62,955 bases of DNA from assembly GCA_009784425.1 (NCBI GenBank), contig WRBR01000002.1, positions 1 to 62,955 of the forward strand. The letters run 5' to 3'. The translations under genes were made by a program, and so were the position numbers. The DNA is from Coriobacteriia bacterium (GTDB lineage: Bacteria > Actinomycetota > Coriobacteriia > Coriobacteriales > UBA8131). Positions 1 to 62,955 of this stretch are shown here, piece after piece (the stretch's first letter is position 1; every line of letters begins with the position of its first letter). The notes below the pieces were generated by a model that was not told where the DNA came from, searched no databases, and saw only the letters and a list, made by a program, of their open reading frames with translations.

Positions 1-219
1 GGCAGCGGCGGAGGGGTGGGGTTGGGGTTGGGGTTGGGGGATGAGGGTGGGGGGCGGCGGAGGGGCTGGGGTTGGGGGCGAGGGTGGGGGTGGGGGCACA
101 GGGGAACACTTTTGTCGTTCCCTTATGAGGTTAAGTTGGTTATAATTATGCGCAGTGTGGGCTTAACACCAATTTACAGATTAATATGCAAGAACCAACA
201 GTTTCTTTTTGGAGGAAAA

Positions 220-702
220 ATGGAAAACCAAAACGAGTGGCAAAGTGTTATCAACGGAAAGCAGTACGATTTTTCTTATCAGATTATTCAGAAAAAGCCC
301 AATCTCTTTATTAACGGAGAGCCTACAGTAATCAAACCAGGATTTTGGGGGTCTTTTTTTGGAGTCGAGCAGGAAATAAATCTTGACGGACAAGAGGCAA
401 CGTTTGCCATCCCCAAGAAAACGCCCGACATTGCAGTAAACGGCGTTTTTCTCCGAAGTGGCAAACCCTTTGAAAAGCGCCCTTTTTGGGTTTTTATCTT
501 CGCAGCTATCTGCCTTGCGATCCCCATTGCTTCGCTGGGCGGCGCCTTGCCTTTCTTATTAGGTTTTGGCGGCGCGGCCCTCTGCATGATGGTATCCAGG
601 AGCTCTCTCAAGCCTTTCCTCAGAGTGATTGTCTGCGTTTTAATAACGCTGGTTGCATGGGGATTGCTCCTAGCTTTACTCTTTTTCCTTGCCGCGCTTT
701 AG
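220..702 (+). CDS. Hypothetical membrane protein (soluble N-terminus, about 3 C-terminal TM helices)
   Basis: GGAGG RBS at 211-215 before ATG 220 (MENQNEW...); hydrophobic C-terminal segments. The upstream ORF extension from 16 is low-complexity G-rich sequence. Confidence 0.75.
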   Translation: MENQNEWQSVINGKQYDFSYQIIQKKPNLFINGEPTVIKPGFWGSFFGVEQEINLDGQEATFAIPKKTPDIAVNGVFLRSGKPFEKRPFWVFIFAAICLAIPIASLGGALPFLLGFGGAALCMMVSRSSLKPFLRVIVCVLITLVAWGLLLALLFFLAAL

Positions 703-750
703 TAAAAGAGGCCACTGTGTCACTTGGGCGTCAGGCTTGTGTAAGAACCC

Positions 751-846
751 CTGTCACCCATATTGTCTGAGCAGTGCGCGAAGCCGAAGGACCCAGGTAG
801 TGAATCGCTGCCTGGGTCCTTCGGCTTCGTTTCGCTATGGGCGACA
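751..846. repeat. Family-A palindromic repeat (GTCATCCTGAGCGAAG type), degenerate copy
   Basis: CTGTCACCCA...GAAGCCGAAGGACCCAGG / CCTGGGTCCTTCGGCTTC...TGGGCGACA; resembles copies at 30651, 54594, 58672; lies between convergent genes. Confidence 0.75.
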
Positions 847-901
847 ACGAAGAGGGGTTTTTGCGTACTCTGGCGAAGGTGTCGTGGGGACGGAGCGTGT
901 C

Positions 902-2599
902 TCAAAATACGATGTCGTCTTCATTGAGGCGCATGAAGAGGGGGTCACCGATGGTGGTGGCGAGGTTGGCTGGCAGGTCGCCCCAGGTGCAGGTGGCGGC
1001 TTGGTCTTCAATGGCGAGGATGTTGCCGAGACCGAGTCTCTTCCATACTTCTGCTGAAGAGTTGGGCATCACTGGGGCAAAGAGTGCGGCGATGATGCGC
1101 ATGCTTTCCAGGACGTTATAGAGTACGAATGACAGGCGGTCGGCCTGTGTGGGTGCCTTGGAGTCTGCCAGGTCCTCGCTGCGTGAGATAGCTTCTTCCG
1201 CCTCAGCTGCGGCAAGCTTTGCCAGGGTCCAAGGGGCGCTTTGCTCTATGTAGAGGTTGGCGGCATCCACTAGTTCCATGACCACATTCATGGCGCCGGA
1301 GTAGTCCTCCGCGCTAAAGGCGGCGGCGTAGCGGTTGTGCAGGCCGCCCTTAACCAGCTCGGCCAGGGGGTTACCCATCTCAGCAGTAAGGCGCTCTGTG
1401 GTTTTTTCCCAAAGCTCGGGGGTCTTGCCTCCCAGGTATTTGGCGGTCATGTTGAGTGCGCGCGAGCAGAGGTTGCCCCAGCTGTTGGCTAAGTCGGCGT
1501 TGTATACCTGAATCATGCGCTCCAGTGAAATTGAACCGTCGGTTCCAAATTGTACGTCACGTAAGAAGTAGTAACGGTAGCCGTCCACGCTCAGGATGTC
1601 TATCAAGGCGTACGGGTCCACGGCGTTGCCTTTTGACTTGCTCATCTTCTCGCCCTTGGTGAGCAAAAAGCCGTGGGCAAAAACCGTCTCGGGCAGCTCA
1701 AGGCCGGCGGCCATCAGCATAGCCGGCCATATCACGCAGTGAAAGCGAATGATGTCCTTGCCCACAAACTGAACCTGAGCCGGCCAGTATTTGGCAAAGC
1801 GCTCTTGGTCTTCCGGCGCGTCGCTGCCGTAGCCAAGAGCCGTTATGTAGTTAAGGAGCGCGTCCACCCACACGTAGCTCACGTGTCCGGGCGCAAAGGG
1901 GATGGGCACCCCCCAAGAAAAGGTTGTGCGCGAGACGCTCAGGTCTTTCAGGCCGCTGTTAACAAAGGAGAGCACCTCGTTTCGGCGTATCTCCGGCTGT
2001 ATGAACCCCGGGTTGGCCTCGTAGTAATCAAGCAGAGGCTGCTCAAAGGCGCTCAGTTTGAAGAAGAGGTTCTCCTCTTCCACATAACCCAGGGGCCTTT
2101 GGCAGTCGGGGCAAAGCGGGCTGCCGTCGTTGTGCTTGCTTGGCAGGCCCTCGGCTTGGCGCTCTTCGGCAAACTCGGCGAGCTGCTCGTCAGAGAAGAA
2201 AGTCTCGTCCGGCACGCAGTAGTAGCCCTGGTAGGTGTCCAGGTAGATATGACCCTTGCTGTGGAGCTGCTCAAAGAAGTACTGCACCCCTTGGGCGTGA
2301 CGCGGCTCCGTGGTGCGGATGAAGTCGTCGTAGGTTATCTGCAGGGTTTCCCAGGCATGCTTGAACTTGGGGGCAACCTCGTCCACCCACTCTTGGGCCG
2401 TTTTGCCCTCGGCTATTGCTGCCTGCTCTATCTTTTGTCCGTGCTCGTCAAGGCCTGTGAGAAACCAGACATCCTTGCCGTTGCTGCGCATGAAGCGCGC
2501 CAGTGCGTCGCTCGCCACCGTAGTGTAAGCGGTGCCCAGGTGTGGCGCCGCGTTGACGTAATAAATGGGGGTTGTTAAATAGTATGTCTCTTTGTTCAT
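902..2599 (-). CDS. metG: Methionine--tRNA ligase
   Basis: TTPIYYVNAAPHLG (HIGH-like), GKDIIRFH and KMSKSKGN motifs. Confidence 0.97.
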   Translation of the reverse strand: MNKETYYLTTPIYYVNAAPHLGTAYTTVASDALARFMRSNGKDVWFLTGLDEHGQKIEQAAIAEGKTAQEWVDEVAPKFKHAWETLQITYDDFIRTTEPRHAQGVQYFFEQLHSKGHIYLDTYQGYYCVPDETFFSDEQLAEFAEERQAEGLPSKHNDGSPLCPDCQRPLGYVEEENLFFKLSAFEQPLLDYYEANPGFIQPEIRRNEVLSFVNSGLKDLSVSRTTFSWGVPIPFAPGHVSYVWVDALLNYITALGYGSDAPEDQERFAKYWPAQVQFVGKDIIRFHCVIWPAMLMAAGLELPETVFAHGFLLTKGEKMSKSKGNAVDPYALIDILSVDGYRYYFLRDVQFGTDGSISLERMIQVYNADLANSWGNLCSRALNMTAKYLGGKTPELWEKTTERLTAEMGNPLAELVKGGLHNRYAAAFSAEDYSGAMNVVMELVDAANLYIEQSAPWTLAKLAAAEAEEAISRSEDLADSKAPTQADRLSFVLYNVLESMRIIAALFAPVMPNSSAEVWKRLGLGNILAIEDQAATCTWGDLPANLATTIGDPLFMRLNEDDIVF

Positions 2600-2606
2600 G
2601 CTTCTC

Positions 2607-2634
2607 AATTCTTAATTCTTATTTCTTAATTCTT
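2607..2634. repeat. Heptamer tandem repeat (AATTCTT x4)
   Basis: AATTCTT AATTCTT ATTTCTT AATTCTT, overlapping the trxB stop codon. Confidence 0.75.
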
Positions 2635-3528
2635 ATCTGTTAAGTACTCTACGGCGGAGAAGACGGCTATCTGTCCCTCGCCTACTGCTTTGGCTATTTG
2701 CATTGGCTTGCCGGTGCAGTCGCCGGCGGCGAATACTCCGCTGAGGTTTGTGTGCATGGTGGCGTCTACCTTAATAAAGCCGCTCTCGGTTTCAAGCGCG
2801 GGCAACATGCTGGTGGGGGCAACGCCGGGTCTGAGGACAAAGACTCCGTTAACCTCCAGCTGCACCTCCTTTGGCTTGGCACCGCTTGCGGCCTCTTCCT
2901 CGCTGGGGCGCTCGGAAATAACCACGCCGGTCACTCCCAGGGCGTCGCCTTCGATTGAGAGCAGGCGTCCGGCGTAAGTCTGCACACGCGAATCAAGGTC
3001 GGCCGGTATTTCCTTGGCCACCAGATGCACGGTTGCGCCAATCTCGGCCATGAAGTTGGCCTCTTCGGCAGCCTCGTCAGAAAGCCCCACTATCAATACC
3101 GTGGAATTGCGAAACAGCATGCCGTCGCAGGTGGCGCAGTAGCTGACTCCCCTGCCCAGATATTCTGCCTCGCCCTTGAAGGGCTTGCCGCCGCTTGCTG
3201 CCCCGCAGGCGATGATTATCGACTGGGCCTCAAGGGCATCGCCACTTGTGGAAACCAGGTATTTGTCCTGCAGGGGAAGGATGGTGAGAACCCGCGCTTC
3301 AAGAAACTCCACGCCCATCTTTTCTGCCTGCGTGTGCATGGTGTCAAGAAGGTGCATGCCGCTGACCGAGTGCATGCCGGGATAGTTATCCACTAGGTGC
3401 GCGGCAGCCAGGGGGCTGTGTTGTCTGTGGTTTGAGATGACCAGTACCTTTTTGTTGCGTGCCCGGGCGGTGATTGCAGCCGACAGCCCTGCCGGTCCGC
3501 CGCCAATGATGATGATGTCGTTGCTCAT
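2626..3528 (-). CDS. trxB: Thioredoxin-disulfide reductase family FAD oxidoreductase
   Basis: IIIIGGGPAGL FAD motif, GRGVSYCATCDG redox centre, GVFAAGD; GGAG RBS before ATG 3528. Confidence 0.85.
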   Translation of the reverse strand: MSNDIIIIGGGPAGLSAAITARARNKKVLVISNHRQHSPLAAAHLVDNYPGMHSVSGMHLLDTMHTQAEKMGVEFLEARVLTILPLQDKYLVSTSGDALEAQSIIIACGAASGGKPFKGEAEYLGRGVSYCATCDGMLFRNSTVLIVGLSDEAAEEANFMAEIGATVHLVAKEIPADLDSRVQTYAGRLLSIEGDALGVTGVVISERPSEEEAASGAKPKEVQLEVNGVFVLRPGVAPTSMLPALETESGFIKVDATMHTNLSGVFAAGDCTGKPMQIAKAVGEGQIAVFSAVEYLTDKN

Positions 3529-3547
3529 GTGCTCTCCATCTAGTTGT

Positions 3548-4525
3548 TTAAAGGGAGGCTCGTGCCGCCCTCTCCAAGGCCCAAATAATGAAACTTTCGT
3601 AGAGCTCTTCGTTGCTGATGCCATTATACTCTGCGGCATGCGGCAGCAGTGACGTGCCGGTCATGCCGGGGACAGTGTTGGTTTCGATGACCCAGACCGT
3701 ATCCTCGTCGTCAACAATCATGTCCGTTCTGCTTACGCCAAAGCAGCCGAGCCCCTCGTGCGCCACCAGGGCTGCACGGTTAGCCTCGGCGAGGACTTTT
3801 TCGCTGATGCGTGCGGGAATGATGTGATCGCAGCCGCCCTCTGTATACTTGCTCTCAAAGTCATAGAATTCGTTTTTGGGAATAATCTCAATGGCCGGAA
3901 GCGCCTGGAGTTCCGTGCTCCCCAGTACCGAGATGGTAATCTCAACACCTTGCACATAGCGCTCTGCCAATAACACCTCAGTTCCTGAGTCAAAAGACTC
4001 CTCAACTGCCCGCTGCAGCGTTTTGGCATCCTTGGCAATAGTAATGCCAAAAGAAGAGCCCTCCTCGCTGGGCTTGATAACCACCGGAAGGCCCATAATC
4101 TTAAGAACGTACTCGTGGCTTGCAGCGTGAGTGCCTCTTTGGCTCCTTTTAAGGCGAAGCGAGCGCGGTGTCTTGAGCCCAAGCGCCTCGTAAATGATCT
4201 TTGAGCGGTACTTATCCATTGCCAGCGCGCTTCCTAAAACACCGCTGCCGGTATAGGGGATTCCCATGTGCTCAAACACGGCTTGCAGCGAGCCGTCTTC
4301 TCCGCCCTTGCCGTGCAGCGCAATGAAGGCAACGTCGGGGTTGAGTTGTTTGAGCTCTTCTAAAAACCCCTTGTTGGCGGTGTCTACTTTGACTACTTTG
4401 TGCCCAGCGGAGGCGAGCGCCTGCTCCACGTTGGCTGCGCTTGAAAACGAAACCTCTCGCTCATTTGAATTGCCGCCGCACATTAAGGCAATGGTATAAG
4501 ATTGCAACACGGTTAGACCTCGCAT
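3548..4525 (-). CDS. ddl: D-alanine--D-alanine ligase
   Basis: GGNSNEREVS, ALHGKGGEDG, FYDFESKY omega loop, ETNTVPGMT; exact start uncertain. Confidence 0.95.
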   Translation of the reverse strand: MRGLTVLQSYTIALMCGGNSNEREVSFSSAANVEQALASAGHKVVKVDTANKGFLEELKQLNPDVAFIALHGKGGEDGSLQAVFEHMGIPYTGSGVLGSALAMDKYRSKIIYEALGLKTPRSLRLKRSQRGTHAASHEYVLKIMGLPVVIKPSEEGSSFGITIAKDAKTLQRAVEESFDSGTEVLLAERYVQGVEITISVLGSTELQALPAIEIIPKNEFYDFESKYTEGGCDHIIPARISEKVLAEANRAALVAHEGLGCFGVSRTDMIVDDEDTVWVIETNTVPGMTGTSLLPHAAEYNGISNEELYESFIIWALERAARASL

Positions 4526-4581
4526 ATCGTACCTGCGCTTCTGGGGGAGCGCCGCATGGTTGCTTGAATTATAATCATAGC

Positions 4582-5628
4582 ATGAGCACACGAATAAACA
4601 TCATGTTGTTTGATATCCCTGGGCTGGAGACAGTTATGGCTGACCTGGGGCAAAAGCCGTATCGGGGGCGTCAGTTGGCCGAATGGCTGTATGGGCGCGG
4701 TGCCAAGAGTTTTGAGGAGATGGATAACCTGCCGCTTTCTCTGCGCCATTCGCTTAAGGAGCGCTTTGATCTGTGGCAGCCGAGCCTTGCGCGGCGGCTC
4801 GAGGATCCGAACGGCACGGTGCGCTATGTATTGGAGCTTGGCGATGGCTGTTTGACCGAGGCGGTTGCGCTTCCCGCGACTGGGCGACTGACCGTTTGTT
4901 TTTCTACCCAGGTGGGCTGTGCTTTTGGTTGTATCTTCTGTGCTACCGGCAAACTTGGCCTCAGCCGCTCGCTTTTGGCGGGCGAGATGCTCGCTCAGCT
5001 TGCCGTGGTGGCTGCTGATTTTCCTGACACCCGCATAAGCAACGCGGTGGCTATGGGTCAAGGCGAGCCCTTTGCCAACTACGAGGCTACGCTTGCCGCG
5101 CTGCGTATGATGAATAACCCCCAGTTGTTTGGCATTGGCGCACGGCACATCACCGTATCAAGCGCCGGGCTGATCCCTCAGATTAAGCGTTTTGCCGGGG
5201 AGCCTGAGCAGTTTACCCTGGCCATCTCTTTACATAGCGCTGAGCAGCGTACTCGCGACTATCTCATGCCGGGCTTTAGCGCACAGCCGCTTTACAAGCT
5301 TCGGCAGGCGCTTGTTTCTTATATGGCAGAGACGTCTAGGCGTGTGTCTTTAGAGTACGCCCTGATTGAAGGGGTGAACGACAGCAAACAATCACTAGCT
5401 AGCTTACTAGCTTTTTGTGACGTACCTGCGCCTGGTTTTCACGTGAATCTTCTTTCGCTTAATCAGATCTCTGGCTTTTTGCCTGATGCGCCCGCGCTGC
5501 AGAGAGCAAGCTCCGGCGCCTTGAAACGTTTTGAGCAGGATCTTCTACGTGCTGGGTTGAGCGTCACCAGACGAGTTTCCAAAGGCGAGACCATCGCAGC
5601 TGCCTGTGGACAGCTGGCGCACCGGTAA
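4582..5628 (+). CDS. rlmN: Dual-specificity RNA methyltransferase RlmN (radical SAM)
   Basis: QVGCAFGCIFCATG, MGQGEP, AISLH, C-terminal AACGQL; TATAAT 6 nt before ATG (leaderless). Confidence 0.93.
   Translation: MSTRINIMLFDIPGLETVMADLGQKPYRGRQLAEWLYGRGAKSFEEMDNLPLSLRHSLKERFDLWQPSLARRLEDPNGTVRYVLELGDGCLTEAVALPATGRLTVCFSTQVGCAFGCIFCATGKLGLSRSLLAGEMLAQLAVVAADFPDTRISNAVAMGQGEPFANYEATLAALRMMNNPQLFGIGARHITVSSAGLIPQIKRFAGEPEQFTLAISLHSAEQRTRDYLMPGFSAQPLYKLRQALVSYMAETSRRVSLEYALIEGVNDSKQSLASLLAFCDVPAPGFHVNLLSLNQISGFLPDAPALQRASSGALKRFEQDLLRAGLSVTRRVSKGETIAAACGQLAHR
5435..5450. promoter_or_regulatory. Degenerate parS-like site inside rlmN
   Basis: GTTTTCACGTGAATCT shares the core of the sites at 8225 and 8326. 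Confidence 0.4.
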
Positions 5629-5757
5629 GTCTATCTTTCTCGCATCGCAAGGCTTCCACCGTACCCCTCCTCGTCCCCTGCGCTTTTGTCGCAGTCAGCA
5701 GGAAGGGGTGGTTTACTCAAAATGACGGAGGTGGAACATCCTGGAGTGCAAAAATGC

Positions 5758-5788
5758 AAAGGGAGTGGCACCCAATGCCACTCCCTTT
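5758..5788. terminator. Intrinsic terminator-like hairpin, probably bidirectional
   Basis: AAAGGGAGTGGCA-CCCAA-TGCCACTCCCTTT between convergent transcription units. Confidence 0.7.
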
Positions 5789-6059
5789 ACTTCCCTAACC
5801 TTAGCATTCCCCCAGAATGCTTTTTTATAGGGCGAGTTGTTTGCCCAACTCTCCGCCTGACCCTAAGGAATCCCGTGTTACAAAACTCTTTTAGTGCACC
5901 TGCTGTTCGTACTAACCCACCAAACGCTTCTCAGAGGAGAGGAGGCTATTGCCCTGTTTTTGTTGCAGGTCTATTGTATGTTGCTGGGCATTCTCTTGTA
6001 CAGACCTGTTTATCCGGCCAGACGGGGCTTGACAAATTCGTCTTTTTATGATTGTGCTG

Positions 6060-6374
6060 TTAGCCTTGGTGTCCCTGGGCCTCAAGGTTGTCCCATTGAA
6101 TATCAATCTGAGCTTGGGCTTCTTCTTCAGCTGCTTCGTCTCGCGCGCTTTTTTCACCTGCGTCACTCTTGATAAGGCTTGCCGCAGTCTTTGACTTTGA
6201 AGCAAGGCTCTTGTAAGAGTCAACCAATGACCTGGTTGTTTTTAAGACGCTGCTTATCTGGCTTTCTATCTCATTGCGTATGTTTTGGTTCTTGCTGATA
6301 GTTACACCGAGAACCACAGCAGCTATGGTCAGCCCGCTGACAAACGATATAACCTGAACGGTAGTTTTATTCAT
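6060..6374 (-). CDS. Hypothetical protein with N-terminal membrane anchor
   Basis: 104-aa ORF, AGGAG RBS, hydrophobic N-terminus, follows parB. Confidence 0.7.
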   Translation of the reverse strand: MNKTTVQVISFVSGLTIAAVVLGVTISKNQNIRNEIESQISSVLKTTRSLVDSYKSLASKSKTAASLIKSDAGEKSARDEAAEEEAQAQIDIQWDNLEAQGHQG

Positions 6375-6450
6375 CTGTGCTCCTTGTCTTGATGATCTCT
6401 GATTAGCGTAACGAATACCCTCACTCGTACTAGCAAGCTAGCTCATGGCG

Positions 6451-7353
6451 CTATTGCCAGTTCACATTGCTCACTTGTTGGTCGATTAACCTGGGCGGCG
6501 CTACCTCTTTGTCCTCAATCGCGGCTAGGATGCGCTCGAGGTCGTTCTCGTCAGAAAACTCAATTTCAATCTTATTCTTTCCTCTGACGGTTTTGACTCT
6601 CACGCCAGTTTGGAGCAGCTTCCGCAGTTTGCGGGCAGCAATTCCAAACGACCGAGGTGAAGGTATTCTTTTCGTTCGCTCAAGACCTTGACTGCTGTAG
6701 AGGCGTGCAATGTTTTCAGTTTCACGAACTGTAAGGTTTTCCTCTACGATTTTCTTAGCAAGCTTGATTCTGGCCTCTTCGTCAGACAGGGAAAGTATCG
6801 CTCTGCCGTGCCCTGCTGAAAGAAATCCTTCTATCATCATGTCCTGAACCTCTACAGGAAGATCCAAGAGTCTCATTGCGTTTGAGATAAACACTGTGGA
6901 CTTACTAAGCGCCTCAGCAAGATCCTTTTGCTTGCAGCCGCTTAAATCTATCAGCCTGCGATAACCCCGCGCCTCTTCAATTGCGTTGAGGTTGTCTCTT
7001 TGCAGATTCTCAACCAGTGCAATCTGCTGGGACTCAACATCATTAAGGATAAGTATTTTGGCGGGAATGGTTTCGGTGTCAAGTCTTTTGCATGCCTGCC
7101 AACGGCGCTCTCCCGCAATAATCTCATACCCGTCACCCATCGGGCGTACCAGTATTGGTTGCAGCAGACCGTCTTTCTTTATTGAATTCTCCAGCTCCTG
7201 CATATGCTCTTCAGAAAAGCCTATACGAGGTTGGTTGGGGTTAGGGTTGATTTTATTGAGGGGTATTTCTCGGTAGTCAACATTACTGCCGGTTTCTGCT
7301 GTTGCGTCCTTGAGTAAAACACCCAGTCCTCTTCCGAGTCCGCCTTTAGCCAC
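6451..7353 (-). CDS. parB: Chromosome partitioning protein ParB/Spo0J
   Basis: GLGRGL N-terminus, PNPNQPR, GLLQPILVR, IIAGERRWQA, ENLQR, HTH domain. Confidence 0.97.
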   Translation of the reverse strand: MAKGGLGRGLGVLLKDATAETGSNVDYREIPLNKINPNPNQPRIGFSEEHMQELENSIKKDGLLQPILVRPMGDGYEIIAGERRWQACKRLDTETIPAKILILNDVESQQIALVENLQRDNLNAIEEARGYRRLIDLSGCKQKDLAEALSKSTVFISNAMRLLDLPVEVQDMMIEGFLSAGHGRAILSLSDEEARIKLAKKIVEENLTVRETENIARLYSSQGLERTKRIPSPRSFGIAARKLRKLLQTGVRVKTVRGKNKIEIEFSDENDLERILAAIEDKEVAPPRLIDQQVSNVNWQ

Positions 7354-8119
7354 GATGTATCACTTCCTTTGCTAGGTCTCGATAGGCTTGTGCTCCCTTG
7401 CCTTTGTTGTCATAGGAGAGAATCGATTTACCAAAACTTGGCGCCTCTGCCAAACGAACAGTTCGAGGCACCATAGTTTCAAACACCTTGTCTCCAAAGT
7501 GCTCCTGCACTTCTGCCACCACTTGTTTGGCGAGCGAAGTGCGCGAGTCATACATGGTCATAAGCACGCCCATGATTTCTAAGTCTTTGTTTATGCGGGT
7601 TTTGACAATTTTTTCTGTTTCAAGTAGTTTTGTCAGTCCTTCCAATGCATAGAACTCGCACTGGATAGGTATTATCAAGTAGTTTGCTGCTGTAAGTCCG
7701 TTGATTGTAAGTTGTCCTAATGATGGAGGGCAGTCAACCAATATATAATCATAGTAACCACGTGTTGGTCGTAACAGCTCAGCCAATCTGTGCTCTCTGG
7801 CGTATTCATTCATCAGCTCAACTTCTGCCCCGGCGAGATTAATCGTAGCAGGCATGAGGTCTACCTTTTCAACTACTTGTCTTATTATGATGCTCTCAGC
7901 AGGAACCTCGTTAATCAAGCCATCATAAACGCACAGAAGCTCGCCTGCCTTTTCTACGCCAAAGCCACTGGTTGAGTTGCCTTGTGGGTCCAGATCAACT
8001 AACAGCACCGCCTTGCCTAGCTCGCCTAGTGCGGCAGCCAGGTTTACTGCTGTTGTTGATTTTCCTACGCCTCCCTTTTGATTGATTATTGTGATGATGA
8101 TTGCTTCTTTCGTTTCCAT
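7346..8119 (-). CDS. parA: Chromosome partitioning ATPase ParA/Soj
   Basis: NQKGGVGKSTT deviant Walker A, DLDPQGN, DCPPSLG, EAPSFG; overlaps the parB start. Confidence 0.97.
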   Translation of the reverse strand: METKEAIIITIINQKGGVGKSTTAVNLAAALGELGKAVLLVDLDPQGNSTSGFGVEKAGELLCVYDGLINEVPAESIIIRQVVEKVDLMPATINLAGAEVELMNEYAREHRLAELLRPTRGYYDYILVDCPPSLGQLTINGLTAANYLIIPIQCEFYALEGLTKLLETEKIVKTRINKDLEIMGVLMTMYDSRTSLAKQVVAEVQEHFGDKVFETMVPRTVRLAEAPSFGKSILSYDNKGKGAQAYRDLAKEVIHRG

Positions 8120-8221
8120 TGCGTGTGAATCACCTCTATTTCTGCATAGGCTGTTGCTCAATGCCCGCTAAATAAGACTTAAGGTAAGTATACACAACAT
8201 CAAAATGAGGACAGTCCACAA

Positions 8222-8243
8222 TTTCTTTTCACGTGAAAAGAAA
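8222..8243. promoter_or_regulatory. parS site (variant)
   Basis: Perfect 22-bp palindrome TTTCTTTTCACGTGAAAAGAAA upstream of parA. Confidence 0.75.
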
Positions 8244-8325
8244 AGCTCCATCATTGTGGACTTTGAGCTGCAATCTAATAAAAGTACTTAAGATTGCGGG
8301 TCAAACCCGCAATGTCGGTGGAAAA

Positions 8326-8341
8326 GTTTTCACGTGAAAAG
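8326..8341. promoter_or_regulatory. parS site (variant)
   Basis: GTTTTCACGTGAAAAG, second copy about 100 bp from the first. Confidence 0.75.
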
Positions 8342-8361
8342 TTTTTTCGTCTCGCTTGGGT

Positions 8362-8451
8362 TGAGTTGGAACAGGAGGGACGGGGTTGGTGTACCACTTT
8401 TTGCCTCGGCAAAAAGTGGTACACCAACCCCGTCCCTCCTGTTCCAACTCA
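8362..8451. repeat. Family-B REPIN-like palindrome (GGGACGG-loop doublet)
   Basis: 44-bp perfect arms with a TC loop; includes the rsmG stop codon; nearly identical to the copy inside dnaX. Confidence 0.95.
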
Positions 8452-9144
8452 GGCGAGGGGGCGTTTGGTTGCCATTCCGGGTCTGCGTGGTAGGGTGATT
8501 GAGGGTTGGCCTGTTTTTTCGTACGCCAGGACAAGTCGATGGTTCTCGTTGCCTTCAAACAACAGTGTGTAGGCTCTTGAGCTGACAAGCCGCATGCTCA
8601 GCTTGCTGGCGGCAACCGCAGCTCGTTCAAGTTCTGCGTCTTCTGGTTTTCCCTTCAGGGATATGAAGTGCCCGCCAACCTGTAGAAGGGGCGCAGCAAG
8701 CTCCAGAAGCGCCGGCAAGCTTGCAACCGCGCGCGCGGTAATTACTGCAAAGGCTTCAGGCTGCTCCAGGGCAAGCTCCTCTGAGCGTGCCGCGCTCACC
8801 TTGATTATGCTCAGTAGGTCGTTGTCCTCAACAAAGCCTTGCAAAAACTGTGCCTTCTTCTTATTGGACTCCAAGAGGGTTGTGTGGCGCCCTGAAACAA
8901 GCGCCAGCGGTATGCCCGGGAACCCCGCACCGCTTCCCAGGTCCGCCATCTGCCCAGACGGAGCCCCCGTTACCTCGGGTAGTACTGCCAACGAGTCTTC
9001 AATATGAAAAACCCTACCAGCGGGCACATCGGTGATGCTGGTAAGGTTCTTTTTGTGGTTGTGTTGTAGCACCGCTTGCAGGTGCTCAAGTAACAAAGGC
9101 TGCTTCTGACAAAAATCCTCGCTGCAAAGCGTTTTGTCGCACAC
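8449..9144 (-). CDS. rsmG: 16S rRNA m7G527 methyltransferase RsmG/GidB
   Basis: NLTSIT, HIEDSL, DLGSGAGFPGIPL, ARAVA, PRRPG; canonical position before parA. Confidence 0.95.
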   Translation of the reverse strand: MCDKTLCSEDFCQKQPLLLEHLQAVLQHNHKKNLTSITDVPAGRVFHIEDSLAVLPEVTGAPSGQMADLGSGAGFPGIPLALVSGRHTTLLESNKKKAQFLQGFVEDNDLLSIIKVSAARSEELALEQPEAFAVITARAVASLPALLELAAPLLQVGGHFISLKGKPEDAELERAAVAASKLSMRLVSSRAYTLLFEGNENHRLVLAYEKTGQPSITLPRRPGMATKRPLA

Positions 9145-9153
9145 CGCTGTTTC

Positions 9154-9846
9154 CTATCGCTGCTGGCTCAGCTTAACAACAACACAGCGGTTGGGCTCTT
9201 CTCCGTCTGACTCAGTAAGCACCCGGCGCTCGTTTCTCAGGATAATGTGTATGATGCGACGCTCGTAAGGAGTCATGGGTCTCAGGCGCACGTCGCAGCG
9301 GCCTCGAATACAGCGTGCTGCAGATGCCTTGGCCATAGACTCAAGCTTCTGCCTGCGACGATGGCGATATCCCTCAATGTCAACAATAATGGGGTATCTA
9401 AAGCCAATCTTCTTGTTAACGATTGACGCTACCAAAAATTGCAGCGCGTCTAGTGTTTTGCCGTAGCGCCCTATGAGTACTGCCAAGTCGCCTCCCACAA
9501 CATCCAGGATAAGCTCGCCGTCTTCTCCCTCATACTCGTCGATGGCAGCATCTTCTGCATCAAAGTAGCTCAACAGGCTTCGCAGCGTCTCTAGGGCAGT
9601 GTCAGCAACTTGGTCAAGCTCCTCGTCGCTTAGTTCGGGGCTTTCACCGTACGATCTAGACTCCACTACGCCCTGAATATCTTCTGATTCATCCTCGCTG
9701 TTTAGTTCTTCTTCAATCTCGTCATCATCAGACTCGTCGTACGCTTCATCTAGGTCTTCTGAATCGTATGCCTCTTCAACTGACTGCTCATCAGTTTCTT
9801 CGGTAGTTGTTTCAGCAACTTCGGCACTTTCTTCGTCAAAGCTCAT
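9154..9846 (-). CDS. jag: RNA-binding protein Jag/KhpB (KH + R3H) with acidic N-terminus
   Basis: LIGRYGKTLDALQ KH motif, PMTPYERRIIH R3H motif; AAGGA RBS before ATG 9846. Confidence 0.93.
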   Translation of the reverse strand: MSFDEESAEVAETTTEETDEQSVEEAYDSEDLDEAYDESDDDEIEEELNSEDESEDIQGVVESRSYGESPELSDEELDQVADTALETLRSLLSYFDAEDAAIDEYEGEDGELILDVVGGDLAVLIGRYGKTLDALQFLVASIVNKKIGFRYPIIVDIEGYRHRRRQKLESMAKASAARCIRGRCDVRLRPMTPYERRIIHIILRNERRVLTESDGEEPNRCVVVKLSQQR

Positions 9847-9926
9847 TGTTTTCCTTTCTCTCAAGCACCTGCACGTGAGTGTGCTGTCTTTGATTCTTTC
9901 TATAGCAAGCTTTTTTTACAGCTGTT

Positions 9927-10694
9927 CTAGCGTTTTTTCTTGGGACGAGCCTTTCTTTCAACTCTGTCAACTTCTACCTTCACCGGCTTTACTGCTTCCA
10001 TTTCTTTTTCTTCTTTTTCGTCCTTTTTCTGCATCCTTATGCGTGAGAGTTGTTGCTGGGCAACTCCGATGTAAGAGCTTACGTCCCAATACAGAAGCAC
10101 GCCTGCGGGCACGCCCCAGCCAAACCACAGCATAACCACAGACATAATCCCCATCATAACTTTAGTGTTCTTATCTGCGTTTTTCTGAAGCAGCAGCGGT
10201 ATCATCAACGAGGCGGCAAAGAGCAGCAGCATTATGATGTAGGGGATGACTGCTATGACACCCTGCTCCGCAAACACCTGGCCGGTGGTTACGGTTAGGT
10301 CGGGGACAATGCCGTAGAAACTCACGCCTTCAGTGGTGCCAATGCGCTCTTCCAAGGTTCGGAGCACCTGAAACAGGGCAATGAATATGGGCATCTGCAA
10401 AAGCATAGGCAGGCAGCCGGCCAGGGGATTGAACTTTGCCTCTTTGTAGAGCTTCATTTGCTCCTGCTGCTGGCGCTGAGGATCATCAGGATACTTTTCC
10501 TTGATCTCCTTCATCTTAGGCTGCAGTTTTTGCATTTGATAGGTTGACTTGAATTGCTTTCTGGTTATTGGATAAATAAGCATCCTAAAGATGATGGTGA
10601 CAAAAATAATTGCCAGACCCCAGTCACCGCACCAGTCATAAAACCAGTGAATCACCCAGAAGATTCCGTCTAAAAAGATATCCCACGCTCCCAA
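9927..10694 (-). CDS. yidC: Membrane protein insertase YidC/Oxa1
   Basis: WGLAII, MQKLQP, NPLAGCLPMLLQMPIF, PAGVLLYW. Confidence 0.95.
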   Translation of the reverse strand: MGAWDIFLDGIFWVIHWFYDWCGDWGLAIIFVTIIFRMLIYPITRKQFKSTYQMQKLQPKMKEIKEKYPDDPQRQQQEQMKLYKEAKFNPLAGCLPMLLQMPIFIALFQVLRTLEERIGTTEGVSFYGIVPDLTVTTGQVFAEQGVIAVIPYIIMLLLFAASLMIPLLLQKNADKNTKVMMGIMSVVMLWFGWGVPAGVLLYWDVSSYIGVAQQQLSRIRMQKKDEKEEKEMEAVKPVKVEVDRVERKARPKKKR

Positions 10695-10761
10695 GATGTC
10701 TCCTGTTCTCTAAGGCAACACGCTCATCCTGAAGCCCTTATCAATTATTACTATCTTACTA

Positions 10762-11457
10762 CTATGCTAGCTTCTTTCCCATCTCTTCCGGCACCGGGTC
10801 ATATCCTCCCGGCCGAAAGGGGTGGCAGCGGCCTACGCGCTTGACCGACAACCACGTACCCCTCAGAAAGCCAAATCGCTTGATGGCAATAGAAGCGTAT
10901 TCTGAGCAGCTTGGTACATATCTGCATGACGGAGGAAGAAGTGGCGAGATGGCATGCCTATATATGCTGATACATACTAGCGCAAGGTGGCGAGGAATGC
11001 CAACAATGTAGGAAAAAACCGTCTTTTTTTTCTCGTTTTCTTTCGTTCCCTCAAAAGGGTCGAGCAAATTTTCCTTCGTTCCCTCAAGATGGTCGGGCGC
11101 AGAGCCACCCCGCTGCCCCTCTTGTTTGAGCTTCTTTCCCAGGCACTCAAGAGCAAACACCAGGTCTACAAACTCTGCCTCATATATGCTTCTTTGAGCA
11201 ACCAGTACCACGTCAAAACCGCTCCAGGGGGCCCCTGCCGCACGCGCAGCCTCTCTCAGGCGTCGCTTGGCTCTGCTGCGCCGAGGAGCTGTGCCCAGCT
11301 TTTTGCCGGCCACATAGGCCACTCTGCCTAGTTCAGTGTTTTTTCCTTCTTTGTTCTCCCCAGGGCCGTACAGCGAGAAAAAGCCCGTGCCGGCATACCT
11401 ACTGCCGTGGTCAAAGAGCCAAGTGATTCTATCCTTTGATTTGATGGTATCTTTCAT
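10762..11457 (-). CDS. rnpA-yidD: Fused RNase P protein component (RnpA) + membrane insertion efficiency factor (YidD)
   Basis: N-half [27 protein letters not shown] (RNR-motif region); C-half [22 protein letters not shown]...[14 protein letters not shown]; one uninterrupted ORF between rpmH and yidC. Confidence 0.88.
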
Positions 11458-11496
11458 CTGCCGAGAATCCCAAGGCTCTCCCTCGGGCTCGATGAT

Positions 11497-11643
11497 CTAA
11501 CGCGGCGACGAAACTGTCAGACGCTTGCGACCCTTTGCACGACGCGACGAAAGTACCGCCCTGCCGCCCTTAGTAGACATGCGAGAGAAAAAGCCGTGGC
11601 ACTTTGCGCGCTTACGCCTGTTTGGCTGATAAGTCCGCTTCAT
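11497..11643 (-). CDS. rpmH: 50S ribosomal protein L34 (missed by the ORF track)
   Basis: Manual translation [48 protein letters not shown]; GAGGA RBS. Confidence 0.97.
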
Positions 11644-11929
11644 GTTGGTTCCTCGTTCCTAAAATCGTCAACGGCAATTTCTGTGTAGTATCTGCCGTAT
11701 TGTTGTGTATAACTGGCGAACAAGGAATTGTATTTTTTTTGGCGTCATCTGTCAACTTTGCACTCCTTATGCTTGCGCTAATTTCGCTTGGTGTGGCACT
11801 ACTTGCGCTGCAGCTGAGTGCGTAGCGCGCTTTCACAAAAATAGGAGCACTCAGAACCTGAATTATGCCTACTTTGACCCACAAAACAGCTACATACGGC
11901 TCGCCCCCGCCGCTCAAGAAAAAAAGAAA

Positions 11930-12490
11930 AATTTCTCTCTCCACAGCAGTGCCTGTGGAAAATGTGAAAAAACAAGTAAGTACGCGCACTTTCCTGTGGA
12001 AAACTTTATAAAGAAACATATGTTTGCTGTTGACAAGCACCGGCTTTCTATGCAAAGTAGTACCTCTGTTAGTTCAAAACTGCGTTAAAAAGTGGCTATT
12101 TGCCAGCAGTTTAACAGAAAGGCACCTTGAAAAGAGAATCTGTTTTTCTTTGCTCGTTCGTGTACGGGAATCTTTACATTTCCTTTACCTAATCGCAGGA
12201 TAAAGCTATCACGAAACAACATAATGTTTATTTTTTCACAGTTTCAGTAGGTTTTTCCCCAGGCTGGTCTTAGGTATCTTTCAAGATTTCACACCCTTTT
12301 CCCCACCTGTGAAATATTGTGGTAGACAATTTTGAAATTTCCTTGTAATGTGGTGTATCCTACATTTCACTCTGTTTCACAGATGGTAGGCACGGGCTTT
12401 TTACCGTAGTTTAAAAGATGGTTTTTCTCGTGCTTTTTCACAAGAAAAGTCCAAATTTTGGGGAAAAGCCTGTGAATTTCAGAAAAACCA
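11930..12490. other. oriC, upstream DnaA-box cluster (non-canonical boxes)
   Basis: AT-rich non-coding region with TTTTCCACA (11954, 11995 on minus), TTTTTCACA (12232, 12434), TTTTCCCCA (12253, 12297, 12459 on minus). Confidence 0.7.
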
Positions 12491-12564
12491 GGGATTTCTG
12501 TTTTGAAATATCCAGAAATCTTGAAACCGGCTGGTAGCCTCAATGTTGAAACCCGGTAATCATC

Positions 12565-13380
12565 ATGAACGATGGCAACATAGCAATAGAAGACAAAGCC
12601 CGGATAGCGGTCTACGACAGCCTTCTTTCTGCGCCTCGCGTAGTTGATATTCCTCCTCAGGATATACAGCAGTTTATCGAGGACATAGCGGTAGCCGCCT
12701 ACGAACTTTCGCGCCAGCAGGGAGGGCGATTGCCCTATACCGTTATCAGAGAGATAACGGAGAATTTTATCCACGCTGGTTTTTCTGAATGCACGGTGTC
12801 TATTCTCGATGAGGGCAACACCCTGCGTTTTGCTGACCAGGGACCAGGAATCACCAAGAAGGATCTGGTGCTAGAGCCCGGCGTGTCTTCGGCAGTCCGA
12901 TGGATGAAGGACTATATTAGAGGAGTGGGCTCAGGTTTTCCCATTGTGAGGGAATACCTTTCTGCCTCTCAGGGTTACTTGAGTATAGAAGACAACGCAG
13001 AAGAGGGTGTGGTGGTAACCATTTCCTTGGTTCCCCGCGTTGCTTCTCCACCATCAGCTGCCGGGTTTGGATATGAGATATCCTCTGTCCCCTCATTTGC
13101 TCAAGATGCTGAACTGGGTTCAGCAGGCATCAAAGAGCCTCTTGCACACCAAGGTTTAGAAAGAAACCTCAGCATGCGGGAAGAAAAAACTTTACTATTG
13201 CTCAAAGAACACGGTTTGCTTGGACCAATCGATCTGGCAGATCTTCTCGGAGTCAGCGCTCCTACCGCAACCAGGGTACTCCAAAAATTGGAAGAATCCC
13301 ACATGGTGGAACGCACTCAACTTAGGAAGCGGATTCTCTCAAATGCCGGAATGGCATACATTAAGGAGCTTCTTGTATAG
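12565..13380 (+). CDS. GHKL/HATPase_c domain + C-terminal winged-helix protein
   Basis: REITENFIHA (N-box), ADQGPGI (G1), RGVGSGFP (G2); C-terminal LGPIDLADLLGVSAPTATRVLQKLEE HTH; ends 38 bp before dnaA. Confidence 0.8.
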   Translation: MNDGNIAIEDKARIAVYDSLLSAPRVVDIPPQDIQQFIEDIAVAAYELSRQQGGRLPYTVIREITENFIHAGFSECTVSILDEGNTLRFADQGPGITKKDLVLEPGVSSAVRWMKDYIRGVGSGFPIVREYLSASQGYLSIEDNAEEGVVVTISLVPRVASPPSAAGFGYEISSVPSFAQDAELGSAGIKEPLAHQGLERNLSMREEKTLLLLKEHGLLGPIDLADLLGVSAPTATRVLQKLEESHMVERTQLRKRILSNAGMAYIKELLV

Positions 13381-13418
13381 GTAACGATGTGCGGCGCGGG
13401 AGGATGTATTAATTAAAT

Positions 13419-14987
13419 ATGAGAGAAGTAAGTGACGTTTGGGGTCAGGCACATACCCTTTTGCTTAATACTGCTGAAACCACAGACTTGGCAAAAGTCT
13501 GGCTCAGCTATCTTGTGCCGGTTTCTTACGATGAAAACCAGATAGTTTTTGCAGTAAAGTTTCTCCAAGCAAAAAATTGGATAGAGGAGCGGTATCTCCC
13601 TTATATTATGGAAGCAATAGCTGCAGTTTTAGGCAGCCCCCGAGAAGTAGTGTTAATTATTGACGAGACTTTGGGTCAATATGCAACAACGGCAACAACC
13701 GGTTCCATCAGCATCCCAGCTGGCTCTCCGGTTGACTCTAACCCAGCTGGCCCTGCTGTTCACGCCGGCGCCTTTACAAGCCAGGCTACAAGCCCGGTCA
13801 CCACGCCTGTTGGTGTGCCCGGCGCAACCAGCTCTTTTCAAGCTGTGGGTACAACAACCCATGAGAACCCTGGTCGCAGCAGCGGCCTCAGCTCAATTTT
13901 TGCCCAAGATGACCCCGCTCCGGTTGCTCCGGTTGCCGAGCCTCAGTCTCGCTTAGTCTTTAAGAACTACGTGGTGGGTAACAGCAACTCAATGGCTTAT
14001 AGTACTTCGCTCAGGGTGGCAGAAAACCCGGGTCTCTATTTAAATCCCCTCTTTATCCACGGAAAAAGCGGCCTGGGAAAAACCCATCTCTTGCGGTCTA
14101 TAGAAAACTACATCAAGTCTTACCTGTTTGATAAACGGGTGGTGTACTCTCCAATCAATGACTTTATCAGCGATTACGTAAACGCTATAGCCGAAGACCG
14201 CAATCTCACTAGTTTCAAGCTTAAATATCACACCTGTGATGTTCTTCTTATAGATGATGTTCAAGTACTTGAAGGAAAAGAAGGCACCACAGATGCACTC
14301 TTTGAAATATTTAATATGTTTTATGAGAAGAAAAAGCAGATTGTTCTCAGTGCTGACAGGTCGCCTATTGAAATCAATATTGATGAGCGGTTTACCAGCC
14401 GTTTTGCCTGGGGTGCCACTGCAGAGATTCATCCTCCAAACTATGAAATGAAAACAGCAATTCTGAAGAATTACAAGCGTTACTGTTGCAGCTTCTTACA
14501 AATCCCTGAAGTGAGCTTTGAAGACGAGGCCATCCAAAAGATTGTTGAACTCTCTGGCTCTAACATCAGAGAGCTAGAAGGCGCCGTTAACAGTCTTATA
14601 GCCTTTGCTTCTTCTAACCCTGAAAGAGACATACTCACTCCTATTGCTTGTGGTGATGTGGAGCGCATCCTTGGTGACTCTTTCTTCCATCAATATACTC
14701 GCCGTGTTGATTTTGATATGGTTATGCGGGCTGTGGAGTCATATTTTAAAGTGACTCGTGCAGAACTTCTCAGTGAGAAGCGTTCAAAGAATATCACGCA
14801 TCCACGCCAGGTAGCCATGTATCTCATCAGACAGTTTACCGATATGTCCTACCCAGAAATCGGTGATGGTTTTCATAAAGACCATACATCAGTTATTTAC
14901 GCAGATAAAAATATCCAGGCAAAAATGGTTAAGGAGGCCAGTATTAAAAAAGAAGTTGAAAAGATTGCCGAGATACTGACTTCTTAG
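13419..14987 (+). CDS. dnaA: Chromosomal replication initiator DnaA
   Basis: NPLFIHGKSGLGKTHLL, LLIDDVQ, NIRELEGA, PRQVAMYL, KDHTSVIYA; long low-complexity domain II. Confidence 0.98.
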   Translation: MREVSDVWGQAHTLLLNTAETTDLAKVWLSYLVPVSYDENQIVFAVKFLQAKNWIEERYLPYIMEAIAAVLGSPREVVLIIDETLGQYATTATTGSISIPAGSPVDSNPAGPAVHAGAFTSQATSPVTTPVGVPGATSSFQAVGTTTHENPGRSSGLSSIFAQDDPAPVAPVAEPQSRLVFKNYVVGNSNSMAYSTSLRVAENPGLYLNPLFIHGKSGLGKTHLLRSIENYIKSYLFDKRVVYSPINDFISDYVNAIAEDRNLTSFKLKYHTCDVLLIDDVQVLEGKEGTTDALFEIFNMFYEKKKQIVLSADRSPIEINIDERFTSRFAWGATAEIHPPNYEMKTAILKNYKRYCCSFLQIPEVSFEDEAIQKIVELSGSNIRELEGAVNSLIAFASSNPERDILTPIACGDVERILGDSFFHQYTRRVDFDMVMRAVESYFKVTRAELLSEKRSKNITHPRQVAMYLIRQFTDMSYPEIGDGFHKDHTSVIYADKNIQAKMVKEASIKKEVEKIAEILTS

Positions 14988-15233
14988 TTTTGTCCTATCA
15001 TTTACCCTGGTAAAAACCTCTTAAAAGAAAGGGAAATATCTGATAAAAATATCCTGTTTTTTGTTGAAAACTTCTCCCCAATTTTTCCCTTGTTGAAAAA
15101 TATAGAAGTTGACAACAAAAACTACACAGATAAAATTGCCTATCAAGCAGGAAAAAGAGGAGTTTTTTAAGACTTTTAACACCCCTTATTATTACTGGTT
15201 ATATATTAAAAAAATTAGAAATAGGAGAGTCAG
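14988..15233. other. oriC, dnaA-dnaN intergenic unwinding region
   Basis: Degenerate boxes (TGTTGAAAA at 15062 and 15091, TTCTCCCCA at 15072), then CTTTTAACA-CCCC-TTATTATTAC (box, GC tract, DnaA-trio-like repeats) and an AT-rich tract. Confidence 0.75.
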
Positions 15234-16349
15234 ATGAAATTCACGATAGCAAGAGAGCAACTCGCTCATAGTATACGGATGGTTGCTAAGGCTATGAGTT
15301 CTCATAGCACTATTCCGGTGCTCAGTGGTATACACATCAGTGCTGTGGCAGATGGAATCATATTTGAAACAACTGACCTCGATATTTCTATAAGGCACAT
15401 TGAAGAAGCACTCATAGAAGAGCAAGGTGCCCTGGTTGTGCCGGGTAAGATATTCAACGACATCATCAACAGTCTTCCTGAAGAGGCAGTTTTTCTAGAG
15501 AAAACCGGAGAAAAACTGAAAATCACTTGCAGTGGAACCACCTTTGAGATTGCAACCCTCAACGCCTTGGACTTTCCACAGTTCCCTCAGATTATCCCGT
15601 CTCGGTCTTTAGAGGTTCCTTCTGTTCAACTATCAAACATGGTTAAAAAGGTGGGAAAAGCTGTTTCTAAAGACGTATCAAGAGCGGTATTAACCGGTAT
15701 CTACTTTGAGGTAAAAGAAGGACAACTCCGCTTAGCCTCAACGGACTCCTACCGGCTGGCCATCACCAAAGAAACATTAACTCCCGCCCCCGATGCACCA
15801 CCGATTGAGGAGTTCACTACCATCATTCCAGGCAGCGTACTTGACGAGGTTTGCAGGCTGGCTCCAAACACAGGAGATATCAAAATAGGGGAGAGTGAAA
15901 ACCAGATTATCTTCCAATTTGGATCCACTACCTTTATCTCTCGTAAGATAGAAGGTAATTACCCCAACTTTGAGCAGATAGTACCTGCAGAAAAAAGCGT
16001 GTCGGTGGTAGTAGAAAAAGAGCTGCTTTTAACTGCGGTAAAACGTGTTTCTATTGTGGCAAAAAATGCCAGTCCTATAAGGATATCCCTCCACGCAGAC
16101 ACACAGCAAATAGAGGTTACCGCCCAAACTCCTGATGTAGGAGAAGCCAAAGAAAATATTCCGGCGCAAATTGACGGAGACGAGATAGAGATTGGTTTTA
16201 ACCATCAATACATCTTGGATGGACTAAGTGTGGCCGGCGGAGAAGAACTGCTGTTTGAGGCGCAGACTTCTATCAAGCCCGGAATCTTCAAATCCATTGG
16301 AAATGACGATTATTTCTATTTAACCATGCCGGTTCGCTTAGACCGATAA
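15234..16349 (+). CDS. dnaN: DNA polymerase III beta sliding clamp
   Basis: PVLSGI, STDSYRLA, EGNYPNF, C-terminal LTMPVR; follows dnaA. Confidence 0.97.
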   Translation: MKFTIAREQLAHSIRMVAKAMSSHSTIPVLSGIHISAVADGIIFETTDLDISIRHIEEALIEEQGALVVPGKIFNDIINSLPEEAVFLEKTGEKLKITCSGTTFEIATLNALDFPQFPQIIPSRSLEVPSVQLSNMVKKVGKAVSKDVSRAVLTGIYFEVKEGQLRLASTDSYRLAITKETLTPAPDAPPIEEFTTIIPGSVLDEVCRLAPNTGDIKIGESENQIIFQFGSTTFISRKIEGNYPNFEQIVPAEKSVSVVVEKELLLTAVKRVSIVAKNASPIRISLHADTQQIEVTAQTPDVGEAKENIPAQIDGDEIEIGFNHQYILDGLSVAGGEELLFEAQTSIKPGIFKSIGNDDYFYLTMPVRLDR

Positions 16350-16379
16350 AAGGTTAAAAAGGTTAGTAACGGCACGATT

Positions 16380-17441
16380 GTGGAAATTACCAAAATCGAG
16401 CTTAAGAATTTTAGAAACCATAAGTATCTCTTGATAGATAATATTGGCTCGATTCTTATCATTGCCGGCAGTAATGCAGCAGGAAAAACAAATACTATAG
16501 AAGCGCTGCAGCTACTCTCCATGCATGAAACCTTCAAGAGGGCAAAAATTGAGGAGATGTTATGCACCCTTAGGGCCGCAGAAGAACCGAGCCTTATATC
16601 GATTGATATCTACGACCATAACACCCTTAATACCAAGCAGATAGTGTTGCAAGACAACACCCGCACCTATTTCTATAATAAAAAAGAGAGACCAGCCAAA
16701 GAGCTCATCGACCTTATTCCGGCCGTATTATTTACCCCTGACGATCTACAGATAATTAAAGGCCCGCCCGAGCAGCGCCGCGACATGCTGGACAGCCTGG
16801 GTAAAAGACTCTCAAAATCCTTTGCCCACATCAGAGATGAATATCACCGGGCGCTCAGGCACAAAAACAGCCTACTTAAACAAGAATATATCGACTTAGA
16901 TTTACTGGAGTCCTGGAATACCAACCTGGCTAAGCTTGGATCCTCTCTCAATAAGCACCGTCGTGGATTATCCGAGCAGCTCCTCGAGGTTGCCACCGCC
17001 GCATACAGCAAGATATCCGGGGGAGAAGAGCTGAGGGGTACGTATCTCTCCAACTTTGAGGACCTTGCCTTGGAGCTTTCACAAAACCGCGAGGCAGAGG
17101 TCCAGGCTGGGCGCTCCCTCATTGGGCCCCATAAAGATGACCTGAGTTTTACCATCAATGGCTCTGATACTCGACGGTTTGCCTCGCAAGGTCAGCAACG
17201 CTCGGTGGCGCTGGCACTAAAAATCGCCGAGATAGAGATACTCCGCAGGGTCTGCGGCAGAAACCCCTTGTTGCTCCTCGATGACGTGATGAGCGAGCTG
17301 GACACAGCCCGTCGCACGCACTTCATCGACCTCATTGAAAGCTCAACCCAGGCGGTGCTGACCACCACCAACCTAGGATACTTTGACGAGGAGTTTCTTG
17401 AGAGAGCCACAATAGCCCAACTGCAAGACAAGGTCAGGTGA
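16380..17441 (+). CDS. recF: DNA replication/repair protein RecF
   Basis: NFRN, GSNAAGKTN, GPHKDDL, ASQGQQRS, LLLDDVMSELD. Confidence 0.96.
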   Translation: MEITKIELKNFRNHKYLLIDNIGSILIIAGSNAAGKTNTIEALQLLSMHETFKRAKIEEMLCTLRAAEEPSLISIDIYDHNTLNTKQIVLQDNTRTYFYNKKERPAKELIDLIPAVLFTPDDLQIIKGPPEQRRDMLDSLGKRLSKSFAHIRDEYHRALRHKNSLLKQEYIDLDLLESWNTNLAKLGSSLNKHRRGLSEQLLEVATAAYSKISGGEELRGTYLSNFEDLALELSQNREAEVQAGRSLIGPHKDDLSFTINGSDTRRFASQGQQRSVALALKIAEIEILRRVCGRNPLLLLDDVMSELDTARRTHFIDLIESSTQAVLTTTNLGYFDEEFLERATIAQLQDKVR

Positions 17442-17782
17442 GTAGCATCAAAAAAAACAAAAGAAAAGAACACGAGCTCTCTTTAGGTGATGCAGTTGCC
17501 GAGTATCTCAACACCCTACCGCTTGCCAAACGAGGCTTAGTGGTCCACTGGGAGAAGGTAGCAGCACCCCATTTTCTTGAACATACCGACAACGTGGTAT
17601 ACGACTCCAAATCAAAAAACAACACCATATTAGTCTACGTTGACAGCGCAGCCTACGCCAACGAACTCACTATGGACAAAGAGCTCTACCGCATGTTGAT
17701 GCAAAAAGAAACCAAGAAAGAGATTGCTGACATCAGGTTTCTCGTGTCACGTAAAACCGCCCTCAGAAAACGTTCAACTTAA
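17438..17782 (+). CDS. DUF721/DciA-like helicase loader
   Basis: WEKVA...ILVYVDSAAYANEL pattern; canonical position after recF. Confidence 0.7.
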   Translation: MSSIKKNKRKEHELSLGDAVAEYLNTLPLAKRGLVVHWEKVAAPHFLEHTDNVVYDSKSKNNTILVYVDSAAYANELTMDKELYRMLMQKETKKEIADIRFLVSRKTALRKRST

Positions 17783-18998
17783 AGAGTTCTTCAGTGGCCA
17801 AGGAGAGTTTGGTAACAGAAAAATACTCTTCTGTGGGAAAAAGATAGAAGGTGTCATCTTCAGTATTGAGGTCTACACAATCGCCTCGCCCCTTATAGTC
17901 ATACTCGATGTGACAGGAATAGAGCGACGACACCGGCCAACGGAGCAAAAAGGGTTCTCCTTGATAGACACCGCTCAGCGTGAACCCATCCATGGCATGA
18001 ATCAGGCAACCGGGCTCTTCAAAGGTAATGAAACCCTTTGCGTTGGGAAGTGATTCAATACGAACTGCGGACTCAAAACGGTACGTGCCGTTTTCTACCT
18101 CACAACGCACGTTAGAGCGCTCCCACTCATACCAATCAGGGATATGGGAGAATTCCGTATCGCCTGTCTCTGCTTGGAGTTCACCAAACTCACTCATCTC
18201 CCAGATCTTGCCGCAGGAGCCACACTGGAGCTTATTTTCCCGCGAGGACATTTGATACTCAGTATTACAGGCTGGGCACTGGTACAGCACCTTGTGAAGA
18301 CCCTCGGCACGCTTTGCATCTTTAATAGAAACGGCCTTCTCTCTTTGCCATGCAAAATCGTCATACGCAAAGGCAACGTTGAGCTGTGCGTTTATTTCTT
18401 CCAGAGAGAGCTCCTGGGTTTCCTCCGCAGAAAAAAGCAGTTTCATCTGGGACTCCACGGGTTTTACCCCACGGTTCCCAACATGCCAGTAAGGCGAATT
18501 AACATGGTGCCCGTGCATAATCAGCACCACCACCGGCACATTCATCTTGCGTACCATTTTGCCCAGGGAGGCTGGCAGCACCGAGAAGGTTCCACAGAGC
18601 GAATAACGCGCCTCGGGAAACAGAACCACAATGTCGCCGTTATTGCGTGCGCGGAGCATGTTCTTTACCAGGCTGATACTACGTACAAACTTTCGGGTGC
18701 CAATGCCACCAGCCGCACGCAACAGCCCTTCGATTCCGATGAATCCATCGATAGCCACCACATAATTAGCCCGACGGGGAAATATTGCCTTTGTCATTAT
18801 CATGAAATCCATGAATGAATTGTGGTTGCAGAGCAGAAAGTAGGGCGGCTTAAGCTCCTTGGGAAATTCGGTCTTATCCACACGAGCGCGATGCGCCCAA
18901 GCTTTTGGAAAACTGAGCAACCAGGTTACCGGAGTCAGAATCCGCCACTGCCTGTTTGGGTGGCGGCGCATATCAAATCTATCGAAGTTCCCTATCAA
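17763..18998 (-). CDS. Lysophospholipid/glycerol-3-phosphate acyltransferase family protein with C-terminal Cys-rich region
   Basis: NHNSFMD (HX4D), FPEARYS, CPAC and CGSC; alternative start ATG 18971. Confidence 0.8.
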   Translation of the reverse strand: MIGNFDRFDMRRHPNRQWRILTPVTWLLSFPKAWAHRARVDKTEFPKELKPPYFLLCNHNSFMDFMIMTKAIFPRRANYVVAIDGFIGIEGLLRAAGGIGTRKFVRSISLVKNMLRARNNGDIVVLFPEARYSLCGTFSVLPASLGKMVRKMNVPVVVLIMHGHHVNSPYWHVGNRGVKPVESQMKLLFSAEETQELSLEEINAQLNVAFAYDDFAWQREKAVSIKDAKRAEGLHKVLYQCPACNTEYQMSSRENKLQCGSCGKIWEMSEFGELQAETGDTEFSHIPDWYEWERSNVRCEVENGTYRFESAVRIESLPNAKGFITFEEPGCLIHAMDGFTLSGVYQGEPFLLRWPVSSLYSCHIEYDYKGRGDCVDLNTEDDTFYLFPTEEYFSVTKLSLATEELFKLNVF

Positions 18999-19215
18999 TC
19001 AGTTTATCCAATGCCCAGAGCCAGCCCCATTATTATGACACATTGAGAGGATATAACAGGGACGGTTCTTGAAGGGCCTCAAAACCCTATCAATGCCGGC
19101 CTGAGTAGCCACACAGATGGCTATCAGTGGAGTAGCAGGAGGCTGCTTGGCAGAGAGCAGGGGATGGTGCCCCAACGATGCTGAAGACAGAGGTATCGTA
19201 TGTTAAAATATCGAT

Positions 19216-19494
19216 ATGAGAGACGAAGCTGTAAAAGACTATATCAGGCAACGTTCGGGGCTGTTTTGGTATTCACCGGAGGACAAGGGAGAAACAGTGC
19301 CGGACGACCTGCTTGTTGAGCAAGTGCTCAATTATGGAACCTTGGACGACGTGAAAGATCTCTTTCGCGTACTTGGTGTGGCCAAAGTCTCAGACACTTT
19401 TTTCAAGTCTCTCAGTCTGAGCGAAAGGCGCAAGAATAACTATTCTCCCATTACAGTAAACTACTTTACCCTACTGTTCAACCGCTATGTATGA
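19216..19494 (+). CDS. Putative antitoxin of the AbiEii-type pair
   Basis: 92 aa with LFWY...VEQVLNYGTLDDVK pattern; overlaps the toxin start; leaderless TGnTAAAAT promoter. Confidence 0.7.
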   Translation: MRDEAVKDYIRQRSGLFWYSPEDKGETVPDDLLVEQVLNYGTLDDVKDLFRVLGVAKVSDTFFKSLSLSERRKNNYSPITVNYFTLLFNRYV

Positions 19495-20107
19495 CGATGT
19501 CCTCACACTCGAGCAACGGGAGTTGCTTGGATTTGTTCGACAGTATAACAAGTCATATTATCTAGTCGGCGGCACTGCGATTGCCTTGCAAATTGGGCAT
19601 CGCAAATCGATAGACTTTGACCTATTCACTCACGAGCCGATAAATAGGCTCGTGCTCAAGAAAGCAGTCTCCAACTTTGACCCCGATAGCAGGCTTCTGT
19701 TTGAGGACACAGATCAGATTCACTTCATAATCAATGGGGTAAAACTGACTTTCTTCTCATATCCTTATGAAATTGAGCATCCAATCAAGTTCAACGATGT
19801 AGCAACCATGCCAACCTTGCTTACATTGGCTGCGATGAAGGCCTTTGCGCTTGGACGCAGAGCAAAGTGGAAAGACTATGTAGATCTATACTTTCTGCTT
19901 AGAGATAAGTTCACCTTGGAGACCATCTGCACAGAAGCTGACCGATTGTTTGGAAAGTCTTTCTCAGAGCGCTTGTTCAGAGGGCAGCTTGCCTATCACC
20001 AAGACATCGACTACGGCGAGGCAGTGGACTTCACGCCAGGATATTCAGTTGAGCCTGAATCCATTCGGGCATTCCTTGTCGAAAAATCGCTGGAAGATGT
20101 GATTTGA
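19487..20107 (+). CDS. AbiEii/AbiGii-type nucleotidyltransferase toxin
   Basis: YLVGGTAIALQIGHRKSIDFDLF, AAMKAFALGRRAKWKDYVDLY. Confidence 0.85.
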   Translation: MYDDVLTLEQRELLGFVRQYNKSYYLVGGTAIALQIGHRKSIDFDLFTHEPINRLVLKKAVSNFDPDSRLLFEDTDQIHFIINGVKLTFFSYPYEIEHPIKFNDVATMPTLLTLAAMKAFALGRRAKWKDYVDLYFLLRDKFTLETICTEADRLFGKSFSERLFRGQLAYHQDIDYGEAVDFTPGYSVEPESIRAFLVEKSLEDVI

Positions 20108-20197
20108 CATACTGGGGATGCCTCTATCTACGTCTAACACATCCTCCGTTGTTGTGCCTTAGCGGGCCCCAGCATATCTTCAAGTTTTAAAACGGTT

Positions 20198-20304
20198 GGA
20201 CAAAAGGGGACGGTTCATCTGTCCCGCGGGACAGATGAACCGTCCCCTTTTGTCCCGTCCCCTTTTGTCCCGAATGGGACAGATGAACCGTCCCCTTTTG
20301 TCCC
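20198..20304. repeat. GGGGACGG-loop REP cluster (doublet + partial arm + third unit)
   Basis: Perfect 58-bp palindrome 20198-20255 of unit GGACAAAAGGGGACGGTTCATCTGTCCC, trailing CCCGTCCCCTTTTGTCCC, third unit at 20276-20304. Confidence 0.92.
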
Positions 20305-20426
20305 TCAGGAGCGAAGAGGCTATCGTCACCCACCTCTTCAAGTTATAAGAAAAAGTCAAAAAGAATTACACTAGTGAGCAGTGTTGAATGATACCTCATA
20401 GTACTAGCGCTTAGAGAGGACTGTCG

Positions 20427-21332
20427 ATGAACGATTACGAAGCAAACTCAGTCATTGAATTGCTAGAGACAATAAAGAAGTTTCAGCGCGAATTTGGTGA
20501 GTTGACCGACAGCAAGAGCTTCATATTTCGTGGCGCAAAGGACAAAGAGTATTCATTATTGCCAGGAGTATTCCGTAGTTGCTATCAGAAACAAGCAACA
20601 AAAGAATTTTCACAGGAAACCTGCGAAACTGGTGCGATTCACTCACGATTCGAATATGAGATACTGTCCCATTATAGTAAGAGCGCGCGCGCCTACTTGC
20701 CACCAACTTTACACAAAATTGACTTTCCTTTGCTCCAGTATGCTCAGCATTACGGTGTTCCTACTCGCCTGCTTGACTTCACGGACAACCCGCTAGTTGC
20801 ATTGTTCTTCTGCTGTGAATCCAAGAGCGAGACTGATGGGGCACTTTGGGTTATTAACACTTCGCCACTTAAAAGGTGGTCTGATAACGGATTGCTAGGC
20901 TTTGAGGGTGTTTTCTCTGTTGAGGGGTATATCCATGACTGGTCACTTGAACAGATAACCGATAGCGTCATGTCAGAAATCTCTTCCCGCTCTGACATTG
21001 TGCGACCCTTCCCAATAGTACAACGACCTGTTTTCTTTATTCCACCCTATATTGATCAACGGATGAGCGCGCAATCTAGTTGCTTTTTGATATGGGGGCG
21101 CCAACATGAGCCTCTTGAGTCTATAGCAGATGCTAGTAATCTTATGCAGCTTAATGGCATGAGGTCTGATGATAATGGCGATCAGAGGTTTCTCGCAAGA
21201 ATTATTATCCCTGCGCCCAAGAAGCGCAGCATAATGAAAGAGCTAGACGTGCTCGGTGTAAACGAGAAACTGGTATTTCCAGGACTAGATGGAATTGGGC
21301 GTTATATTGAAAAACACTATAGGCATGCTTGA
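20427..21332 (+). CDS. FRG domain protein
   Basis: FIFRG, QHYGVPTRLLDFT, PLVALFF, RMSAQSSCF, VFPGLDG. Confidence 0.88.
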   Translation: MNDYEANSVIELLETIKKFQREFGELTDSKSFIFRGAKDKEYSLLPGVFRSCYQKQATKEFSQETCETGAIHSRFEYEILSHYSKSARAYLPPTLHKIDFPLLQYAQHYGVPTRLLDFTDNPLVALFFCCESKSETDGALWVINTSPLKRWSDNGLLGFEGVFSVEGYIHDWSLEQITDSVMSEISSRSDIVRPFPIVQRPVFFIPPYIDQRMSAQSSCFLIWGRQHEPLESIADASNLMQLNGMRSDDNGDQRFLARIIIPAPKKRSIMKELDVLGVNEKLVFPGLDGIGRYIEKHYRHA

Positions 21333-21514
21333 GCAGTGAGAGCAAGGTTAATAGATCTTCTTCAGGGAAATCTCTACCTCATTTGTTTTCCGCAATTAGG
21401 AGCGCTCCCCGCACTATGTACTTAGAGCCTTGCTCCAGGCACATTGTTCATCGGCGAAAACTCAAGTGATTGTTGATACGGAATAACCGGCGTGTTTTTA
21501 AAAGCGATTTCAAT

Positions 21515-22295
21515 TTATTTGGCATAGAACTTCTCCCATAAAAATCTTGCATAGACAACGTATGCACCATATACTTCGAAAGCTATGTCGCGCTGCTTAA
21601 CTAGAAGACCTAACAGTTCAGGCATTTGCATAGGTTGCTCAACACCATACGCAAGCCCATTATCAAGGAGTGTTACTTTTCCAGACAGCCCAACTACCAT
21701 TCTCTTAGAAAACGAATGATGAAATGCATTTCTTAAGTCGCCTGTTGCCTCTACATGTGATTTGTCATTAAGCTGATCCAGGAAGGCCTTCAGCCCATCC
21801 CACTCTCCCGATGTGATAACTCTTTTTCTTACTAAGCGCTTTTTTCCGCTCCTGCAATCAAGGATGTCCAATACACATTTTATGATTTCTGAGTCATCAA
21901 TAGAGGACGCTGCAATCGATGACAGAATACCAATCGATTCATAGAATTGTTCGCTCAGTGAACATGGAGATCCCGCTGCTCGTGGAATAAGTGAGTCTGG
22001 GTGATTGAGCAAAGCCAGTGATTTTTCTCCAACTGACATTTCTTCTATTACGATTTGCCATGCCTGTAAAGACGACAAGTCATAGCTAAATTGCCTCAGA
22101 GCATCAACCAGCGCGTTGGATAGATGAAAAATGCCGAAAGAGCAGCTTTCCCTTAAGTATTGGGCTAATTGATATCGTTTCGGGGGTTATTCGCAGCTCT
22201 TTAATTGGCTTAAAAGAGCTAGTTTCTTCATAGGTTTTAAGAAAACTCGCATAAACACTTAACGAGTCTTCCAAGAAGCTACTATCGTTTGGCAC
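21515..22295 (-). pseudogene. Frameshifted HEPN-like (RxxxxH) protein
   Basis: GGAGG RBS + GTG 22295; the 63-aa frame overlaps a second open frame (open from about 22190) that runs into the 187-aa ORF containing LRNAFHH. Confidence 0.55.
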
Positions 22296-22833
22296 TGGCT
22301 CACCTCCGAAATAATCACTCTAAATAAAAGTTTAATCGATACTGCCTTCGACATTCACTCAACTGCCTAGAAAAACAAGGTAAAGTCGAGGGTCGCTGGG
22401 GGCTCCACAGTGACTCAATAAAACCATTACGCGGAAAACACCTATCCTTCTGCAGCTCCAGATTCACCTGCACCACTGTCTCAACATGCAGCACCTCTAT
22501 TGGCATGCCCTTGCTCACGCCAAGGCACATGTGGAAGGCTAGCCTATGAAGATGTTCAAATGATTCTTTATAGATAGCAGAGTATCTAATTCGTGAAAAG
22601 AGGCTACGGGTCAAAACAAAGCGCAGTTTCAATATTTTTACTTAGGCGCTTGGCCGGGCATGGTATCGGACTGGAGCGCTTAGGCTGTTTACCGGGCAGT
22701 TTTTCGCGTGATTATGGGACGCGGGATTGGAGCGCTAGGAAGTCAGGAGACTTTGCAGATACTTGAGTTCACGCACTCGACGGAGTTGGAGGCATACACT
22801 AGCTTCCTGTTCAATACCGCCTAGCTATAGGAA

Positions 22834-23751
22834 TCATATCTTTTTGCCTTTTAAGTCGAGATAGTGATAAGTGATATTTCCAGGAAGTTTGCACGGAACA
22901 TAAATATCCAGATCCTTAAGGGCGCTGACCAAGGGACCCTTCATATCTCCTTCGCCAGTTTTTTCCAAGGGCTCATCTAAGATTAATATAGCCCCCAGCT
23001 CACCAGAATCTACAAGCCATTCAATCTGCACTGCTAGCGGTCTTGGACCATCGGTCTTATCAACATCAGTGCGGTAGTTGTTGGCAGTGAATATCAAATA
23101 AGTATCTCCGATGTCAGCCTCATCGATTAGAACGAGTTGATTGATTACATCGTCTGTTGAGTTTATCTCTTCAATTTCGGTAACCAGTAGATACTCAGCA
23201 ATGCCAGACTTAATGATTATTTCATCGTTTACCAGCGCATCCTGTTTTTCAGTAGGCTGGTTGGTTCCTTTGTATACAAAATCTCTGATTTCCTGCTCAC
23301 TCAGAGGAACCTTGACACTTAGCGCTCGTGGTTTATTAGCAATCTCAAGTTTCCATCCAAGTTTTATTGAGTTCGGGCGCGTCGGATAGCGCCCGTTAGC
23401 ATCAATAAGCTCTTGCTTTCGGAAAGCATCTTCAATAGATAGAATTGCTTCCCTGATTATCGTTGACCAATTAGGTCCGAAATATGCCTCTGCAATAACA
23501 GCGCTAACCTTATTCTGTTGAAACTCGCTGGTACTTCGTGTTTTCACTGAGATTTTTAGCTGGACAGTCTTACCCGATTGACTAGATCCCTCAACAAAAA
23601 CATCAGTCTTGCACTCGCCGCCTCCTGCAGAAGGTCTTGGCTTTGCAGCTCTGTCCACAAGATACTTTGTGCCTTTAAGGAAAAAAGGTTGATGATATTC
23701 AAACTGTGACAAAACCCAATCTTCCAATTGACCATATGCTTTTCGAGTCAC
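22834..23751 (-). CDS. Putative type II restriction endonuclease (PD-(D/E)xK-like)
   Basis: GECKTDVFV...LKISVK pattern; divergent from a C5 methyltransferase; AGGAG RBS. Confidence 0.6.
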   Translation of the reverse strand: MTRKAYGQLEDWVLSQFEYHQPFFLKGTKYLVDRAAKPRPSAGGGECKTDVFVEGSSQSGKTVQLKISVKTRSTSEFQQNKVSAVIAEAYFGPNWSTIIREAILSIEDAFRKQELIDANGRYPTRPNSIKLGWKLEIANKPRALSVKVPLSEQEIRDFVYKGTNQPTEKQDALVNDEIIIKSGIAEYLLVTEIEEINSTDDVINQLVLIDEADIGDTYLIFTANNYRTDVDKTDGPRPLAVQIEWLVDSGELGAILILDEPLEKTGEGDMKGPLVSALKDLDIYVPCKLPGNITYHYLDLKGKKI

Positions 23752-24148
23752 ATCAAACTCCTTCCATCGCCACTGATTGCAAGTTAGAATACCCTAAAGT
23801 TTATCATGAGGTCGATATGAGAACAGTGGAGCCTATCATGAAAAATGTGAAGGCAATAATAAAACTATCTGGTCAGGAAAAACTATCCAGTTTGCACACA
23901 GGTCGACTGAAAGAAGAGAATATGAAGATTCATTGCGCAATTAGCACAGGGAGTCAATTCGGTGCTATTATTGACTAAGACACATTAGGAGAGCATGAGC
24001 GGCGTTGGCGCAATTAATAATCTTAAAAGCTGCTGGAGATGACAGCTCGGGTTTGACGGCAAAAGATGCCATGATTGCGGATTCAAATGGCGGCTCAAAG
24101 CAAGTTGCTGCTAAACTCATTAGCATGAAGAAGTGACAAGGTGATTTG

Positions 24149-25198
24149 ATGAAACTAATTAGCTTATTTACTGGTGCTGGCGGACTCGACCTAGGGTTTG
24201 AGAAGGCGGGATTTACTATTGTTGCCGCAAATGAGTTTGATAGAACAATTTGGTCTACGTACAAGCTTAATCATCGTGCCCCGCTGATAGAGGGCGACAT
24301 CAAGGACATTGCCTCGGACTCTTTTCCATCATGCGACGGAATCATAGGAGGTCCGCCGTGTCAGTCATGGAGCGAGGCAGGCGCATTAAGAGGGATTGAA
24401 GATCCAAGGGGGCAGTTGTTTTATGAGTACATCAGAATTTTAAAGAATAAGAGCCCATTATTCTTTCTCGCTGAAAATGTTAGTGGCATGATGGCTAAGA
24501 GGCACAATCCTGCAGTGGCAGAAATTACAAAACAGTTTGCATCTGCCGGGTACGATGTGTTCATTAAAATGCTAAACGCAAACGATTTCGGCGTTCCACA
24601 AGACAGAAAAAGGGTCTTCTACATTGGGATTCGCAAGGACCTTGGCGTTTCATTTAGTTTCCCTGAGCCCTTGAAGCACAAGCCGGCGCTGATAGACGCA
24701 ATTTGGGACTTGAAAGATTCCGCCATCCCGGCACTAGATCGACAAAAAACAAATGGTGATCTCTGTGCTTTTAAAAACCATGAGTACATGACGGGGAGCT
24801 TTTCGCCCATTTACATGTCACGCAATCGTGTCAGGAGTTGGGATGAACCATCGTTTACTATTCAGGCAAGTGGGCGCCAGGCGCCTTGTCATCCCCAAGC
24901 GCCAAAGATGGTTGAGGTTGCCAAAGACATCAAGAAGTTCGCTGAGGGCAAAGAAGGGCTCTACAGAAGACTTACTGTAAGAGAGTGCGCTAGAATTCAG
25001 GGGTTCCCAGACAGTTTCCATTTCGAATATGAATACCTGAACAACGGATATAAGATGATAGGCAACGCGGTCCCCGTTGAGCTGGCTTACCATGTGGCTT
25101 CTGCGATCCGCGCTGCGTTGCTAGGCAAAGAAAAACTGGGCAACCCGGTAATTGAAATAATGCGCCCTGTGACTCGACAGATGGCTGTAGCGCATTAG
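24149..25198 (+). CDS. DNA (cytosine-5)-methyltransferase, M.HaeIII-like (probably GGCC)
   Basis: [25 protein letters not shown], target-recognition region MSRNRVR...TIQASGRQ...[14 protein letters not shown]; closely recalls M.HaeIII. Confidence 0.93.
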
Positions 25199-25953
25199 AT
25201 GGCTTTATGGTAACCCTTAAGATCACCAGCAAGCGAGAAGAAACCTTTATTCACTATACTCAGAAGAATTACTGCTGACGTTAAGCAATTCCAAAGATTT
25301 GCAGACAGTTTACGCGTCACTCATTCGCGCCAATCTTCAGAAGGTCAGTCTAATTATTCAAAGAATGACTTGATATTTATGTGCTGAAATGGCACGCCGG
25401 CAGTAGCGGAACAAGCGTTTATCCTTGCTCAAAGGGAGTTGTCGTTCTGAGCAAATGAGTCGAAGTAAGATTAATTCGGTTTTCACAAGAGAAGAATAAT
25501 ACCCTTGGATCATCAGTGATCTTGTCTTCCAAGGAAGCACGTGGCACTATAACTGAATAGACGTTTTGGCCTACGTTTACTTTGGTAAAGTTAGAAAGAT
25601 GATATAAAAACCCGTCCCCAAACTGCTCCAATATATCTGCAAGTTTTAAAACGGTTGAGAATTGGTTAAGAGCGGGTTAAGAATTCGTCTGTAAAACACC
25701 ATGAAGGGTTGCCAAAAAACACTGCTGAGACGCTTTTTTCTCTCGCCCAAGAGTCGGGACTCACAAATAAGAAGAAAATCGCCTGAGAAGGCGCCTCATA
25801 TGCCTAAAAAGGCGCGTTTTTGTTGGTTTTCAACTCCCAAATCGGCTATAATATAATTTCAATGCAAACACTAAGAAAAACGGACCAAAAACGCAGTAGC
25901 AAAGGTTACAAAAATAACCAACAACAAAACACCTGAAATGAGAGGAGTTTGCT

Positions 25954-27897
25954 TTGAGCGTGAGCAATGATAAGAGCGCCCATGTGGGTTATGGCGAAGA
26001 AGATATTATCGTTTTAGAGGGTCTGGAACCGGTGCGAAAACGCCCCGGTATGTACATTGGCTCTACCGGACCACGCGGCTTGCACCACCTGGTTTATGAG
26101 GTGGTGGACAATTCCATTGATGAGGCCATGGCTGGGTTTGCCACGCGCATAGACGTGGTGATAAAAACCGACGGCTCGGTGAGCGTTACCGATAATGGCC
26201 GTGGTATCCCGGTGGGCAAGCACCCCAAAAAGAAGATGTCCACCTTGGAGGTGGTACTCACCATTTTGCACGCCGGCGGTAAGTTTGGCAGCGAAGGCTA
26301 CAAAGTATCCGGCGGCTTGCACGGGGTAGGCGTGAGTGTGGTTAACGCGCTTTCTTCCAAGATGCAGGCTGAGGTCATGCGCGATGGCGGCATCTGGAGC
26401 ATGGAGTTTGAGCGCGGAAAAACCACCAAAAAACTCGAGCAAACAGGCAAAACCAAAAAAACCGGCACCAAGATTACCTTCTGGGCAGACGAGGACGTGT
26501 TTGAAACCACCGATTACGACTCAAACATCCTCACGGCGCGCCTACGCGAAATGGCCTTTCTCAACAAAAACCTCAAGATAACCTTTACCGACGAGCGCTA
26601 CTCTAACGAGGAGGGCACCGGCCCTCTCTACGAGGAGTACCAGTACGCCGGCGGCATCGTTGATTTTGTCAAGTATATAAACGAGGGCAAAGACGTGCTG
26701 GCCGGCCTTTCCAGGCCAATCTATTTCTCAGCTGAGCACACCGATGTGGGCGAGATAGAGTTTGCCATGCAGTGGAACACCACGCACTACGAAACCACGC
26801 TGGCTTTTGCCAACAACATCCATACCACCGAGGGCGGCACCCACGTGGAGGGCTTTAGAAACGGCATCACCCAGGTGCTCAACAAATACGCCCGCGCCAA
26901 AAACATGCTCAAAGAAAAAGAAGACAACATGGTAGGGGAAGACGTGCGGAGCGGCCTCACCTGCATTATTTCCGTTAAGCTCCGCAACCCACAGTTTGAG
27001 GGCCAAACAAAAACCAAGCTGGGAAACACCGAGATTCGCTCGCTCAGCCAAAGCGCAGTAATGCAAGGTCTTGCTGAGTACTTAGAAGAGCACCCCAATC
27101 CCGCCCGCGAGATTATCAAAAAAACGCTGGAAGAAAAACGGGTGCGCGAGGCGGTCTCAAACTACAAGAAAAACCAGCGCAAGCAAAAGGATTCCACGCT
27201 GCCGGGCAAGCTGGCACAGTGCACCCTCAAAGACCCAGAGCTCACCGAGCTCTACATAGTTGAGGGAGACAGCGCCGGCGGCTCCGCCAAGCAGGCGCGC
27301 GAGCGCTCCTTTCAGGCAATACTGCCCCTGCGTGGCAAGATTCTCAATATTGAGAAGGTCAACATCCATCGCTCGCTTTCGTCTGAGGCAATCAACACCC
27401 TCATCACGGCCATCGGCACGGGCATTGGCGAGGACTTTGACATCGAAAAAGCGCGCTACCACAAAACCATCATCATGACCGATGCCGACGTAGACGGTGC
27501 GCATATTCGCATTTTGCTGCTCACCTTTTTCTATCGCTTTATGCCGGAGATGATTGAGCGGGGCTACATTTATATTGCCCAGCCGCCTCTCTACCGGCTT
27601 TCGGTTGGGCGCAAACACGAGTACCTTTATTCAGAGGAGTCGCTCAGACGCGCGCTCAAAAAGCTACCAGAAGGCACCAAATACAACATCCAGCGCTACA
27701 AAGGTTTGGGTGAGATGAACCCAGACCAGCTTTGGGAGACCACCATGGAGCCCAAGAGCCGCACGCTTTTGCAAGTGACCATTGATGATGCGCTTGCAGC
27801 CGAGCGCGTAGTAAGCGACCTCATGGGAGACAAGGTAGAACCCCGCAAGGCCTTCATCCAAAAGTACGCCCGAAGCGTCCGCTACCTAGATGTGTAG
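25954..27897 (+). CDS. gyrB: DNA gyrase subunit B
   Basis: VRKRPGMYIG, EVVDNSIDE, VEGDSAGG, PLRGK, MTDADVDG, RYKGLGEMN. Confidence 0.98.
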   Translation: MSVSNDKSAHVGYGEEDIIVLEGLEPVRKRPGMYIGSTGPRGLHHLVYEVVDNSIDEAMAGFATRIDVVIKTDGSVSVTDNGRGIPVGKHPKKKMSTLEVVLTILHAGGKFGSEGYKVSGGLHGVGVSVVNALSSKMQAEVMRDGGIWSMEFERGKTTKKLEQTGKTKKTGTKITFWADEDVFETTDYDSNILTARLREMAFLNKNLKITFTDERYSNEEGTGPLYEEYQYAGGIVDFVKYINEGKDVLAGLSRPIYFSAEHTDVGEIEFAMQWNTTHYETTLAFANNIHTTEGGTHVEGFRNGITQVLNKYARAKNMLKEKEDNMVGEDVRSGLTCIISVKLRNPQFEGQTKTKLGNTEIRSLSQSAVMQGLAEYLEEHPNPAREIIKKTLEEKRVREAVSNYKKNQRKQKDSTLPGKLAQCTLKDPELTELYIVEGDSAGGSAKQARERSFQAILPLRGKILNIEKVNIHRSLSSEAINTLITAIGTGIGEDFDIEKARYHKTIIMTDADVDGAHIRILLLTFFYRFMPEMIERGYIYIAQPPLYRLSVGRKHEYLYSEESLRRALKKLPEGTKYNIQRYKGLGEMNPDQLWETTMEPKSRTLLQVTIDDALAAERVVSDLMGDKVEPRKAFIQKYARSVRYLDV

Positions 27898-27898
27898 G

Positions 27899-27933
27899 GA
27901 GTTAAGAGTTAAGAGTGAAGAGAGAAGAGTTAA
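27899..27933. repeat. Heptamer tandem repeat (GAGTTAA-like x5)
   Basis: GAGTTAA GAGTTAA GAGTGAA GAGAGAA GAGTTAA directly after the gyrB stop. Confidence 0.75.
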
Positions 27934-27936
27934 GGC

Positions 27937-27983
27937 CTGTCATCCTGAGCGAAGCGCGCAGCGCGTAGTCGAAGGACCCAGTC
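27937..27983 (+). repeat. Family-A repeat, single arm
   Basis: CTGTCATCCTGAGCGAAGCGCGCAGCGCGTAGTCGAAGGACCCAGTC. Confidence 0.9.
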
Positions 27984-28060
27984 AATAAACTCACAAGCAC
28001 GAAAACGCAGTAAAACCCAAGAATGCTTATCAGCAAATAACCTGATAAAGAGGAGATAAA

Positions 28061-30646
28061 GTGGCAGATAGTCCCAGAACACAAGAGCTAGACCTCAGCG
28101 GCTCAACAATCAAACCGGCCGAGATGGCCACGGAGATGCGCCAAAGCTTTCTTGAATACGCAATGAGCGTTATTGTTGCCCGAGCGCTGCCCGACGTGCG
28201 CGACGGCCTTAAGCCCGTACATCGGCGCATTCTCTACGCCATGCACGAAAGCGGCATCACCCCCAACAAGCCCCACAAAAAGAGCGCTTGGACCGTAGGT
28301 GAAGTAATTGGTAAGTACCACCCGCACGGAGACGCAGCCGTATACGACACTATGGTGCGCCTGGCGCAAGACTTTTCGCTCCGCGTGCCGCTGGTAGACG
28401 GACACGGAAACTTTGGCTCGGTTGACGGCGAGAGTGCAGCGGCCATGCGTTACACCGAGGCACGCCTCGACAAAGCGGCTATGGAGCTTTTGCGCGACCT
28501 CGACAAAGACACCGTTGACTGGCGTCCCAACTACGATGAGTCCCTGCAGGAGCCCACTGTTTTGCCGGCACGCTTTCCCAACCTTTTGGTTAACGGCTCC
28601 TCCGGTATTGCCGTGGGTATGGCCACCAATATTCCCCAGCACAACCTGGCAGAGGTCATAGACGCCACCTGCCTGCTTCTCGACAAAGAAGAAGCCACGC
28701 TTGACGAGGTCATGGAGATTCTTCCCGGCCCGGACTTTCCTACGGGCGCCATGATTATGGGCAAAAGCGGCATTCGTGAGGCTTATGAAACTGGCCGCGG
28801 CTCAATTGTAATGCGCGCCAAGGCGCGTCTTGAGAAGACTTCTTCAGGCCGTGAGCGTATCATAGTCTTTGAGTTTCCCTACATGGTGAACCGCTCCAAG
28901 CTCGAAGAAAAAATCAACGACCTCATGCGCGACAAAAAGTTTACCGAGATAAGCGTTTGTCGCGACGAAAGTGACCGCAACGGCATTCGCTTTCTCATAG
29001 AGCTTAAAACCGGAGCCATTCCTCAGGTGGTGCTCAACAAGCTCTATAAGATGACCAGCATGCAAAGCACCTTTGGGGTCAACATGCTGGCACTGGTTGA
29101 CGACACACCCAAGCAGCTCAACCTTATGCAGATGCTGCACCACTACATCAAGCACCAAAGCGAGGTTTTGGTAAGGCGCACTCAGTTTGATCTTAAAAAG
29201 GCACAAGACCGCGCCCACATCCTCGAAGGGCTCATCATTGCCCTCGATAACATCGACGAGATAATCCGTATTATCAAGAGCTCAAAAGACGACGCCGAGG
29301 CACGGGCTCGCCTCATGGAGAGCTTTGCGCTGACCTTGGTACAAACCGACGCCATCCTCGAGATGCGCCTGAGGCGCCTCACGGGCCTTGAGTACGGTAA
29401 GATTGCCGGCGAGCTGGAGGAGCTCCGCGAGAGAATCAACTACTACACCGAGCTGCTCGCAAGCCGCCACATGCAACACGAGGTGCTCAAAGACGAGCTC
29501 ACCGAGATTAAAGATCGCCTCGCCAACAAACGCCGTACCGAGCTGGCAGATGACGCCAAGGACCTGGAGGTTGAAGACCTCATAGCTGAAGAAGACATGG
29601 TGGTTACCGTGACCTCATCCGGTTACGTTAAGCGCCTGCCGGTGGCCACCTATCGCCAGCAAAAGCGCGGTGGCAAGGGCCTCCAGGGCGTCAACCTCAA
29701 GAGCGAGGACTTTGTGGAGCACCTCTTTGTGGCCTCAACACATGACTATATGCTCTTCTTCTCCACGCGCGGCAAGGTCTACCGCCTCAAGGTTCACGAG
29801 CTGCCGGTAGGCAGTCGTCACGCGCGCGGTTCGGCCATAGTCAACCTCCTGCCCCTTGAGCAGGGTGAGAAGATCTCTGCCATCATCACCACCAAAGACT
29901 TTCCGGATGACAAGTTCTTGCTCTTTGCAACCAGCGGCGGCATGACTAAGAAAACTGCCATGAGCGCCTATAAGAACTCACGCCGAGACGGCCTCATTGC
30001 CATCAGCCTGCGCGAGGACGACAGCCTCATCGACGTACGCAAGGTCAAAGAGGGCGAGAAGGTCATCATGGTGGCCTCCAACGGCAAGGCCATCTGCTGG
30101 GAAGAGAAAGAGGCACGCGCTATGGGTCGCGACACTATGGGCGTCAAAGGCATGACCACCCTCGATGACGACCAAGTCATAGGCATGGAGATTGCCCGGG
30201 CCGACTCAGAACTCTTTGTCATAACCGAAAACGGCTACGGAAAGCGCACGCCGGTCGACGACTACCCCGTGCACCACCGCGGCGGCCAAGGCGTCTACAC
30301 TATTCAGATGACCGAGAAAAAGGGCCCCCTGGTAGGCATGAAGATCATCTCTGCCGGCCAAGAGCTCATGATAATGAGCCAAGAAGGCGTCATGATCCGC
30401 GTTAAGTCAACCGACATCTCCCTCCAAGGACGCGCCACCCAAGGCGTACGCGTCATGAACGTAAGCGATAGCGACAGAGTCACCGCCGTTGCCCGCGTAG
30501 CCACCTCCCGCAAAGCCCCCAAAACCGACGGCTCCGAACAAGACGTAGAAGAAAACGGCGACGACAGCAACGGCACCAACACCGAAGCCAACCCAGAAAC
30601 CGGTCCCACAGAACCCGGAACCGCAGAAAGCCCCACCCTCTTCTAA
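28061..30646 (+). CDS. gyrA: DNA gyrase subunit A
   Basis: [30 protein letters not shown], GyrA-box QKRGGKG. Confidence 0.98.
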
Positions 30647-30650
30647 GCCT

Positions 30651-30748
30651 CTGTCATCCTGAGCGAAGCGCGCAGCGCGTAGCCGAAGGACCCAGTCAAC
30701 GCACTTACTGGATCCTTCGGCTCCGCTACGCCTCGCTCAGGATGACAG
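30651..30748. repeat. Family-A palindromic repeat, full doublet
   Basis: CTGTCATCCTGAGCGA...GAAGGACCCAGT / ACTGGATCCTTCGG...TCGCTCAGGATGACAG between convergent genes. Confidence 0.92.
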
Positions 30749-30752
30749 GGGG

Positions 30753-30784
30753 GTGTGCTCAACAGGTTGTTCTGTTGAGCACAC
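30753..30784. terminator. Hairpin, possible terminator
   Basis: GTGTGCTCAACAG-GTTGTT-CTGTTGAGCACAC. Confidence 0.55.
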
Positions 30785-30853
30785 TTGCTAGCTGAGCCAT
30801 TTGCATACTTGGGATGGTGGAAATTTTTGAAATCTTGAGTATTAAGCCAGAAC

Positions 30854-31555
30854 TTAGCCTCTTTTATATATTCTTATTTCGTTGTTGAGCGGCGGCTGTT
30901 CTGTGTCTATTGCAAACTCTATAAGGTTTCCGTTACCAAAATTGTAGGTGAGTTTAATTTTTCTGGATCCCGATTCAGCTGTCTCGGTTGGCTCGCCGTA
31001 AGCGGCGATTATCTCGTCAATAGTGGAGCCAATATGTAAGCCACCCGGAAGCACGACCGATGTTTCAACAGCGCCCTTTCTGTCGTACGAAAAAGCAAAT
31101 CCATACACATAGCACTCAGACAAAGGGAGCTCGGTATCACTAAGGTTGATAAAACGTATGCTGTTGAGAGACGTGTCGCCTTTTTTGAGACTGATGCTTC
31201 CAATCGTATAATAGCCAGGCTTCAGCGTTTCGCCGTCAATGCGGTCGGTAGTCCAACCAAGAGCAGCAAAATCCGAATACAGAGCAGGCAGGGTAATTAA
31301 ATCGCCATTCAGAGAAACTTGAAAACTGTCTGGACTAGAACTGAGGCCATCGGGAATAATTGGCGTTGCGTAAGGATATTCATCACCAGAAACGTCGGTT
31401 GAGACTGGGGGAGCCTCTTCTTCCTTTTCGGGCTCGTCTACTTCGATTTGTGTCTGCGGTTCTGGGGCATCGTTATCACTATTGTTATTGCCACCACAAG
31501 CAACCAATGAGAGTGTCAGCACGAGAACCAACACAAGGATAAATAACTTCTTCAT
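30854..31555 (-). CDS. Lipoprotein of unknown function
   Basis: MKK + hydrophobic stretch + LVAC lipobox; acidic linker. Confidence 0.85.
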   Translation of the reverse strand: MKKLFILVLVLVLTLSLVACGGNNNSDNDAPEPQTQIEVDEPEKEEEAPPVSTDVSGDEYPYATPIIPDGLSSSPDSFQVSLNGDLITLPALYSDFAALGWTTDRIDGETLKPGYYTIGSISLKKGDTSLNSIRFINLSDTELPLSECYVYGFAFSYDRKGAVETSVVLPGGLHIGSTIDEIIAAYGEPTETAESGSRKIKLTYNFGNGNLIEFAIDTEQPPLNNEIRIYKRG

Positions 31556-31630
31556 AGGACTCCTTCTACTTAATTGTCTTTTGTATTACTCAGTATTATA
31601 AATCAAAAAGAGCTGGCGAGCTTGTTGACT

Positions 31631-31672
31631 AGGTCCTTCTACTACGCGCTCTGCGCTTCGCTCAGGATGATA
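31631..31672 (-). repeat. Family-A repeat, single arm
   Basis: AGGTCCTTCTACTACGCGCTCTGCGCTTCGCTCAGGATGATA. Confidence 0.85.
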
Positions 31673-31679
31673 GGGAGAA

Positions 31680-31713
31680 AAAAAGGAGCGTCGATTGCTC
31701 GACGCTCCTTTTT
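31680..31713 (-). terminator. Intrinsic terminator of the nap operon
   Basis: AAAAAGGAGCGTCGA-TTGC-TCGACGCTCCTTTTT just downstream of napH. Confidence 0.85.
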
Positions 31714-31732
31714 ACATCTAGGTTTAAGGGGA

Positions 31733-32566
31733 TTAGTACGAGCGCATCTTGATGCACTTTTCGGGGCAGTTGTCGATGCAGGCGCCACAGCGCATGCAGT
31801 CGCCGGCCCAGACCTTTTTGGTCTCGCCGGTGAGAGCCGGCTCAAGGATGACCGGGTCAACTATGCAGACTTCTTTACAGCCACCGCAGTCGGTGCACTT
31901 GGACTTATCAAGGTGCGGGCGAAAAAGACCAATGCGCCCAAACACTTGATAAAAGCCACCCAGGGGGCAAAGGCTGCGGCACCAGATGCGTGGCGCCCAA
32001 AACAGCTCCAGCACTATGATTCCAAGCAGCGTTCCTAAGCCTGCCAGGGAACCAAAGAGCAAGGTTTTGCCAAGTGCGGCAATTGGGGAGATGTTCTCAA
32101 AGAGCGGCTGTGAAACCGCAAAGGCAACCAGCAAGAAGAAAACCATAACGCCGATTTTCGTTTTGCGTGGCAGCGAGCGATTTGCATTGGGAATCTTAAA
32201 TTTCTTGCGAAGCCAGTCGGTAAATTCCAAAACCAGATTTACTGGGCAAACCCAGCCGCAGAACACGCGGGCACCAAGAATCACATAAAAGAGAAATACG
32301 GGCATAAGAGCCCACAGCCAAGTCACCTCAAAGGTCTTTGCAGCAAATGCAACTTGCAAAGTGGCGTACGGATCGGTAATACCAAAGCCTAAAATGTCGG
32401 CAGAAGAAAGCGAGCCGAAGATAAGAGCCTCTGAAGGCGTTGGTATGCGATTATCTACCGGAGATGTCATTCCAAACAAGGAAAAACCATATGACAATAT
32501 GGGCACTGAAAGAATAACCCATACTGCCACTTGAACAAATCGTCTTGCAATCAGCCATCGCTTCAT
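31733..32566 (-). CDS. napH: Quinol dehydrogenase membrane component NapH
   Basis: RVFCGWVCP, WCRSLCPLG, two 4Fe-4S motifs, TM helices. Confidence 0.9.
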   Translation of the reverse strand: MKRWLIARRFVQVAVWVILSVPILSYGFSLFGMTSPVDNRIPTPSEALIFGSLSSADILGFGITDPYATLQVAFAAKTFEVTWLWALMPVFLFYVILGARVFCGWVCPVNLVLEFTDWLRKKFKIPNANRSLPRKTKIGVMVFFLLVAFAVSQPLFENISPIAALGKTLLFGSLAGLGTLLGIIVLELFWAPRIWCRSLCPLGGFYQVFGRIGLFRPHLDKSKCTDCGGCKEVCIVDPVILEPALTGETKKVWAGDCMRCGACIDNCPEKCIKMRSY

Positions 32567-32608
32567 GCCAATGTACCTGCTTTCAAACTTAGACCCGGTT
32601 TACTGCTC

Positions 32609-33016
32609 TTACTTTGCTTGCTGCTTTTCAAGCTCGTCTTCAAGCACCTTCTTTGCACGGTTAATCTCAAGCTGCCTTTTGATGATAGGATCGTCTTCAA
32701 AGTTGGCAAAAATCAAGCGCACGGTGACAACGCCCTTAGTCAGATTCACCTCGGTTGCTACCTTGGTAGAGGCTGCAATGGTTGGTGCTTCAATGGTGAC
32801 AACCAAGGTGGTGTCATGAGTTTCATGAACCTCAACACCAGCAATCTGAGAGATGGCCTCGGCAGCCTGGGCGGTTTCGCCCTGAAAGGTGCTTACCAAA
32901 TAGCTGGAGATGACAACGTCTTCTTCCGGCCCAGAACTGGTTAGTTCTGAAGCGGTGACGGCCGCCTGTGCAGCCGTCACCTCGTTTTCTTGTGTGTTTT
33001 CTGTGAAGTTAGTCAT
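32609..33016 (-). CDS. napD: NapD-like maturation chaperone
   Basis: VISSYLV...GVEVH...LVVTIE; overlaps the napA stop. Confidence 0.8.
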   Translation of the reverse strand: MTNFTENTQENEVTAAQAAVTASELTSSGPEEDVVISSYLVSTFQGETAQAAEAISQIAGVEVHETHDTTLVVTIEAPTIAASTKVATEVNLTKGVVTVRLIFANFEDDPIIKRQLEINRAKKVLEDELEKQQAK

Positions 33017-35658
33017 TATTTCTTAACAATGCTCACAGTAGTCTTCTTGTAGTCAGGCTCCTTAGAGATAGGATCATAAATCTCCTGAACCACAAGGTTA
33101 ATCAGGCGGCTCTCCTCAAAGAAGGTACCAAAGCAAACACCTGGCGGGCACTCAACGCGCTGTTGCTTGGTTGCCTTAACCGTGACGGTTCCGTAATGAG
33201 AGGTTACTACAACCTCGTCGCCCTCTTTAAGATCCATAGCATCAAAGTCGCCGGGGTTCATGTAGAGGTAAGAGTCGGGAAGCGTGTTGTTAAGAGCAGG
33301 AATCAGCGCGGTGTTAGTACCGGTGTGCCATTGCTCAAGGAGACGGCCGGTAACAAACCAGAAGGGATACTGCTCGTCTGGCATGAATGCTGGCGGCTCC
33401 CAGGGGCGGAAGACAACAGAGGGCTTGAGTCCAGCGCTCTTGTAGTAGCTGATGCCACCAACGCCAGCCTTGCCGTCCTTGCCGTACATCTTGATACCCT
33501 CTTCATCAAAGCCGTCTTCTTGCTTGCCGTCGCAGAAACGCCACTTGGTAGAAAGCCACTCGCCATTGACCTCACGCACGGGCCAGGTAAGGCCGTGTGA
33601 GTTCAGATAAACCTCGTAAGGAGCCATCTGCTTGGAGTACATCTTAAGCTTGGACGGGGTGTAAACGCCCTCGTCATTCTTGGTTCCAAAGAGCTCGTCA
33701 ACATCAAGGTCAATGTCACTGGCAGCCTTCTTCAGGCCGGGGTTGGTAAAGATGAGATACTCGTCCCAGATTCTCTGGTTGACCTCTCGTTGGCTACCAA
33801 CAAAGTCGCCAGCCTCTTTGTCCCAGATAAAGCCAAAGAGAACATCAAAGGCATCCTTGCCGTCAATTTTCTCGCCCTCAAGAACACGAACTGCCATCTG
33901 GAGGTATACCCACAGATCCCACATTGCCTCTCCTGGCGGCTCAACGGCCTGCTCAAAGACAAGCGTGCGGCGCTCAGCGTTACCAAATGCGCCCTCGCGC
34001 TCAACCCACATAGCTACGGGGAAAACAACATCGGCGTACTTGGTTGAGAGGGTTGGGTAGCACTCGTTGACAACGATAAAGGTGTCGTAGATACCCTTTT
34101 GATCGCCCTTACCAAGGTAACGGGTGAGGTTAGGCAGCGACACTGCCCAGTTGTTGCAGGCAGACCAGAGAAAGTCCATGTTGCCCTTGCTGATGTCTTG
34201 GAAGATACGGATGGTGTGCTTGCCTGGGGTGGCAATACCGGTGCCGGGGATTGGCTCGTCATCATCATCCAGCTCGTCATCAAGGTAGCCCTTGGGAAGA
34301 TCCCAAACAGCCTCGGTAAAGCGACGGTGCTGCGGGTTGTTGACAACCAGGTCGGCGGGCAGACGATGTGCAAAGGTTCCAACCTCACGGGCGGTTCCGC
34401 AAGCGGTGGGCTGGCCGGTGAGCGAGAAAGCGCCACAGCCGGGCAGAGCATACTTGCCCAGGATAAGGTGGATGTTGTAGATATTGTGGTTCATCCATAC
34501 ACCACGGTTGTGCTGGTTAACACCCATTGTCCACAGCGAGAGAACCTTGGTGTTTTTGTCGGCATAAACCTTGGCCAGCTCCTCAATGTCGGCTGCAGAA
34601 ACACTGGAGAGCTCAGCGGCATACTCCAGAGTGTAAGGAGCAAGTCTCTCCTTGTACACGTCAAAAGTGCAAGGGGTTACAGCGCCAACAGCTCTACCTA
34701 TGTCGCTACCGTCATAAGTGTCATCATAGTTGTTGCCGAGATTCTCGGTACCGGTCTTGAATACCAGGTGATCATCGATATAAGCTTGGTCATACAGCTC
34801 GTTAACAACAATGTAGTTAGCAATTGCGTTAGCAATGGCGTTGTCAGAACCAGGGGTCATGATGAGTACCTTGTCGGCGCTCTTGGAGGTCTGGGTTCCG
34901 AGGGTGGTGATGTCATAGTGCTTAACTCCGGCACCGTGGTTCTTGCGAGCCTCAAGCCTTGAGTAAAGTACCGGGTGAGCCTCGTACATGTTGGCGCCCC
35001 AGGTGACAAAGACATCTGCCAGATCAAGATCGTTGTAGCAGTTAGCCGGCTCATCTGTTTGGAAGACGTTCATAAAGGCTACTACTGCAGAGGCCATACA
35101 AAGACGCGCGTTGGGGTCGATGTTGTTTGAGAGCATGCCAGCCTTCCAGAATTTGGAAAGTATGTAACCCTCGCAGATGGGCATCTGGCCAGAGGCCCAA
35201 AATGCCAGACGTGACTTGTCGTTCTTCCAGGTATCGCGAAGCTTGCCGGCTGCCAGGTCGAGAGCTTCTTCCCAGGTGGCCTCGCGCAGTCCACCGTCGG
35301 TGCCCTTGGTTGAAGAGTCATCGCGAATCAGCGGTGTGGTGAGACGACCATCGCAATAGAGCAGCGATGCGAGGTGCATACCTTTAACGCACAGAGCGCC
35401 CAAGGTTGACTCGTTGTCCGGGTCACCAACAGTCTCGGTGATAACACCATCAACAGTCGTGACCAACACGCCGCAGCCAACGCCGCAGTAACGACACACA
35501 GTAACGGAGGTAACTCCATCCTTTGTTGTGCCACCGCCGCCACCGCCGCCACCGTTCTCGTCGTCACAACCAACGAGAGCGCCCAGTGTTCCCACTGCAG
35601 CAGCGCCTGCCATGGCGGCAGCGCTGGTCTTGACAAATTGCCTACGTGAAAATTCCAT
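33016..35658 (-). CDS. napA: Nap-type nitrate reductase catalytic subunit, Tat lipoprotein
   Basis: SRRQFVK Tat motif, LVGC lipobox, CRYCGVGC..C cluster motif, NARLCMASAV Mo ligand, SLTGQPTACGTAREVG, DPISKEPDYKK. Confidence 0.93.
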   Translation of the reverse strand: MEFSRRQFVKTSAAAMAGAAAVGTLGALVGCDDENGGGGGGGGTTKDGVTSVTVCRYCGVGCGVLVTTVDGVITETVGDPDNESTLGALCVKGMHLASLLYCDGRLTTPLIRDDSSTKGTDGGLREATWEEALDLAAGKLRDTWKNDKSRLAFWASGQMPICEGYILSKFWKAGMLSNNIDPNARLCMASAVVAFMNVFQTDEPANCYNDLDLADVFVTWGANMYEAHPVLYSRLEARKNHGAGVKHYDITTLGTQTSKSADKVLIMTPGSDNAIANAIANYIVVNELYDQAYIDDHLVFKTGTENLGNNYDDTYDGSDIGRAVGAVTPCTFDVYKERLAPYTLEYAAELSSVSAADIEELAKVYADKNTKVLSLWTMGVNQHNRGVWMNHNIYNIHLILGKYALPGCGAFSLTGQPTACGTAREVGTFAHRLPADLVVNNPQHRRFTEAVWDLPKGYLDDELDDDDEPIPGTGIATPGKHTIRIFQDISKGNMDFLWSACNNWAVSLPNLTRYLGKGDQKGIYDTFIVVNECYPTLSTKYADVVFPVAMWVEREGAFGNAERRTLVFEQAVEPPGEAMWDLWVYLQMAVRVLEGEKIDGKDAFDVLFGFIWDKEAGDFVGSQREVNQRIWDEYLIFTNPGLKKAASDIDLDVDELFGTKNDEGVYTPSKLKMYSKQMAPYEVYLNSHGLTWPVREVNGEWLSTKWRFCDGKQEDGFDEEGIKMYGKDGKAGVGGISYYKSAGLKPSVVFRPWEPPAFMPDEQYPFWFVTGRLLEQWHTGTNTALIPALNNTLPDSYLYMNPGDFDAMDLKEGDEVVVTSHYGTVTVKATKQQRVECPPGVCFGTFFEESRLINLVVQEIYDPISKEPDYKKTTVSIVKK

Positions 35659-35817
35659 TTGCTTCTTCCTTTCTCACTTTTCCTAACTCCCACCGCCAAA
35701 AATGGCGAGTGTTGCCGCATTGAGCGGCCCTTCTAATCTTTCCTGTCTAGTTACTTCACGGTTACGTGCCTTCTTGCGCGCGTCCATGCACGCCTTCTCT
35801 TCGTTCCTTCTCTATCG

Positions 35818-36408
35818 TTATCTTGGAACTATTGTGACTGCGGTTTCGGGGAGACTCACCACGCAACGCTCAACACATATGCCGCACCCAACACACTTTT
35901 CTTCGTTGACAATGGGTGCAAAGATCATATGAATGTCGTCGCCTGGTCTGTCGCGAAACTCAACAGAAATAGCCTCGTTAATCAAGGGGCATACACGATA
36001 GCAAACCTCGCACCGATGACCCTTGCTGTAAGCAGCACAGATTCTTTCGTCAATAACGGCGGTTCCCATGCGCACATCGCTGGGTTTATCAACGCTGCTC
36101 AGTGCGCCGGTTGGGCAGACTTCAATACAGGGAAAATCCACACAGAGCCTGCATGCCTTGCGGCGAGGGTCTATGTAGGGAGTTCCTGCAGCTCTGCCAT
36201 CAGCCACCGTTGCGGTGAGAATGGAGCCATAAGGGCAGGCCAAAACACACTTGCCGCACGAAATACAACGAGAGATAAAATCTTCGTCGCTCACTGCACC
36301 GGGGGGTTTTAAAAGCTTGCCGCCTCCTAAGGCTCCAAGTATGGATTGAGCGGCTATGAATCCCGCGCCTACCAATGCTGCGAGGGATAGGTTTTCTTTT
36401 TCCATCAT
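35818..36408 (-). CDS. napG: Ferredoxin-type protein NapG
   Basis: PPGA...CISCGKCVLACP, four Cys clusters, MGTAVID. Confidence 0.88.
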   Translation of the reverse strand: MMEKENLSLAALVGAGFIAAQSILGALGGGKLLKPPGAVSDEDFISRCISCGKCVLACPYGSILTATVADGRAAGTPYIDPRRKACRLCVDFPCIEVCPTGALSSVDKPSDVRMGTAVIDERICAAYSKGHRCEVCYRVCPLINEAISVEFRDRPGDDIHMIFAPIVNEEKCVGCGICVERCVVSLPETAVTIVPR

Positions 36409-36708
36409 TTACTGATTTATCCAATCAAAATAGTTGCGCAAACCAACAGCACTACATGATAGTACAGAACTGCAAGAAGTCAATAAAAATTGTCTCCCTG
36501 GCAATGCTCTCGCTATACTTATCACGCTTGTTGTCATGCTTGCTCTGATGTGAAACGCTGCCCGTCAAATTTGTCCGCAATTAACGTCTTTGTTTTCCGC
36601 TAGTTTTTCTTGATTTATGACCAATCGCAGTGAAAATAGTATCACGACCTGTGCCCACCATAAGGGCTGAATTAATAAAAGGTTAGAAAAAGGTTCAAAA
36701 TCAGCCTT

Positions 36709-36834
36709 AAAAGGGGACGATTTAGATCTGCCGATGGGGACAATTCAACCAAAAGAGGGGACAAAAAACTCTTTCCGATGGGGACAATTTGCGCAAAAGG
36801 GGACGATACTAAGTAGCTGGTGGGGACGATTCAA
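36709..36834 (+). repeat. Phased array of six GGGGAC motifs (three ~43-bp units)
   Basis: GGGGAC at 36713, 36736, 36757, 36780, 36799, 36822. Confidence 0.8.
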
Positions 36835-36907
36835 GGAGAAGAGGGAGCTGTTTCTGCCCCATATACCAGCAAAAGCATCGAGCAGCTTGACAGGCGGGAG
36901 CCCCGGG

Positions 36908-37567
36908 TCACACCATAAAGTCTTCAGGGGAGATTGACTCGATGAAGGAGTGAAAGCGCTCCATCTCGTCTTCAGAGCCGTAGAGCAGCTCGCCTCCGTC
37001 TGAGACCTTGACCCGCACCTGGTGTGCGGCAGCATTCATCACATCTTTGTCGATGAAGATTCTGGCGCCGGTTTTGAGAGCCAGGGCTATTGAGTCAGAA
37101 GGACGCGCATCCACCTGAATCAAACGCCCGTCTTTGTTGAGACAGACCGTTGCATAAAAGGTTGAGCCGGCAACCTTGTCAATGATGACACGCTCAACCT
37201 TGGTGCCCAGTACGCCAATGACATTAGCAAGCAGGTCGTGGGTCAAGGGGCGCGAGTGAGACTGATTGTTCAGCAGCAAGACGATGGCCTCAGCCTCGCT
37301 GTGGCCAATCCAAATGGGGAGTAATTGGGGCGCAATCAAGTCGGTGCCCTCAATTGCGTCTACAGCAAGGAGGTCGTTGATGTCTTTTTGCCCCGCCGCA
37401 ATCTCCTGGTTGCGCGCATCGTTTTGTATCGTTTCTCCAGCATCCTTGCTCTCTGCGCTGCGAACCGCTCCAAAGATCTGAGAAACAGCACCCTTCTCCA
37501 CCAGCACCACAACGGAGGGGGAGTCCGGATGAGCAACCACTACGGTAAATATATTGACCTCTACCAT
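36908..37567 (-). CDS. Bifunctional nuclease family protein (DUF151/BFN)
   Basis: LLPIWIG..EA.AI, RPLTHDLL, DARPSDSIALAL; AGGAG RBS. Confidence 0.9.
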   Translation of the reverse strand: MVEVNIFTVVVAHPDSPSVVVLVEKGAVSQIFGAVRSAESKDAGETIQNDARNQEIAAGQKDINDLLAVDAIEGTDLIAPQLLPIWIGHSEAEAIVLLLNNQSHSRPLTHDLLANVIGVLGTKVERVIIDKVAGSTFYATVCLNKDGRLIQVDARPSDSIALALKTGARIFIDKDVMNAAAHQVRVKVSDGGELLYGSEDEMERFHSFIESISPEDFMV

Positions 37568-37712
37568 GTTAGAAAAGTCTCTACTCCTTCGTATATCCCA
37601 TGCCAAGATTCAACGCCTGTTTTGCTAGTATATAGTAAAAGAAGAATTAACAAGGTAACAGCTCGGCAAGACCAAGGTGCCTTAACAGAAACAGCCAGGA
37701 AAGAGCCCGCAC

Positions 37713-39506
37713 ATGACACTTTCTCTCTATAACAAATACCGCCCGCAGGTCTTCAAGGACGTGGTGGGGCAGGCCCATATTGAAAAAACGCTGGCCAACG
37801 CCGTGGAGAGCAACAAGGTCTCTCACGCTTATCTGTTCTGCGGCCCGCGGGGCACCGGCAAAACCACCACCGCGCGCATCCTCGCCAAGGCGCTGCTTTG
37901 CGTCAAGGCGCCCACGGCAACGCCTTGTGGCGTTTGCGAGCATTGCCTGGATATTGAGCGCTACCCGGTAGGCACCCACCCTGATGTGAAAGAGCTGGAT
38001 GCCGCGTCGCGCACCAGTGTTGACAACGTGCGCGAGGAGATAATCGATCGGGTCAGCTTTGCCCCCACTCAGGGTGCCTACAAGATATTCATTATCGACG
38101 AGGTCCACATGCTTTCTAAGTCGGCCTTCAACGCGCTGCTCAAGACTCTTGAGGAGCCGCCGTCGCACGTGATATTTGTACTCTGCACAACCGATGTCCA
38201 CAAGGTGCAGGACACTGTGCAGGCGCGCTGCCAACGCTTTGACTTCAAGCGGATTACCACAGAAGAGATTGTTGGCCGCCTGCAATACATTTGCGAGCGC
38301 GAGGGTTTTGACTTTGAGAAGTCTGCCCTTGAGCTTATTGCCGCCCGCTCCCAGGGAGGCATGCGCGATGCCATACGCTCGCTTGAGCAGGCTGCGGTCT
38401 TCAGCAGCGGCAAAATCACCTATGAAGCTGCGGAGAGTCTGCTCGGCATGGTAGACACCGAGCTTTTGTTCTTGCTTTGTGAACACCTTGCCGCCGGGGA
38501 TGCTGCAGCCTGTTTTGGTTGGGTCTCTGATTTTGTGCAAAGCGGCTCGGACGTAGCTATTTTGGTCAACGACCTTGCCACCCACGTGCGCAATCTCTAT
38601 GCAGTGCAGGTGGCAGGCGACGCAGGAGAAGAACATCTGGCGAGCGCCCTTGAAATCGATGCCGCGGTGCTTCCTCGCTTACGCAAACAGGCGCTGAGCT
38701 TTGGCACCTATGATCGGCTGGCTTGGATGCTTACGGTGCTGGGCTCGCTTTCGGCCGAGCTTAAGAATGCCGCCAACGCACGCCTGGCTTTGGAGATAGC
38801 GCTCACCCGCATGCTCTACCCTCAAAGCGAAACCAGCCTAAACGCCCTGGCAGCCCGGGTTGCTGCTTTGGAACAGAGGGACGGGGTTGGTGTACCACTT
38901 TTTGCCGAGGCAAAAAGTGGTACACCAACCCCGTCCCTCTGTTCCAAAGCAGCCCCGTCCCCTGAGCAAGCAGTCGCAGAGCCAGAGGTCACCCCAAACG
39001 AGCAGAACAACGCAAGCTTGCATCGCACCTGGAACAAGGCTCTTGACAGCATAAAGGAGCAGCGGCGAGGCGTAGCCGCACATCTCGGAGGAGTGCTGCC
39101 AGCGCTCAGCAAGGATGGCACCACTCTGATCCTCGAGTTGCCGGCAGAGGCAAGCACCTCCAAGCAATATCTGGAGTCAGAAACAAACGCCCCGCTCTTG
39201 AGAGAGGCGGCAGAAAAGGCTTTTGGAAAACCTCTGGTGATTAGGCTGACACTGGCTCAAGCAAGCCCCGGCTCCAAGCCCTCTGGCGAGGTGTTTGACA
39301 TCGATCCCTACGAAGAGCCCAGCCAGCCATCCGGCCTTGCGGTGCACGAAGAGCAGCGACCGGAGCCTGTTGAAGAGCCGTATAATGAATCCGGCGGCAT
39401 CGCCGGTGCTGAGCCCAACAATGAACCCAAAACAGAGCCCAGTAAAGAGGAGCTAGAGAATATTCTCAGCGCCAGTCTGGGCAGCCAGATACAATTTGAA
39501 GAATAG
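37713..39506 (+). CDS. dnaX: DNA polymerase III subunit gamma/tau
   Basis: YNKYRP, GPRGTGKTT, DEVHML, NALLKTLEEPP; carries an in-frame palindrome. Confidence 0.97.
   Translation: MTLSLYNKYRPQVFKDVVGQAHIEKTLANAVESNKVSHAYLFCGPRGTGKTTTARILAKALLCVKAPTATPCGVCEHCLDIERYPVGTHPDVKELDAASRTSVDNVREEIIDRVSFAPTQGAYKIFIIDEVHMLSKSAFNALLKTLEEPPSHVIFVLCTTDVHKVQDTVQARCQRFDFKRITTEEIVGRLQYICEREGFDFEKSALELIAARSQGGMRDAIRSLEQAAVFSSGKITYEAAESLLGMVDTELLFLLCEHLAAGDAAACFGWVSDFVQSGSDVAILVNDLATHVRNLYAVQVAGDAGEEHLASALEIDAAVLPRLRKQALSFGTYDRLAWMLTVLGSLSAELKNAANARLALEIALTRMLYPQSETSLNALAARVAALEQRDGVGVPLFAEAKSGTPTPSLCSKAAPSPEQAVAEPEVTPNEQNNASLHRTWNKALDSIKEQRRGVAAHLGGVLPALSKDGTTLILELPAEASTSKQYLESETNAPLLREAAEKAFGKPLVIRLTLAQASPGSKPSGEVFDIDPYEEPSQPSGLAVHEEQRPEPVEEPYNESGGIAGAEPNNEPKTEPSKEELENILSASLGSQIQFEE
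38862..38953. repeat. Family-B palindrome in frame inside dnaX
   Basis: 45-bp perfect arms, GA loop; encodes AALEQRDGVGVPLFAEAKSGTPTPSLCSKAA. Confidence 0.95.
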
Positions 39507-39538
39507 CAGGCCCAAATAACCTGAGAGGAATACCAACT

Positions 39539-39853
39539 ATGGCACAGATGAACATGCAAAAAATGATGCTGCAAGCCCGCAAGATGCAAGAGGAAGTAGA
39601 AAAGGCTCAAGAAGAAGCCAAGCTCCTCGAAGCCGAGGGCTCTGCCGGTGGCGGTGTGGTTAAAGCCGTGGCAAGCGGTGACGGTCGCATCAAAAAAATA
39701 AGCATCAGCCCTGATGCCATTGACCCTGATGATGCGGAAATGCTCGAGGACCTCACAATGGCCGCAGTCAACGACGCCCTAGCCAACGCGGGCGAGCTTG
39801 CGCAGATGCGCATAGAAGCTGCCACCGGAGGCTTCAACATTCCCGGAATGTAG
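39539..39853 (+). CDS. ybaB: Nucleoid-associated protein YbaB/EbfC
   Basis: ARKMQ, SAGGGVV, EMLEDL..AAVNDA; between dnaX and recR. Confidence 0.93.
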   Translation: MAQMNMQKMMLQARKMQEEVEKAQEEAKLLEAEGSAGGGVVKAVASGDGRIKKISISPDAIDPDDAEMLEDLTMAAVNDALANAGELAQMRIEAATGGFNIPGM

Positions 39854-39858
39854 TAAGC

Positions 39859-40464
39859 ATGTCTCAAGCTGCATCAATCCAAAAATTGTTGGCTGAGCTG
39901 GAGCGTCTTCCGGGCATTGGCCCCAAAAGCGCACAGCGCATCCTCTACTGGCTCCTCAACAACGAGCCGTCAGACACACAGCGCCTGGCTGCGGCGCTGG
40001 TTGAGGTGTCAGAAACCGTGCACTTTTGCGAGCGTTGCTTTAACTACGCCGAAGACGAACTCTGCCCGCTTTGCGCCTCAGCAGAAACCGGCCACCGCAA
40101 GGCCACGCAGATTTGCGTGGTAAGCGAGCCGCGAGACATCGTAGCCATAGAGCGCACCAACGAGTTTCACGGTGTCTACCACGTTTTGGGTGGGGCAATC
40201 TCTCCCATAGACGGCATTGGCCCGGAAGAGCTCAACGTGCGCCAACTGCTCGAGCGCCTCGCCGACGAAACCATAGAAGAAGTGGTGCTGGCAACCAACC
40301 CCAATGTAGAAGGAGAAACCACGGCGGTATATCTGGCTCGCCTCATCAAGCCACTCGGCATTACCACCACGCGCCTGGCAAGCGGCCTGCCCGTTGGAGG
40401 AGACCTGGAGTTTGCCGACGAGGTAACCCTCGGCAGAGCCATAGAAAGCCGCCACGAGATTTAG
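39859..40464 (+). CDS. recR: Recombination mediator RecR
   Basis: LPGIGPKSAQR, C4 zinc finger, ATNPNVEGETTA, GLPVGGDLEFAD. Confidence 0.97.
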   Translation: MSQAASIQKLLAELERLPGIGPKSAQRILYWLLNNEPSDTQRLAAALVEVSETVHFCERCFNYAEDELCPLCASAETGHRKATQICVVSEPRDIVAIERTNEFHGVYHVLGGAISPIDGIGPEELNVRQLLERLADETIEEVVLATNPNVEGETTAVYLARLIKPLGITTTRLASGLPVGGDLEFADEVTLGRAIESRHEI

Positions 40465-40475
40465 TGGCGTGGCAC

Positions 40476-40569
40476 AGAGAGGTGGTACAGGGGGGACGGG
40501 GTTAGTGTACCAATTTGGCCCAAGGGCCAAATTGGTACACTAACCCCGTCCCCCCTGTACCACCTCTCT
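40476..40569. repeat. Family-B palindrome downstream of recR
   Basis: 46-bp perfect arms, AA loop; followed by CCGTCCCCAGTGAG. Confidence 0.95.
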
Positions 40570-40609
40570 CCGTCCCCAGTGAGACAGGACAGTCTGCTAC
40601 CATTAGGGC

Positions 40610-41710
40610 ATGACACTTTCCATTGGCATAGTAGGACTGCCCAACGTGGGCAAATCCACCTTGTTCACTGCTTTAACGAGCCAGGGCGGGCTTGCTACCG
40701 ATTACCCCTTTGCCTCCCTTGAGCCCAACGTGGGCGTGGTGCCCGTGCCCGACGACCGCCTGCAGGCATTGGCAGACATAGTAAACCCGGGGCGCATAGT
40801 ACCGGCCGCCGTAGAGTTTGTAGACATTGCCGGATTAGCCCGAGGTGCCAATGAGGGCGGCGGCATGGGCAACAAATTCCTGGCAAGCATTCGCGAGTGT
40901 GATGCCCTGATACAAGTGGTGCGCTACTTTGACAGCGACCACGTAACTCATTCAGAGGGCTCAATCAATCCTGAGAGAGACGTGGACATTCTCAACACCG
41001 AACTCATCCTGGCAGACATCGGCACCATTGAGAGAGCATTGCCGCGCCTCGACAAAGATGCCCGCCGAGACAAGGACGCCCTGCCCAAGCACAAGCTGGC
41101 AGGCCAGATGCTCAACTGGCTGAGCGAGGGCAACCGAGCCGCTGACTACGCCTTTAGCTCTCCGGAAGAGCGCAAGCTGCTCTGGGATCTACACCTGATT
41201 AGCATGAAACCCATGCTCTATGTAGCCAATATCAGCGAGGACGAGCTGTCTGGCACCGCTGCTCAGAGTGCGCCGACTGCTACGCTCCTGGGCAAGGAGC
41301 TTATTGTGGTCTCTGCAAAGATTGAAGCCGATATCACCGAGTTGGCCGCAGAAGACCCGGAAGCCGCAGCAGAGTTCATGCAGGAAACAGGGCTGAAAGA
41401 AGGCGGATTGGTGCGCCTGATACACGAGGCCTACAAACTGCTGGGACTTCAGTCATTCTTCACAGCCGGCGAGATGGAGGTCAAAGCCTGGACCATTCCC
41501 CTTGGGACCAAGGCACCTCAAGCCGCCGGCGTCATACATACCGACTTTGAAAAAGGCTTCATCAAAGCAGAAACCGCCGACTTTGCCAGTTACGTAGAAC
41601 ACGGGGGAGAGGCAGGACTCCGCGCCGTGGGCAAGCTTCGCCTTGAAGGCAAAGACTACGTAGTACAAGACGGCGACGTCATGCACTTCCGCTTCAGTAA
41701 ATCCAAATAG
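40610..41710 (+). CDS. ychF: Ribosome-binding ATPase YchF
   Basis: GIVGLPNVGKSTLF, DIAGL, APQAAGVIHTDFEKGFI, EGKDYVVQDGD; leaderless TGnTACCAT promoter. Confidence 0.96.
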   Translation: MTLSIGIVGLPNVGKSTLFTALTSQGGLATDYPFASLEPNVGVVPVPDDRLQALADIVNPGRIVPAAVEFVDIAGLARGANEGGGMGNKFLASIRECDALIQVVRYFDSDHVTHSEGSINPERDVDILNTELILADIGTIERALPRLDKDARRDKDALPKHKLAGQMLNWLSEGNRAADYAFSSPEERKLLWDLHLISMKPMLYVANISEDELSGTAAQSAPTATLLGKELIVVSAKIEADITELAAEDPEAAAEFMQETGLKEGGLVRLIHEAYKLLGLQSFFTAGEMEVKAWTIPLGTKAPQAAGVIHTDFEKGFIKAETADFASYVEHGGEAGLRAVGKLRLEGKDYVVQDGDVMHFRFSKSK

Positions 41711-41714
41711 CTAG

Positions 41715-42953
41715 CTACGAATGTGTGTTGCTTGCAGGACTTGCTAGTTGGCGCTCCAATGCTCTGAAGACGTCCAAGGCAGAGGGCACTTCGTAGGCCC
41801 TGTTTCTTCGTGCCGATCCATAGGGCTTGGCTATGCCCACCTCAACCAGGCGTTCAATAGCGGGGTTTGTTGCTTGAAAGCTCCGCCCAATTACTTTGGA
41901 TGCAGAGTTTGCTGTGAACACCGGTATGCCCATGAGCTTGCCGAGAAGCGCATCAAGGGCTGAGTTCTTCCTCACAGCACCAAGGCTCGTGCGCCATTGT
42001 GCTTCCAGCTTCTCTGCTCTCTCGCCAAACGCCTTGACCTCATTGCAAGCCCTCACACATGATCCAGCAAAAAAAGACAACCATTCGTTTATGGCTTCAT
42101 AAGCCGTGTCATCTGGCTGCTCGCCATCATATCTGATGCTGTTAAGTCCAGCGATATAGCTTTTGGGATACGCTGCCAAAATAAGCGAGATGGGCGGCAC
42201 AAAAGTTTTGAGCAAGCCTCTTTTGCGGAGAATCATATGGATAAAAGCGCGACCACTCCTCCCATTGCCATCAACAAAGGGGTGAATAGTCTCAAACTGA
42301 GCGTGTGCCAAGGCTGCCTGTTGCACAGGCGAGACGTCATGCCGATTGCTGAATTGCAGCAAGTCATCCATGAGGTCTTCTAAGATTTCCGGAGCAGGGG
42401 GTACATGCGCTGCTGTAAGCGGATTATATGAGTTGCCGCCAATCCAGTTTTGCACAACCCTTATCTCTCCGGCATATTCTTTGGCAGGAGTATTACCAAG
42501 CAATAGCTTGTGAATCCTGGTGATGTCTTTGAGCTTTAGCTCATTTTCAGCTCCGGCTAACTCCAAGGCACTTTTCAAGGCATTGATATTGCCGAGGATT
42601 TCTTCCGCCGTTTCATCGGCTTTGAAGGCATGAGGTTCAGAAGTGTTCAGCTCTGCCTGTAAAAGCCTCTTTGCTCCCATTTGCAGACCTTCAATAAATG
42701 ACGAGGATATAGCCTCTGCTCTCAAGAGAAAGTGTGACAATCCTTCAAGATCGCTTAGTCGTCCCGAATAGCTGTCGATTTCAAGCAGTGCCTTTTCGGC
42801 GCGGACTATATCTGCAACCACGTCAGAATCAAGTTGGATTTCCAGGGCGCTCAATTTGGTTGGCACGTAGTAACTATAGGCCCCACTCTTTCTTTCGGCC
42901 CTGGTTTGTCCCATGCCATCGCTCACCCAGTATTCCTGATGAAAAGTACCCAT
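41715..42953 (-). CDS. Fic family protein
   Basis: Intact HPFVDGNGRSGR Fic motif; EAISSSFIEG inhibitory-helix-like motif; C-terminal wHTH-like region. Confidence 0.9.
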   Translation of the reverse strand: MGTFHQEYWVSDGMGQTRAERKSGAYSYYVPTKLSALEIQLDSDVVADIVRAEKALLEIDSYSGRLSDLEGLSHFLLRAEAISSSFIEGLQMGAKRLLQAELNTSEPHAFKADETAEEILGNINALKSALELAGAENELKLKDITRIHKLLLGNTPAKEYAGEIRVVQNWIGGNSYNPLTAAHVPPAPEILEDLMDDLLQFSNRHDVSPVQQAALAHAQFETIHPFVDGNGRSGRAFIHMILRKRGLLKTFVPPISLILAAYPKSYIAGLNSIRYDGEQPDDTAYEAINEWLSFFAGSCVRACNEVKAFGERAEKLEAQWRTSLGAVRKNSALDALLGKLMGIPVFTANSASKVIGRSFQATNPAIERLVEVGIAKPYGSARRNRAYEVPSALDVFRALERQLASPASNTHS

Positions 42954-43036
42954 AGTAAGCCTCTCTCTTATTAAAGGTTATTATATAACATTAAATAAGA
43001 GATTGTGTGTCTTGGGCTTCAAATCCCTCCCAAAAC

Positions 43037-43076
43037 ACAATGCTTCTGATGCCCCTGTAGGGCATCAGAAGCATTG
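43037..43076 (-). terminator. Hairpin terminator after tRNA-Ser(GGA)
   Basis: Inverted arms ACAATGCTTCTGATGCCC / GGGCATCAGAAGCATTGT abutting the tRNA 3' end. Confidence 0.75.
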
Positions 43077-43166
43077 TGGCGGAGAGGGAGGGATTCGAAC
43101 CCTCGAATGGTTTCCCATTACATGATTTCCAATCATGCGCCCTCGGCCGGACTAGGCGACCTCTCC
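43077..43166 (-). tRNA. tRNA-Ser (GGA)
   Basis: GGAGAGGTCGCCTAGT...CATGA-TTGGAAA-TCATG, long variable arm, GGTTCGAATCC, CCA end. Confidence 0.96.
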
Positions 43167-43271
43167 GCGTGCTTAATGTCAAAAGACATATGTGAGGATT
43201 ATACCGCTTGTTGATATAATTGCCACATAAGACGATTCGCTTCCGTTTAACAAGCAAGCAAAAGGACGCAC

Positions 43272-44348
43272 ATGAGCAGTGAACCCAAAAGCAGCGCCTA
43301 TAAAGATGCCGGAGTGGATATTGAGGCTGGCGCGGAGGCCGTTGAGGCCATTAGGCAAGACGTTGAATCCACTTTTACTCCAGAGGTTGTAGGAAGCATT
43401 GGAGGCTTTGGCGGGCTATTCAGCGCCGCTGCCTTTAAGGATATGGAAGACCCCTTGCTGGTGAGCGGTACAGACGGCGTGGGAACCAAGCTGGAGCTTG
43501 CAAAGCGCTCAGGCCGCCTCACTACCGTGGGTATAGATCTGGTTGCCATGTGCGCCAATGACATTGTGTGCTGTGGCGCCCGTCCGCTTTTCTTCTTGGA
43601 CTACCTTGCGGTGGGCAGGCTTGAGCCTACTCTGGCAGCCAGTCTCGTCAAGGGCATAGCCGCCGGGTGCCGCGAGGCAGGCTGTGCCCTCATTGGAGGC
43701 GAGATGGCTGAGCACCCCGGCATCATGGCAGCCGACGATTTTGACCTCTCAGGTTTTTGCGTGGGAGTGGTGGATCGCCCCAAGATGATTGGACCTGACC
43801 TGGTAGAAGAGGGTGATGCCATTATTGGCGTTGCCTCTTCGGGCTTTCACTCCAATGGCTACTCCTTGATTCGCAAGGCGCTTACCAATGACCTGAGCGA
43901 CGAGGAGCTGCTCGGCGCCAAACTGGCGAACGGACAACCGCTCATTGATGCCTTGCTTGAGCCTACCAGGCTTTACGTGCAGCCGCTACTTAGTACCCTG
44001 GAGGCAGGGCTTGCCGTCCACGCGGTTGCCCATATTACCGGCGGAGGCATTACCTTTAACCTTGACCGCGCGTTGCCTGTGGGTCTGGATGCGCAGGTTC
44101 AGTTGGGCTCCTGGGAGACTCCGCCTGTCATGCTGCATTTGGCTCAGGCGGCCAATCTTGATACAGAAGACTTGCTAAAAACCTTCAACATGGGCATCGG
44201 CTTTGCGGTAATCTGCAAACAGGGCTCAGAAGAAGCCGTGTTCAAGCACTTTGAGCCACAAGGTGCCTTCCACATCGGCCGCGTTGTGAAAGCAACCAAC
44301 CCAGATGCCCCCGGAAAAGTTGTCTATGTGGAAGGCGGCTTCGAATGA
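43272..44348 (+). CDS. purM: Phosphoribosylformylglycinamidine cyclo-ligase
   Basis: YKDAGVD, GTDGVGTK, LIGGE, HSNGYSL, HITGGG, TFNMGIG. Confidence 0.97.
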   Translation: MSSEPKSSAYKDAGVDIEAGAEAVEAIRQDVESTFTPEVVGSIGGFGGLFSAAAFKDMEDPLLVSGTDGVGTKLELAKRSGRLTTVGIDLVAMCANDIVCCGARPLFFLDYLAVGRLEPTLAASLVKGIAAGCREAGCALIGGEMAEHPGIMAADDFDLSGFCVGVVDRPKMIGPDLVEEGDAIIGVASSGFHSNGYSLIRKALTNDLSDEELLGAKLANGQPLIDALLEPTRLYVQPLLSTLEAGLAVHAVAHITGGGITFNLDRALPVGLDAQVQLGSWETPPVMLHLAQAANLDTEDLLKTFNMGIGFAVICKQGSEEAVFKHFEPQGAFHIGRVVKATNPDAPGKVVYVEGGFE

Positions 44349-44950
44349 TTAACCTGGGAGTGCTAATAAGCGGGGGCGGCAGCAACCTCCAGGCAATTAT
44401 AGATGCCGTGGCAGATGGCGCACTTGATGCCAGCATCAAGCTTGTGGTATCGAGCAAAAACGATGTGTATGGACTCACTCGAGCCGAGCAAGCCGGCATC
44501 CCTACGCTGGCGCTCACGAAGGACGATTACGTGGACCCTCTGGCTGCCGACGAGCGTATTGCCAGCGCCTTGCTTGATGCCCAGGTAGACTACGTAGTCA
44601 TGGCCGGCTATATGCGCATGGTGCGCGAGCCGCTGCTCAAAGCCTTTCCCAACAAGATAATCAACCTACACCCGGCACTGCTGCCTTCCTTTCCCGGCGC
44701 ACACGGTATTGCCGATGCTTTTGATTACGGCGTAAAGCTCACTGGGGTCACCATTCACTTTGCCAACGAAGCGTATGACGAGGGCGCCATCATCGCCCAA
44801 GAGGCAGTGGCGGTTGCAGAAGACGACACCCTTGAAAGCCTGGAAGAAAAAATTCACGCAGTGGAACACAAGCTGTACCCTCAAGCACTCCAGTTGCTCG
44901 CCCAAGGCTGCGTTGTCATCGGAGAAGACGGCAAGGTCAGAATTCTCTAA
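44345..44950 (+). CDS. purN: Phosphoribosylglycinamide formyltransferase
   Basis: ISGGGSNLQA, MAGYMR, NLHPALLP. Confidence 0.96.
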   Translation: MINLGVLISGGGSNLQAIIDAVADGALDASIKLVVSSKNDVYGLTRAEQAGIPTLALTKDDYVDPLAADERIASALLDAQVDYVVMAGYMRMVREPLLKAFPNKIINLHPALLPSFPGAHGIADAFDYGVKLTGVTIHFANEAYDEGAIIAQEAVAVAEDDTLESLEEKIHAVEHKLYPQALQLLAQGCVVIGEDGKVRIL

Positions 44951-44993
44951 CCCCGCCCCTCCTGTACCACTCCAGCCCCGCCCCCCTGTCCCC

Positions 44994-45015
44994 TCAGGCT
45001 CAGGTTCAGTACAGG
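44994..45015 (+). promoter_or_regulatory. Candidate OmpR-family direct-repeat binding site
   Basis: TCAGGCTCAGG-TTCAGTACAGG, 11-bp periodic repeats upstream of the response regulator; position suggests autoregulation (inference). Confidence 0.4.
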
Positions 45016-45061
45016 TAGAAGTGTTATCTTAATGCCTGGCTCTTTTTGAGGAGGCGTTTTT

Positions 45062-45748
45062 ATGAGAGTTCTGCTGGTTGAAGATGAGAAGTATCTGGCA
45101 AAAGCAGTTGCTGAGATTCTGAAGAAGAATAACTACACCGTGGACATGGTGCATGACGGTCAAGAAGGGCTTGAGTACGCGCTCTCAGGAATCTATGACC
45201 TCATCATCCTGGACATCATGCTGCCCACAATGGACGGACTGGCAATTCTGCAGAGTATCCGCAAAAGCGGCATAGAGGCACCGGTAATCCTGCTCACCGC
45301 CAAAGGGCAGTCCGAGGACAAAGTCAAAGGGCTTGACTACGGTGCAGACGACTACCTCGCCAAACCCTTCCACACCAATGAGCTCTTGGCGCGGCTGCGC
45401 GCATTGCAACGCAGAAAGCCGGAGCTCAACAACGATGGAGTTATTGCTTACGGAGACATCCAGTTTTCTCCCCACTCCTTGCAATTGAAGAGCGAGGCAG
45501 GAGCCAGGGAGCTCAAGCTCAAAGAAGCGCAGCTGCTGGAGCTACTGCTGAGCAGCCAAAACAGAGTGGTGTCCAAGCAGGCCATTATCGACAAAGTTTG
45601 GGGCTACGATTCCGAGGCAGAGGACAACCACGTAGAGATTCACATCTCCCGCTTGCGCAAGCATCTGGCAGAGCTGAGCTCTCAGGTAAGAATAAACACG
45701 ATACGAGGAGCCGGCTACACCCTAACCAAGGACGAGGGAGACAGTTAA
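45062..45748 (+). CDS. OmpR/PhoB-family response regulator
   Basis: LLVEDE, LDIMLP, GADDYLAKPF, TIRGAGY. Confidence 0.95.
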   Translation: MRVLLVEDEKYLAKAVAEILKKNNYTVDMVHDGQEGLEYALSGIYDLIILDIMLPTMDGLAILQSIRKSGIEAPVILLTAKGQSEDKVKGLDYGADDYLAKPFHTNELLARLRALQRRKPELNNDGVIAYGDIQFSPHSLQLKSEAGARELKLKEAQLLELLLSSQNRVVSKQAIIDKVWGYDSEAEDNHVEIHISRLRKHLAELSSQVRINTIRGAGYTLTKDEGDS

Positions 45749-47118
45749 TGTTTAAGAAACTGCACAAAAAAGTCCTACTGCTCAACATGGCGGTGACCTT
45801 TGCGGTGCTGCTGATTGCCTTTGGTGCCGTATACGTAACCACTCTTAACTCGATAAACACTGACAACCAAAGAAGACTTGACGGCGCGGTGGGAGCAATA
45901 ATGCTCAGCGCTCGACCTATTGTCATTCATGATTACCACACAGGCCCAGAAGGTATTCCGGTTGAGCATGTGATGACAAGCCAAGCTGGAAACGTGATGG
46001 TTTTTAACAACCCGGGTTTGGAACAGGCGATTGTCGTAAACAGGGACACGGGGGAGCATATACCAGCCTTTGGCGTTATTGTTGACAGCTCGGGAAACCT
46101 GCTAAGAGTGAGCACTTCCTATGATTACCCCAGAGAGCTCTATGAAGAGGCTGCTCTTGCGGCTTGGAGCACAGGTGGGCAATCTACCATGACACTCTTT
46201 GGGCGCACGTGGCTCTACAAGATTGCACCCTTGCCAACCGCCCCGCCTGTCACAGGAGTCTACCAACCTGTTGAGCCTTCAAATGACTCTCGAATCGTCT
46301 TTTTGGACATCACCGACTCCATGAAAACCTTGCAAAACCTGCGCATGACCATCCTTTTTGTGGGTCTTGGCATGCTGGTGGTTATCTTTGGTGTCAGCTA
46401 TTTCTTTACCCGGCGCGCCATACAGCCGGTTGCGGTTGCCTGGGAAAAACAGCGGCAGTTTGTGGCCGATGCCTCGCATGAGCTCAAAACACCGCTGGCC
46501 ACTATGATGACCAATTACGATGTGGTGGTATCCAACGAGGAGAGCTCCGTAGAAAGCCAAAAAGAGTGGCTGGGCTACCTCAAAATAGGCATGGACAGGA
46601 TGAATAAAGTGATCAACAACCTGCTTTCGCTGGCAAGGCTTGAAAGCGGTGAACTGGGTGGCGAAAAGAGCTCCTTTGACCTGAGCACTCTGGTTGCGAG
46701 CACCATGCAGCAGATGGAAGGCAAGGCACAGGAGAAGAATCTCAACCTCATCAGCAATTTTACTGGCGAGCTGCCTGTTGTGGGAAACGCTGACATGACC
46801 GAGCAAGTCTTTTCAATCCTTTACGACAACGCGCTTAAATACGCAAACGAAGGCGGCACTATAGAGGTGGTGCTGCAGCAGACAAAGAAGCATGCGGTTT
46901 GCACGGTGAAAAACACCGGCAAGGGAATTAGCCCAGAAGACCTGCCTCACATCTTTGACCGCTTCTATCGTGCTGACACCGCACGAACCAGCGAAGACAA
47001 CAGCCACGGACTGGGGCTCCCCATTGCGCGGGCAATTGCAGAACAGCTGGGAGGCAGCATTACAGCAAGCAGCGAACAAGACGGCTGGACAGAATTTGTC
47101 CTGACGCTGGAACTATGA
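45748..47118 (+). CDS. Sensor histidine kinase
   Basis: Two TM helices, DASHELKTPL H-box, DNALKY, FDRFYR, GLGLPIA; TAATG coupling to the regulator. Confidence 0.95.
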   Translation: MFKKLHKKVLLLNMAVTFAVLLIAFGAVYVTTLNSINTDNQRRLDGAVGAIMLSARPIVIHDYHTGPEGIPVEHVMTSQAGNVMVFNNPGLEQAIVVNRDTGEHIPAFGVIVDSSGNLLRVSTSYDYPRELYEEAALAAWSTGGQSTMTLFGRTWLYKIAPLPTAPPVTGVYQPVEPSNDSRIVFLDITDSMKTLQNLRMTILFVGLGMLVVIFGVSYFFTRRAIQPVAVAWEKQRQFVADASHELKTPLATMMTNYDVVVSNEESSVESQKEWLGYLKIGMDRMNKVINNLLSLARLESGELGGEKSSFDLSTLVASTMQQMEGKAQEKNLNLISNFTGELPVVGNADMTEQVFSILYDNALKYANEGGTIEVVLQQTKKHAVCTVKNTGKGISPEDLPHIFDRFYRADTARTSEDNSHGLGLPIARAIAEQLGGSITASSEQDGWTEFVLTLEL

Positions 47119-47122
47119 CAAC

Positions 47123-47149
47123 GAGACAGAAGAACCGTCCCCCTGTCTC
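47123..47149 (-). repeat. Single GGGGACGG-loop REP unit
   Basis: Minus strand reads GAGACAG-GGGGACGGTTCTT-CTGTCTC. Confidence 0.8.
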
Positions 47150-47165
47150 ATGGCTGGAGAAACAG

Positions 47166-48671
47166 ATGTACATCTTTCAAAACGCAATGCAAAACCTACT
47201 GCGCAACAAAGGGCGCAACCTGATGACGGCTGCGATTATCTTTGTGGTAATTGTGTCGTCGGTAGTTGCGCTGATGATTTATAACACGTCAAACGGGGTG
47301 ATTAACGATTACAAGTCGCGCTTTGGCTCAGAGGTCAGCCTCACGCCCAACATGGAAAAGATCATCGAGGCAACGCAGACCACCGGCGCCTTGGTGCGCC
47401 CCACGATTCCCGCGGAGCAGCTCATAGCGTTTGCAGATTCAGAGCATCTGCTCAGCGCAAACCTCGCGGCAAGCGGCAAGGGCTGGAGCGATGACCTCAA
47501 GGCAATCGATGGAGAAAAAGGCGGCGGCGGCGGACCCATGCTGTCAGCTGGTCCGGGCGGTGGCCCTGCAAACATGCCTGATGGGATGCCCGAGTTAAGG
47601 CAGTACTTCTTCAGACTGCTGGCCAACCAATACGATGATTTTGAGAACGGCAACAGAGAGCTGACCGAGGGCAGCGCCTTTCCAGAAAAGCCCGGCGAGT
47701 GCCTTATCAGTCAGGAGCTTCTGGAGAACAGCGGCCTCAAGATCGGCGACACCATAGTCATGAACTCTGACCTTATCAACCCGGGCAGCGGCCCCGGAGA
47801 CGAAAGCTACCACGACATCGTATTCAGGCTGACCATCGTAGGCACCTACCTTGACCTCACGGACGAATACGCAAACAGCATGATGGAAAACGCCTTCTCA
47901 AACCGTCGCAATGAGGTGTTCATGTATTTCAATGACCTGGCAAGCGAGGTCAAAGAGGGGTTGATGGGCATTGACGTTGGCGCAACCTATTATCTCAAAA
48001 GCCCGGAGTTGCTCAGTGCGTTTACCGCTGAGCTCAGGGCAAAAGGCCTCGAGGATGTATTTGACGTGACAACCAATGAGGCTAGCTACCAGGCTATCGT
48101 TGGCCCGGTTGAGGCAATGAGGGGCATCAGCCTCACCTTTGTGATTATCGTGCTGATATTTGGAGCCATCATCATTGCGCTGCTTTCTTCCCTTGCGGTG
48201 AGAGAGCGCAAATACGAGATAGGCGTTTTGCGCGCTATGGGCATGAAAAAGGGCAAGGTTGCCCTGGGCCTGTGGGCCGAGACTCTCACCATCACAGCCT
48301 TGTGCCTGGTGCTGGGGCTGGCCGTTGGCGGGCTGGCGGCACAGCCGGTCACCAACCTCTTGCTCAACCAGCAGGTGGAGGCTGCAGAACAGGCGCAGGC
48401 TGCTGCCACGCCCGACCCGCCCGGCGCAGTAACGGTGCAGGGAGGCGGCCCGCAAGGTGTAGGCGGTCCCATAATGATAGGCGGACCTATCGCTGGCTTC
48501 ATCGGACAAAGCTCCGCTGAGAAAATCACCAACATTGATGTGGGCATTGGGCTCAATACCGTTGTGCAGATCATCGTCATCGCCTTGCTGCTCACCTCTA
48601 TAGCTGGCTTGATAGCTACAAGGCAAATCACCAAGTACGAGCCCATGAAGATCTTGATGGAAAGAAACTAG
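47166..48671 (+). CDS. ABC transporter permease (FtsX/MacB family)
   Basis: NLLRNKGR, RERKYEIGVLRAMG, four TM segments; GGAG RBS before ATG 47166. Confidence 0.92.
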   Translation: MYIFQNAMQNLLRNKGRNLMTAAIIFVVIVSSVVALMIYNTSNGVINDYKSRFGSEVSLTPNMEKIIEATQTTGALVRPTIPAEQLIAFADSEHLLSANLAASGKGWSDDLKAIDGEKGGGGGPMLSAGPGGGPANMPDGMPELRQYFFRLLANQYDDFENGNRELTEGSAFPEKPGECLISQELLENSGLKIGDTIVMNSDLINPGSGPGDESYHDIVFRLTIVGTYLDLTDEYANSMMENAFSNRRNEVFMYFNDLASEVKEGLMGIDVGATYYLKSPELLSAFTAELRAKGLEDVFDVTTNEASYQAIVGPVEAMRGISLTFVIIVLIFGAIIIALLSSLAVRERKYEIGVLRAMGMKKGKVALGLWAETLTITALCLVLGLAVGGLAAQPVTNLLLNQQVEAAEQAQAAATPDPPGAVTVQGGGPQGVGGPIMIGGPIAGFIGQSSAEKITNIDVGIGLNTVVQIIVIALLLTSIAGLIATRQITKYEPMKILMERN

Positions 48672-48680
48672 GAGAGCATC

Positions 48681-49346
48681 ATGGCAAACATACTTACTCT
48701 TAACAATGTGTCCTACGCCTACGAAGGCGCAAGCAAAAACGTGCTGCAGGGCATGAGCGCAGACTTTGAAACAGGCCGGGTGTATACCATCATCGGCAAG
48801 TCCGGCGCGGGAAAATCCACGCTCTTGTCGCTGCTCTCGGGCTTGGATGTCACCACAAACGGCGCCATACTCTTTGACGATAAAAACCTCAAAAAGCTCT
48901 GCAGGGATACCTACCGCGCGCAACAGGTGGGGGTCATCTTTCAGAGCTACAACCTTCTGACCAATGCCACGGCGGTGCAGAATATCGTCTTGTCGATGAA
49001 TATCAGCGAGTCGCCCGAAAGAGACAAGAAGGCCTTTGCATACGCCTTGTTGGCCAAGGTTGGCATTGACAGTGAAACAGCAGACCGCAAAATCCTTAAA
49101 CTCTCAGGCGGCGAGCAGCAGCGCGTTGCCATCGCACGAGCCCTGGCGCATAACCCCGCCATCCTCATCGCCGACGAACCCACCGGCAATCTGGACAAAG
49201 ACACCGAAGACGACATCCTCCACATCTTCACCAAGTTGGCTCATGAGGAAAACCGCTGCGTCATCATCGTGACCCACTCAAAAAGAGTCACCGCTATTGC
49301 CGACGTGGTCTATCGCCTCAAAGACGGCCGCCTGGCAGTAGTGTGA
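48681..49346 (+). CDS. ABC transporter ATP-binding protein (LolD/MacB type)
   Basis: [31 protein letters not shown]. Confidence 0.95.
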
Positions 49347-49363
49347 AGGGACGTAGTGTGAGT

Positions 49364-49528
49364 GGGCAGGGGATAGTGACTCACTCGGTAGGCTCAGCTG
49401 TTTGGCTTCTGTCTTGGGGGTGAGCGACACGGTTAAGCTTCAAGCTAGTAAAGCTTGCTGGAGCGAACCGGGGCCCCTAGACAGAAACAAACAGCTGAGC
49501 CTACCGAGTGAGTCACTTTCCCCGGCCC
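49364..49528. repeat. Family-C long inverted-repeat element, copy 1
   Basis: AGTGACTCACTCGGTAGGCTCAGCTGTTT...AAACAGCTGAGCCTACCGAGTGAGTCACT; homologous and co-oriented with 51805-51990. Confidence 0.9.
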
Positions 49529-49539
49529 TCGGCCAGCTT

Positions 49540-51776
49540 TTAGAGCTTACTGGCTTTAAGCCGCAGCGCGTTGGTGAGCACCGAGAGCGAAGAGAGGCTC
49601 ATGGCTGCCGCTGCCAGCATGGGGCTCAGCAGGGGGCCGCCAAGGCGTAGAGCAAGCCGGCGGCAATGGGAATGCCCACCACGTTGTAGCCAAAAGCCCA
49701 AAAGAGGTTCTGCTTGATAGTGCGCATGGTTTTACGAGAGAGCTTTATGGCGGTAGGAACATCTTCAAGCGTGGAGTGCATCAACACAATGTCAGCGGAC
49801 TCTATGGCTACGTCGGTGCCGGCGCCAATGGCTATGCCAATGTTTGCCTGCACCAAGGCGGGGGCGTCATTGATGCCGTCTCCTACCATAGCAACTACCT
49901 TGCCGCTCTCTTGCAGGCGCTTGATTTCTGCGGCCTTGTCGCCCGGCAGCACCTCGGCCAGCACCGAGCTAATGCCTACACGCTCGGCAATCTCTCTGGC
50001 GGTGTCTGCGTTATCGCCGGTGAGCATGGTTGCCTCGATGCCCATCTCCTGCAGGTGTGCTACGGCGGCGGCACTGCTGGGCTTGAGCGTGTCGCGCACC
50101 AGAATCTGACCGGCGTACTCGTCGTTTACGTACACCTGCACACCGCGCCCAATAACCACCTTCTTGCCATCAACTACGCCCTCTACGCCTTGGCCGGGTT
50201 GTGCCTTGAAGTCTTCCACCGGCAGGTACTCCCCTTCATAGGCTGCAACCACAGCCTTGGCAATAGGATGCTCAGAATAGCGCTCAAGAGAAGCAGCAAG
50301 CTGAAGCAGGGTGGAACAGGGGGACGGGGTTAGTGTTCCAATTTGGCCCTTGGGCCAAATTGGAACACTAACCCCGTCCCCCTGTTCCACGGAAACTACT
50401 TCTGGTTGTCCTTCGGTGATGGTGCCGGTTTTGTCGAGCACTACTGTCTGGATCTTGCCGGCAGTCTCCAGAGCCTCGCCTCCCTTGATGAGGATCCCGA
50501 GCTCTGCGCCCTTGCCGGTGCCCACCATGATGGCAGTTGGCGTGGCAAGACCCAGAGCGCAGGGGCAGGCTATGACCAGCACGCTGATGAAAACAGTCAG
50601 GGCAAACTGCACGTCTCCCCCCGTTACGATGAGCCATAGAGCTCCAGCCAGCAGGGCTATACCGCAGACGATGGGCACAAAGATGCCCGCCACTACGTCA
50701 GCCAGTTTAGCAACGGGAGCTTTGCTGCCCTGGGCATCCTCAACCAGGCGGATAATCTGTGCCAGCGCCGTGTCTGCTCCCACCTTGGTTGCTTTGAAGG
50801 TCAGTGTGCCGGTTGTATTGAGTGAGGCTGCATACACCGTGCTGCCCACCTGCTTTTCCACGGGCATACTCTCCCCGGTAAGCATTGACTCGTCAAGGGC
50901 GCTGTGGCCACTTATCACCTCGCCGTCAACCGGAATAGACGCACCGGGCTTGATAAGAATGATGTCACCGGGCAGCACCTCGTCTACCGGAATCTCTCGC
51001 TCCTCTGTGTTGGAGCTGTCCTCAAGGGATGTAAACACCAGGGCCGTTTTTGGAGCCAAATCCATCAGAGCCATCAAGGCACCGGAGGTCTTGCCCTTGG
51101 CGCGTCCCTCAAGGTATTTACCCAGAAGCACCAAGGTGATAATGACACCGGCAGTTTCAAAGTAGAGAGATTCAACCGCCATATGATCGCCCATAACAAT
51201 GAGGGCCACGCTGTAAAGCGAGTAAAGAAAAGCAGCGCTGGTTCCAAGGGCAATAAGGCTGTCCATATTGGGACTCAAGCGCGCCAGGGAGGCAAAACCA
51301 ACCGTGTAAAAACGATACCCCACGCCAATTACCGGCAGCACCAAGGCCAACTGCGTGAGAGCATAGGCAAGCGAATGCTCCATAGGCTCGAGAAAGCTTG
51401 GAACAAGCACTGCAACGGGGCCACCCAACATTGGTGCCATAGCAAGGTAGAGCAAGGGCAAGGTAAAGCAGGCGGCAACAACAAACTTGAGCCAAAGCCT
51501 GCGCGCCTCCTCCTGTTTCTCAGCCTGCTTGGTACGAGAGGCGGCAAAGTCCTGTCTTGTGAGCGAGGCGCTAAAGCCTGTTTTATCCACGGCTGCAATC
51601 AAATCAGCCTCGGTCACTAACTCAGGGTCAAAGCGTATACCGGCCTTTTCCGTAGCAAGGTTAACGCTAGCCCTCTCAACACCTGCCAGAGCATTCAGCA
51701 CCTTCTCAACCCGCGAGCTACACGAGGCACAATGCATACCAGTGATATCAAGGTTTATGTAAGAAGTCTCCACCAT
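49540..51776 (-). pseudogene. copA: Cu(I)-translocating P1B-type ATPase with a 1-bp frameshift near the 3' end
   Basis: [42 protein letters not shown]; ORF stops at 49626 but the shifted frame continues [28 protein letters not shown] to TAA at 49540. Confidence 0.85.
50311..50390. repeat. Family-B palindrome in frame inside copA
   Basis: 39-bp perfect arms, TT loop; encodes [27 protein letters not shown]. Confidence 0.95.
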
Positions 51777-51804
51777 AACAACAGTATACTCCAGAGAGCC
51801 GGGT

Positions 51805-51990
51805 TGACTCACTGGGGACGGGGAAAGTGACTCACTCAGCAAGCTCGGCTGTTTGGCTTCTGTCTTGGGGGTGAGCGACTAGGCTAAGTTCCAAGCCTGC
51901 AAAAGCATGCTGGAGCGAGCCGGGGCCCCAAGACAGAAACAAATAGCCGAGCTTGCTGAGTGAGTCACTTTCCCCGTCCCCAGTGAGTCA
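51805..51990. repeat. Family-C long inverted-repeat element, copy 2, abutting the tRNA-Ser CCA end
   Basis: 46-bp perfect terminal inverted repeats TGACTCACTGGGGACGGGGAAAGTGACTCACTCAGCAAGCTCGGCT. Confidence 0.92.
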
Positions 51991-52083
51991 TGGCGGAGAG
52001 ACAGGGATTTGAACCCTGGTGCCCGGGGTTGCCGGACAAACGGTTTTCGAGACCGCCGCTTTCAGCCGCTCAGCCATCTCTCC
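51991..52083 (-). tRNA. tRNA-Ser (CGA)
   Basis: GGAGAGATGGCTGAG...GCGGT-CTCGAAA-ACCGT, long variable arm, GGTTCAAATCC, CCA end. Confidence 0.96.
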
Positions 52084-52187
52084 GCAGTTAGATAGCTAGG
52101 ATACCAGAAAACGCTCCGGAGCTCGATACGTCCCGGCCGGCAGAGGAGCCGGGGTGAGTAAGAACAAACGCCCCTGTTTCATAGCCT

Positions 52188-52259
52188 CTGGGTCCTTCGA
52201 CTACGCTCCGCTCCGCTCAGGATGACAGGGTGTGATGCTACGCTCCGCTCAGGATGACA
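52188..52259 (-). repeat. Family-A arm plus a second partial arm
   Basis: CTGGGTCCTTCGACTACGCTCCGCTCCGCTCAGGATGACAG followed by CTACGCTCCGCTCAGGATGACA. Confidence 0.85.
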
Positions 52260-52338
52260 TGAGCCAGAAGAACCGCCCCGCTGCTTCATCTGGTATGATT
52301 ACTTTACGCTTTTCAGGCACTTGAGCATGAGGTGAGAC

Positions 52339-54603
52339 ATGCCAGAAAGTTCTGAGACAAAAGGAACCTTTGCGCGCCTGGCAGGTCTTGGCGCTTTTGC
52401 TCACCTGACGGGGCTTGGAAACATCTCTTTGCGCCTGGGGCAAAACAGAACCATCAGGGGAGTCACCGAAGGTCTCATCAATCTGGTGCCGCTTGTGCTC
52501 ATAGGCACAATTTGTTTGGCCTTAACCAATCTTCCTATACCGGCAATACACGTTTTCCTTAACAGCATCACCGGCAACCACTGGACGCTCATCTCGGACA
52601 TGATCGTCTTTTCCACAGAGCACATCATTGGCTTGGCGGCACTGCTGTCGGTTTCATATGTCCTTGCGGGGCAGAGCAACTCCATTCAAAAACGCGAAAT
52701 CAGCAGCTTTATCCCCATGTTCACGGCGTTTTCTTGTTACGTGGTCTTGTTGGTTTGGGATCCGGTGAGCTATGCCCTGGTTCCTGAAGGCCAACCTCCG
52801 GAGGTGCTGTTCACCAACGCGGGGCAAAGAGGGGTCTTCTTTGCCCTGTTTGTAGCGGTGGTGGCAACCAAGCTTTTTGCCCTGTTTACCAGGCTCTGGC
52901 AAAAGCTACCTTGGTTCAGGCGGCGCATTGTTGGCAGTTACATCCTGCTGCGCAACGCTCTGCACACTGCTGCCCCCATACTGCTTACCCTGACCTGCTT
53001 CATCGTGCTGAGAATGCTGCTGGATTGGCTGTTCAGCACAACAGAGGTCCAGGCTTATCTGGGCAACCTCATTGCCTCCTTGGTCAACGATGGTCGCCTC
53101 CCCTTTGTCGTCATCACCATTTTGATTATGCAGATACTCTGGTTTTTTGGAGCTCATGGTTCTTACACCATCCAGACCCTTATGCCACATGTTGACACTG
53201 CCGCCACCGGCAATACTGTGCAGGCTCTGGCGGCGGGTGCCCCTGGTCCTACCACCGTATTCACCAACTGGGACTTTTACAACATCTTCATCGAGATGGG
53301 AGGCGCCGGCACCACAATGGCGTTGCTCATAGCACTCTTGCTCTTTGGCTCCAAAGGAAGAGGAAAGCGTCTGGGGCGTATATCGATATTCCCCGTGACC
53401 TTTAACATCAACGAGACTCTGCTCTTTGGCATTCCCATAGTGTTCAACCCCCTGATGCTCATACCCTTCATTCTTGCCCCCGTGACCGTAGCTTGCGTGT
53501 CATTTGGGGCAATTAGCCTGGGGGTTGTGCCGCCCATAATCAACTCGGTGGAGTGGACTACACCCATCCTCTTTTCTGGGTATCTGGCAACAGACTCCTT
53601 TGCCGGGCCCTTGCTTCAGGCGCTTTGCATTGGGCTCGCATTTTTGATCTACGCACCCTTTGTGCTTGCCGTGAGAATTGCCACCGACCGCCACCAGCTC
53701 GAACTCTTTGAGCGCTTCAAGAAAGAGGCACAAAACGCCGCCAACAACGAAACGGTCTCAGTATCCGGCAGGCACGACGACATCGGCACCATGGCAAACC
53801 AGTTTATCACCGAAATCAGCATGTCTTTTAGCAGCAACAACATCCCCCTCTGCTTGATGTACCAGCCCAAAACCGATAACCAAGGGAGGGCCGCCGGGGC
53901 AGAGGCGCTGCTGCGCTGGATGCATCCCATGTTTGGCCCCATACCGCCGGATATCCTCGTTGAGCTAGCCGACGAGGCAGACTTTTCTGCACCTCTCGGC
54001 AGATGGATTGCCACAGAGGCGCTCGAAGAGTTTGCGCGCTGGCAACAAAGTGGGCTTGAGCAGCTGGTTCTTTCCATCAACCTCAACCCTCGCCATGTTT
54101 TCATTGACGAGGAGTTTCCGGAGTTCTTACAAAAAGAGATGGAACGCCTTGGTGTTGAGCCCGGCCTCATTGACCTGGAGATCACCGAGCACATGGCGGT
54201 GGGCGCCAGCAAGGAGATGCTACTGCTGTTTCAGCAGCTACGCAATCTGGGCGTCAGGCTTTCCATTGATGACATGGGGATGGGGTATAGCTCGCTTACC
54301 TATATCAGTGATTTTGGCGCGAGTGTCATCAAGATTGATATCTCGCTCATCGACCAGGTAGCCACCGATGTCAAGCAGCAAGAAATCGTGCGCTCAATAA
54401 TCGACTTAGCTCGGCAGATAAACCTAACGGTCATTGTAGAAGGCGTTGAAACACAGGAACAGGTCAACGTGCTTGCTGGCCTTGGGTGCAATTATTTCCA
54501 GGGATTCTTCTTCTCAAAACCGCTCAGCCCTCAAGACTTCCTCGCTTATGTTGATGCCCACGGCACCACATTGCTCTTGCATGAAGGAACCCAGTCATCC
54601 TGA
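52339..54603 (+). CDS. PTS EIIC (lactose/cellobiose type) - EAL phosphodiesterase fusion
   Basis: LWFFGAHG, MGGAG, FNINETLLFGIPIVFNP, WTTP; then YQPK, EALLRW, INL, LEITE, IDDMGMGYSS, VEGVET, QGFFFSKP. Confidence 0.9.
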   Translation: MPESSETKGTFARLAGLGAFAHLTGLGNISLRLGQNRTIRGVTEGLINLVPLVLIGTICLALTNLPIPAIHVFLNSITGNHWTLISDMIVFSTEHIIGLAALLSVSYVLAGQSNSIQKREISSFIPMFTAFSCYVVLLVWDPVSYALVPEGQPPEVLFTNAGQRGVFFALFVAVVATKLFALFTRLWQKLPWFRRRIVGSYILLRNALHTAAPILLTLTCFIVLRMLLDWLFSTTEVQAYLGNLIASLVNDGRLPFVVITILIMQILWFFGAHGSYTIQTLMPHVDTAATGNTVQALAAGAPGPTTVFTNWDFYNIFIEMGGAGTTMALLIALLLFGSKGRGKRLGRISIFPVTFNINETLLFGIPIVFNPLMLIPFILAPVTVACVSFGAISLGVVPPIINSVEWTTPILFSGYLATDSFAGPLLQALCIGLAFLIYAPFVLAVRIATDRHQLELFERFKKEAQNAANNETVSVSGRHDDIGTMANQFITEISMSFSSNNIPLCLMYQPKTDNQGRAAGAEALLRWMHPMFGPIPPDILVELADEADFSAPLGRWIATEALEEFARWQQSGLEQLVLSINLNPRHVFIDEEFPEFLQKEMERLGVEPGLIDLEITEHMAVGASKEMLLLFQQLRNLGVRLSIDDMGMGYSSLTYISDFGASVIKIDISLIDQVATDVKQQEIVRSIIDLARQINLTVIVEGVETQEQVNVLAGLGCNYFQGFFFSKPLSPQDFLAYVDAHGTTLLLHEGTQSS

Positions 54604-54694
54604 GCGAAGCGCGCAGCGCGTAGCCGAAGAACCCAAGCAGTGAGTCGCAGCCTAGGTCCTTCGACTACGCGCTGCGCGCTTCGCTCAGGATGAC
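54594..54694. repeat. Family-A palindromic repeat, full doublet
   Basis: GTCATCCTGAGCGAAGCGCGCAGCGCGTAG / CTACGCGCTGCGCGCTTCGCTCAGGATGAC; supplies the TGA stop of the EAL gene; between convergent genes. Confidence 0.93.
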
Positions 54695-54699
54695 AGAAG

Positions 54700-56964
54700 T
54701 TAATCCAGCTGCTCTTCGATATCCAGTTCCATCAATGCAACGTTGTCGCGCAGCATCTTGGCGGTTTCTTCTGAGATTTTGCCGTCTTCGTACGCCTTCA
54801 AAATGGCCTTGCGCTCAAAGTCAAGAGCCCGAGCCTCTATGGCGATGGTCAGATACTGATCTCTGCGGATGTTTGCCGCCATGGTTCCGCTGCGCTCCCA
54901 GCGGCTTTCCAGGCGAGCGATGCGCTGGTTCATTTCATTCTTGATCAGGGCAACCGTATAGGCGGGAAACTCATCAGAGGGCTCAAGCTCGCCAAGCTTT
55001 TCCACTACATAGCGATAGTTGGCTAACTGCAAGGTATGAAGGTCAAACATGAGCACCATTCTGCCCTGCGGGCCCCCTGCCTTCTCTGCCTTTTGAAGGG
55101 TTCGGCGCGCTTTCCATTGATGGGTGAGCTGATTCATCATCGCCCGCACCTCCCATCTGAGCGTATGCTGATAGTCGGCGCGCGCCAGCTGTCGGCTCAA
55201 AACACTGATGTTGTAATAAGCCGTAAGACCGCCCACCTTTTCCAGGTCGGTGAGGCGCTGGGTGTTTTCTAACTGCAGCTCAATGACATACTTGCGCACC
55301 TGAGTTTCATTGGGCAGCCTCAAGCTGTTGTTGATCTTAAGCGTCTCGATACGCTGGTAATACTGGCGCACAACCCCACTTACAGCAGACCGCTCATTTG
55401 CCTCAGCGGTTTCGGTGAGCTCTGAGATGACTTTTCGGTAGATATCAAGGGTGGCGTTGAGCTCAGAGGTTTTTTGGCGGGCCTGCTTTCTCTTGGGTGC
55501 AATGAGAGGCACGAGGATATTAGCCAAAAGCAGGGATAACAAGATAACGCCACTGGCCAAGAAGATGAGCAGGTCGCGCTCCGGAAACGGCTCTGCGCCA
55601 CCAATGGTCATGGGAACCGAAAGTATAATTGCCAAGGTGATGGCACCCTTGACACCAGAAAGCGAAAGCACCAAGGAGTCAACTAGATGGAGCTTCCAGT
55701 ATTGCTTGTCTAAACGGGCTTGTTTCTTACTGGTTTTGCGAGCTTCTTTGCGAGCGAGCCTGCGTTCGCTCCGCGCCTTTTTGAGCTCTAGTCTCTCAAA
55801 TGCCAGGTGCTTCTCGAGTGCAGCCTCATGCTCAGCAATAGTCATCTCACCAAAATTTGGAGAAAGGAGCGCCTTGTCCTCATCATCCTCTTCATCAAAG
55901 CCCTCTCCACTGCCTGTTTTAAAGGCAGATTCTGCGTTGGTCTCGCGCAGATTGACATTGCGGCGCATGAAAAACAACCAGAAAAAGCGTAACACCAAGA
56001 TGAACGCCAGGATAAAGACCACAAAGAGAAGCAGGTAATTGGTGTTGGCCGCCGTGCCGGTCCAAACGCGCTCCACCACATAGGGCAGCTGGGTGCCCAG
56101 GATTAAGAACACCAGGCCATTGAGGGTAAAGTCAATCACCGACCACGCGCTGGTAGACACCACATTGAGGCGCGCTGAAGAAGGCGCAATGGCGCGGGGC
56201 TCAAAGCTGTGCGCTATGCCCGCAGCAACTACGGCGATGATGCCGCTTACGCCAACTGCCTCGGCCAACAGGTAAACGAGAAAGGGCGTAATGATTTCAA
56301 AGAGCACATGAAAAGAAACGCTTTCCATGCCGCGTGAGCGCAAGAAGCGAATCAAACCGTAGCGAACAAGCATCACCACAACGCCCAGCACCATGCCGCC
56401 GAGGAACTTTATGAGAAAGACCCCTTCGGCCTCCCAAACAGAAAAGGTGCCGGTAATAACCGCGGCAATAGCAAAATTAAAGGAAACGATAGACGAGGCG
56501 TCATTAAGGAGCGCTTCTCCCTGGAGCAGTTTGTTTTGCTCACTTGAGATCTTTGCGTTTTTTCTGAGCGAGGCTACTGAGACAGCATCGGTTGGCGCCA
56601 GCGCGGCCGCAAGGGCAAAAGCCGCGGCAAGCGGTATGGACGGAGCAAAGAGGTTAACAGCAAAGCCGAGGAGCAGCACCGTGCAAAACACCAGGCCAAG
56701 CGCCAAGAGCAACACGGGGTATTTGAGCCGCCAGAGCGCCTGCTTGTTCATTCTGCGAGCGTCGGCAAAAAGCAGGGGGGCAATGAAGACCACCATAAAG
56801 AGCTCCGGGTTGAGATGCATCTCAAAGCTCAGCGGCAAGAGTGTGAGCACGATACCCGTGGCAATTTGAACCAAGGGCGTAGGAAGGCGAGGAAAGCGAG
56901 CCCCGACAAAACTGGATGCAAGCACCGCCACCAGTAAAATCAGTATGAACTCAAAATCATGCAT
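54700..56964 (-). CDS. CPA1-family Na+(K+)/H+ antiporter
   Basis: FIAPLLF, LAPTDAVSV, GEALLNDAS, SGIIAVV, GVKGAITLA; long cytoplasmic C-terminus. Confidence 0.92.
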   Translation of the reverse strand: MHDFEFILILLVAVLASSFVGARFPRLPTPLVQIATGIVLTLLPLSFEMHLNPELFMVVFIAPLLFADARRMNKQALWRLKYPVLLLALGLVFCTVLLLGFAVNLFAPSIPLAAAFALAAALAPTDAVSVASLRKNAKISSEQNKLLQGEALLNDASSIVSFNFAIAAVITGTFSVWEAEGVFLIKFLGGMVLGVVVMLVRYGLIRFLRSRGMESVSFHVLFEIITPFLVYLLAEAVGVSGIIAVVAAGIAHSFEPRAIAPSSARLNVVSTSAWSVIDFTLNGLVFLILGTQLPYVVERVWTGTAANTNYLLLFVVFILAFILVLRFFWLFFMRRNVNLRETNAESAFKTGSGEGFDEEDDEDKALLSPNFGEMTIAEHEAALEKHLAFERLELKKARSERRLARKEARKTSKKQARLDKQYWKLHLVDSLVLSLSGVKGAITLAIILSVPMTIGGAEPFPERDLLIFLASGVILLSLLLANILVPLIAPKRKQARQKTSELNATLDIYRKVISELTETAEANERSAVSGVVRQYYQRIETLKINNSLRLPNETQVRKYVIELQLENTQRLTDLEKVGGLTAYYNISVLSRQLARADYQHTLRWEVRAMMNQLTHQWKARRTLQKAEKAGGPQGRMVLMFDLHTLQLANYRYVVEKLGELEPSDEFPAYTVALIKNEMNQRIARLESRWERSGTMAANIRRDQYLTIAIEARALDFERKAILKAYEDGKISEETAKMLRDNVALMELDIEEQLD

Positions 56965-56971
56965 CCAAAAA

Positions 56972-57074
56972 TTGTACCGTAATTAACTGCAGGGCTTCTC
57001 GGGCGGATAAGTGGTGTGTTGCGTTGTACGTAATTAACTGCAGGGCCTCTCGGGCGGATAAGCGGTGTGTTGCG
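56972..57074. repeat. Tandem duplication (52 + 51 bp) upstream of the antiporter
   Basis: TTGTAC(C)GTAATTAACTGCAGGGCYTCTCGGGCGGATAAGYGGTGTGTTGCG twice. Confidence 0.92.
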
Positions 57075-57080
57075 AAGGGC

Positions 57081-57286
57081 TTGGCAGCTTTTCAGCAATT
57101 TTTGTGCAGAAATTGCGTTTGTCTATATCAGAAGGGGGCTATTTTGTGCTTTTTAGCCCAAAACACCCCATAGATGCACCGTTTTTATCCCATCCGGCAG
57201 CCGATTCGGCAACATTTGTGCTAGAACAGCCCCTCAGAAGATAGACAAGCGCAATTTCTGCACAAAAACTCGGCAAATCCTGCCAA
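57081..57286. repeat. MITE-like inverted-repeat element
   Basis: 28-bp arms at 57099-57126 and 57241-57268 (27/28 complementary) with outer TTGGCAG/CTGCCAA. Confidence 0.75.
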
Positions 57287-57349
57287 ACGGTGACTTTGTG
57301 ACTGCTGGTCGTGACTGCTGGCTGCGGTGCAACTCGCGGAGCAACTGTG

Positions 57350-58558
57350 TTAGATGCGGAGAATCTCAATTACGTGTCTATAGCGCTTTCGGTTATAAAT
57401 CACCGGAACAGGGTAGAGGGGGTTGGCCTCTTTGAGGGCCCAGGTAATCATCTGCTCTATATCTTCGTCTTTGATGAAATCAAAACCTGCAGGGATTTGC
57501 ATGCGCTCGTTGAGGTCTCTGATGTATTGAATGAAGGCTTTTGCAGCCACGTCGTCTGGCGTGGAGTCCTCAGCGATGCCGGAGGTTCTGGCAAAAATAG
57601 CGAGTTTTTTATACACCTTAGAGCCATAATCTTCCAGCACAATGGGCATGACCACTGCATTGGCCAACCCGTGTGGCGTGTTGTAAATCCCGCCCAGGGC
57701 ATGGGCTAGGGCGTGTATGTTGCCTACGCCGGATCGGGTAAAGGCAAAGCCTGCCTTGTAGGCAGCATCGAGCATTTGGCCGCGAGCCTCTACGTCGCTG
57801 CCATCTGCATAGACCTTGGGGAGATTCACCGCTATCTTTGCTGTGGCATCCAGGGCAAATCGTTTGCTTTCGGCGGTATTGTAGGTCCAGCAGAGATAGG
57901 CCTCCACCGCGTGAGTCAGGGCATCCATGCCGGTGGTAGAGGTGATGTGAGGCGGCAGGCCCAGGGTTAGCTCCGGGTCAAGGATGGCAAAATGCGCAAT
58001 GAGAGGCATAGACATGATGCCATACTTGTGACGTGTTTTTGAGTCGGTTATCAACGCGGCTACGGTGGTCTCCGAGCCGGTTCCGGCTGTTGTAGGAACA
58101 GCGATAAAGGGGTCGAGCTTTTTGCGAACCTTCAAAATACCTTTGAGTTGCTTAAGCGTTTTATGGGGATACTTGACTTGAGCAGCAGTGGCCTTAGCCG
58201 CATCCATTGATGAGCCCCCGCCTATGGCAACAAAGCCGTTGCAGTCACTACTTTTGTAGAGCTCGTATATCTCGCCTACGGTGTCAGTTGTGGGGTTTGG
58301 CTGCACATCGCTGTAGAGTTCATACGGCATCCCGGCATCTTCAAGCACCTTGATAACACGGGGTGCCACACCTGCGGCCATCAAGCCCGGATCGGTGACC
58401 ACCATCACCTTGGTCACCCCTTCATCGGTGAGGATGGCAGGGATTTTTTGGATGGCACCAGCACCCTCAATAGGGAGAGCCTTGCGCCACGGCAAGAACT
58501 TCATCGCATAGTTAAAGACAAACTGAAAGGTTCTGTACCAAGCATTGACAGCAGACAT
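57350..58558 (-). CDS. Iron-containing alcohol dehydrogenase
   Basis: GGGSSMD, PTTAGTGSE, GMDALTHAVE, HALAHALG...HGLANA. Confidence 0.93.
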   Translation of the reverse strand: MSAVNAWYRTFQFVFNYAMKFLPWRKALPIEGAGAIQKIPAILTDEGVTKVMVVTDPGLMAAGVAPRVIKVLEDAGMPYELYSDVQPNPTTDTVGEIYELYKSSDCNGFVAIGGGSSMDAAKATAAQVKYPHKTLKQLKGILKVRKKLDPFIAVPTTAGTGSETTVAALITDSKTRHKYGIMSMPLIAHFAILDPELTLGLPPHITSTTGMDALTHAVEAYLCWTYNTAESKRFALDATAKIAVNLPKVYADGSDVEARGQMLDAAYKAGFAFTRSGVGNIHALAHALGGIYNTPHGLANAVVMPIVLEDYGSKVYKKLAIFARTSGIAEDSTPDDVAAKAFIQYIRDLNERMQIPAGFDFIKDEDIEQMITWALKEANPLYPVPVIYNRKRYRHVIEILRI

Positions 58559-58671
58559 GAGAGGATCTCCCTTCAATAGAACACCCAAAAAAAGTATAGC
58601 ACTCTCAGCAGGAGGGCAGAGGACGGGCGAAGAGACTGGAGAATACAGGGGGAGACAGGGGGACTAACTTT

Positions 58672-58772
58672 CTGTCACCCTGAGCGTAGTGAAGCGAAGC
58701 CGAAGGGCCTAGCCAGCGACTCGCTGCCTGGGTCCTTCGACTACGCGCTACGCGCTTCGCTCAGGATGACAG
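58672..58772. repeat. Family-A palindromic repeat, full doublet
   Basis: CTGTCACCCTGAGCG.../...CGCTCAGGATGACAG; preceded by a degenerate GACAGGGGGACT...CTGTC unit at 58654-58676. Confidence 0.9.
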
Positions 58773-58790
58773 GGTTTGTTATATTCTGAG

Positions 58791-60311
58791 TTACCGGTTA
58801 CTTAGCACGCGGCCTACCGCTCGGTGCCAGCCATCGAGGTGTCTTTTGCGCTCTTCAGGCGGCATGACGGGGGTAAAGGTAGCGTGGTCTTTGCCTGAGA
58901 CAAGCGCCTTGAGTTTGGAGGTGTCCTTCCATAAGCCGGAGGATAATCCAGCCAAAAAGGCGGCTCCTAAAACGGTGGTCTCCCTGTTTTGGGGACGGAA
59001 TATCTCCGCATCAAGAAGATCGCTTTGAAATTGCAGCAAAAAGTCATTGGCAGAGGCGCCACCGTCCACTTTGAGGTGCTTGAGCTTAAGTGATATGTCT
59101 GCCTCTACTGCCTCCACCAGATCGCAGAGCTCAAAGGCCATAGCCTCAAGTGCGGCTCGCGCAAGGTGGTTGATGGTTGTGCCTCGAGTGAGCCCCAAAA
59201 TCGCACCGCGGGCATCCATGTCCCAGTAGGGAGCGCCCAGGCCGGTAAAGGCCGGCACTATGTAGACGCCGCCGGTATCGGAAACCTGCCGGGCAAGTTC
59301 TTCGGTCTCAGCCGCCGAAGATATAAGCCCCAGCTCATCGCGGAGCCACTGAATAAGGGCACCCGACACAAAAACACTGCCCTCCAGGGCGTACTCCAGC
59401 TGAGTAGAGCCAGGAGCAGAAGCAGCGATGGTAGTGAGCAGCTGATTCTCTGAAAGAGGTGCCTTGTTGCCGGTGTGAACCAACAAAAAGCAGCCGGTGC
59501 CAAAGGTGTTTTTGGCCTCACCCGGCTCAAAGCAGGTCTGTCCAAAAAGTGCGGCTTGCTGGTCACCGGCTACACCGCAGACAGGAATACCGTCAGGCAA
59601 TGAGGAGTGCTCAGTGTGCCCAAAGAGAGAGGCCGAGGGGCGCACCTCCGGCAAGAGTTGCCTGGGCACCTCAAATAAATCAAGCAGCCACTCATCCCAG
59701 CAGCCCTCATGTATGTTGAAGAGCATGGTTCTGCTGGCATTGGTGTAGTCTGTGGCGTGGGACTTTCCGCCGGTGAGGTGCCAGATAAGCCAACTGTCAA
59801 TAGTGCCAAAGGCCAGCTCGCCGCTCTCTGCCTGTTCGCGGGCACCGGGCAGGTTGTCAAGCAGCCATTTGATCTTTGAGGCAGAAAAATAGGCATCAGG
59901 TATCAGACCGGTTTTCTCGCGAATGCGCTCAAAGATAACCGGGTCGGCAGTGATTTCGTCGACCATAGTGGTGGTGCGGCGGCACTGCCACACAATGGCC
60001 GGGGCAATAGGCAAGCCGGTGCTGCGGTTCCACAAAACGGTGGTCTCTCGCTGATTGGTGATGCCTATGCATCGGATACGGGCAGCGTCAATGCCCTCGC
60101 CAACCAAGGCACCGGTCACTGCTGCCAGCTGGCTGGAGAGTATCTCCATAGCATCGTGCTCTACCCAACCGGGTTGGGGATAGTGCTGTTGAAAGGCAAT
60201 CTGCCCCACAGAGAGCACCTCGGCTTGCGCATCGTAGATAACAGCGCGCGAAGAGGTAGTGCCTTGATCAAGCGCAAGAATTAGATCCTTCGAATTTGGC
60301 ATTGGTTTCAC
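58791..60311 (-). CDS. glpK: Glycerol kinase
   Basis: ALDQGTTSSR, GITNQRET, WQCRRT, AGDQQAALFGQ, YALEGS, VDGG; alternative start ATG 60302. Confidence 0.97.
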   Translation of the reverse strand: MKPMPNSKDLILALDQGTTSSRAVIYDAQAEVLSVGQIAFQQHYPQPGWVEHDAMEILSSQLAAVTGALVGEGIDAARIRCIGITNQRETTVLWNRSTGLPIAPAIVWQCRRTTTMVDEITADPVIFERIREKTGLIPDAYFSASKIKWLLDNLPGAREQAESGELAFGTIDSWLIWHLTGGKSHATDYTNASRTMLFNIHEGCWDEWLLDLFEVPRQLLPEVRPSASLFGHTEHSSLPDGIPVCGVAGDQQAALFGQTCFEPGEAKNTFGTGCFLLVHTGNKAPLSENQLLTTIAASAPGSTQLEYALEGSVFVSGALIQWLRDELGLISSAAETEELARQVSDTGGVYIVPAFTGLGAPYWDMDARGAILGLTRGTTINHLARAALEAMAFELCDLVEAVEADISLKLKHLKVDGGASANDFLLQFQSDLLDAEIFRPQNRETTVLGAAFLAGLSSGLWKDTSKLKALVSGKDHATFTPVMPPEERKRHLDGWHRAVGRVLSNR

Positions 60312-60331
60312 CCGGCTTTCAAAGTACGTAA

Positions 60332-60367
60332 AAGAACCTCTCTCAAGTCTCTTTGAGAGAGGTTCTT
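60332..60367 (-). terminator. Intrinsic terminator
   Basis: AAGAACCTCTCTCAA-GTCTCT-TTGAGAGAGGTTCTT downstream of the lipoprotein gene. Confidence 0.7.
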
Positions 60368-60384
60368 ACGATACCACACTAGGC

Positions 60385-60930
60385 TTATTTAATGGGAAGC
60401 TTAAAGGTTGTATAGATGCTTCCCTGCTCGTCAATCTCTACGTACATAAAGTAGGGAGACTTGATGTCAATAGGAAATTCTACGACTACATCATAGGTGA
60501 CGGTCTCATTGCTGCCGAGCTCAAAACTGTCCGGCATCATGCCGTTGTTAAGAGGGCTCATCGGCATAAACTGCGAGGTACCTTCGCCCTGCACAAACCA
60601 ATCAAAGGTGCCAAAGGGCTGCGGAGTGCCGTACGTGTTGGTGATTGTTATGTTGGTGATGAGCAGCTGACTGCCGCTGGCAGCCTCAAATCCTGCAAAA
60701 GAGGAGCCGGTGCTCATGCTGTTAATGGTAAAGGTGAACCACTTGGTTGCGTACTCTTTGCCCACTTGACCGGTGACATCGCCTTCAACGAGCTGCGACA
60801 TCATATCGCTCATGCTGCTGCCGCCATCTGACTGATCGCTCCCGTCGCCGTTGCAGCCAGCAAGGCCGAGGGTTGCCGCCATAGAAAGCGCAACCAACAA
60901 AACAGCGAGCCTTTTTCCCAAAATTTTCAT
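60385..60930 (-). CDS. Lipoprotein, DUF4352-like
   Basis: LAGC lipobox; beta-rich ITNITITN...VVVEFP pattern; AGGAG RBS. Confidence 0.75.
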   Translation of the reverse strand: MKILGKRLAVLLVALSMAATLGLAGCNGDGSDQSDGGSSMSDMMSQLVEGDVTGQVGKEYATKWFTFTINSMSTGSSFAGFEAASGSQLLITNITITNTYGTPQPFGTFDWFVQGEGTSQFMPMSPLNNGMMPDSFELGSNETVTYDVVVEFPIDIKSPYFMYVEIDEQGSIYTTFKLPIK

Positions 60931-61022
60931 ACTTTCTCCTTAAATCCACTTAAATTGCAACGTGCCTATTTTACACCTTTTAACTTTTTCAGGGAGATAA
61001 TTCAACGCTTGTTGCCTGTTTG

Positions 61023-61098
61023 TGGTGGAGATGATGGGATTCGAACCCACGACCTATAGCTTGCAAAGCTATTGCTCTCCCAGCTGAGCTACATCCCC
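61023..61098 (-). tRNA. tRNA-Ala (TGC)
   Basis: GGGGATGTAGCTCAG...ATAGC-TTTGCAA-GCTAT...CCA; G3:U70 identity pair. Confidence 0.97.
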
Positions 61099-61176
61099 AC
61101 GCCGGCAAACTCACACAGTGTATCACAAGTGACAGAGGATTTAAAAAAGAGGGCACAGAGAGAACACTCTTAACTC

Positions 61177-62493
61177 TCAACGATTGCCTTTGTTTTTGCG
61201 AACGATGAGCTCGGCGCCTTCAACGTCATCGCCCATGGACAGATCGTACACTTTGTAGTTGTTTTTTCCGTGGTCTTTGGCGTGATACATGGCTATGTCG
61301 GCATACTTGATGAGTTCGTCGTAGTCGGTTTGCATGCTGGGGAAAAGCGATATTCCAATGCTCATGCCAAGACCATAGGTGTTTATGTACTCCAGAAGAC
61401 TGGGCTCCTTGCCAAAGGAGTCAAGGAGCTGCTGGGCATAGACAGAAGCCTCCGCGGTGCTTGATATACCGGGTACCAGCTGCAGAAACTCATCTCCGCC
61501 AATGCGGGCTGTGAGAGCCTCCATGCCATCAACGTGGTCATAATCGCTTTGCCCGGCAAAGCTTTTGAGGAACGAGGCTATGCTGCGCAAGAGCACATCA
61601 CCAACATCATGCCCGGCAGAGTCATTGACGGCCTTAAAGTTGTCTAAGTCGATAAAGAAAACCGCAAAGGTGCGCTGGTGCTCCCTGAGAAAATCGATTT
61701 CCCTTGCTAAAAAGCTAAAAAGATTGTTTCTGTTGGGCAAGCCCGAGACAGAATCAAAGTTTGCCAGCTCAAAGAGATGCCTTCGTATGTTGCTGTTGTG
61801 GCGGCTGATCATAAAGAGGACAACCATCATCATCACCGCTATAAAGCTTGTAGTGATAACCAAAACCGTTGTATAAAAAGCTGAGGTCTCTCGGTGGCGC
61901 ACGATAAAAGTGTCCTCAATATCGGTGGCAACGATGCCTACCTGATTACCCCTGCCGTCAAAAAGCGGCACGGCGCCTGTGTTAAAGGAGCCCCACTCGT
62001 CAACCACATTACTCACATCGGCAGAAGCGCGGCCTGCAAAGGCCTCTTCATGAACAGGGGAGAGCTCATAGGGGGTAAAGTTTTCACGAGTCTCCTCTGC
62101 CTCAAAATCGGTGTCAAAAACAAAATAGAACACACCGTCGATTTCTTTGAGCGCATAAATGTATGCGCCGCCTATCTCATAATTGAGCACTCTGAGCTCG
62201 TTTACAACCTTGACCCAGGCGTCCCAGTTTTCATTAACATCCTCTTGAGAATTGATTTTCTTGAACAAATCAATGTTACCGGAGATGATTTCCATGCCGG
62301 CTGTGCTGCTGGCGATGAGCTCTTTGCGCACGCTCTGAATGAGCACCTCTTCTGCCTCGGCATTATTCCTCAGCGTGAGAGAAAGCGTGATTAAGAGCGT
62401 GGCAACTAATAGGAATGCAACAGCCCCCATGCCAACGAGAAGAATTTTTGGAGCAACAACATCATTGATGCTTTTGCTTGAAGCAGCCCTCAT
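61177..62493 (-). CDS. Membrane-bound diguanylate cyclase (sensor domain + GGDEF)
   Basis: Two TM helices, DSVSGLPNR, IDLDNFKAVND..GH..GD, RIGGDEF, ADIAMYHAK..GKN. Confidence 0.93.
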   Translation of the reverse strand: MRAASSKSINDVVAPKILLVGMGAVAFLLVATLLITLSLTLRNNAEAEEVLIQSVRKELIASSTAGMEIISGNIDLFKKINSQEDVNENWDAWVKVVNELRVLNYEIGGAYIYALKEIDGVFYFVFDTDFEAEETRENFTPYELSPVHEEAFAGRASADVSNVVDEWGSFNTGAVPLFDGRGNQVGIVATDIEDTFIVRHRETSAFYTTVLVITTSFIAVMMMVVLFMISRHNSNIRRHLFELANFDSVSGLPNRNNLFSFLAREIDFLREHQRTFAVFFIDLDNFKAVNDSAGHDVGDVLLRSIASFLKSFAGQSDYDHVDGMEALTARIGGDEFLQLVPGISSTAEASVYAQQLLDSFGKEPSLLEYINTYGLGMSIGISLFPSMQTDYDELIKYADIAMYHAKDHGKNNYKVYDLSMGDDVEGAELIVRKNKGNR

Positions 62494-62574
62494 CTACACC
62501 TCGTCAACTCCAACTACATCACCCAATACCTGGTTTGAGCGAGGAAATGCTGCCTTGCCACCGATTCTGTATTC

Positions 62575-62619
62575 AATAAACGCCCTGGCGGCTACTCGGC
62601 TCACGCCAGGGCGTTTATT
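62575..62619 (-). terminator. Hairpin terminator after tRNA-Ile
   Basis: AATAAACGCCCTGGCG...CGCCAGGGCGTTTATT. Confidence 0.7.
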
Positions 62620-62629
62620 TCAAAAGAAC

Positions 62630-62706
62630 TGGTGGGCCCAACTGGATTCGAACCAGTGACCTCACGGTTATCAGCCGTGCGCTCTAGCCAACTGAGCTAT
62701 GGGCCC
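62630..62706 (-). tRNA. tRNA-Ile (GAT)
   Basis: GGGCCCATAGCTCAG...CACGG-CTGATAA-CCGTG...GGTTCGAATCC...CCA. Confidence 0.97.
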
Positions 62707-62860
62707 AAAAAGCGCCCGATAACTGTATCCCAGTGGGGCATCCAGGTCAAGAAAATATATCAGAAAATCTCGCATTTGGCAAATTGCGAATAGTTCAAGC
62801 AGTTTACTTTACAGTTAAAAACAGCAAATGCGAGCAAAAATATGGCAATTGCGATTCACC

Positions 62861-62955
62861 GGGGACGGGGAAAGTGACTCACTGGGTGGAACAGGGGGAC
62901 GGGGTTAGTGTTCCAATTTGACCTTGGTCAAATTGGAACACTAACCCCGTCCCCC
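62861..62955. repeat. Family-C arm joined to a family-B palindrome, truncated by the window end
   Basis: GGGGACGGGGAAAGTGACTCACT then GTGGAACAGGGGGACGGGGTTAGTGTTCCAATTTGACC-TT-GGTCAAATTGGAACACTAACCCCGTCCCCC. Confidence 0.9.

Follow-up and report, generated by a model that had tools for sequence, protein, structure and literature searches.

We have analyzed a family of palindromic repeats dispersed through the genome of a termite-gut member of the Coriobacteriia. The repeats are very probably the non-autonomous hairpin ends of a unit that encodes a class-2 Y1 HUH transposase of the RAYT/TIRYT type, and this enzyme probably belongs to TnpAY1 subclass 2.1 (RAYT group 1). The window, that is the whole 62,955-nucleotide stretch of contig WRBR01000002.1, forms part of an assembly of 2,002,177 bp in 146 contigs that is 86% complete.

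Abundance and structure of the repeats

The initial annotation of the window described repeats in which a constant GGGACGG-containing core is enclosed by interchangeable complementary stems. The examples quoted there all read as described, and the observation of GGGACGG repeats is confirmed. The 7-mer occurs 24 times in the window against 4.80 expected; for GGGGACGG the counts are 19 and 1.56, and none of 100 shuffled sequences contained 19 or more. Genome-wide there are 995 copies of GGGACGG, 519 of GGGGACGG and 838 of GGGACGGGG. The top-ranked 8-mer of the whole genome is GGGACGGG, and the density of the repeats is approximately one core per 2 kb.

Each arm of a palindrome is a small hairpin, for example TGGWACA...TGTWCCA, with a loop containing GGGGACGGGG; stems measure 5-9 bp and loops 12-17 nt. 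Perfect stems of at least 5 bp were found at 412 of 949 scorable cores and stems of at least 7 bp at 326 of them. These proportions lie far above those for 5000 random positions (351, or 7%, and 38, or 0.8%) and for the same units with their 3' flanks permuted (135 and 104), so that the stem-core-stem grammar holds. In all but one of the clusters (411 of 412), the cores follow the order (+)n(-)m. The TGGWACA subfamily comprises 338 half-units. Among 141 simple elements, 41 are identical 76-bp copies at different sites, and the two arms are perfectly complementary in 129 despite 74 sequence variants. Complementarity of the arms extends 1-7 nt into the unique flanks.

The usual unit is a near-perfect palindrome of 71-83 bp. 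Inverted units are present, as the description of head-to-head doublets implied, but each such doublet is one palindrome of this length. As single-stranded DNA, a doublet adopts a single 37-38 bp hairpin (-49 to -50 kcal/mol, z about -15); the small hairpin of one unit is weak (-4.1 kcal/mol, z -2.3). In the small hairpins the motif lies between the stems, but in the dominant fold of the doublets the core is base-paired. There is no sign of target-site duplication: of the 39 clean elements, 34 are bordered by no direct repeat, and the same is true of 69% of 5000 control intervals. Classical REPs are not known to produce target-site duplications either.

Copies in the window

The first full doublet (8362..8451) consists of an 80-bp TGGAACA/TGTACCA palindrome with a 5-nt palindromic extension; its neighbours, both on the minus strand, are rsmG (8449-9144) and a parA-like gene (7346-8161). 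A cluster of units with GGACA..TGTCC stems (20198) and the loop AAAGGGGACGGTTCATC, arranged + - - -, occupies 20197..20298; the genes to its two sides are AbiEii-like and FRG-domain genes. Within dnaX (37713-39506, plus strand) there is a doublet at 38862..38962, made up of a 78-bp palindrome (38869-38946) that is extended by 7 palindromic nt, and of a single outer core on the minus strand. The doublet is in frame, follows domain III and codes for LEQRDGVGVPLFAEAKSGTPTPSLCSK. The TGGTACA..TGTACCA doublet at 40476..40577, in the interval between recR and ychF, is similarly built, with an 80-bp palindrome (40483-40562), a 7-nt palindromic extension and an outer minus-strand core. On the minus strand, two degenerate units in which CCCCGCCCC replaces CCCCGTCCC lie at the end of ORF 44345-44950 (44930..44990), and a single hairpin unit, GAGACAG-GGGGACGGTTCTT-CTGTCTC, is found at the junction of two plus-strand ORFs (47123..47149).

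A longer class with TGACTCA stems, 166-190 bp in length, is represented by a degenerate element with mutated cores (49364..49535) and by an element of 186 bp (51805..51990). The latter has hairpin ends TGACTCACT-GGGGACGGGGAAAG-TGACTCA, quoted as TGACTCACT..AGTGACTCA, and a non-palindromic centre; it is abutted by tRNA-Ser(cga) (51991-52083). The copper P-type ATPase gene copA (49626-51842, minus strand) contains an in-frame TGGAACA..TGTTCCA doublet of 78 bp (50312..50389), which directly follows the DKTGT motif and encodes 27 residues. At the end of the contig (62861..62955) a TGACTCA-class half unit precedes a second TGGAACA..TGTTCCA doublet (62887), which is cut by the contig end. Remnants had also been listed near 19057, 25609, 44949 and 58654. 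The third corresponds to the degenerate units given above. The first (19050..19075, plus strand, ACAGGGACGGTTC) and the second (25605..25625, minus strand, a core) have no stem and are possible remnants, and that near 58654 is doubtful. Motif matches at 887 and 58992 are also stemless and look like chance matches in coding sequence.

A Y1 transposase gene flanked by the repeats

The initial annotation proposed that the repeats resemble REPs and REPINs and owe their spread to an HUH Y1 (RAYT) enzyme encoded outside the window. This proposal is supported by a gene on contig C48 of the same genome (14443-15219). Its flanks are inverted hairpin units with the same core, GTGACAAG-GGGACGGGGCG-TTTGTCA, the downstream one being cut by the contig end. 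The 258-residue product matches the Pfam Y1_Tnp family with 49 bits (cut-off 23) and contains the motifs NHVH (in NHVHLLL) and YIHQNP (in RYIHQNP); an alignment of 32 homologues shows no variation at H60, H62, Y120, N124 or P125. An AlphaFold model (mean pLDDT 84.5) has as its best PDB match 4er8_A, the E. coli RAYT with a REP hairpin (E 8.6e-7, target TM 0.72), followed at lower rank by the TnpA proteins of IS200, ISDra2 and IS608. A helical C-terminal domain is predicted for residues 195-255; Pfam HTH matches in the C-terminal part are weak (E 0.02-0.07).

The stem class that flanks this gene, TGACAA, is a minor one, with 24 matches to its 12-nt loop motif and five minimal doublets (on C19, C28, C64, C74 and C142). 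The C-terminal half of the protein (residues 151-258) recurs four times with 88-96% identity, three times on C31 and once on C49; further fragments of the gene are one weaker partial copy and two 25-residue matches at contig ends. In the three deleted copies whose junctions were read, the junction is near-identical and the ends are the same, with different flanks. This graded series from gene-bearing unit through deletion derivative to minimal doublet is what ties the enzyme to the repeats.

A candidate enzyme has been found for the minor TGACAA class, but none for the abundant TGGWACA class in the 86%-complete assembly. Searches of the same assembly by tblastn with the paralogues of the related genome G005 returned only the C48 gene and its fragments; neither TnpB (PF07282) nor DDE_Tnp_1 was found, and there is only one rve gene, on C49. 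Because the assembly is incomplete and 88 of its 292 contig ends come no further than 150 nt from a core, genes with such repeats at their sides would be expected to assemble badly.

The inverted doublets that form long hairpins, the inverted units around a Y1 gene and the fold match to the E. coli RAYT might suggest a classical REP/REPIN population of the type known from Escherichia and Pseudomonas, which depends on a single, domesticated RAYT gene (group 2 or 3). We consider this very unlikely. Neither a position matrix around 921 cores nor tables of the stems and loops reveal a GT[AG]G where the hairpin begins; what is conserved lies between the stems. The protein scores only 46 bits with the NCBIfam model REP_Tyr_transpos (cut-off 80). 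Its length of 258 residues with a helical C-terminal domain, the several deleted copies left by the gene-bearing unit and a distribution that is not strictly extragenic (26 of 160 clusters are in open frames) also argue against it.

Paralogues in related genomes

The exact 7-mer core is present in the flanks of 9 of 14 inspected Y1 loci, with differing stems: three in G005 and one each in G000, G002, G007, G022, G036 and the metagenome contig L192. Three more of the 14 have variant cores (GGGACAGG, GGACAGG and GGGGACG). TGGGACA-stem doublets flank a paralogue both in L192 and at locus L090 of G005, and a Y1 gene between inverted copies of a dispersed repeat is also seen at locus L094 of G005 and in L192. 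The claim of a constant core with interchangeable stems is therefore upheld around paralogous Y1 genes of other genomes.

Copies inside genes

Of the 160 multi-core clusters, 26 are located in open frames that continue for 60 codons or more to either side. The genes that harbour them include those for PolA, PriA, UvrD, DnaX, RsgA and CopA, as well as Mfd, and 17 of 22 intragenic clusters scanned have Pfam domains on both sides. Intragenic copies use all three reading frames, most copies are intergenic, and the peptide QRDGVGV...TPTPSLCS recurs in proteins.

This recurrent peptide, together with the single rve integrase gene on C49 and the possibility that long hairpins 3' of genes terminate transcription, could point to MITEs of a DDE IS, or to host-made terminators, RNA genes or peptide modules spread by recombination. 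Such an origin is scarcely credible, since the genic copies occur in every frame and are outnumbered by intergenic ones, Rfam yields only tRNAs at gathering scores, no target-site duplication or DDE_Tnp_1 was found, and the same ends flank a Y1 gene.

The 20-mer of the TGGWACA class is absent from all 40 relatives examined, five of which are congeners. The insertions in RsgA, TatD, FumA and PriA are missing from every alignable congener orthologue. The copA orthologue of the relative G002 carries a right-end relic of the unit at the same junction, and its UvrD has a similar peptide, a shared site being only possible in that case. Some sites are therefore old, and part of the repeat population is inherited and not newly inserted.

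The TGGWACA copies might then be immobile relics of a lost paralogue; template switching and gene conversion between copies would preserve their identity and perfect symmetry. This explanation is possible, although on balance unlikely: it agrees with the sites shared with G002, with the lack of a cognate gene in the assembly and of polymorphism in four public runs, and with the perfect arms of 129 of 141 elements, but the 41 identical copies at different sites, the contrast between 338 half-units here and none in the 40 relatives, and the four insertions absent from congener orthologues weigh against it. The lack of a cognate gene must also be set against the 86% completeness of an assembly in which repeat-flanked genes assemble badly.

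Proposed origin of the repeats

Under the preferred explanation, that the repeats are ends of the transposase unit, the C48 copy would represent the gene-bearing form, with two inverted ends that are small hairpins with GGGGACGGGG in the loop. Loss of the interior would have led first to deletion derivatives of ~0.43 kb, then to end-to-end doublets of 65-83 bp, and finally to units that stand alone or form arrays of truncated copies. The core is most likely what the enzyme reads or cuts, as GTAG is in REPs and GGGGWSAS in TIRtrons, because it is kept around the Coriobacteriales paralogues and the stems differ; the stems would need only to pair. Movement would proceed via single-stranded DNA, which the tyrosine enzyme would cut and rejoin without target-site duplication. 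The TGGWACA subfamily would be moved either by a paralogue that the 86%-complete assembly lacks, of the kind bordered by TGGGACA-stem doublets in G005 and L192, or, through cross-mobilisation, by the C48 enzyme. Copies would build up in the middle of older ones and in protein loops of variable length, and their arms would stay perfectly complementary, probably via hairpin-templated template switching. Recognition of the loop motif and current activity are both points that we infer. The initial annotation had called the family active; this found no support in four public runs, whose contigs, which break at repeats, contain no insertion polymorphism or empty-site allele.

A more speculative and rather improbable idea is that each copy is re-made from one arm by a step that resembles rolling-hairpin replication, which is otherwise a feature of HUH replication of the parvovirus type. 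Once the HUH enzyme had cut, or the tip of the hairpin had broken, the 3' end would fold back and copy its own arm. The 166-190 bp element has two filled copies whose flanks have been converted to an inverted copy of one arm. Such a step would explain this conversion, as well as palindromes that are perfect despite variants, flank complementarity, the lack of target-site duplication and new copies at old centres. If true, it would let one enzyme that reads only GGGGACGG drive many stem classes.

Comparison with known systems

Palindromes in frame in housekeeping genes, in loops and linkers, are also a feature of the Rickettsia RPEs and of intragenic REPs. Replication and repair genes are prominent in both cases: PolA, UvrD, PriA, DnaX and Mfd here, and UvrABCD, RecBCD and PolI among the intragenic REPs described in the portion of PMC3733652 cited here. 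Could our repeats be CGTC-tagged REPs of the Rickettsia RPE or Neisseria dRS3 kind, which reportedly have no dedicated transposase? The reverse strand of the core, CCGTCCC, contains CGTC, the elements end in CCA, head-to-head dimers predominate and there are in-frame copies in genes. The format given in that portion of PMC3733652 is, however, a terminal CGTC, an 8-9 bp stem, a 4-5 nt loop, a second stem and a CCA tail; compared by description, CGTC lies here inside a loop of 12-17 nt between stems of 5-9 bp. Units also flank a Y1 gene, and we regard membership of this group as highly improbable. RPE-4 and RPE-6 carry the CGTC tag, and no transposase is known for them, whereas a candidate enzyme family is tied to the present repeats by its flanks. 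The present genome is also an independent second example, from a different phylum, of loops of essential proteins being colonised by palindromic repeats, and unlike the Rickettsia RPEs this one has a candidate enzyme.

With the IS200/IS605 elements (IS608, ISDra2) the C48 unit shares the Y1 HUH fold, subterminal hairpins and a presumed single-strand mechanism without target-site duplication. It differs in having Y---NP instead of Y---Q, ends that are inverted and not in the same orientation, and no tnpB partner. Membership of that family was rejected on the basis of the YIHQNP motif, a score of 16.6 bits with the IS200 model NF033573 (cut-off 55) and the absence of PF07282 from the 86%-complete genome. 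Compared to the REP/RAYT systems (E. coli TnpAREP, 4er8; Pseudomonas REPINs), the enzyme is longer and the gene unit has been copied.

TIRYT, or group-1 RAYT, is the largest and least understood RAYT branch. The TIRtron/TIRYT class, which we equate with TnpAY1 subclass 2.1 (PMC6006769) and RAYT group 1 (Bertels et al. 2017, PMC5581495), is the closest published one and fits better than the classical GTAG REPINs; we therefore view the repeats as a variant of a known transposase-associated class. Both have a Y1 HUH enzyme of about 240-260 residues with NHVH and Y---NP motifs and a C-terminal extension, a gene between inverted repeats with a common G-rich motif, ends also dispersed as dimers and clusters, and a gene unit duplicated in the manner of an IS. 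The passages of Di Nocera et al. (2013, PMC3733652) on TIRtrons cited here give the motif GGGGWSAS and describe TIR families in dimers and clusters. Our core, GGGGACGG, fits this motif at 7 of 8 positions (position 7 is G, not A), and the cores GGGACAGG of G036 and GGACAGG of G031 fit it as well. For subclass 2.1, the part of Quentin et al. (2018, PMC6006769) cited here reports a C-terminal HTH-like domain, a median length of 238 residues and no REP-like structures found; the subclass 2.6 consensus in the same part is equally compatible with YIHQNP.

In contrast to TIRtrons, each inverted repeat here is a small hairpin in its own right, whose stems enclose the motif; the repeats form nested (+)n(-)m arrays with many in-frame genic copies, and the host belongs to the Actinomycetota; their copy number is far above the ~12 occurrences reported for flanking 16-mers of group-1 RAYTs. 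Published surveys present TIRYT/group-1 enzymes without REP-like hairpins or abundant repeats. Here an enzyme whose motifs, length and end motif are group-1-like is linked to a densely spaced population of hairpin repeats, and its paralogues with the same core and other stems offer both a testable guess at the target of the enzyme, GGGGACGG, and natural stem variants.

Abundance and stem grammar of the repeat units

The core motif between the two hairpin stems is present in clear excess over shuffled sequence, in keeping with the dispersed family proposed in the initial annotation. In the window GGGGACGG occurs 19 times against 1.56 expected, a count reached in 0 of 100 shuffles, and GGGACGG occurs 24 times against 4.80 expected. 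The whole assembly of this Coriobacteriia genome (G000; 2,002,177 bp in 146 contigs, 52.8% G+C, rated 86% complete), of which the window is contig C2, holds 995 copies of GGGACGG and 838 of GGGACGGGG; its most frequent 8-mer is GGGACGGG. All repeat examples quoted in the initial annotation are present in the sequence as given there.

Units were analyzed with regular expressions and stem scoring, using the 949 cores that have enough flank to be scored. The stem-core-stem grammar described earlier is borne out: a perfect stem of at least 5 bp is found at 412 of these cores and one of at least 7 bp at 326, as compared with 7% and 0.8%, respectively, of 5000 random positions. When the 3' flanks were permuted among units, the corresponding numbers were 135 and 104. 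There are 35 stem classes in total, defined by the five bases adjoining the loop, and those around the common core include TGGAACA, TGGTACA, GGACA, TGACAA, TGAGTCA(CT) and GAGACAG. The variable pair in TGGNACA..TGTNCCA units (n = 404) is A/T in 161 and T/A in 130, with mismatches A/A (58), A/C (26) and T/C (15). These counts fit the pairing constraint implied by the claim of compensatory change, although much of the covariation is clonal, 106 half-units coming from one subfamily.

A Y1 transposase gene flanked by hairpin units

The REP/RAYT-type reading of these repeats proved essentially right, and the predicted HUH Y1 gene outside the window was found, with flanking hairpin units, on contig C48. 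A Pfam Y1_Tnp search of G000 and 12 relatives gave a single match in G000 (C48:14479-14814), within an ORF at C48:14443-15219 that encodes 258 aa with the motifs NHVHLLL and RYIHQNP. The protein scores 49 bits against Pfam Y1_Tnp (cut-off 23), 46 bits against the NCBIfam REP-associated tyrosine transposase, which is under the equivalog cut-off of 80, and 16.6 bits against the NCBIfam IS200 model. Because phmmer against PDB sequences returned no meaningful match, a fold search was used. The AlphaFold model (32 homologues, mean pLDDT 84.5) has as its best PDB match 4er8, the E. coli RAYT with a REP hairpin (E 8.6e-7, target TM 0.72); the IS200, ISDra2 and IS608 transposases rank below it. At E <=1e-10 the protein belongs to a family of over 2500 members, whose source names are "transposase" or "REP element-mobilizing transposase RayT".

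Residues about 96-103 of the C48 protein read ALIA(N/D)R(Y/F) in G000 and in the orthologues of two relatives (G005b and G001), as against LFQ(D/N/G)R(F/Y) in other paralogues. The matching region of the E. coli RAYT is reported in PMC6006769 to touch the GTAG guide. This substitution might follow the differing 3' part of the loop (CGT) in the ends that go with these three orthologues.

On its 5' side the gene is preceded by GTGACAAG-GGGACGGGGCG-TTTGTCA, and on its 3' side, at the contig end, the beginning of the reverse complement of this unit is found. Four copies of the gene's C-terminal half (residues 151-258), at 88-96% identity, lie on C31 (three) and C49 (one). C31 also has a weaker partial copy, and two matches of 25 residues occur at contig ends. 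Three deletion copies whose junctions were examined share a near-identical junction and the same two ends in different flanks, and five minimal doublets, on C19, C28, C64, C74 and C142, consist of the two ends of the C48 unit alone. The gradation from a unit with the gene, through deletion derivatives, to doublets is the strongest evidence pointing to the hairpin units as ends of a Y1 element and to the copying of such ends without the gene.

The regions rich in deletion derivatives, C31 (1-8000) and C49 (6000-15109), probably belong to a part of the genome that is rich in mobile elements or was rearranged recently. Profile searches of G000 found no TnpB, no DDE_Tnp_1 and one rve gene; this only rve integrase match lies at C49:8161-8484.

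Architecture of doublets and clusters

The inverted two-unit structures described as doublets exist, but each is a single palindrome. A pattern search identified 141 simple elements of the abundant TGGWACA class, 71-83 bp long with length modes of 76, 78 and 80; they comprise 74 distinct sequences, with 41 identical 76-mers, and apart from the central 4 nt the two arms pair without a mismatch in 129 of the 141. Folded as single-stranded DNA, a doublet gives a single hairpin with 37-38 bp and a free energy of -49 to -50 kcal/mol (z about -15); the hairpin of a single unit is weak, with a 7-bp stem and a 15-nt loop (-4.1 kcal/mol). Since the doublet folds as one long hairpin, only single units or branched folds leave the motif in a loop.

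When cores no more than 100 nt apart are joined, G000 has 412 clusters, which occupy about 1.7% of the genome. The core order is (+)n(-)m in 411 of them, the one exception being -+-. Of all clusters, 202 have a palindromic centre, with equal numbers of cores on both sides in 100 and unequal numbers in 102; the remaining 210 are one-sided, among them 170 single cores. Neighbouring cores of the same orientation are mostly spaced by 24 nt (120 cases), 19 nt (52) or 32 nt (25), and in such arrays truncated units are stacked on the outside of a complete inner element. Simple nesting, with a new copy inserted into an older intact one, is rejected for most cases, the outer layers being truncated units. 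"Short-form" palindromes of the outer layers never stand alone, the smallest +/- spacing being 26. No multiple-of-3 bias in element length is seen genome-wide (residue counts 50, 58 and 33), and selection on frame is therefore restricted to the intragenic subset. The assembly is broken by the repeats, since 88 of 292 contig ends lie within 150 nt of a core.

Arrays such as C41:12909-13082 carry at least four G3-G5 tracts on one strand, with GGGACGGGG every 19-24 nt, and these tracts could form G-quadruplexes. The literature matches listed for this motif are mainly G-quadruplex studies.

Flanks and target sites

Flanks were examined for 39 clean elements, which have no other core within 30 nt, with 5000 intervals as control. 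No flanking direct repeat was found at 34 of the 39, as compared with 69% of control intervals; there is thus no target-site duplication. The palindrome itself extends into the flanks: zero complementary bases were found in just 6 of 39 elements against 74% of controls, and complementarity falls outward by position from 0.85 through 0.67, 0.51, 0.41 and 0.36 to about 0.25.

The TGACTCA class, a longer element of 166-190 bp, allows filled and unfilled copies to be compared. In the unfilled ones (C2, C29, C45 and C50) outer arms of 34-41 nt pair perfectly around a non-palindromic centre, and in four other copies (C8, C52, C75 and C11) a TGGWACA element lies inside this centre. The flanks adjoining the inserted element are symmetrical at 31 of 33 positions in C8, both of "right-arm" type, and at 22 of 24 in C52, both of "left-arm" type; those in C75 and C11 are without symmetry. 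We read the symmetry in C8 and C52 as arm-to-arm copying. Template switching at quasipalindromes is a known process that gives copying of this kind.

In the window the TGACTCA-class element adjoins tRNA-Ser(cga) (51991-52083), and a second copy, at about C50:5137-5456, adjoins a tRNA-like 3' end. Copies share a conserved non-palindromic centre of about 90 nt, for which Rfam gives no match at gathering score; Rfam searches at gathering scores gave four tRNAs and nothing else. The 186-bp copy in the window scores 44 bits with mir-H4, below the gathering score of 90, and this was taken as a generic long-hairpin match.

Two other segments of the window deserve mention. Positions 12000-24000 have 43-48% G+C against 53-57% elsewhere and could be an island that carries genes for defence or for toxin-antitoxin systems; a repeat cluster lies there between a gene for an AbiEii-like nucleotidyltransferase toxin (19487-20107) and an FRG-domain gene (20427-21332). 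On the minus strand at 61023-62706, tRNA-Ala(tgc) and tRNA-Ile(gat) are 1.5 kb apart with a 438-aa ORF (61177-62493) between them, unlike the usual rRNA-spacer arrangement.

Copies within genes

Intragenic copies were counted among the 160 multi-core clusters at least 300 nt from a contig end, requiring an open frame of at least 60 codons on both sides. Such a frame surrounds 26 of the 160, compared with 55% of random intervals; the elements are depleted from coding sequence, though present there. Pfam was run on 22 of the 26 (C12:3-890, C24, C41:4977-5627 and C130 were left out). In 17 of these, domains lie on both sides of the element or one domain is split by it: UvrD/PcrA, ABC-F, CysS, PolA, an MFS transporter, SelB, a PDZ-radical-SAM protein, GlyQS, PriA, amylase-GH77, a MiaB-like enzyme, RsgA, FumA, DnaX, CopA, aroE-aroK and HPPK-methylase. 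Some of the last-listed may be two modules joined via the element. The other five (TatD, aldolase II, Mfd, a radical-SAM protein and an M20 peptidase) have domains downstream only. The commonest frame encodes the peptide (V/E)(E/V)Q(G/R)DGV(G/S)VP...GT(P/L)TPS(L/P)CS; other peptides result from two further frames and from the TGACTCA class, and 24-nt arrays add 8 residues per unit.

Ten of the genes were compared with congener orthologues; the DNA identity of the five congeners is just about 66-79%, so that junctions are comparable as protein only. None of these orthologues has an intact element. RsgA of G000 has about 31 extra residues compared with 4 of 4 relatives, and PriA, TatD and FumA have G000-specific insertions. 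All compared sites are segments of variable length among relatives, and the exact inserted bases can therefore not be fixed. At the corresponding junction of copA the congener G002 retains the final 18 nt of a unit and, inside, a degenerate unit, and its UvrD has a similar peptide; some sites have thus been occupied for a long time. The copA orthologue of G004 (locus L101, about nt 2068-2200) has a 33-nt tandem triplication, encoding TLTEGRPE(V/A), exactly at the G000 repeat site, which makes the loop after DKTGT a hotspot for different kinds of insertion. Contigs of four public runs over window positions 37000-56900 all end at repeats and none spans an empty site; their listed joints connect different repeat copies, as in the joint from 51834 to 51961, which matches shorter TGACTCA-class members.

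Relatives and paralogues

The YchF protein of G000 is 59-64% identical to Atopobiaceae, Coriobacteriaceae and Eggerthellaceae records, and the organism is a Coriobacteriales bacterium. Its DNA is present in termite-gut metagenome runs of two studies besides the possible source run. The 20-mer GGGACGGGGTTRGTGTWCCA has 338 occurrences in G000 and is absent from all 40 relatives, the five congeners included. The 9-mer core has a wider distribution: against a reversed control it is found 838 vs 33 times in G000, 139 vs 13 in G005, 170 vs 20 in G036, which belongs to another family of the order, and 139 vs 53 in G001, with no such enrichment in most other genomes counted.

The exact 7-mer is present in the flanks of 9 of 14 inspected Y1 loci, with stems that differ by locus (TGACAA, GGGACA, GGATACA, TGTCA, ACACA, GTGCCAAAA and others). 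Three of the remaining loci have core variants (GGGACAGG, GGACAGG and GGGGACG) and two have none. G005 has doublets of its own with GGGACA stems, matching the flanks of its paralogue L090. A metagenome contig of 1514 bp (L192) encodes a paralogue, 63% identical, with complete TGGGACA doublets and stacked truncated units on both sides; compared with this type, the TGGWACA family of G000 shows a paired change in the stem. No orthologue of the L192-type paralogue was found in the G000 assembly, which is 86% complete.

The 170 cores of G036 lie in units of the form TGTCC(TCTCT)-GGGGACGGGGG-...-GGACA, about 36 nt apart (e.g. contig C1, 111040-111180 and 452510-452790), and are an independent expansion of the same core. 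This genome is 99% complete, has two Y1 genes and is suited to comparative study.

Comparison with known systems

No earlier description of the G000 repeat family was found among the literature matches listed. The repeats differ from classical REPs, which have GTAG and are extragenic, and from CGTC REPs, in which the stem follows the tag. In Bertels et al. 2017 (PMC5581495), abundant flanking 16-mers are given for RAYT groups 2 and 3 only, with about 12 occurrences of the flanking 16-mer in group 1, the most IS-like of the groups. The system would work like REPtrons and TIRtrons, the latter being described by Di Nocera et al. 2013 (PMC3733652) as RAYT-like genes with flanking terminal inverted repeats and an enzyme named TIRYT. 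That paper reports many TIRtron repeats with GGGGWSAS, moderately abundant families occurring as dimers and clusters, and REPs inside genes, notably those of replication and repair. Most TIRYTs fall in TnpAY1 subclass 2.1 according to Quentin et al. 2018 (PMC6006769), who characterize it by NHVH, Y---NP, a median of 238 aa and a C-terminal HTH, and report REP-like sequences as not found for it. The C48 protein is of class 2, its length and C-terminal domain suggest subclass 2.1, and its Y motif also matches subclass 2.6.

Already known are the enzyme family, the concept that its inverted ends give rise to repeat families, and in-frame palindromic repeats. New are the finding that the ends are REP-like hairpins with a conserved motif between the stems, the retention of this motif by several paralogues while the stems change, the copy number, the (+)n(-)m stacking, the symmetry of arms without target-site duplication, the number of essential genes colonised and the host lineage.

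What the first reader, a model, noticed from the sequence alone, without database searches (positions are those of the whole stretch)
38862..38969. 92-bp palindrome inserted in frame in the replication gene dnaX
Seen: the hairpin is nearly identical to the intergenic copy at 8362 (opposite orientation, one base shorter per arm) yet keeps the dnaX frame open and contributes about 30 aa (LEQRDGVGVPLFAEAKSGTPTPSLCSK) right after the collar domain. Established: Rickettsia palindromic elements add peptides to proteins in this way, and dnaX in several bacteria yields a short gamma product by recoding in this linker region. Inference: selfish palindromes are creating new protein sequence here, and the 45-bp mRNA stem could affect translation or the tau/gamma ratio.
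Basis: partly seen in the sequence, partly recalled or inferred. Interest (0 to 1): 0.8.

Follow-up and report, generated by a model that had tools for sequence, protein, structure and literature searches.

The report
Mobile palindrome read inside dnaX
A perfect 92-base palindrome sitting in frame in the replication gene dnaX is one of about 200 copies of a small mobile hairpin repeat that has flooded this gut bacterium's genome and also sits, translated, inside many other housekeeping genes.

Summary
Window 38862-38953 is a perfect palindrome (45-nt arms, 2-nt centre) inside the 597-aa dnaX ORF, just after the collar domain. The frame stays open.

It is not a dnaX peculiarity. The genome (2.0 Mb, 146 contigs) holds 170 perfect palindromes and about 199 loci of this family. 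None of 30 relatives carries the family, apart from one imperfect hit.

Each arm is a small hairpin with a GGGGACGG loop motif. The genome's one intact IS200-like Y1 (HUH) transposase gene is flanked by inverted hairpins with the same motif. So are its homologues in the sister species, an Eggerthellaceae MAG and a Lachnospiraceae isolate. The best reading is a REPIN/RAYT-like (TIRYT-like) non-autonomous element.

Palindromes lie inside 21 long ORFs, including priA, pcrA, mfd, cysS, selB, rsgA and a P-type ATPase. Twenty of 24 copies enter in one reading frame.

In DnaX the new peptide falls in a linker that AlphaFold2 models with low confidence. No frameshift signal supports the tau/gamma idea.

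Intragenic REP and RPE repeats, notably in replication and repair genes, are already published. This is therefore a new lineage and variant, not a new principle. Still unexplained: the palindrome's outer arm codes invariant DnaX residues, and sister lineages carry related repeats or relics at the same sites.

The parts
37713..39506 (+). dnaX ORF (597 aa, DNA polymerase III gamma/tau)
   Evidence: ORF list. Pfam finds DNA_pol3_delta2, the lid and gamma3/domain III at 236-376. Orthologues are present in 31 of 31 genomes searched.
38862..38906 (+). Left arm of the perfect palindrome. It holds one hairpin unit, TGGAACA-[GAGGGACGGGGTTGG]-TGTACCA. Its first 18 nt code A384-R389.
   Evidence: L386 and E387 are invariant in 33 of 33 DnaX sequences.
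38907..38908 (+). Non-palindromic centre GA (TC in the flipped copy at 8406-8407)
38909..38953 (+). Right arm, the exact reverse complement of the left arm
   Evidence: 100% complementary. The RNA fold of 38830-38990 gives -112 kcal/mol, z -14.5.
38953..38966 (+). Partial extra unit on the right side only (CCCCGTCCCC motif). The -1 frame stop TGA lies at 38963-38965.
   Evidence: Motif hit at G000:C2:38953-38963 on the minus strand. Flank listing. -1 frame translation.
8362..8451 (.). Near-identical intergenic sister copy (44-nt arms, centre TC)
40476..40569 (.). Family copy (46-nt arms) between the ORF at 39859-40464 and the ORF at 40610-41710
50311..50390 (-). Family copy read in frame ([27 protein letters not shown]) inside the P-type ATPase ORF 49629-51842 (-), within its hydrolase domain
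62894..62955 (.). Family copy cut by the end of the contig
   Evidence: 46 of 170 palindromes lie within 150 nt of a contig end.

Best explanation
The dnaX palindrome is one copy of a REPIN-like element, that is, two inverted hairpin units forming one long hairpin. It belongs to a non-autonomous repeat family that expanded in this species.

The likely mobiliser is the genome's one intact IS200-like Y1 (HUH) transposase, of the RAYT/TIRYT kind. That gene is flanked by inverted hairpins carrying the same GGGGACGG loop motif.

The copy landed in, or re-invaded, the variable and probably disordered linker between the clamp-loader collar (domain III) and the C-terminal domain of DnaX. It carries no stop codon and keeps the frame. 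It is therefore translated as a roughly 25-30-residue Gly/Pro/Ser/Thr-rich stretch that the protein tolerates.

Selection, not function, explains the pattern. Most copies are outside genes. The copies inside genes sit in linkers or loops and use the one least disruptive reading frame.

Shown: the anatomy, the family, its restriction to this species among the genomes searched, the translated copies in other genes, and the motif-bearing hairpins flanking the transposase gene.

Inferred: that this enzyme moves family A, that the peptide is neutral, and when the insertion happened.
For: - Family size. The genome holds 170 perfect palindromes, 131 of them family A. The family has 405 half-sites in 199 loci. 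Of these, 153 contain a convergent (head-to-head) pair, 46 hold only same-strand half-sites (27 of them at contig ends), and none shows a divergent pair. The reversed-pattern control gave 0.
- Species restriction. 29 of 30 relatives have no hit; G003 has one 1-mismatch hit.
- Transposase. There is one intact Y1_Tnp gene, G000:C48:14443-15219, scoring 50.9 bits against a Pfam cut-off of 23. Upstream lies GGTGACAAGGGGACGGGGCGTTTGTCAAC. Downstream lies its inverted copy, cut by the contig end.
- Same arrangement elsewhere. It is complete on both sides in sister species G005, whose gene is 87% identical. It is also complete in an Eggerthellaceae MAG at 74% identity, flanked by doublets on both sides. 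In Oribacterium sp. NK2B42 the gene is 40% identical and has perfect palindromes on both sides.
- Motif tracks the enzyme. AGGGGACGGGG is enriched over its control only in G000 (36 v 6), G005 (96 v 2) and G017 (14 v 2). These are the three genomes whose Y1 homologues are at least 71% identical. The 16-mer flanking the gene occurs 23 times in the genome.
- Other genes. Palindromes lie inside 21 long ORFs with at least 60 aa on each side. Pfam domains lie on both sides of the palindrome, or are interrupted by it, in priA, pcrA, the P-type ATPase, selB, cysS, a MiaB-like gene, a DUF512 radical-SAM gene, fumarase, rsgA and a Pyr_redox_2 gene.
- Relatives lack the inserts. This holds for CysS in G005, G001 and G004, for PcrA in G005, and for RsgA in 4 of 4 same-genus genomes.
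- Frame bias. 20 of 24 copies enter in the ..EQ(G/R)DGV.. frame (p = 6.6e-7). In the variant that is open in all three frames, the count is 12 of 15 (p = 2.9e-4). In 78 of 131 copies the other two frames carry stops.
- Tolerance in DnaX. AlphaFold2 models a helix at 375-391, pLDDT below 50 at 392-429, and a folded domain again from 431. The linker varies in length among relatives.
- Independent data. Both junctions appear in Logan contigs of public runs from two studies, at the depth of the flanking DNA.
Against: - The transposase is flanked by family D hairpins, not family A. The link to family A rests on a shared 10-nt motif and a shared hairpin layout.
- The NCBIfam model REP_Tyr_transpos scores 46.2 bits, below its cut-off of 80.
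- The units carry no GTAG tag.
- G000 also has at least 5 truncated copies of the gene's C-terminal half. A classic single-copy domesticated RAYT would not show this.
- A simple insertion does not explain why the left outer arm codes invariant DnaX residues.
- A simple recent insertion also does not explain the related repeats at the same site in P0007 and G002, or the relics at the same sites in G002's PcrA and ATPase.
- No read or contig spans the whole hairpin.
- There are no expression or protein data.
Confidence: 0.78

Rival explanations
1. The palindrome, or at least its outer part and its perfection, was made or renewed in place. Three routes are possible:
- Elements home into resident copies or into sites resembling their own sequence.
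- A hairpin-templated (template-switch or rolling-hairpin-like) copying step writes one arm from the other.
- Gene conversion from other copies overwrites an old insert.

On this reading the dnaX insert is old, perhaps genus-wide, and keeps being rewritten.
For: - The left outer arm codes the invariant residues L386 and E387, and the right arm is their inverted copy.
- P0007, the closest DnaX, shares the RYP indel. It reads ..AALEAR followed by a related repeat peptide, GVGQGDGAG x2..APAPSLCPTP, at the same site.
- G002's dnaX linker holds other small palindromic units. G003's linker holds GGGGACGGGGCTGG.
- G002 keeps relics at the same sites in two other genes: SPSPCS (CCCCGTCCCCCTGTTCCA) in the ATPase and LGPGDGAGVP in PcrA. 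G002 lacks both intact family A and a close Y1 gene; its best homologue is 40% identical.
- 59 of 101 internal copies carry extra partial units on one or both sides, always pointing inward; 0 of 101 point the wrong way. 43 of 131 have two or more units per perfect arm.
- The arms are 100% complementary even where copies differ from each other.
Against: - No empty site and no P0007 DNA could be obtained, so shared ancestry of the inserts is not shown.
- Independent hits at a hotspot, filtered by selection, could give the same picture.
- In RsgA the element's first residues (VE) are not native-like, and 4 of 4 relatives lack any insert.
- The outer bases CTGCTT also occur in two other copies, C15:18946 and C1:10648. 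They may simply belong to a subfamily.
Confidence: 0.3
2. The hairpin has been recruited as a regulatory device in dnaX. It would act as a translational roadblock or recoding signal that sets a short (gamma-like) to long (tau) product ratio, or as an RNase III site.
For: - The RNA stem is very stable: -112 kcal/mol, z -14.5.
- The -1 frame ends at TGA 38963-38965, directly after the element.
- The position matches where gamma ends in E. coli. This is recalled knowledge, not a call result.
- An RNase III gene is present, G000:C3:40021-40407.
Against: - No X XXY YYZ heptamer lies upstream of the stem (sequence).
- The T5 and A5 runs are inside the stem.
- The same element sits in about 20 unrelated genes and about 180 non-genic loci, so nothing about it is specific to dnaX.
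- The close relatives G001 and G003 have no such hairpin.
Confidence: 0.05
3. The palindrome in dnaX is an assembly artefact: a repeat collapsed or mis-joined into the gene.
For: - 46 of 170 palindromes lie within 150 nt of contig ends.
- No Logan contig spans the hairpin.
- The genome is a fragmented assembly of 146 contigs, 86% complete.
Against: - A 649-nt contig runs from unique dnaX sequence 25 nt into the left arm. Contigs of 238 nt and 1574 nt run from the right arm into unique downstream dnaX. Both sides have the depth of the flanks (about 18-19x and 9x), and the runs come from two studies.
- The reading frame and the conserved C-terminal domain continue correctly after the insert.
- The same in-frame pattern appears in 21 ORFs.
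Confidence: 0.03

Closest known systems
REP/REPIN-RAYT systems (Nunvar 2010; Bertels & Rainey 2011; Ton-Hoang 2012, as cited in PMC5581495, passages read)
   Same: - Short palindromic units arranged as inverted doublets that fold into one long hairpin.
- Hundreds of copies, mostly outside genes.
- A Y1 HUH transposase gene flanked by cognate units.
- Family sequence specific to the species.
   Different: - No GTAG tag. The conserved motif GGGGACGG sits in the loop of the small intra-arm hairpin.
- The arms are 100% complementary with a 2-3-nt centre.
- Copies are stacked in inward-pointing layers.
- The host is Coriobacteriia, not Proteobacteria.
- The enzyme scores below the NCBIfam RAYT cut-off, and truncated extra copies of it exist.
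TIRYT/TIRtron and TIR repeat families (Di Nocera et al. 2013, PMC3733652, passages read); Y1 subclass 2.1 with a C-terminal HTH (Quentin et al. 2018, PMC6006769, passages read)
   Same: - A RAYT-like gene flanked by inverted repeats at short, similar distances from the gene.
- Some published TIRs share the motif GGGGWSAS. GGGGACGG fits 7 of its 8 positions, and a few copies in this genome read GGGGACAG.
- The TIR repeats are dispersed as dimers and clusters.
- The enzyme is longer than a plain IS200 transposase, with a C-terminal extension.
   Different: - The published TIR families are described as moderately abundant. In the passages I read they are not reported inside genes.
- Quentin et al. 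found no REP-like sequences near subclass 2.1 genes, whereas here the flanking hairpins are clear.
- Subclass membership could not be settled. The only C-terminal hit is HTH_50 at E = 0.084.
Rickettsia palindromic elements (RPE) and intragenic GTAG/CGTC REPs (Ogata 2000, as summarised in PMC10969869; Di Nocera 2013)
   Same: - Palindromic repeats inserted in frame in housekeeping genes.
- Dimers code 20-30 aa.
- Several genes are hit twice.
- Replication and repair genes are prominent. [quoted passage not shown] Here the hit genes include dnaX, priA, pcrA/uvrD, mfd and tatD.
   Different: - Different phylum and a different sequence family.
- RPE-1 elements are about 150 bp.
- CGTC elements were reported to lack a dedicated transposase, whereas here a Y1 gene is flanked by motif-bearing units.
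- dnaX, priA and mfd are not mentioned in the main text of Di Nocera 2013. Its Additional file 3 could not be opened.
Programmed frameshifting or slippage in dnaX (E. coli, Thermus; recalled, not from a call)
   Same: - The hairpin lies just after domain III, where gamma ends.
- A -1 frame stop follows the element.
   Different: - No slippery heptamer lies upstream of the stem.
- The structure is a dispersed repeat, not conserved in relatives' dnaX.

Membership tests
REPIN/REP-RAYT system | High-copy short palindromic units dispersed in the genome, well above chance | tested here: met
   405 half-sites in 199 loci, against 0 for the reversed-pattern control. 10 hits in the window against 0 expected.
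REPIN/REP-RAYT system | Units arranged as inverted doublets that form one hairpin | tested here: met
   153 of 199 loci contain a convergent pair and none shows a divergent pair. Arms are 100% complementary. Fold of -112 kcal/mol.
REPIN/REP-RAYT system | A Y1 HUH transposase gene flanked by the same repeat family | tested here: inconclusive
   The gene is flanked by family D units that carry the shared GGGGACGGGG motif, not by family A units. The flanking 16-mer occurs 23 times. The Pfam Y1_Tnp hit is above its cut-off (50.9 v 23). The NCBIfam REP_Tyr_transpos hit is below its cut-off (46.2 v 80).
REPIN/REP-RAYT system | Conserved GTAG tetranucleotide at the 5' end of the unit | tested here: not met
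   Unit sequences printed carry no terminal GTAG. The conserved element is GGGGACGG inside the small hairpin's loop.
REPIN/REP-RAYT system | Transposase present as a single copy | tested here: inconclusive
   There is one full-length gene, plus at least 5 truncated C-terminal-half copies with stops on C31 and C49. The genome is 86% complete.
TIRYT/TIRtron | A RAYT-like gene bounded by terminal inverted repeats | tested here: met
   Complete in G005, in L035 and in Oribacterium. In G000 the downstream repeat is cut by the contig end.
TIRYT/TIRtron | TIR motif GGGGWSAS (shared by some TIRs in Di Nocera 2013) | tested here: inconclusive
   GGGGACGG fits 7 of 8 positions. Exact fits (GGGGACAG) occur in a few palindromes of this genome, at C25:15201 and C28:2545.
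Rickettsia palindromic elements | In-frame insertion in ORFs that adds a peptide without breaking the gene | tested here: met
   dnaX and 20 further long ORFs.
Rickettsia palindromic elements | Sequence membership in an RPE family | not tested
   No RPE sequence was available from a tool. The host is Coriobacteriia (record titles), so this is an analogy only.
dnaX programmed -1 frameshift cassette | Slippery heptamer 5-9 nt upstream of a stimulatory structure | tested here: not met
   The sequence from about 38845 to 38861 (GGCAGCCCGGGTT) contains no X XXY YYZ in the dnaX frame.
dnaX programmed -1 frameshift cassette | Early stop in the -1 frame | tested here: met
   TGA at 38963-38965.

The most novel reading that the evidence does not exclude
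The Y1 (HUH) enzyme does more than scatter these hairpins. It keeps rewriting them in place. New copies home into resident copies, or one arm is re-synthesised from the other in a rolling-hairpin-like step.

That process would produce the perfect arms, the flip/flop centres and the inward-pointing 'onion' layers. It would also produce fresh, species-specific palindromes at the same gene positions in sister species, and decayed relics where the enzyme has been lost.

If so, linker segments of essential proteins such as DnaX, PcrA and a P-type ATPase are being overwritten again and again by a mobile element. The background is a bacterial family in which SbcD was found in only 2 of 18 genomes, and in 0 of 6 genomes of this genus.
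Probability: 0.2. Interest if true: 0.8.

Novelty: new variant of a known kind. Interest (0 to 1): 0.55.

Why it matters
The case shows that REPIN-like elements driven by a Y1 transposase are not confined to Proteobacteria or to intergenic DNA. In an uncultured gut actinobacterium they have written 25-60-residue segments into replication, repair and translation proteins.

Three things make it useful:
- It gives a natural map of the sites where essential proteins tolerate insertions.
- It links a Y1 transposase to motif-bearing hairpins in a clade where published surveys reported no REP-like sequences near the gene. That holds only if the enzyme belongs to that subclass, which is not settled here.
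- It offers a tractable system for asking how perfect palindromes are made and kept. Intact copies, relics and an enzyme-bearing sister species sit side by side. SbcD was not found in the genus.

Practically, these repeats break short-read assemblies: 46 of 170 palindromes lie at contig ends. They can also fuse or extend ORF calls.

Tried and rejected
- Tau/gamma recoding. I looked for a slippery heptamer upstream of the stem and found none.
- Rfam. The search over 38600-39200 gave only sub-threshold matches to animal miRNA hairpin models, all below their gathering scores. I read these as generic hairpin hits.
- PDB sequence search with the Y1 protein: 0 hits.
- C-terminal HTH of the Y1 protein: only HTH_50 at E = 0.084.
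- Expression: no RNA holder was listed among the 4 runs returned.
- Spanning reads: only Logan contigs could be laid, and none spans the hairpin.
- X2 left junction: in run X2 the part at 38808-38841 has no cover.
- Empty site or same-species variant:
  - The protein search returned only the window's own cluster at 100% identity. The next best are 79% or lower.
  - The single metagenome scan, made with P0007, did not return P0007's contig. Its 80 loci (L062-L141) were not used.
- Exact-pattern scan of genome contigs for the family A core:
  - Seven are single hits in unrelated phyla, which I take as chance.
  - Only Oribacterium, with a paired hit, was followed up.
  - In Pseudobutyrivibrio, with a single unit, I looked at the neighbouring ORFs and searched its genome for a Y1 homologue; none was found.
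- 'Target = TGGAAC-like native site'. This looked attractive for dnaX (LE), PcrA and the ATPase. The RsgA alignment does not support it, because the native residues there are unlike VE. I left it as an open idea.
- Capture of the dnaX flank by the element. This is weakened because CTGCTT also occurs in copies C15:18946 and C1:10648, which belong to different subfamilies.
- Literature:
  - The search for palindromic + Coriobacteriia + repeat + transposase gave 0 papers.
  - The motif-string search gave 129 papers. The 15 listed were all unrelated eukaryotic work, and I did not see the other 114.
  - I saw passages only, not whole texts, of PMC3733652, PMC5581495, PMC6006769 and PMC10969869.
Additional file 3 of PMC3733652, the list of intragenic REPs, may name dnaX-like cases that I could not see.
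Full report
**The observation**

Window 38862-38953 is a perfect palindrome. Its arms, 38862-38906 and 38909-38953, are 45 nt long and 100% complementary, around a centre GA. It lies in the ORF 37713-39506 (+), 597 aa. Pfam finds DNA_pol3_delta2 (20-181), the ATPase lid (186-233) and gamma/tau domain III (236-376) in this ORF. The palindrome starts at codon 384 and is read as AALEQRDGVGVPLFAEAKSGTPTPSLCSKA.

The intergenic copy at 8362-8451 has 44-nt arms, the flipped centre TC, and the same core with one 1-nt indel per arm. The 20-mer core occurs 10 times in the window at up to 3 mismatches, against 0 expected. As RNA, 38830-38990 folds at -112 kcal/mol, against -53 ± 4 for shuffles (z -14.5).

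**A genome-wide family**

The window is contig C2 of a 2.0-Mb assembly with 146 contigs, 52.8% G+C and 86% completeness. A script found 170 perfect palindromes with arms of at least 18 nt and a centre of at most 3 nt. Of these, 131 belong to the dnaX family, called 'A' here, with core GGACGGGGTT[AG]GTGT[AT]CCA. Families B, C and D have 9, 3 and 3 members. The remaining 24 are 'other', several of them truncated family A copies.

The family A core has 405 half-sites in 199 loci. Of the loci, 153 contain a convergent (head-to-head) pair. The other 46 hold only same-strand half-sites, and 27 of those lie at contig ends. No locus shows a divergent pair. Forty-six of the 170 palindromes lie within 150 nt of a contig end, so these repeats break the assembly.

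Each arm is itself a small hairpin, TGG[AT]ACA-[G(G/A)GGGACGGGGTT(A/G)G]-TGT[AT]CCA. Families B, C and D have different stems but the same GGGGACG loop motif.

Layering is common:
- 43 of 131 copies have two or more units in each perfect arm.
- 59 of 101 internal copies carry extra partial units within 40 nt, always pointing inward (24 right only, 18 left only, 17 both).
- None of the 101 carries a unit in the wrong polarity.

The dnaX copy has such a partial unit on its right side only, with CCCCGTCCCC at 38953-38962.

**Restriction to this species**

The family A pattern, allowing up to 1 mismatch, is absent from 29 of 30 relatives, five of which are in the same genus. G003 has one imperfect hit. 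Record titles of the nearest homologues place the organism in Coriobacteriia/Eggerthellaceae. The runs that hold the stretch are labelled termite gut metagenome.

**A candidate mobiliser**

G000 has one intact IS200-like Y1_Tnp gene, C48:14443-15219, 258 aa. It scores 50.9 bits against a Pfam cut-off of 23. The HUH motif (HVH) and the YIHQNP tyrosine are visible in the sequence printed. The NCBIfam RAYT model scores 46.2 bits, below its cut-off of 80.

The gene is preceded by GGTGACAAGGGGACGGGGCGTTTGTCAAC. It is followed by the inverted copy, which the contig end cuts. The same arrangement is complete in three other places:
- Sister species G005, where the gene is 87% identical.
- An Eggerthellaceae MAG, 74% identical, with doublets on both sides.
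- Oribacterium sp. NK2B42, a Lachnospiraceae isolate, where a 40%-identical gene is flanked on both sides by perfect palindromes CCACCGGGGACGGTTCTCGCC|GGCGAGAACCGTCCCCGGTGG.

That Oribacterium genome also holds 46 GGGGACGGGGTT sites, against 0 for the control. One is a perfect palindrome with the same 21-nt core as family A.

Among the 31 genomes of the relatives set, AGGGGACGGGG exceeds its control clearly in only three: G000 (36 v 6), G005 (96 v 2) and G017 (14 v 2). These are the genomes whose Y1 homologues are 100%, 87% and 71% identical. The 16-mer flanking the gene occurs 23 times in G000.

This is the anatomy of a REP/REPIN-RAYT system or a TIRtron/TIRYT system. That this enzyme moves family A, rather than only family D, is an inference from the shared motif and hairpin layout.

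**Other invaded genes**

Twenty-two ORFs have at least 60 aa on both sides of a palindrome; one of them holds an unrelated 41-nt palindrome. Pfam finds domains on both sides of the palindrome, or a domain interrupted by it, in these genes:
- priA (a second copy lies near its N-terminus)
- pcrA/uvrD (a second copy belongs to family B)
- the P-type ATPase in this window (palindrome 50311-50390, ORF 49629-51842 on the minus strand)
- selB
- cysS
- a MiaB-like gene (two copies)
- a DUF512 radical-SAM gene
- fumarase
- rsgA
- a Pyr_redox_2 gene

Further copies lie in mfd, tatD, an ABC ATPase, an M20 peptidase, an aldolase_II gene and another radical-SAM gene. In three ORFs (amylase + GH77, aroE + aroK, HPPK + methylase) the palindrome may instead bridge two neighbouring genes.

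Relatives lack the inserts:
- CysS: G005, G001 and G004.
- PcrA: G005.
- RsgA: 4 of 4 same-genus genomes.

**Reading-frame bias**

Twenty of 24 intragenic copies enter in one frame..(L/V)(E/V)Q(G/R)DGV(G/S)VP.. (p = 6.6e-7 against one third). Part of this is mechanical. In 78 of 131 copies (the TTAG variant) the other two frames carry TAG or TAA. In the variant that is open in all three frames, which includes the dnaX copy, the bias persists at 12 of 15 (p = 2.9e-4). The other frames code Trp/Cys/Phe-rich peptides. This fits purifying selection on what gets translated.

Only about 24 of 170 palindromes are intragenic. That is far fewer than random insertion would give in a genome that is mostly coding. 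The comparison is an inference, because I did not measure coding density.

**DnaX itself**

Alignments of 7 and of 33 DnaX sequences show conservation up to ..ALAARVAxLE, followed by a linker that varies in length and sequence, followed by a conserved C-terminal domain. AlphaFold2, run on the 33-sequence alignment, models a helix at 375-391, pLDDT below 50 for 392-429, and a confident domain again from 431. The new residues therefore sit in a probably disordered linker, which is a plausible reason for tolerance.

**The tau/gamma idea**

No X XXY YYZ heptamer precedes the stem. The T5 and A5 runs are inside the stem. The -1 frame does stop at TGA 38963-38965. The same element sits in some 20 other genes and is absent from the dnaX of G001 and G003. 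I find no support for a dnaX-specific role and give it 5%.

**What a simple insertion does not explain**

1. The left outer arm, GCT GCT TTG GAA, codes A384-E387. L386 and E387 are invariant in 33 of 33 DnaX sequences. The right arm carries the inverted copy of these bases.
2. The closest DnaX on record is P0007, a 431-aa partial sequence that shares a three-residue indel with G000. It reads ..RVAALEAR|GVGQGDGAGVGQGDGAGAPVWQRQTGAPAPSLCPTPAQ.., which is a related repeat peptide at the same site. G002's contig breaks 16 codons after LEARL inside another small palindromic repeat, and its continuation carries more units in frame. G003's linker contains GGGGACGGGGCTGG.
3. G002 has relics at the very sites where G000 has perfect copies..TCCCCGTCCCCCTGTTCCA.. 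(SPSPCS) in the ATPase and LGPGDGAGVP in PcrA. G002 has no intact family A copy, and its best Y1 homologue is only 40% identical.

Together with the inward layering and the always-perfect arms, this suggests one of three things. Old sites may be re-invaded or rewritten by homing into resident copies. One arm may be copied from the other through a hairpin template. Or gene conversion may homogenise copies. The alternative is a strongly preferred target combined with selection. I could not separate these possibilities, because no empty site and no P0007 DNA could be obtained.

**Assembly check**

Two runs from two studies hold 0.89 and 0.80 of the sampled words of 38400-39400. Logan contigs cover 38400-38886 (X1, 649 nt, depth 19.5), 38932-39169 (X1) and 38932-39400 (X2, 1574 nt). 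Both junctions between unique dnaX sequence and the arms are therefore seen at the depth of the flanking DNA.

No contig spans the hairpin. I attribute that to the short word length of these contigs, but this is my inference. Depth inside the palindrome rises to between 600 and 12,000, as expected for a repeat. One of these runs may be the window's own source, so this is not fully independent support.

**Comparison with published work**

Di Nocera et al. 2013 (passages read) already report:
- GTAG and CGTC REPs inside genes, with dimers coding 20-30 aa.
- RAYT-like 'TIRYT' genes flanked by TIRs, some with the motif GGGGWSAS.
- That CGTC repeats lack a dedicated transposase.

Quentin et al. 2018 describe a Y1 subclass with a C-terminal HTH for which no REP-like sequences were found. 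The 2024 MITE review summarises the in-frame RPE insertions of Rickettsia. Bertels et al. 2017 describe RAYT groups and the flanking-16-mer criterion.

The present case is thus a known kind of event in a new lineage and with a variant anatomy. The arms are perfect, the motif sits in the loop, the copies are layered, and sister lineages are occupied at the same sites. I found no paper on such repeats in Coriobacteriia (0 hits). The 15 listed of 129 papers containing the motif strings were unrelated, and I did not see the rest.

**Side observation**

SbcD (TIGR00619), whose complex cuts DNA hairpins in E. coli (recalled knowledge), was not found in G000 or in any of the 6 genomes of the genus. 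It was found in 2 of 18 genomes of the family and in 11 of 12 genomes from other families of the order. Many of these genomes are incomplete. The link to tolerance of palindromes up to 238 bp is a correlation only.

**Verdict**

- The 'selfish palindrome adds peptide' reading is supported and generalises to the whole genome.
- The regulatory reading is not supported.
- Best explanation: a tolerated, translated REPIN/TIR-like element linked to a Y1 transposase (confidence 0.78).
- Novelty: a new variant of a known kind.
- Interest: 0.55.

Noticed in passing
window 49364-49528 and 51805-51990: Two family C doublets (GTGACTCA..GGGGACGGGGAAAG.. arms of 41-51 nt, 95-98% complementary, with 83-84-nt spacers) lie on either side of the P-type ATPase gene, which itself carries a family A copy.
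   Followed up: no
window 20198-20303: Three arms of family B (GGACAAAAGGGGACGGTTCATCTGTCCC) form a zero-loop palindrome plus a third arm 50 nt away.
   Followed up: no
window 779-829, 30648-30751, 54594-54694; L013:181-215: An unrelated palindromic repeat family (GTCATCCTGAGCGAAGCG...) is also dispersed in the window. It also appears in frame in the dnaX linker of relative G002.
   Followed up: no
G000 C31:1467-1796, 2741-3073, 3076-3363, 7617-7946; C49:10028-10357: There are at least five truncated copies of the C-terminal half (aa 149-258) of the Y1 transposase gene. Four are 86-95% identical and one is a 67% partial copy; each carries stop codons. AGGGGACGGGG motifs lie nearby. They look like multiplied deletion derivatives of the transposase unit.
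   Followed up: partly
G000 whole genome and relatives: SbcD (TIGR00619) was not found in 0 of 6 genomes of this genus. It was found in 2 of 18 genomes of the family and in 11 of 12 genomes from other families of the order. This may be a permissive background for long perfect palindromes (the longest here is 238 bp, C12:32250-32487).
   Followed up: partly
L148:3209-3300 and L163 (Oribacterium sp. NK2B42): A Lachnospiraceae isolate carries perfect palindromes with the identical 21-nt family A core. It has 46 GGGGACGGGGTT sites. Its Y1 gene is flanked on both sides by GGGGACGGTTC palindromes. The motif-enzyme pair therefore crosses phyla.
   Followed up: partly
G000 C45:3-3146, C3:15359-16684, C12:31032-32288: Single long ORFs join alpha-amylase + GH77, shikimate dehydrogenase + shikimate kinase, and HPPK + a TP_methylase-family methyltransferase across a palindrome. 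These are either true fusions or neighbouring genes bridged by a stop-free repeat, which is a trap for gene callers.
   Followed up: no
L034:3-1280 (G000 C48) and L147:3009-7988: An RHS-type C-terminal fragment and a small ORF lie just upstream of the Y1 gene. A single family A-like unit in Pseudobutyrivibrio also sits beside an RHS/YD-repeat gene and small downstream ORFs.
   Followed up: no
L152 (G002:C7:2113-4350): The G002 orthologue of the P-type ATPase matches with one in-frame TGA inside the match.
   Followed up: no
window 38625 and 38975: Both public runs (X1, X2) read A instead of G at 38625 and T instead of C at 38975. The strains in those runs therefore differ slightly from the window.
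   Followed up: no
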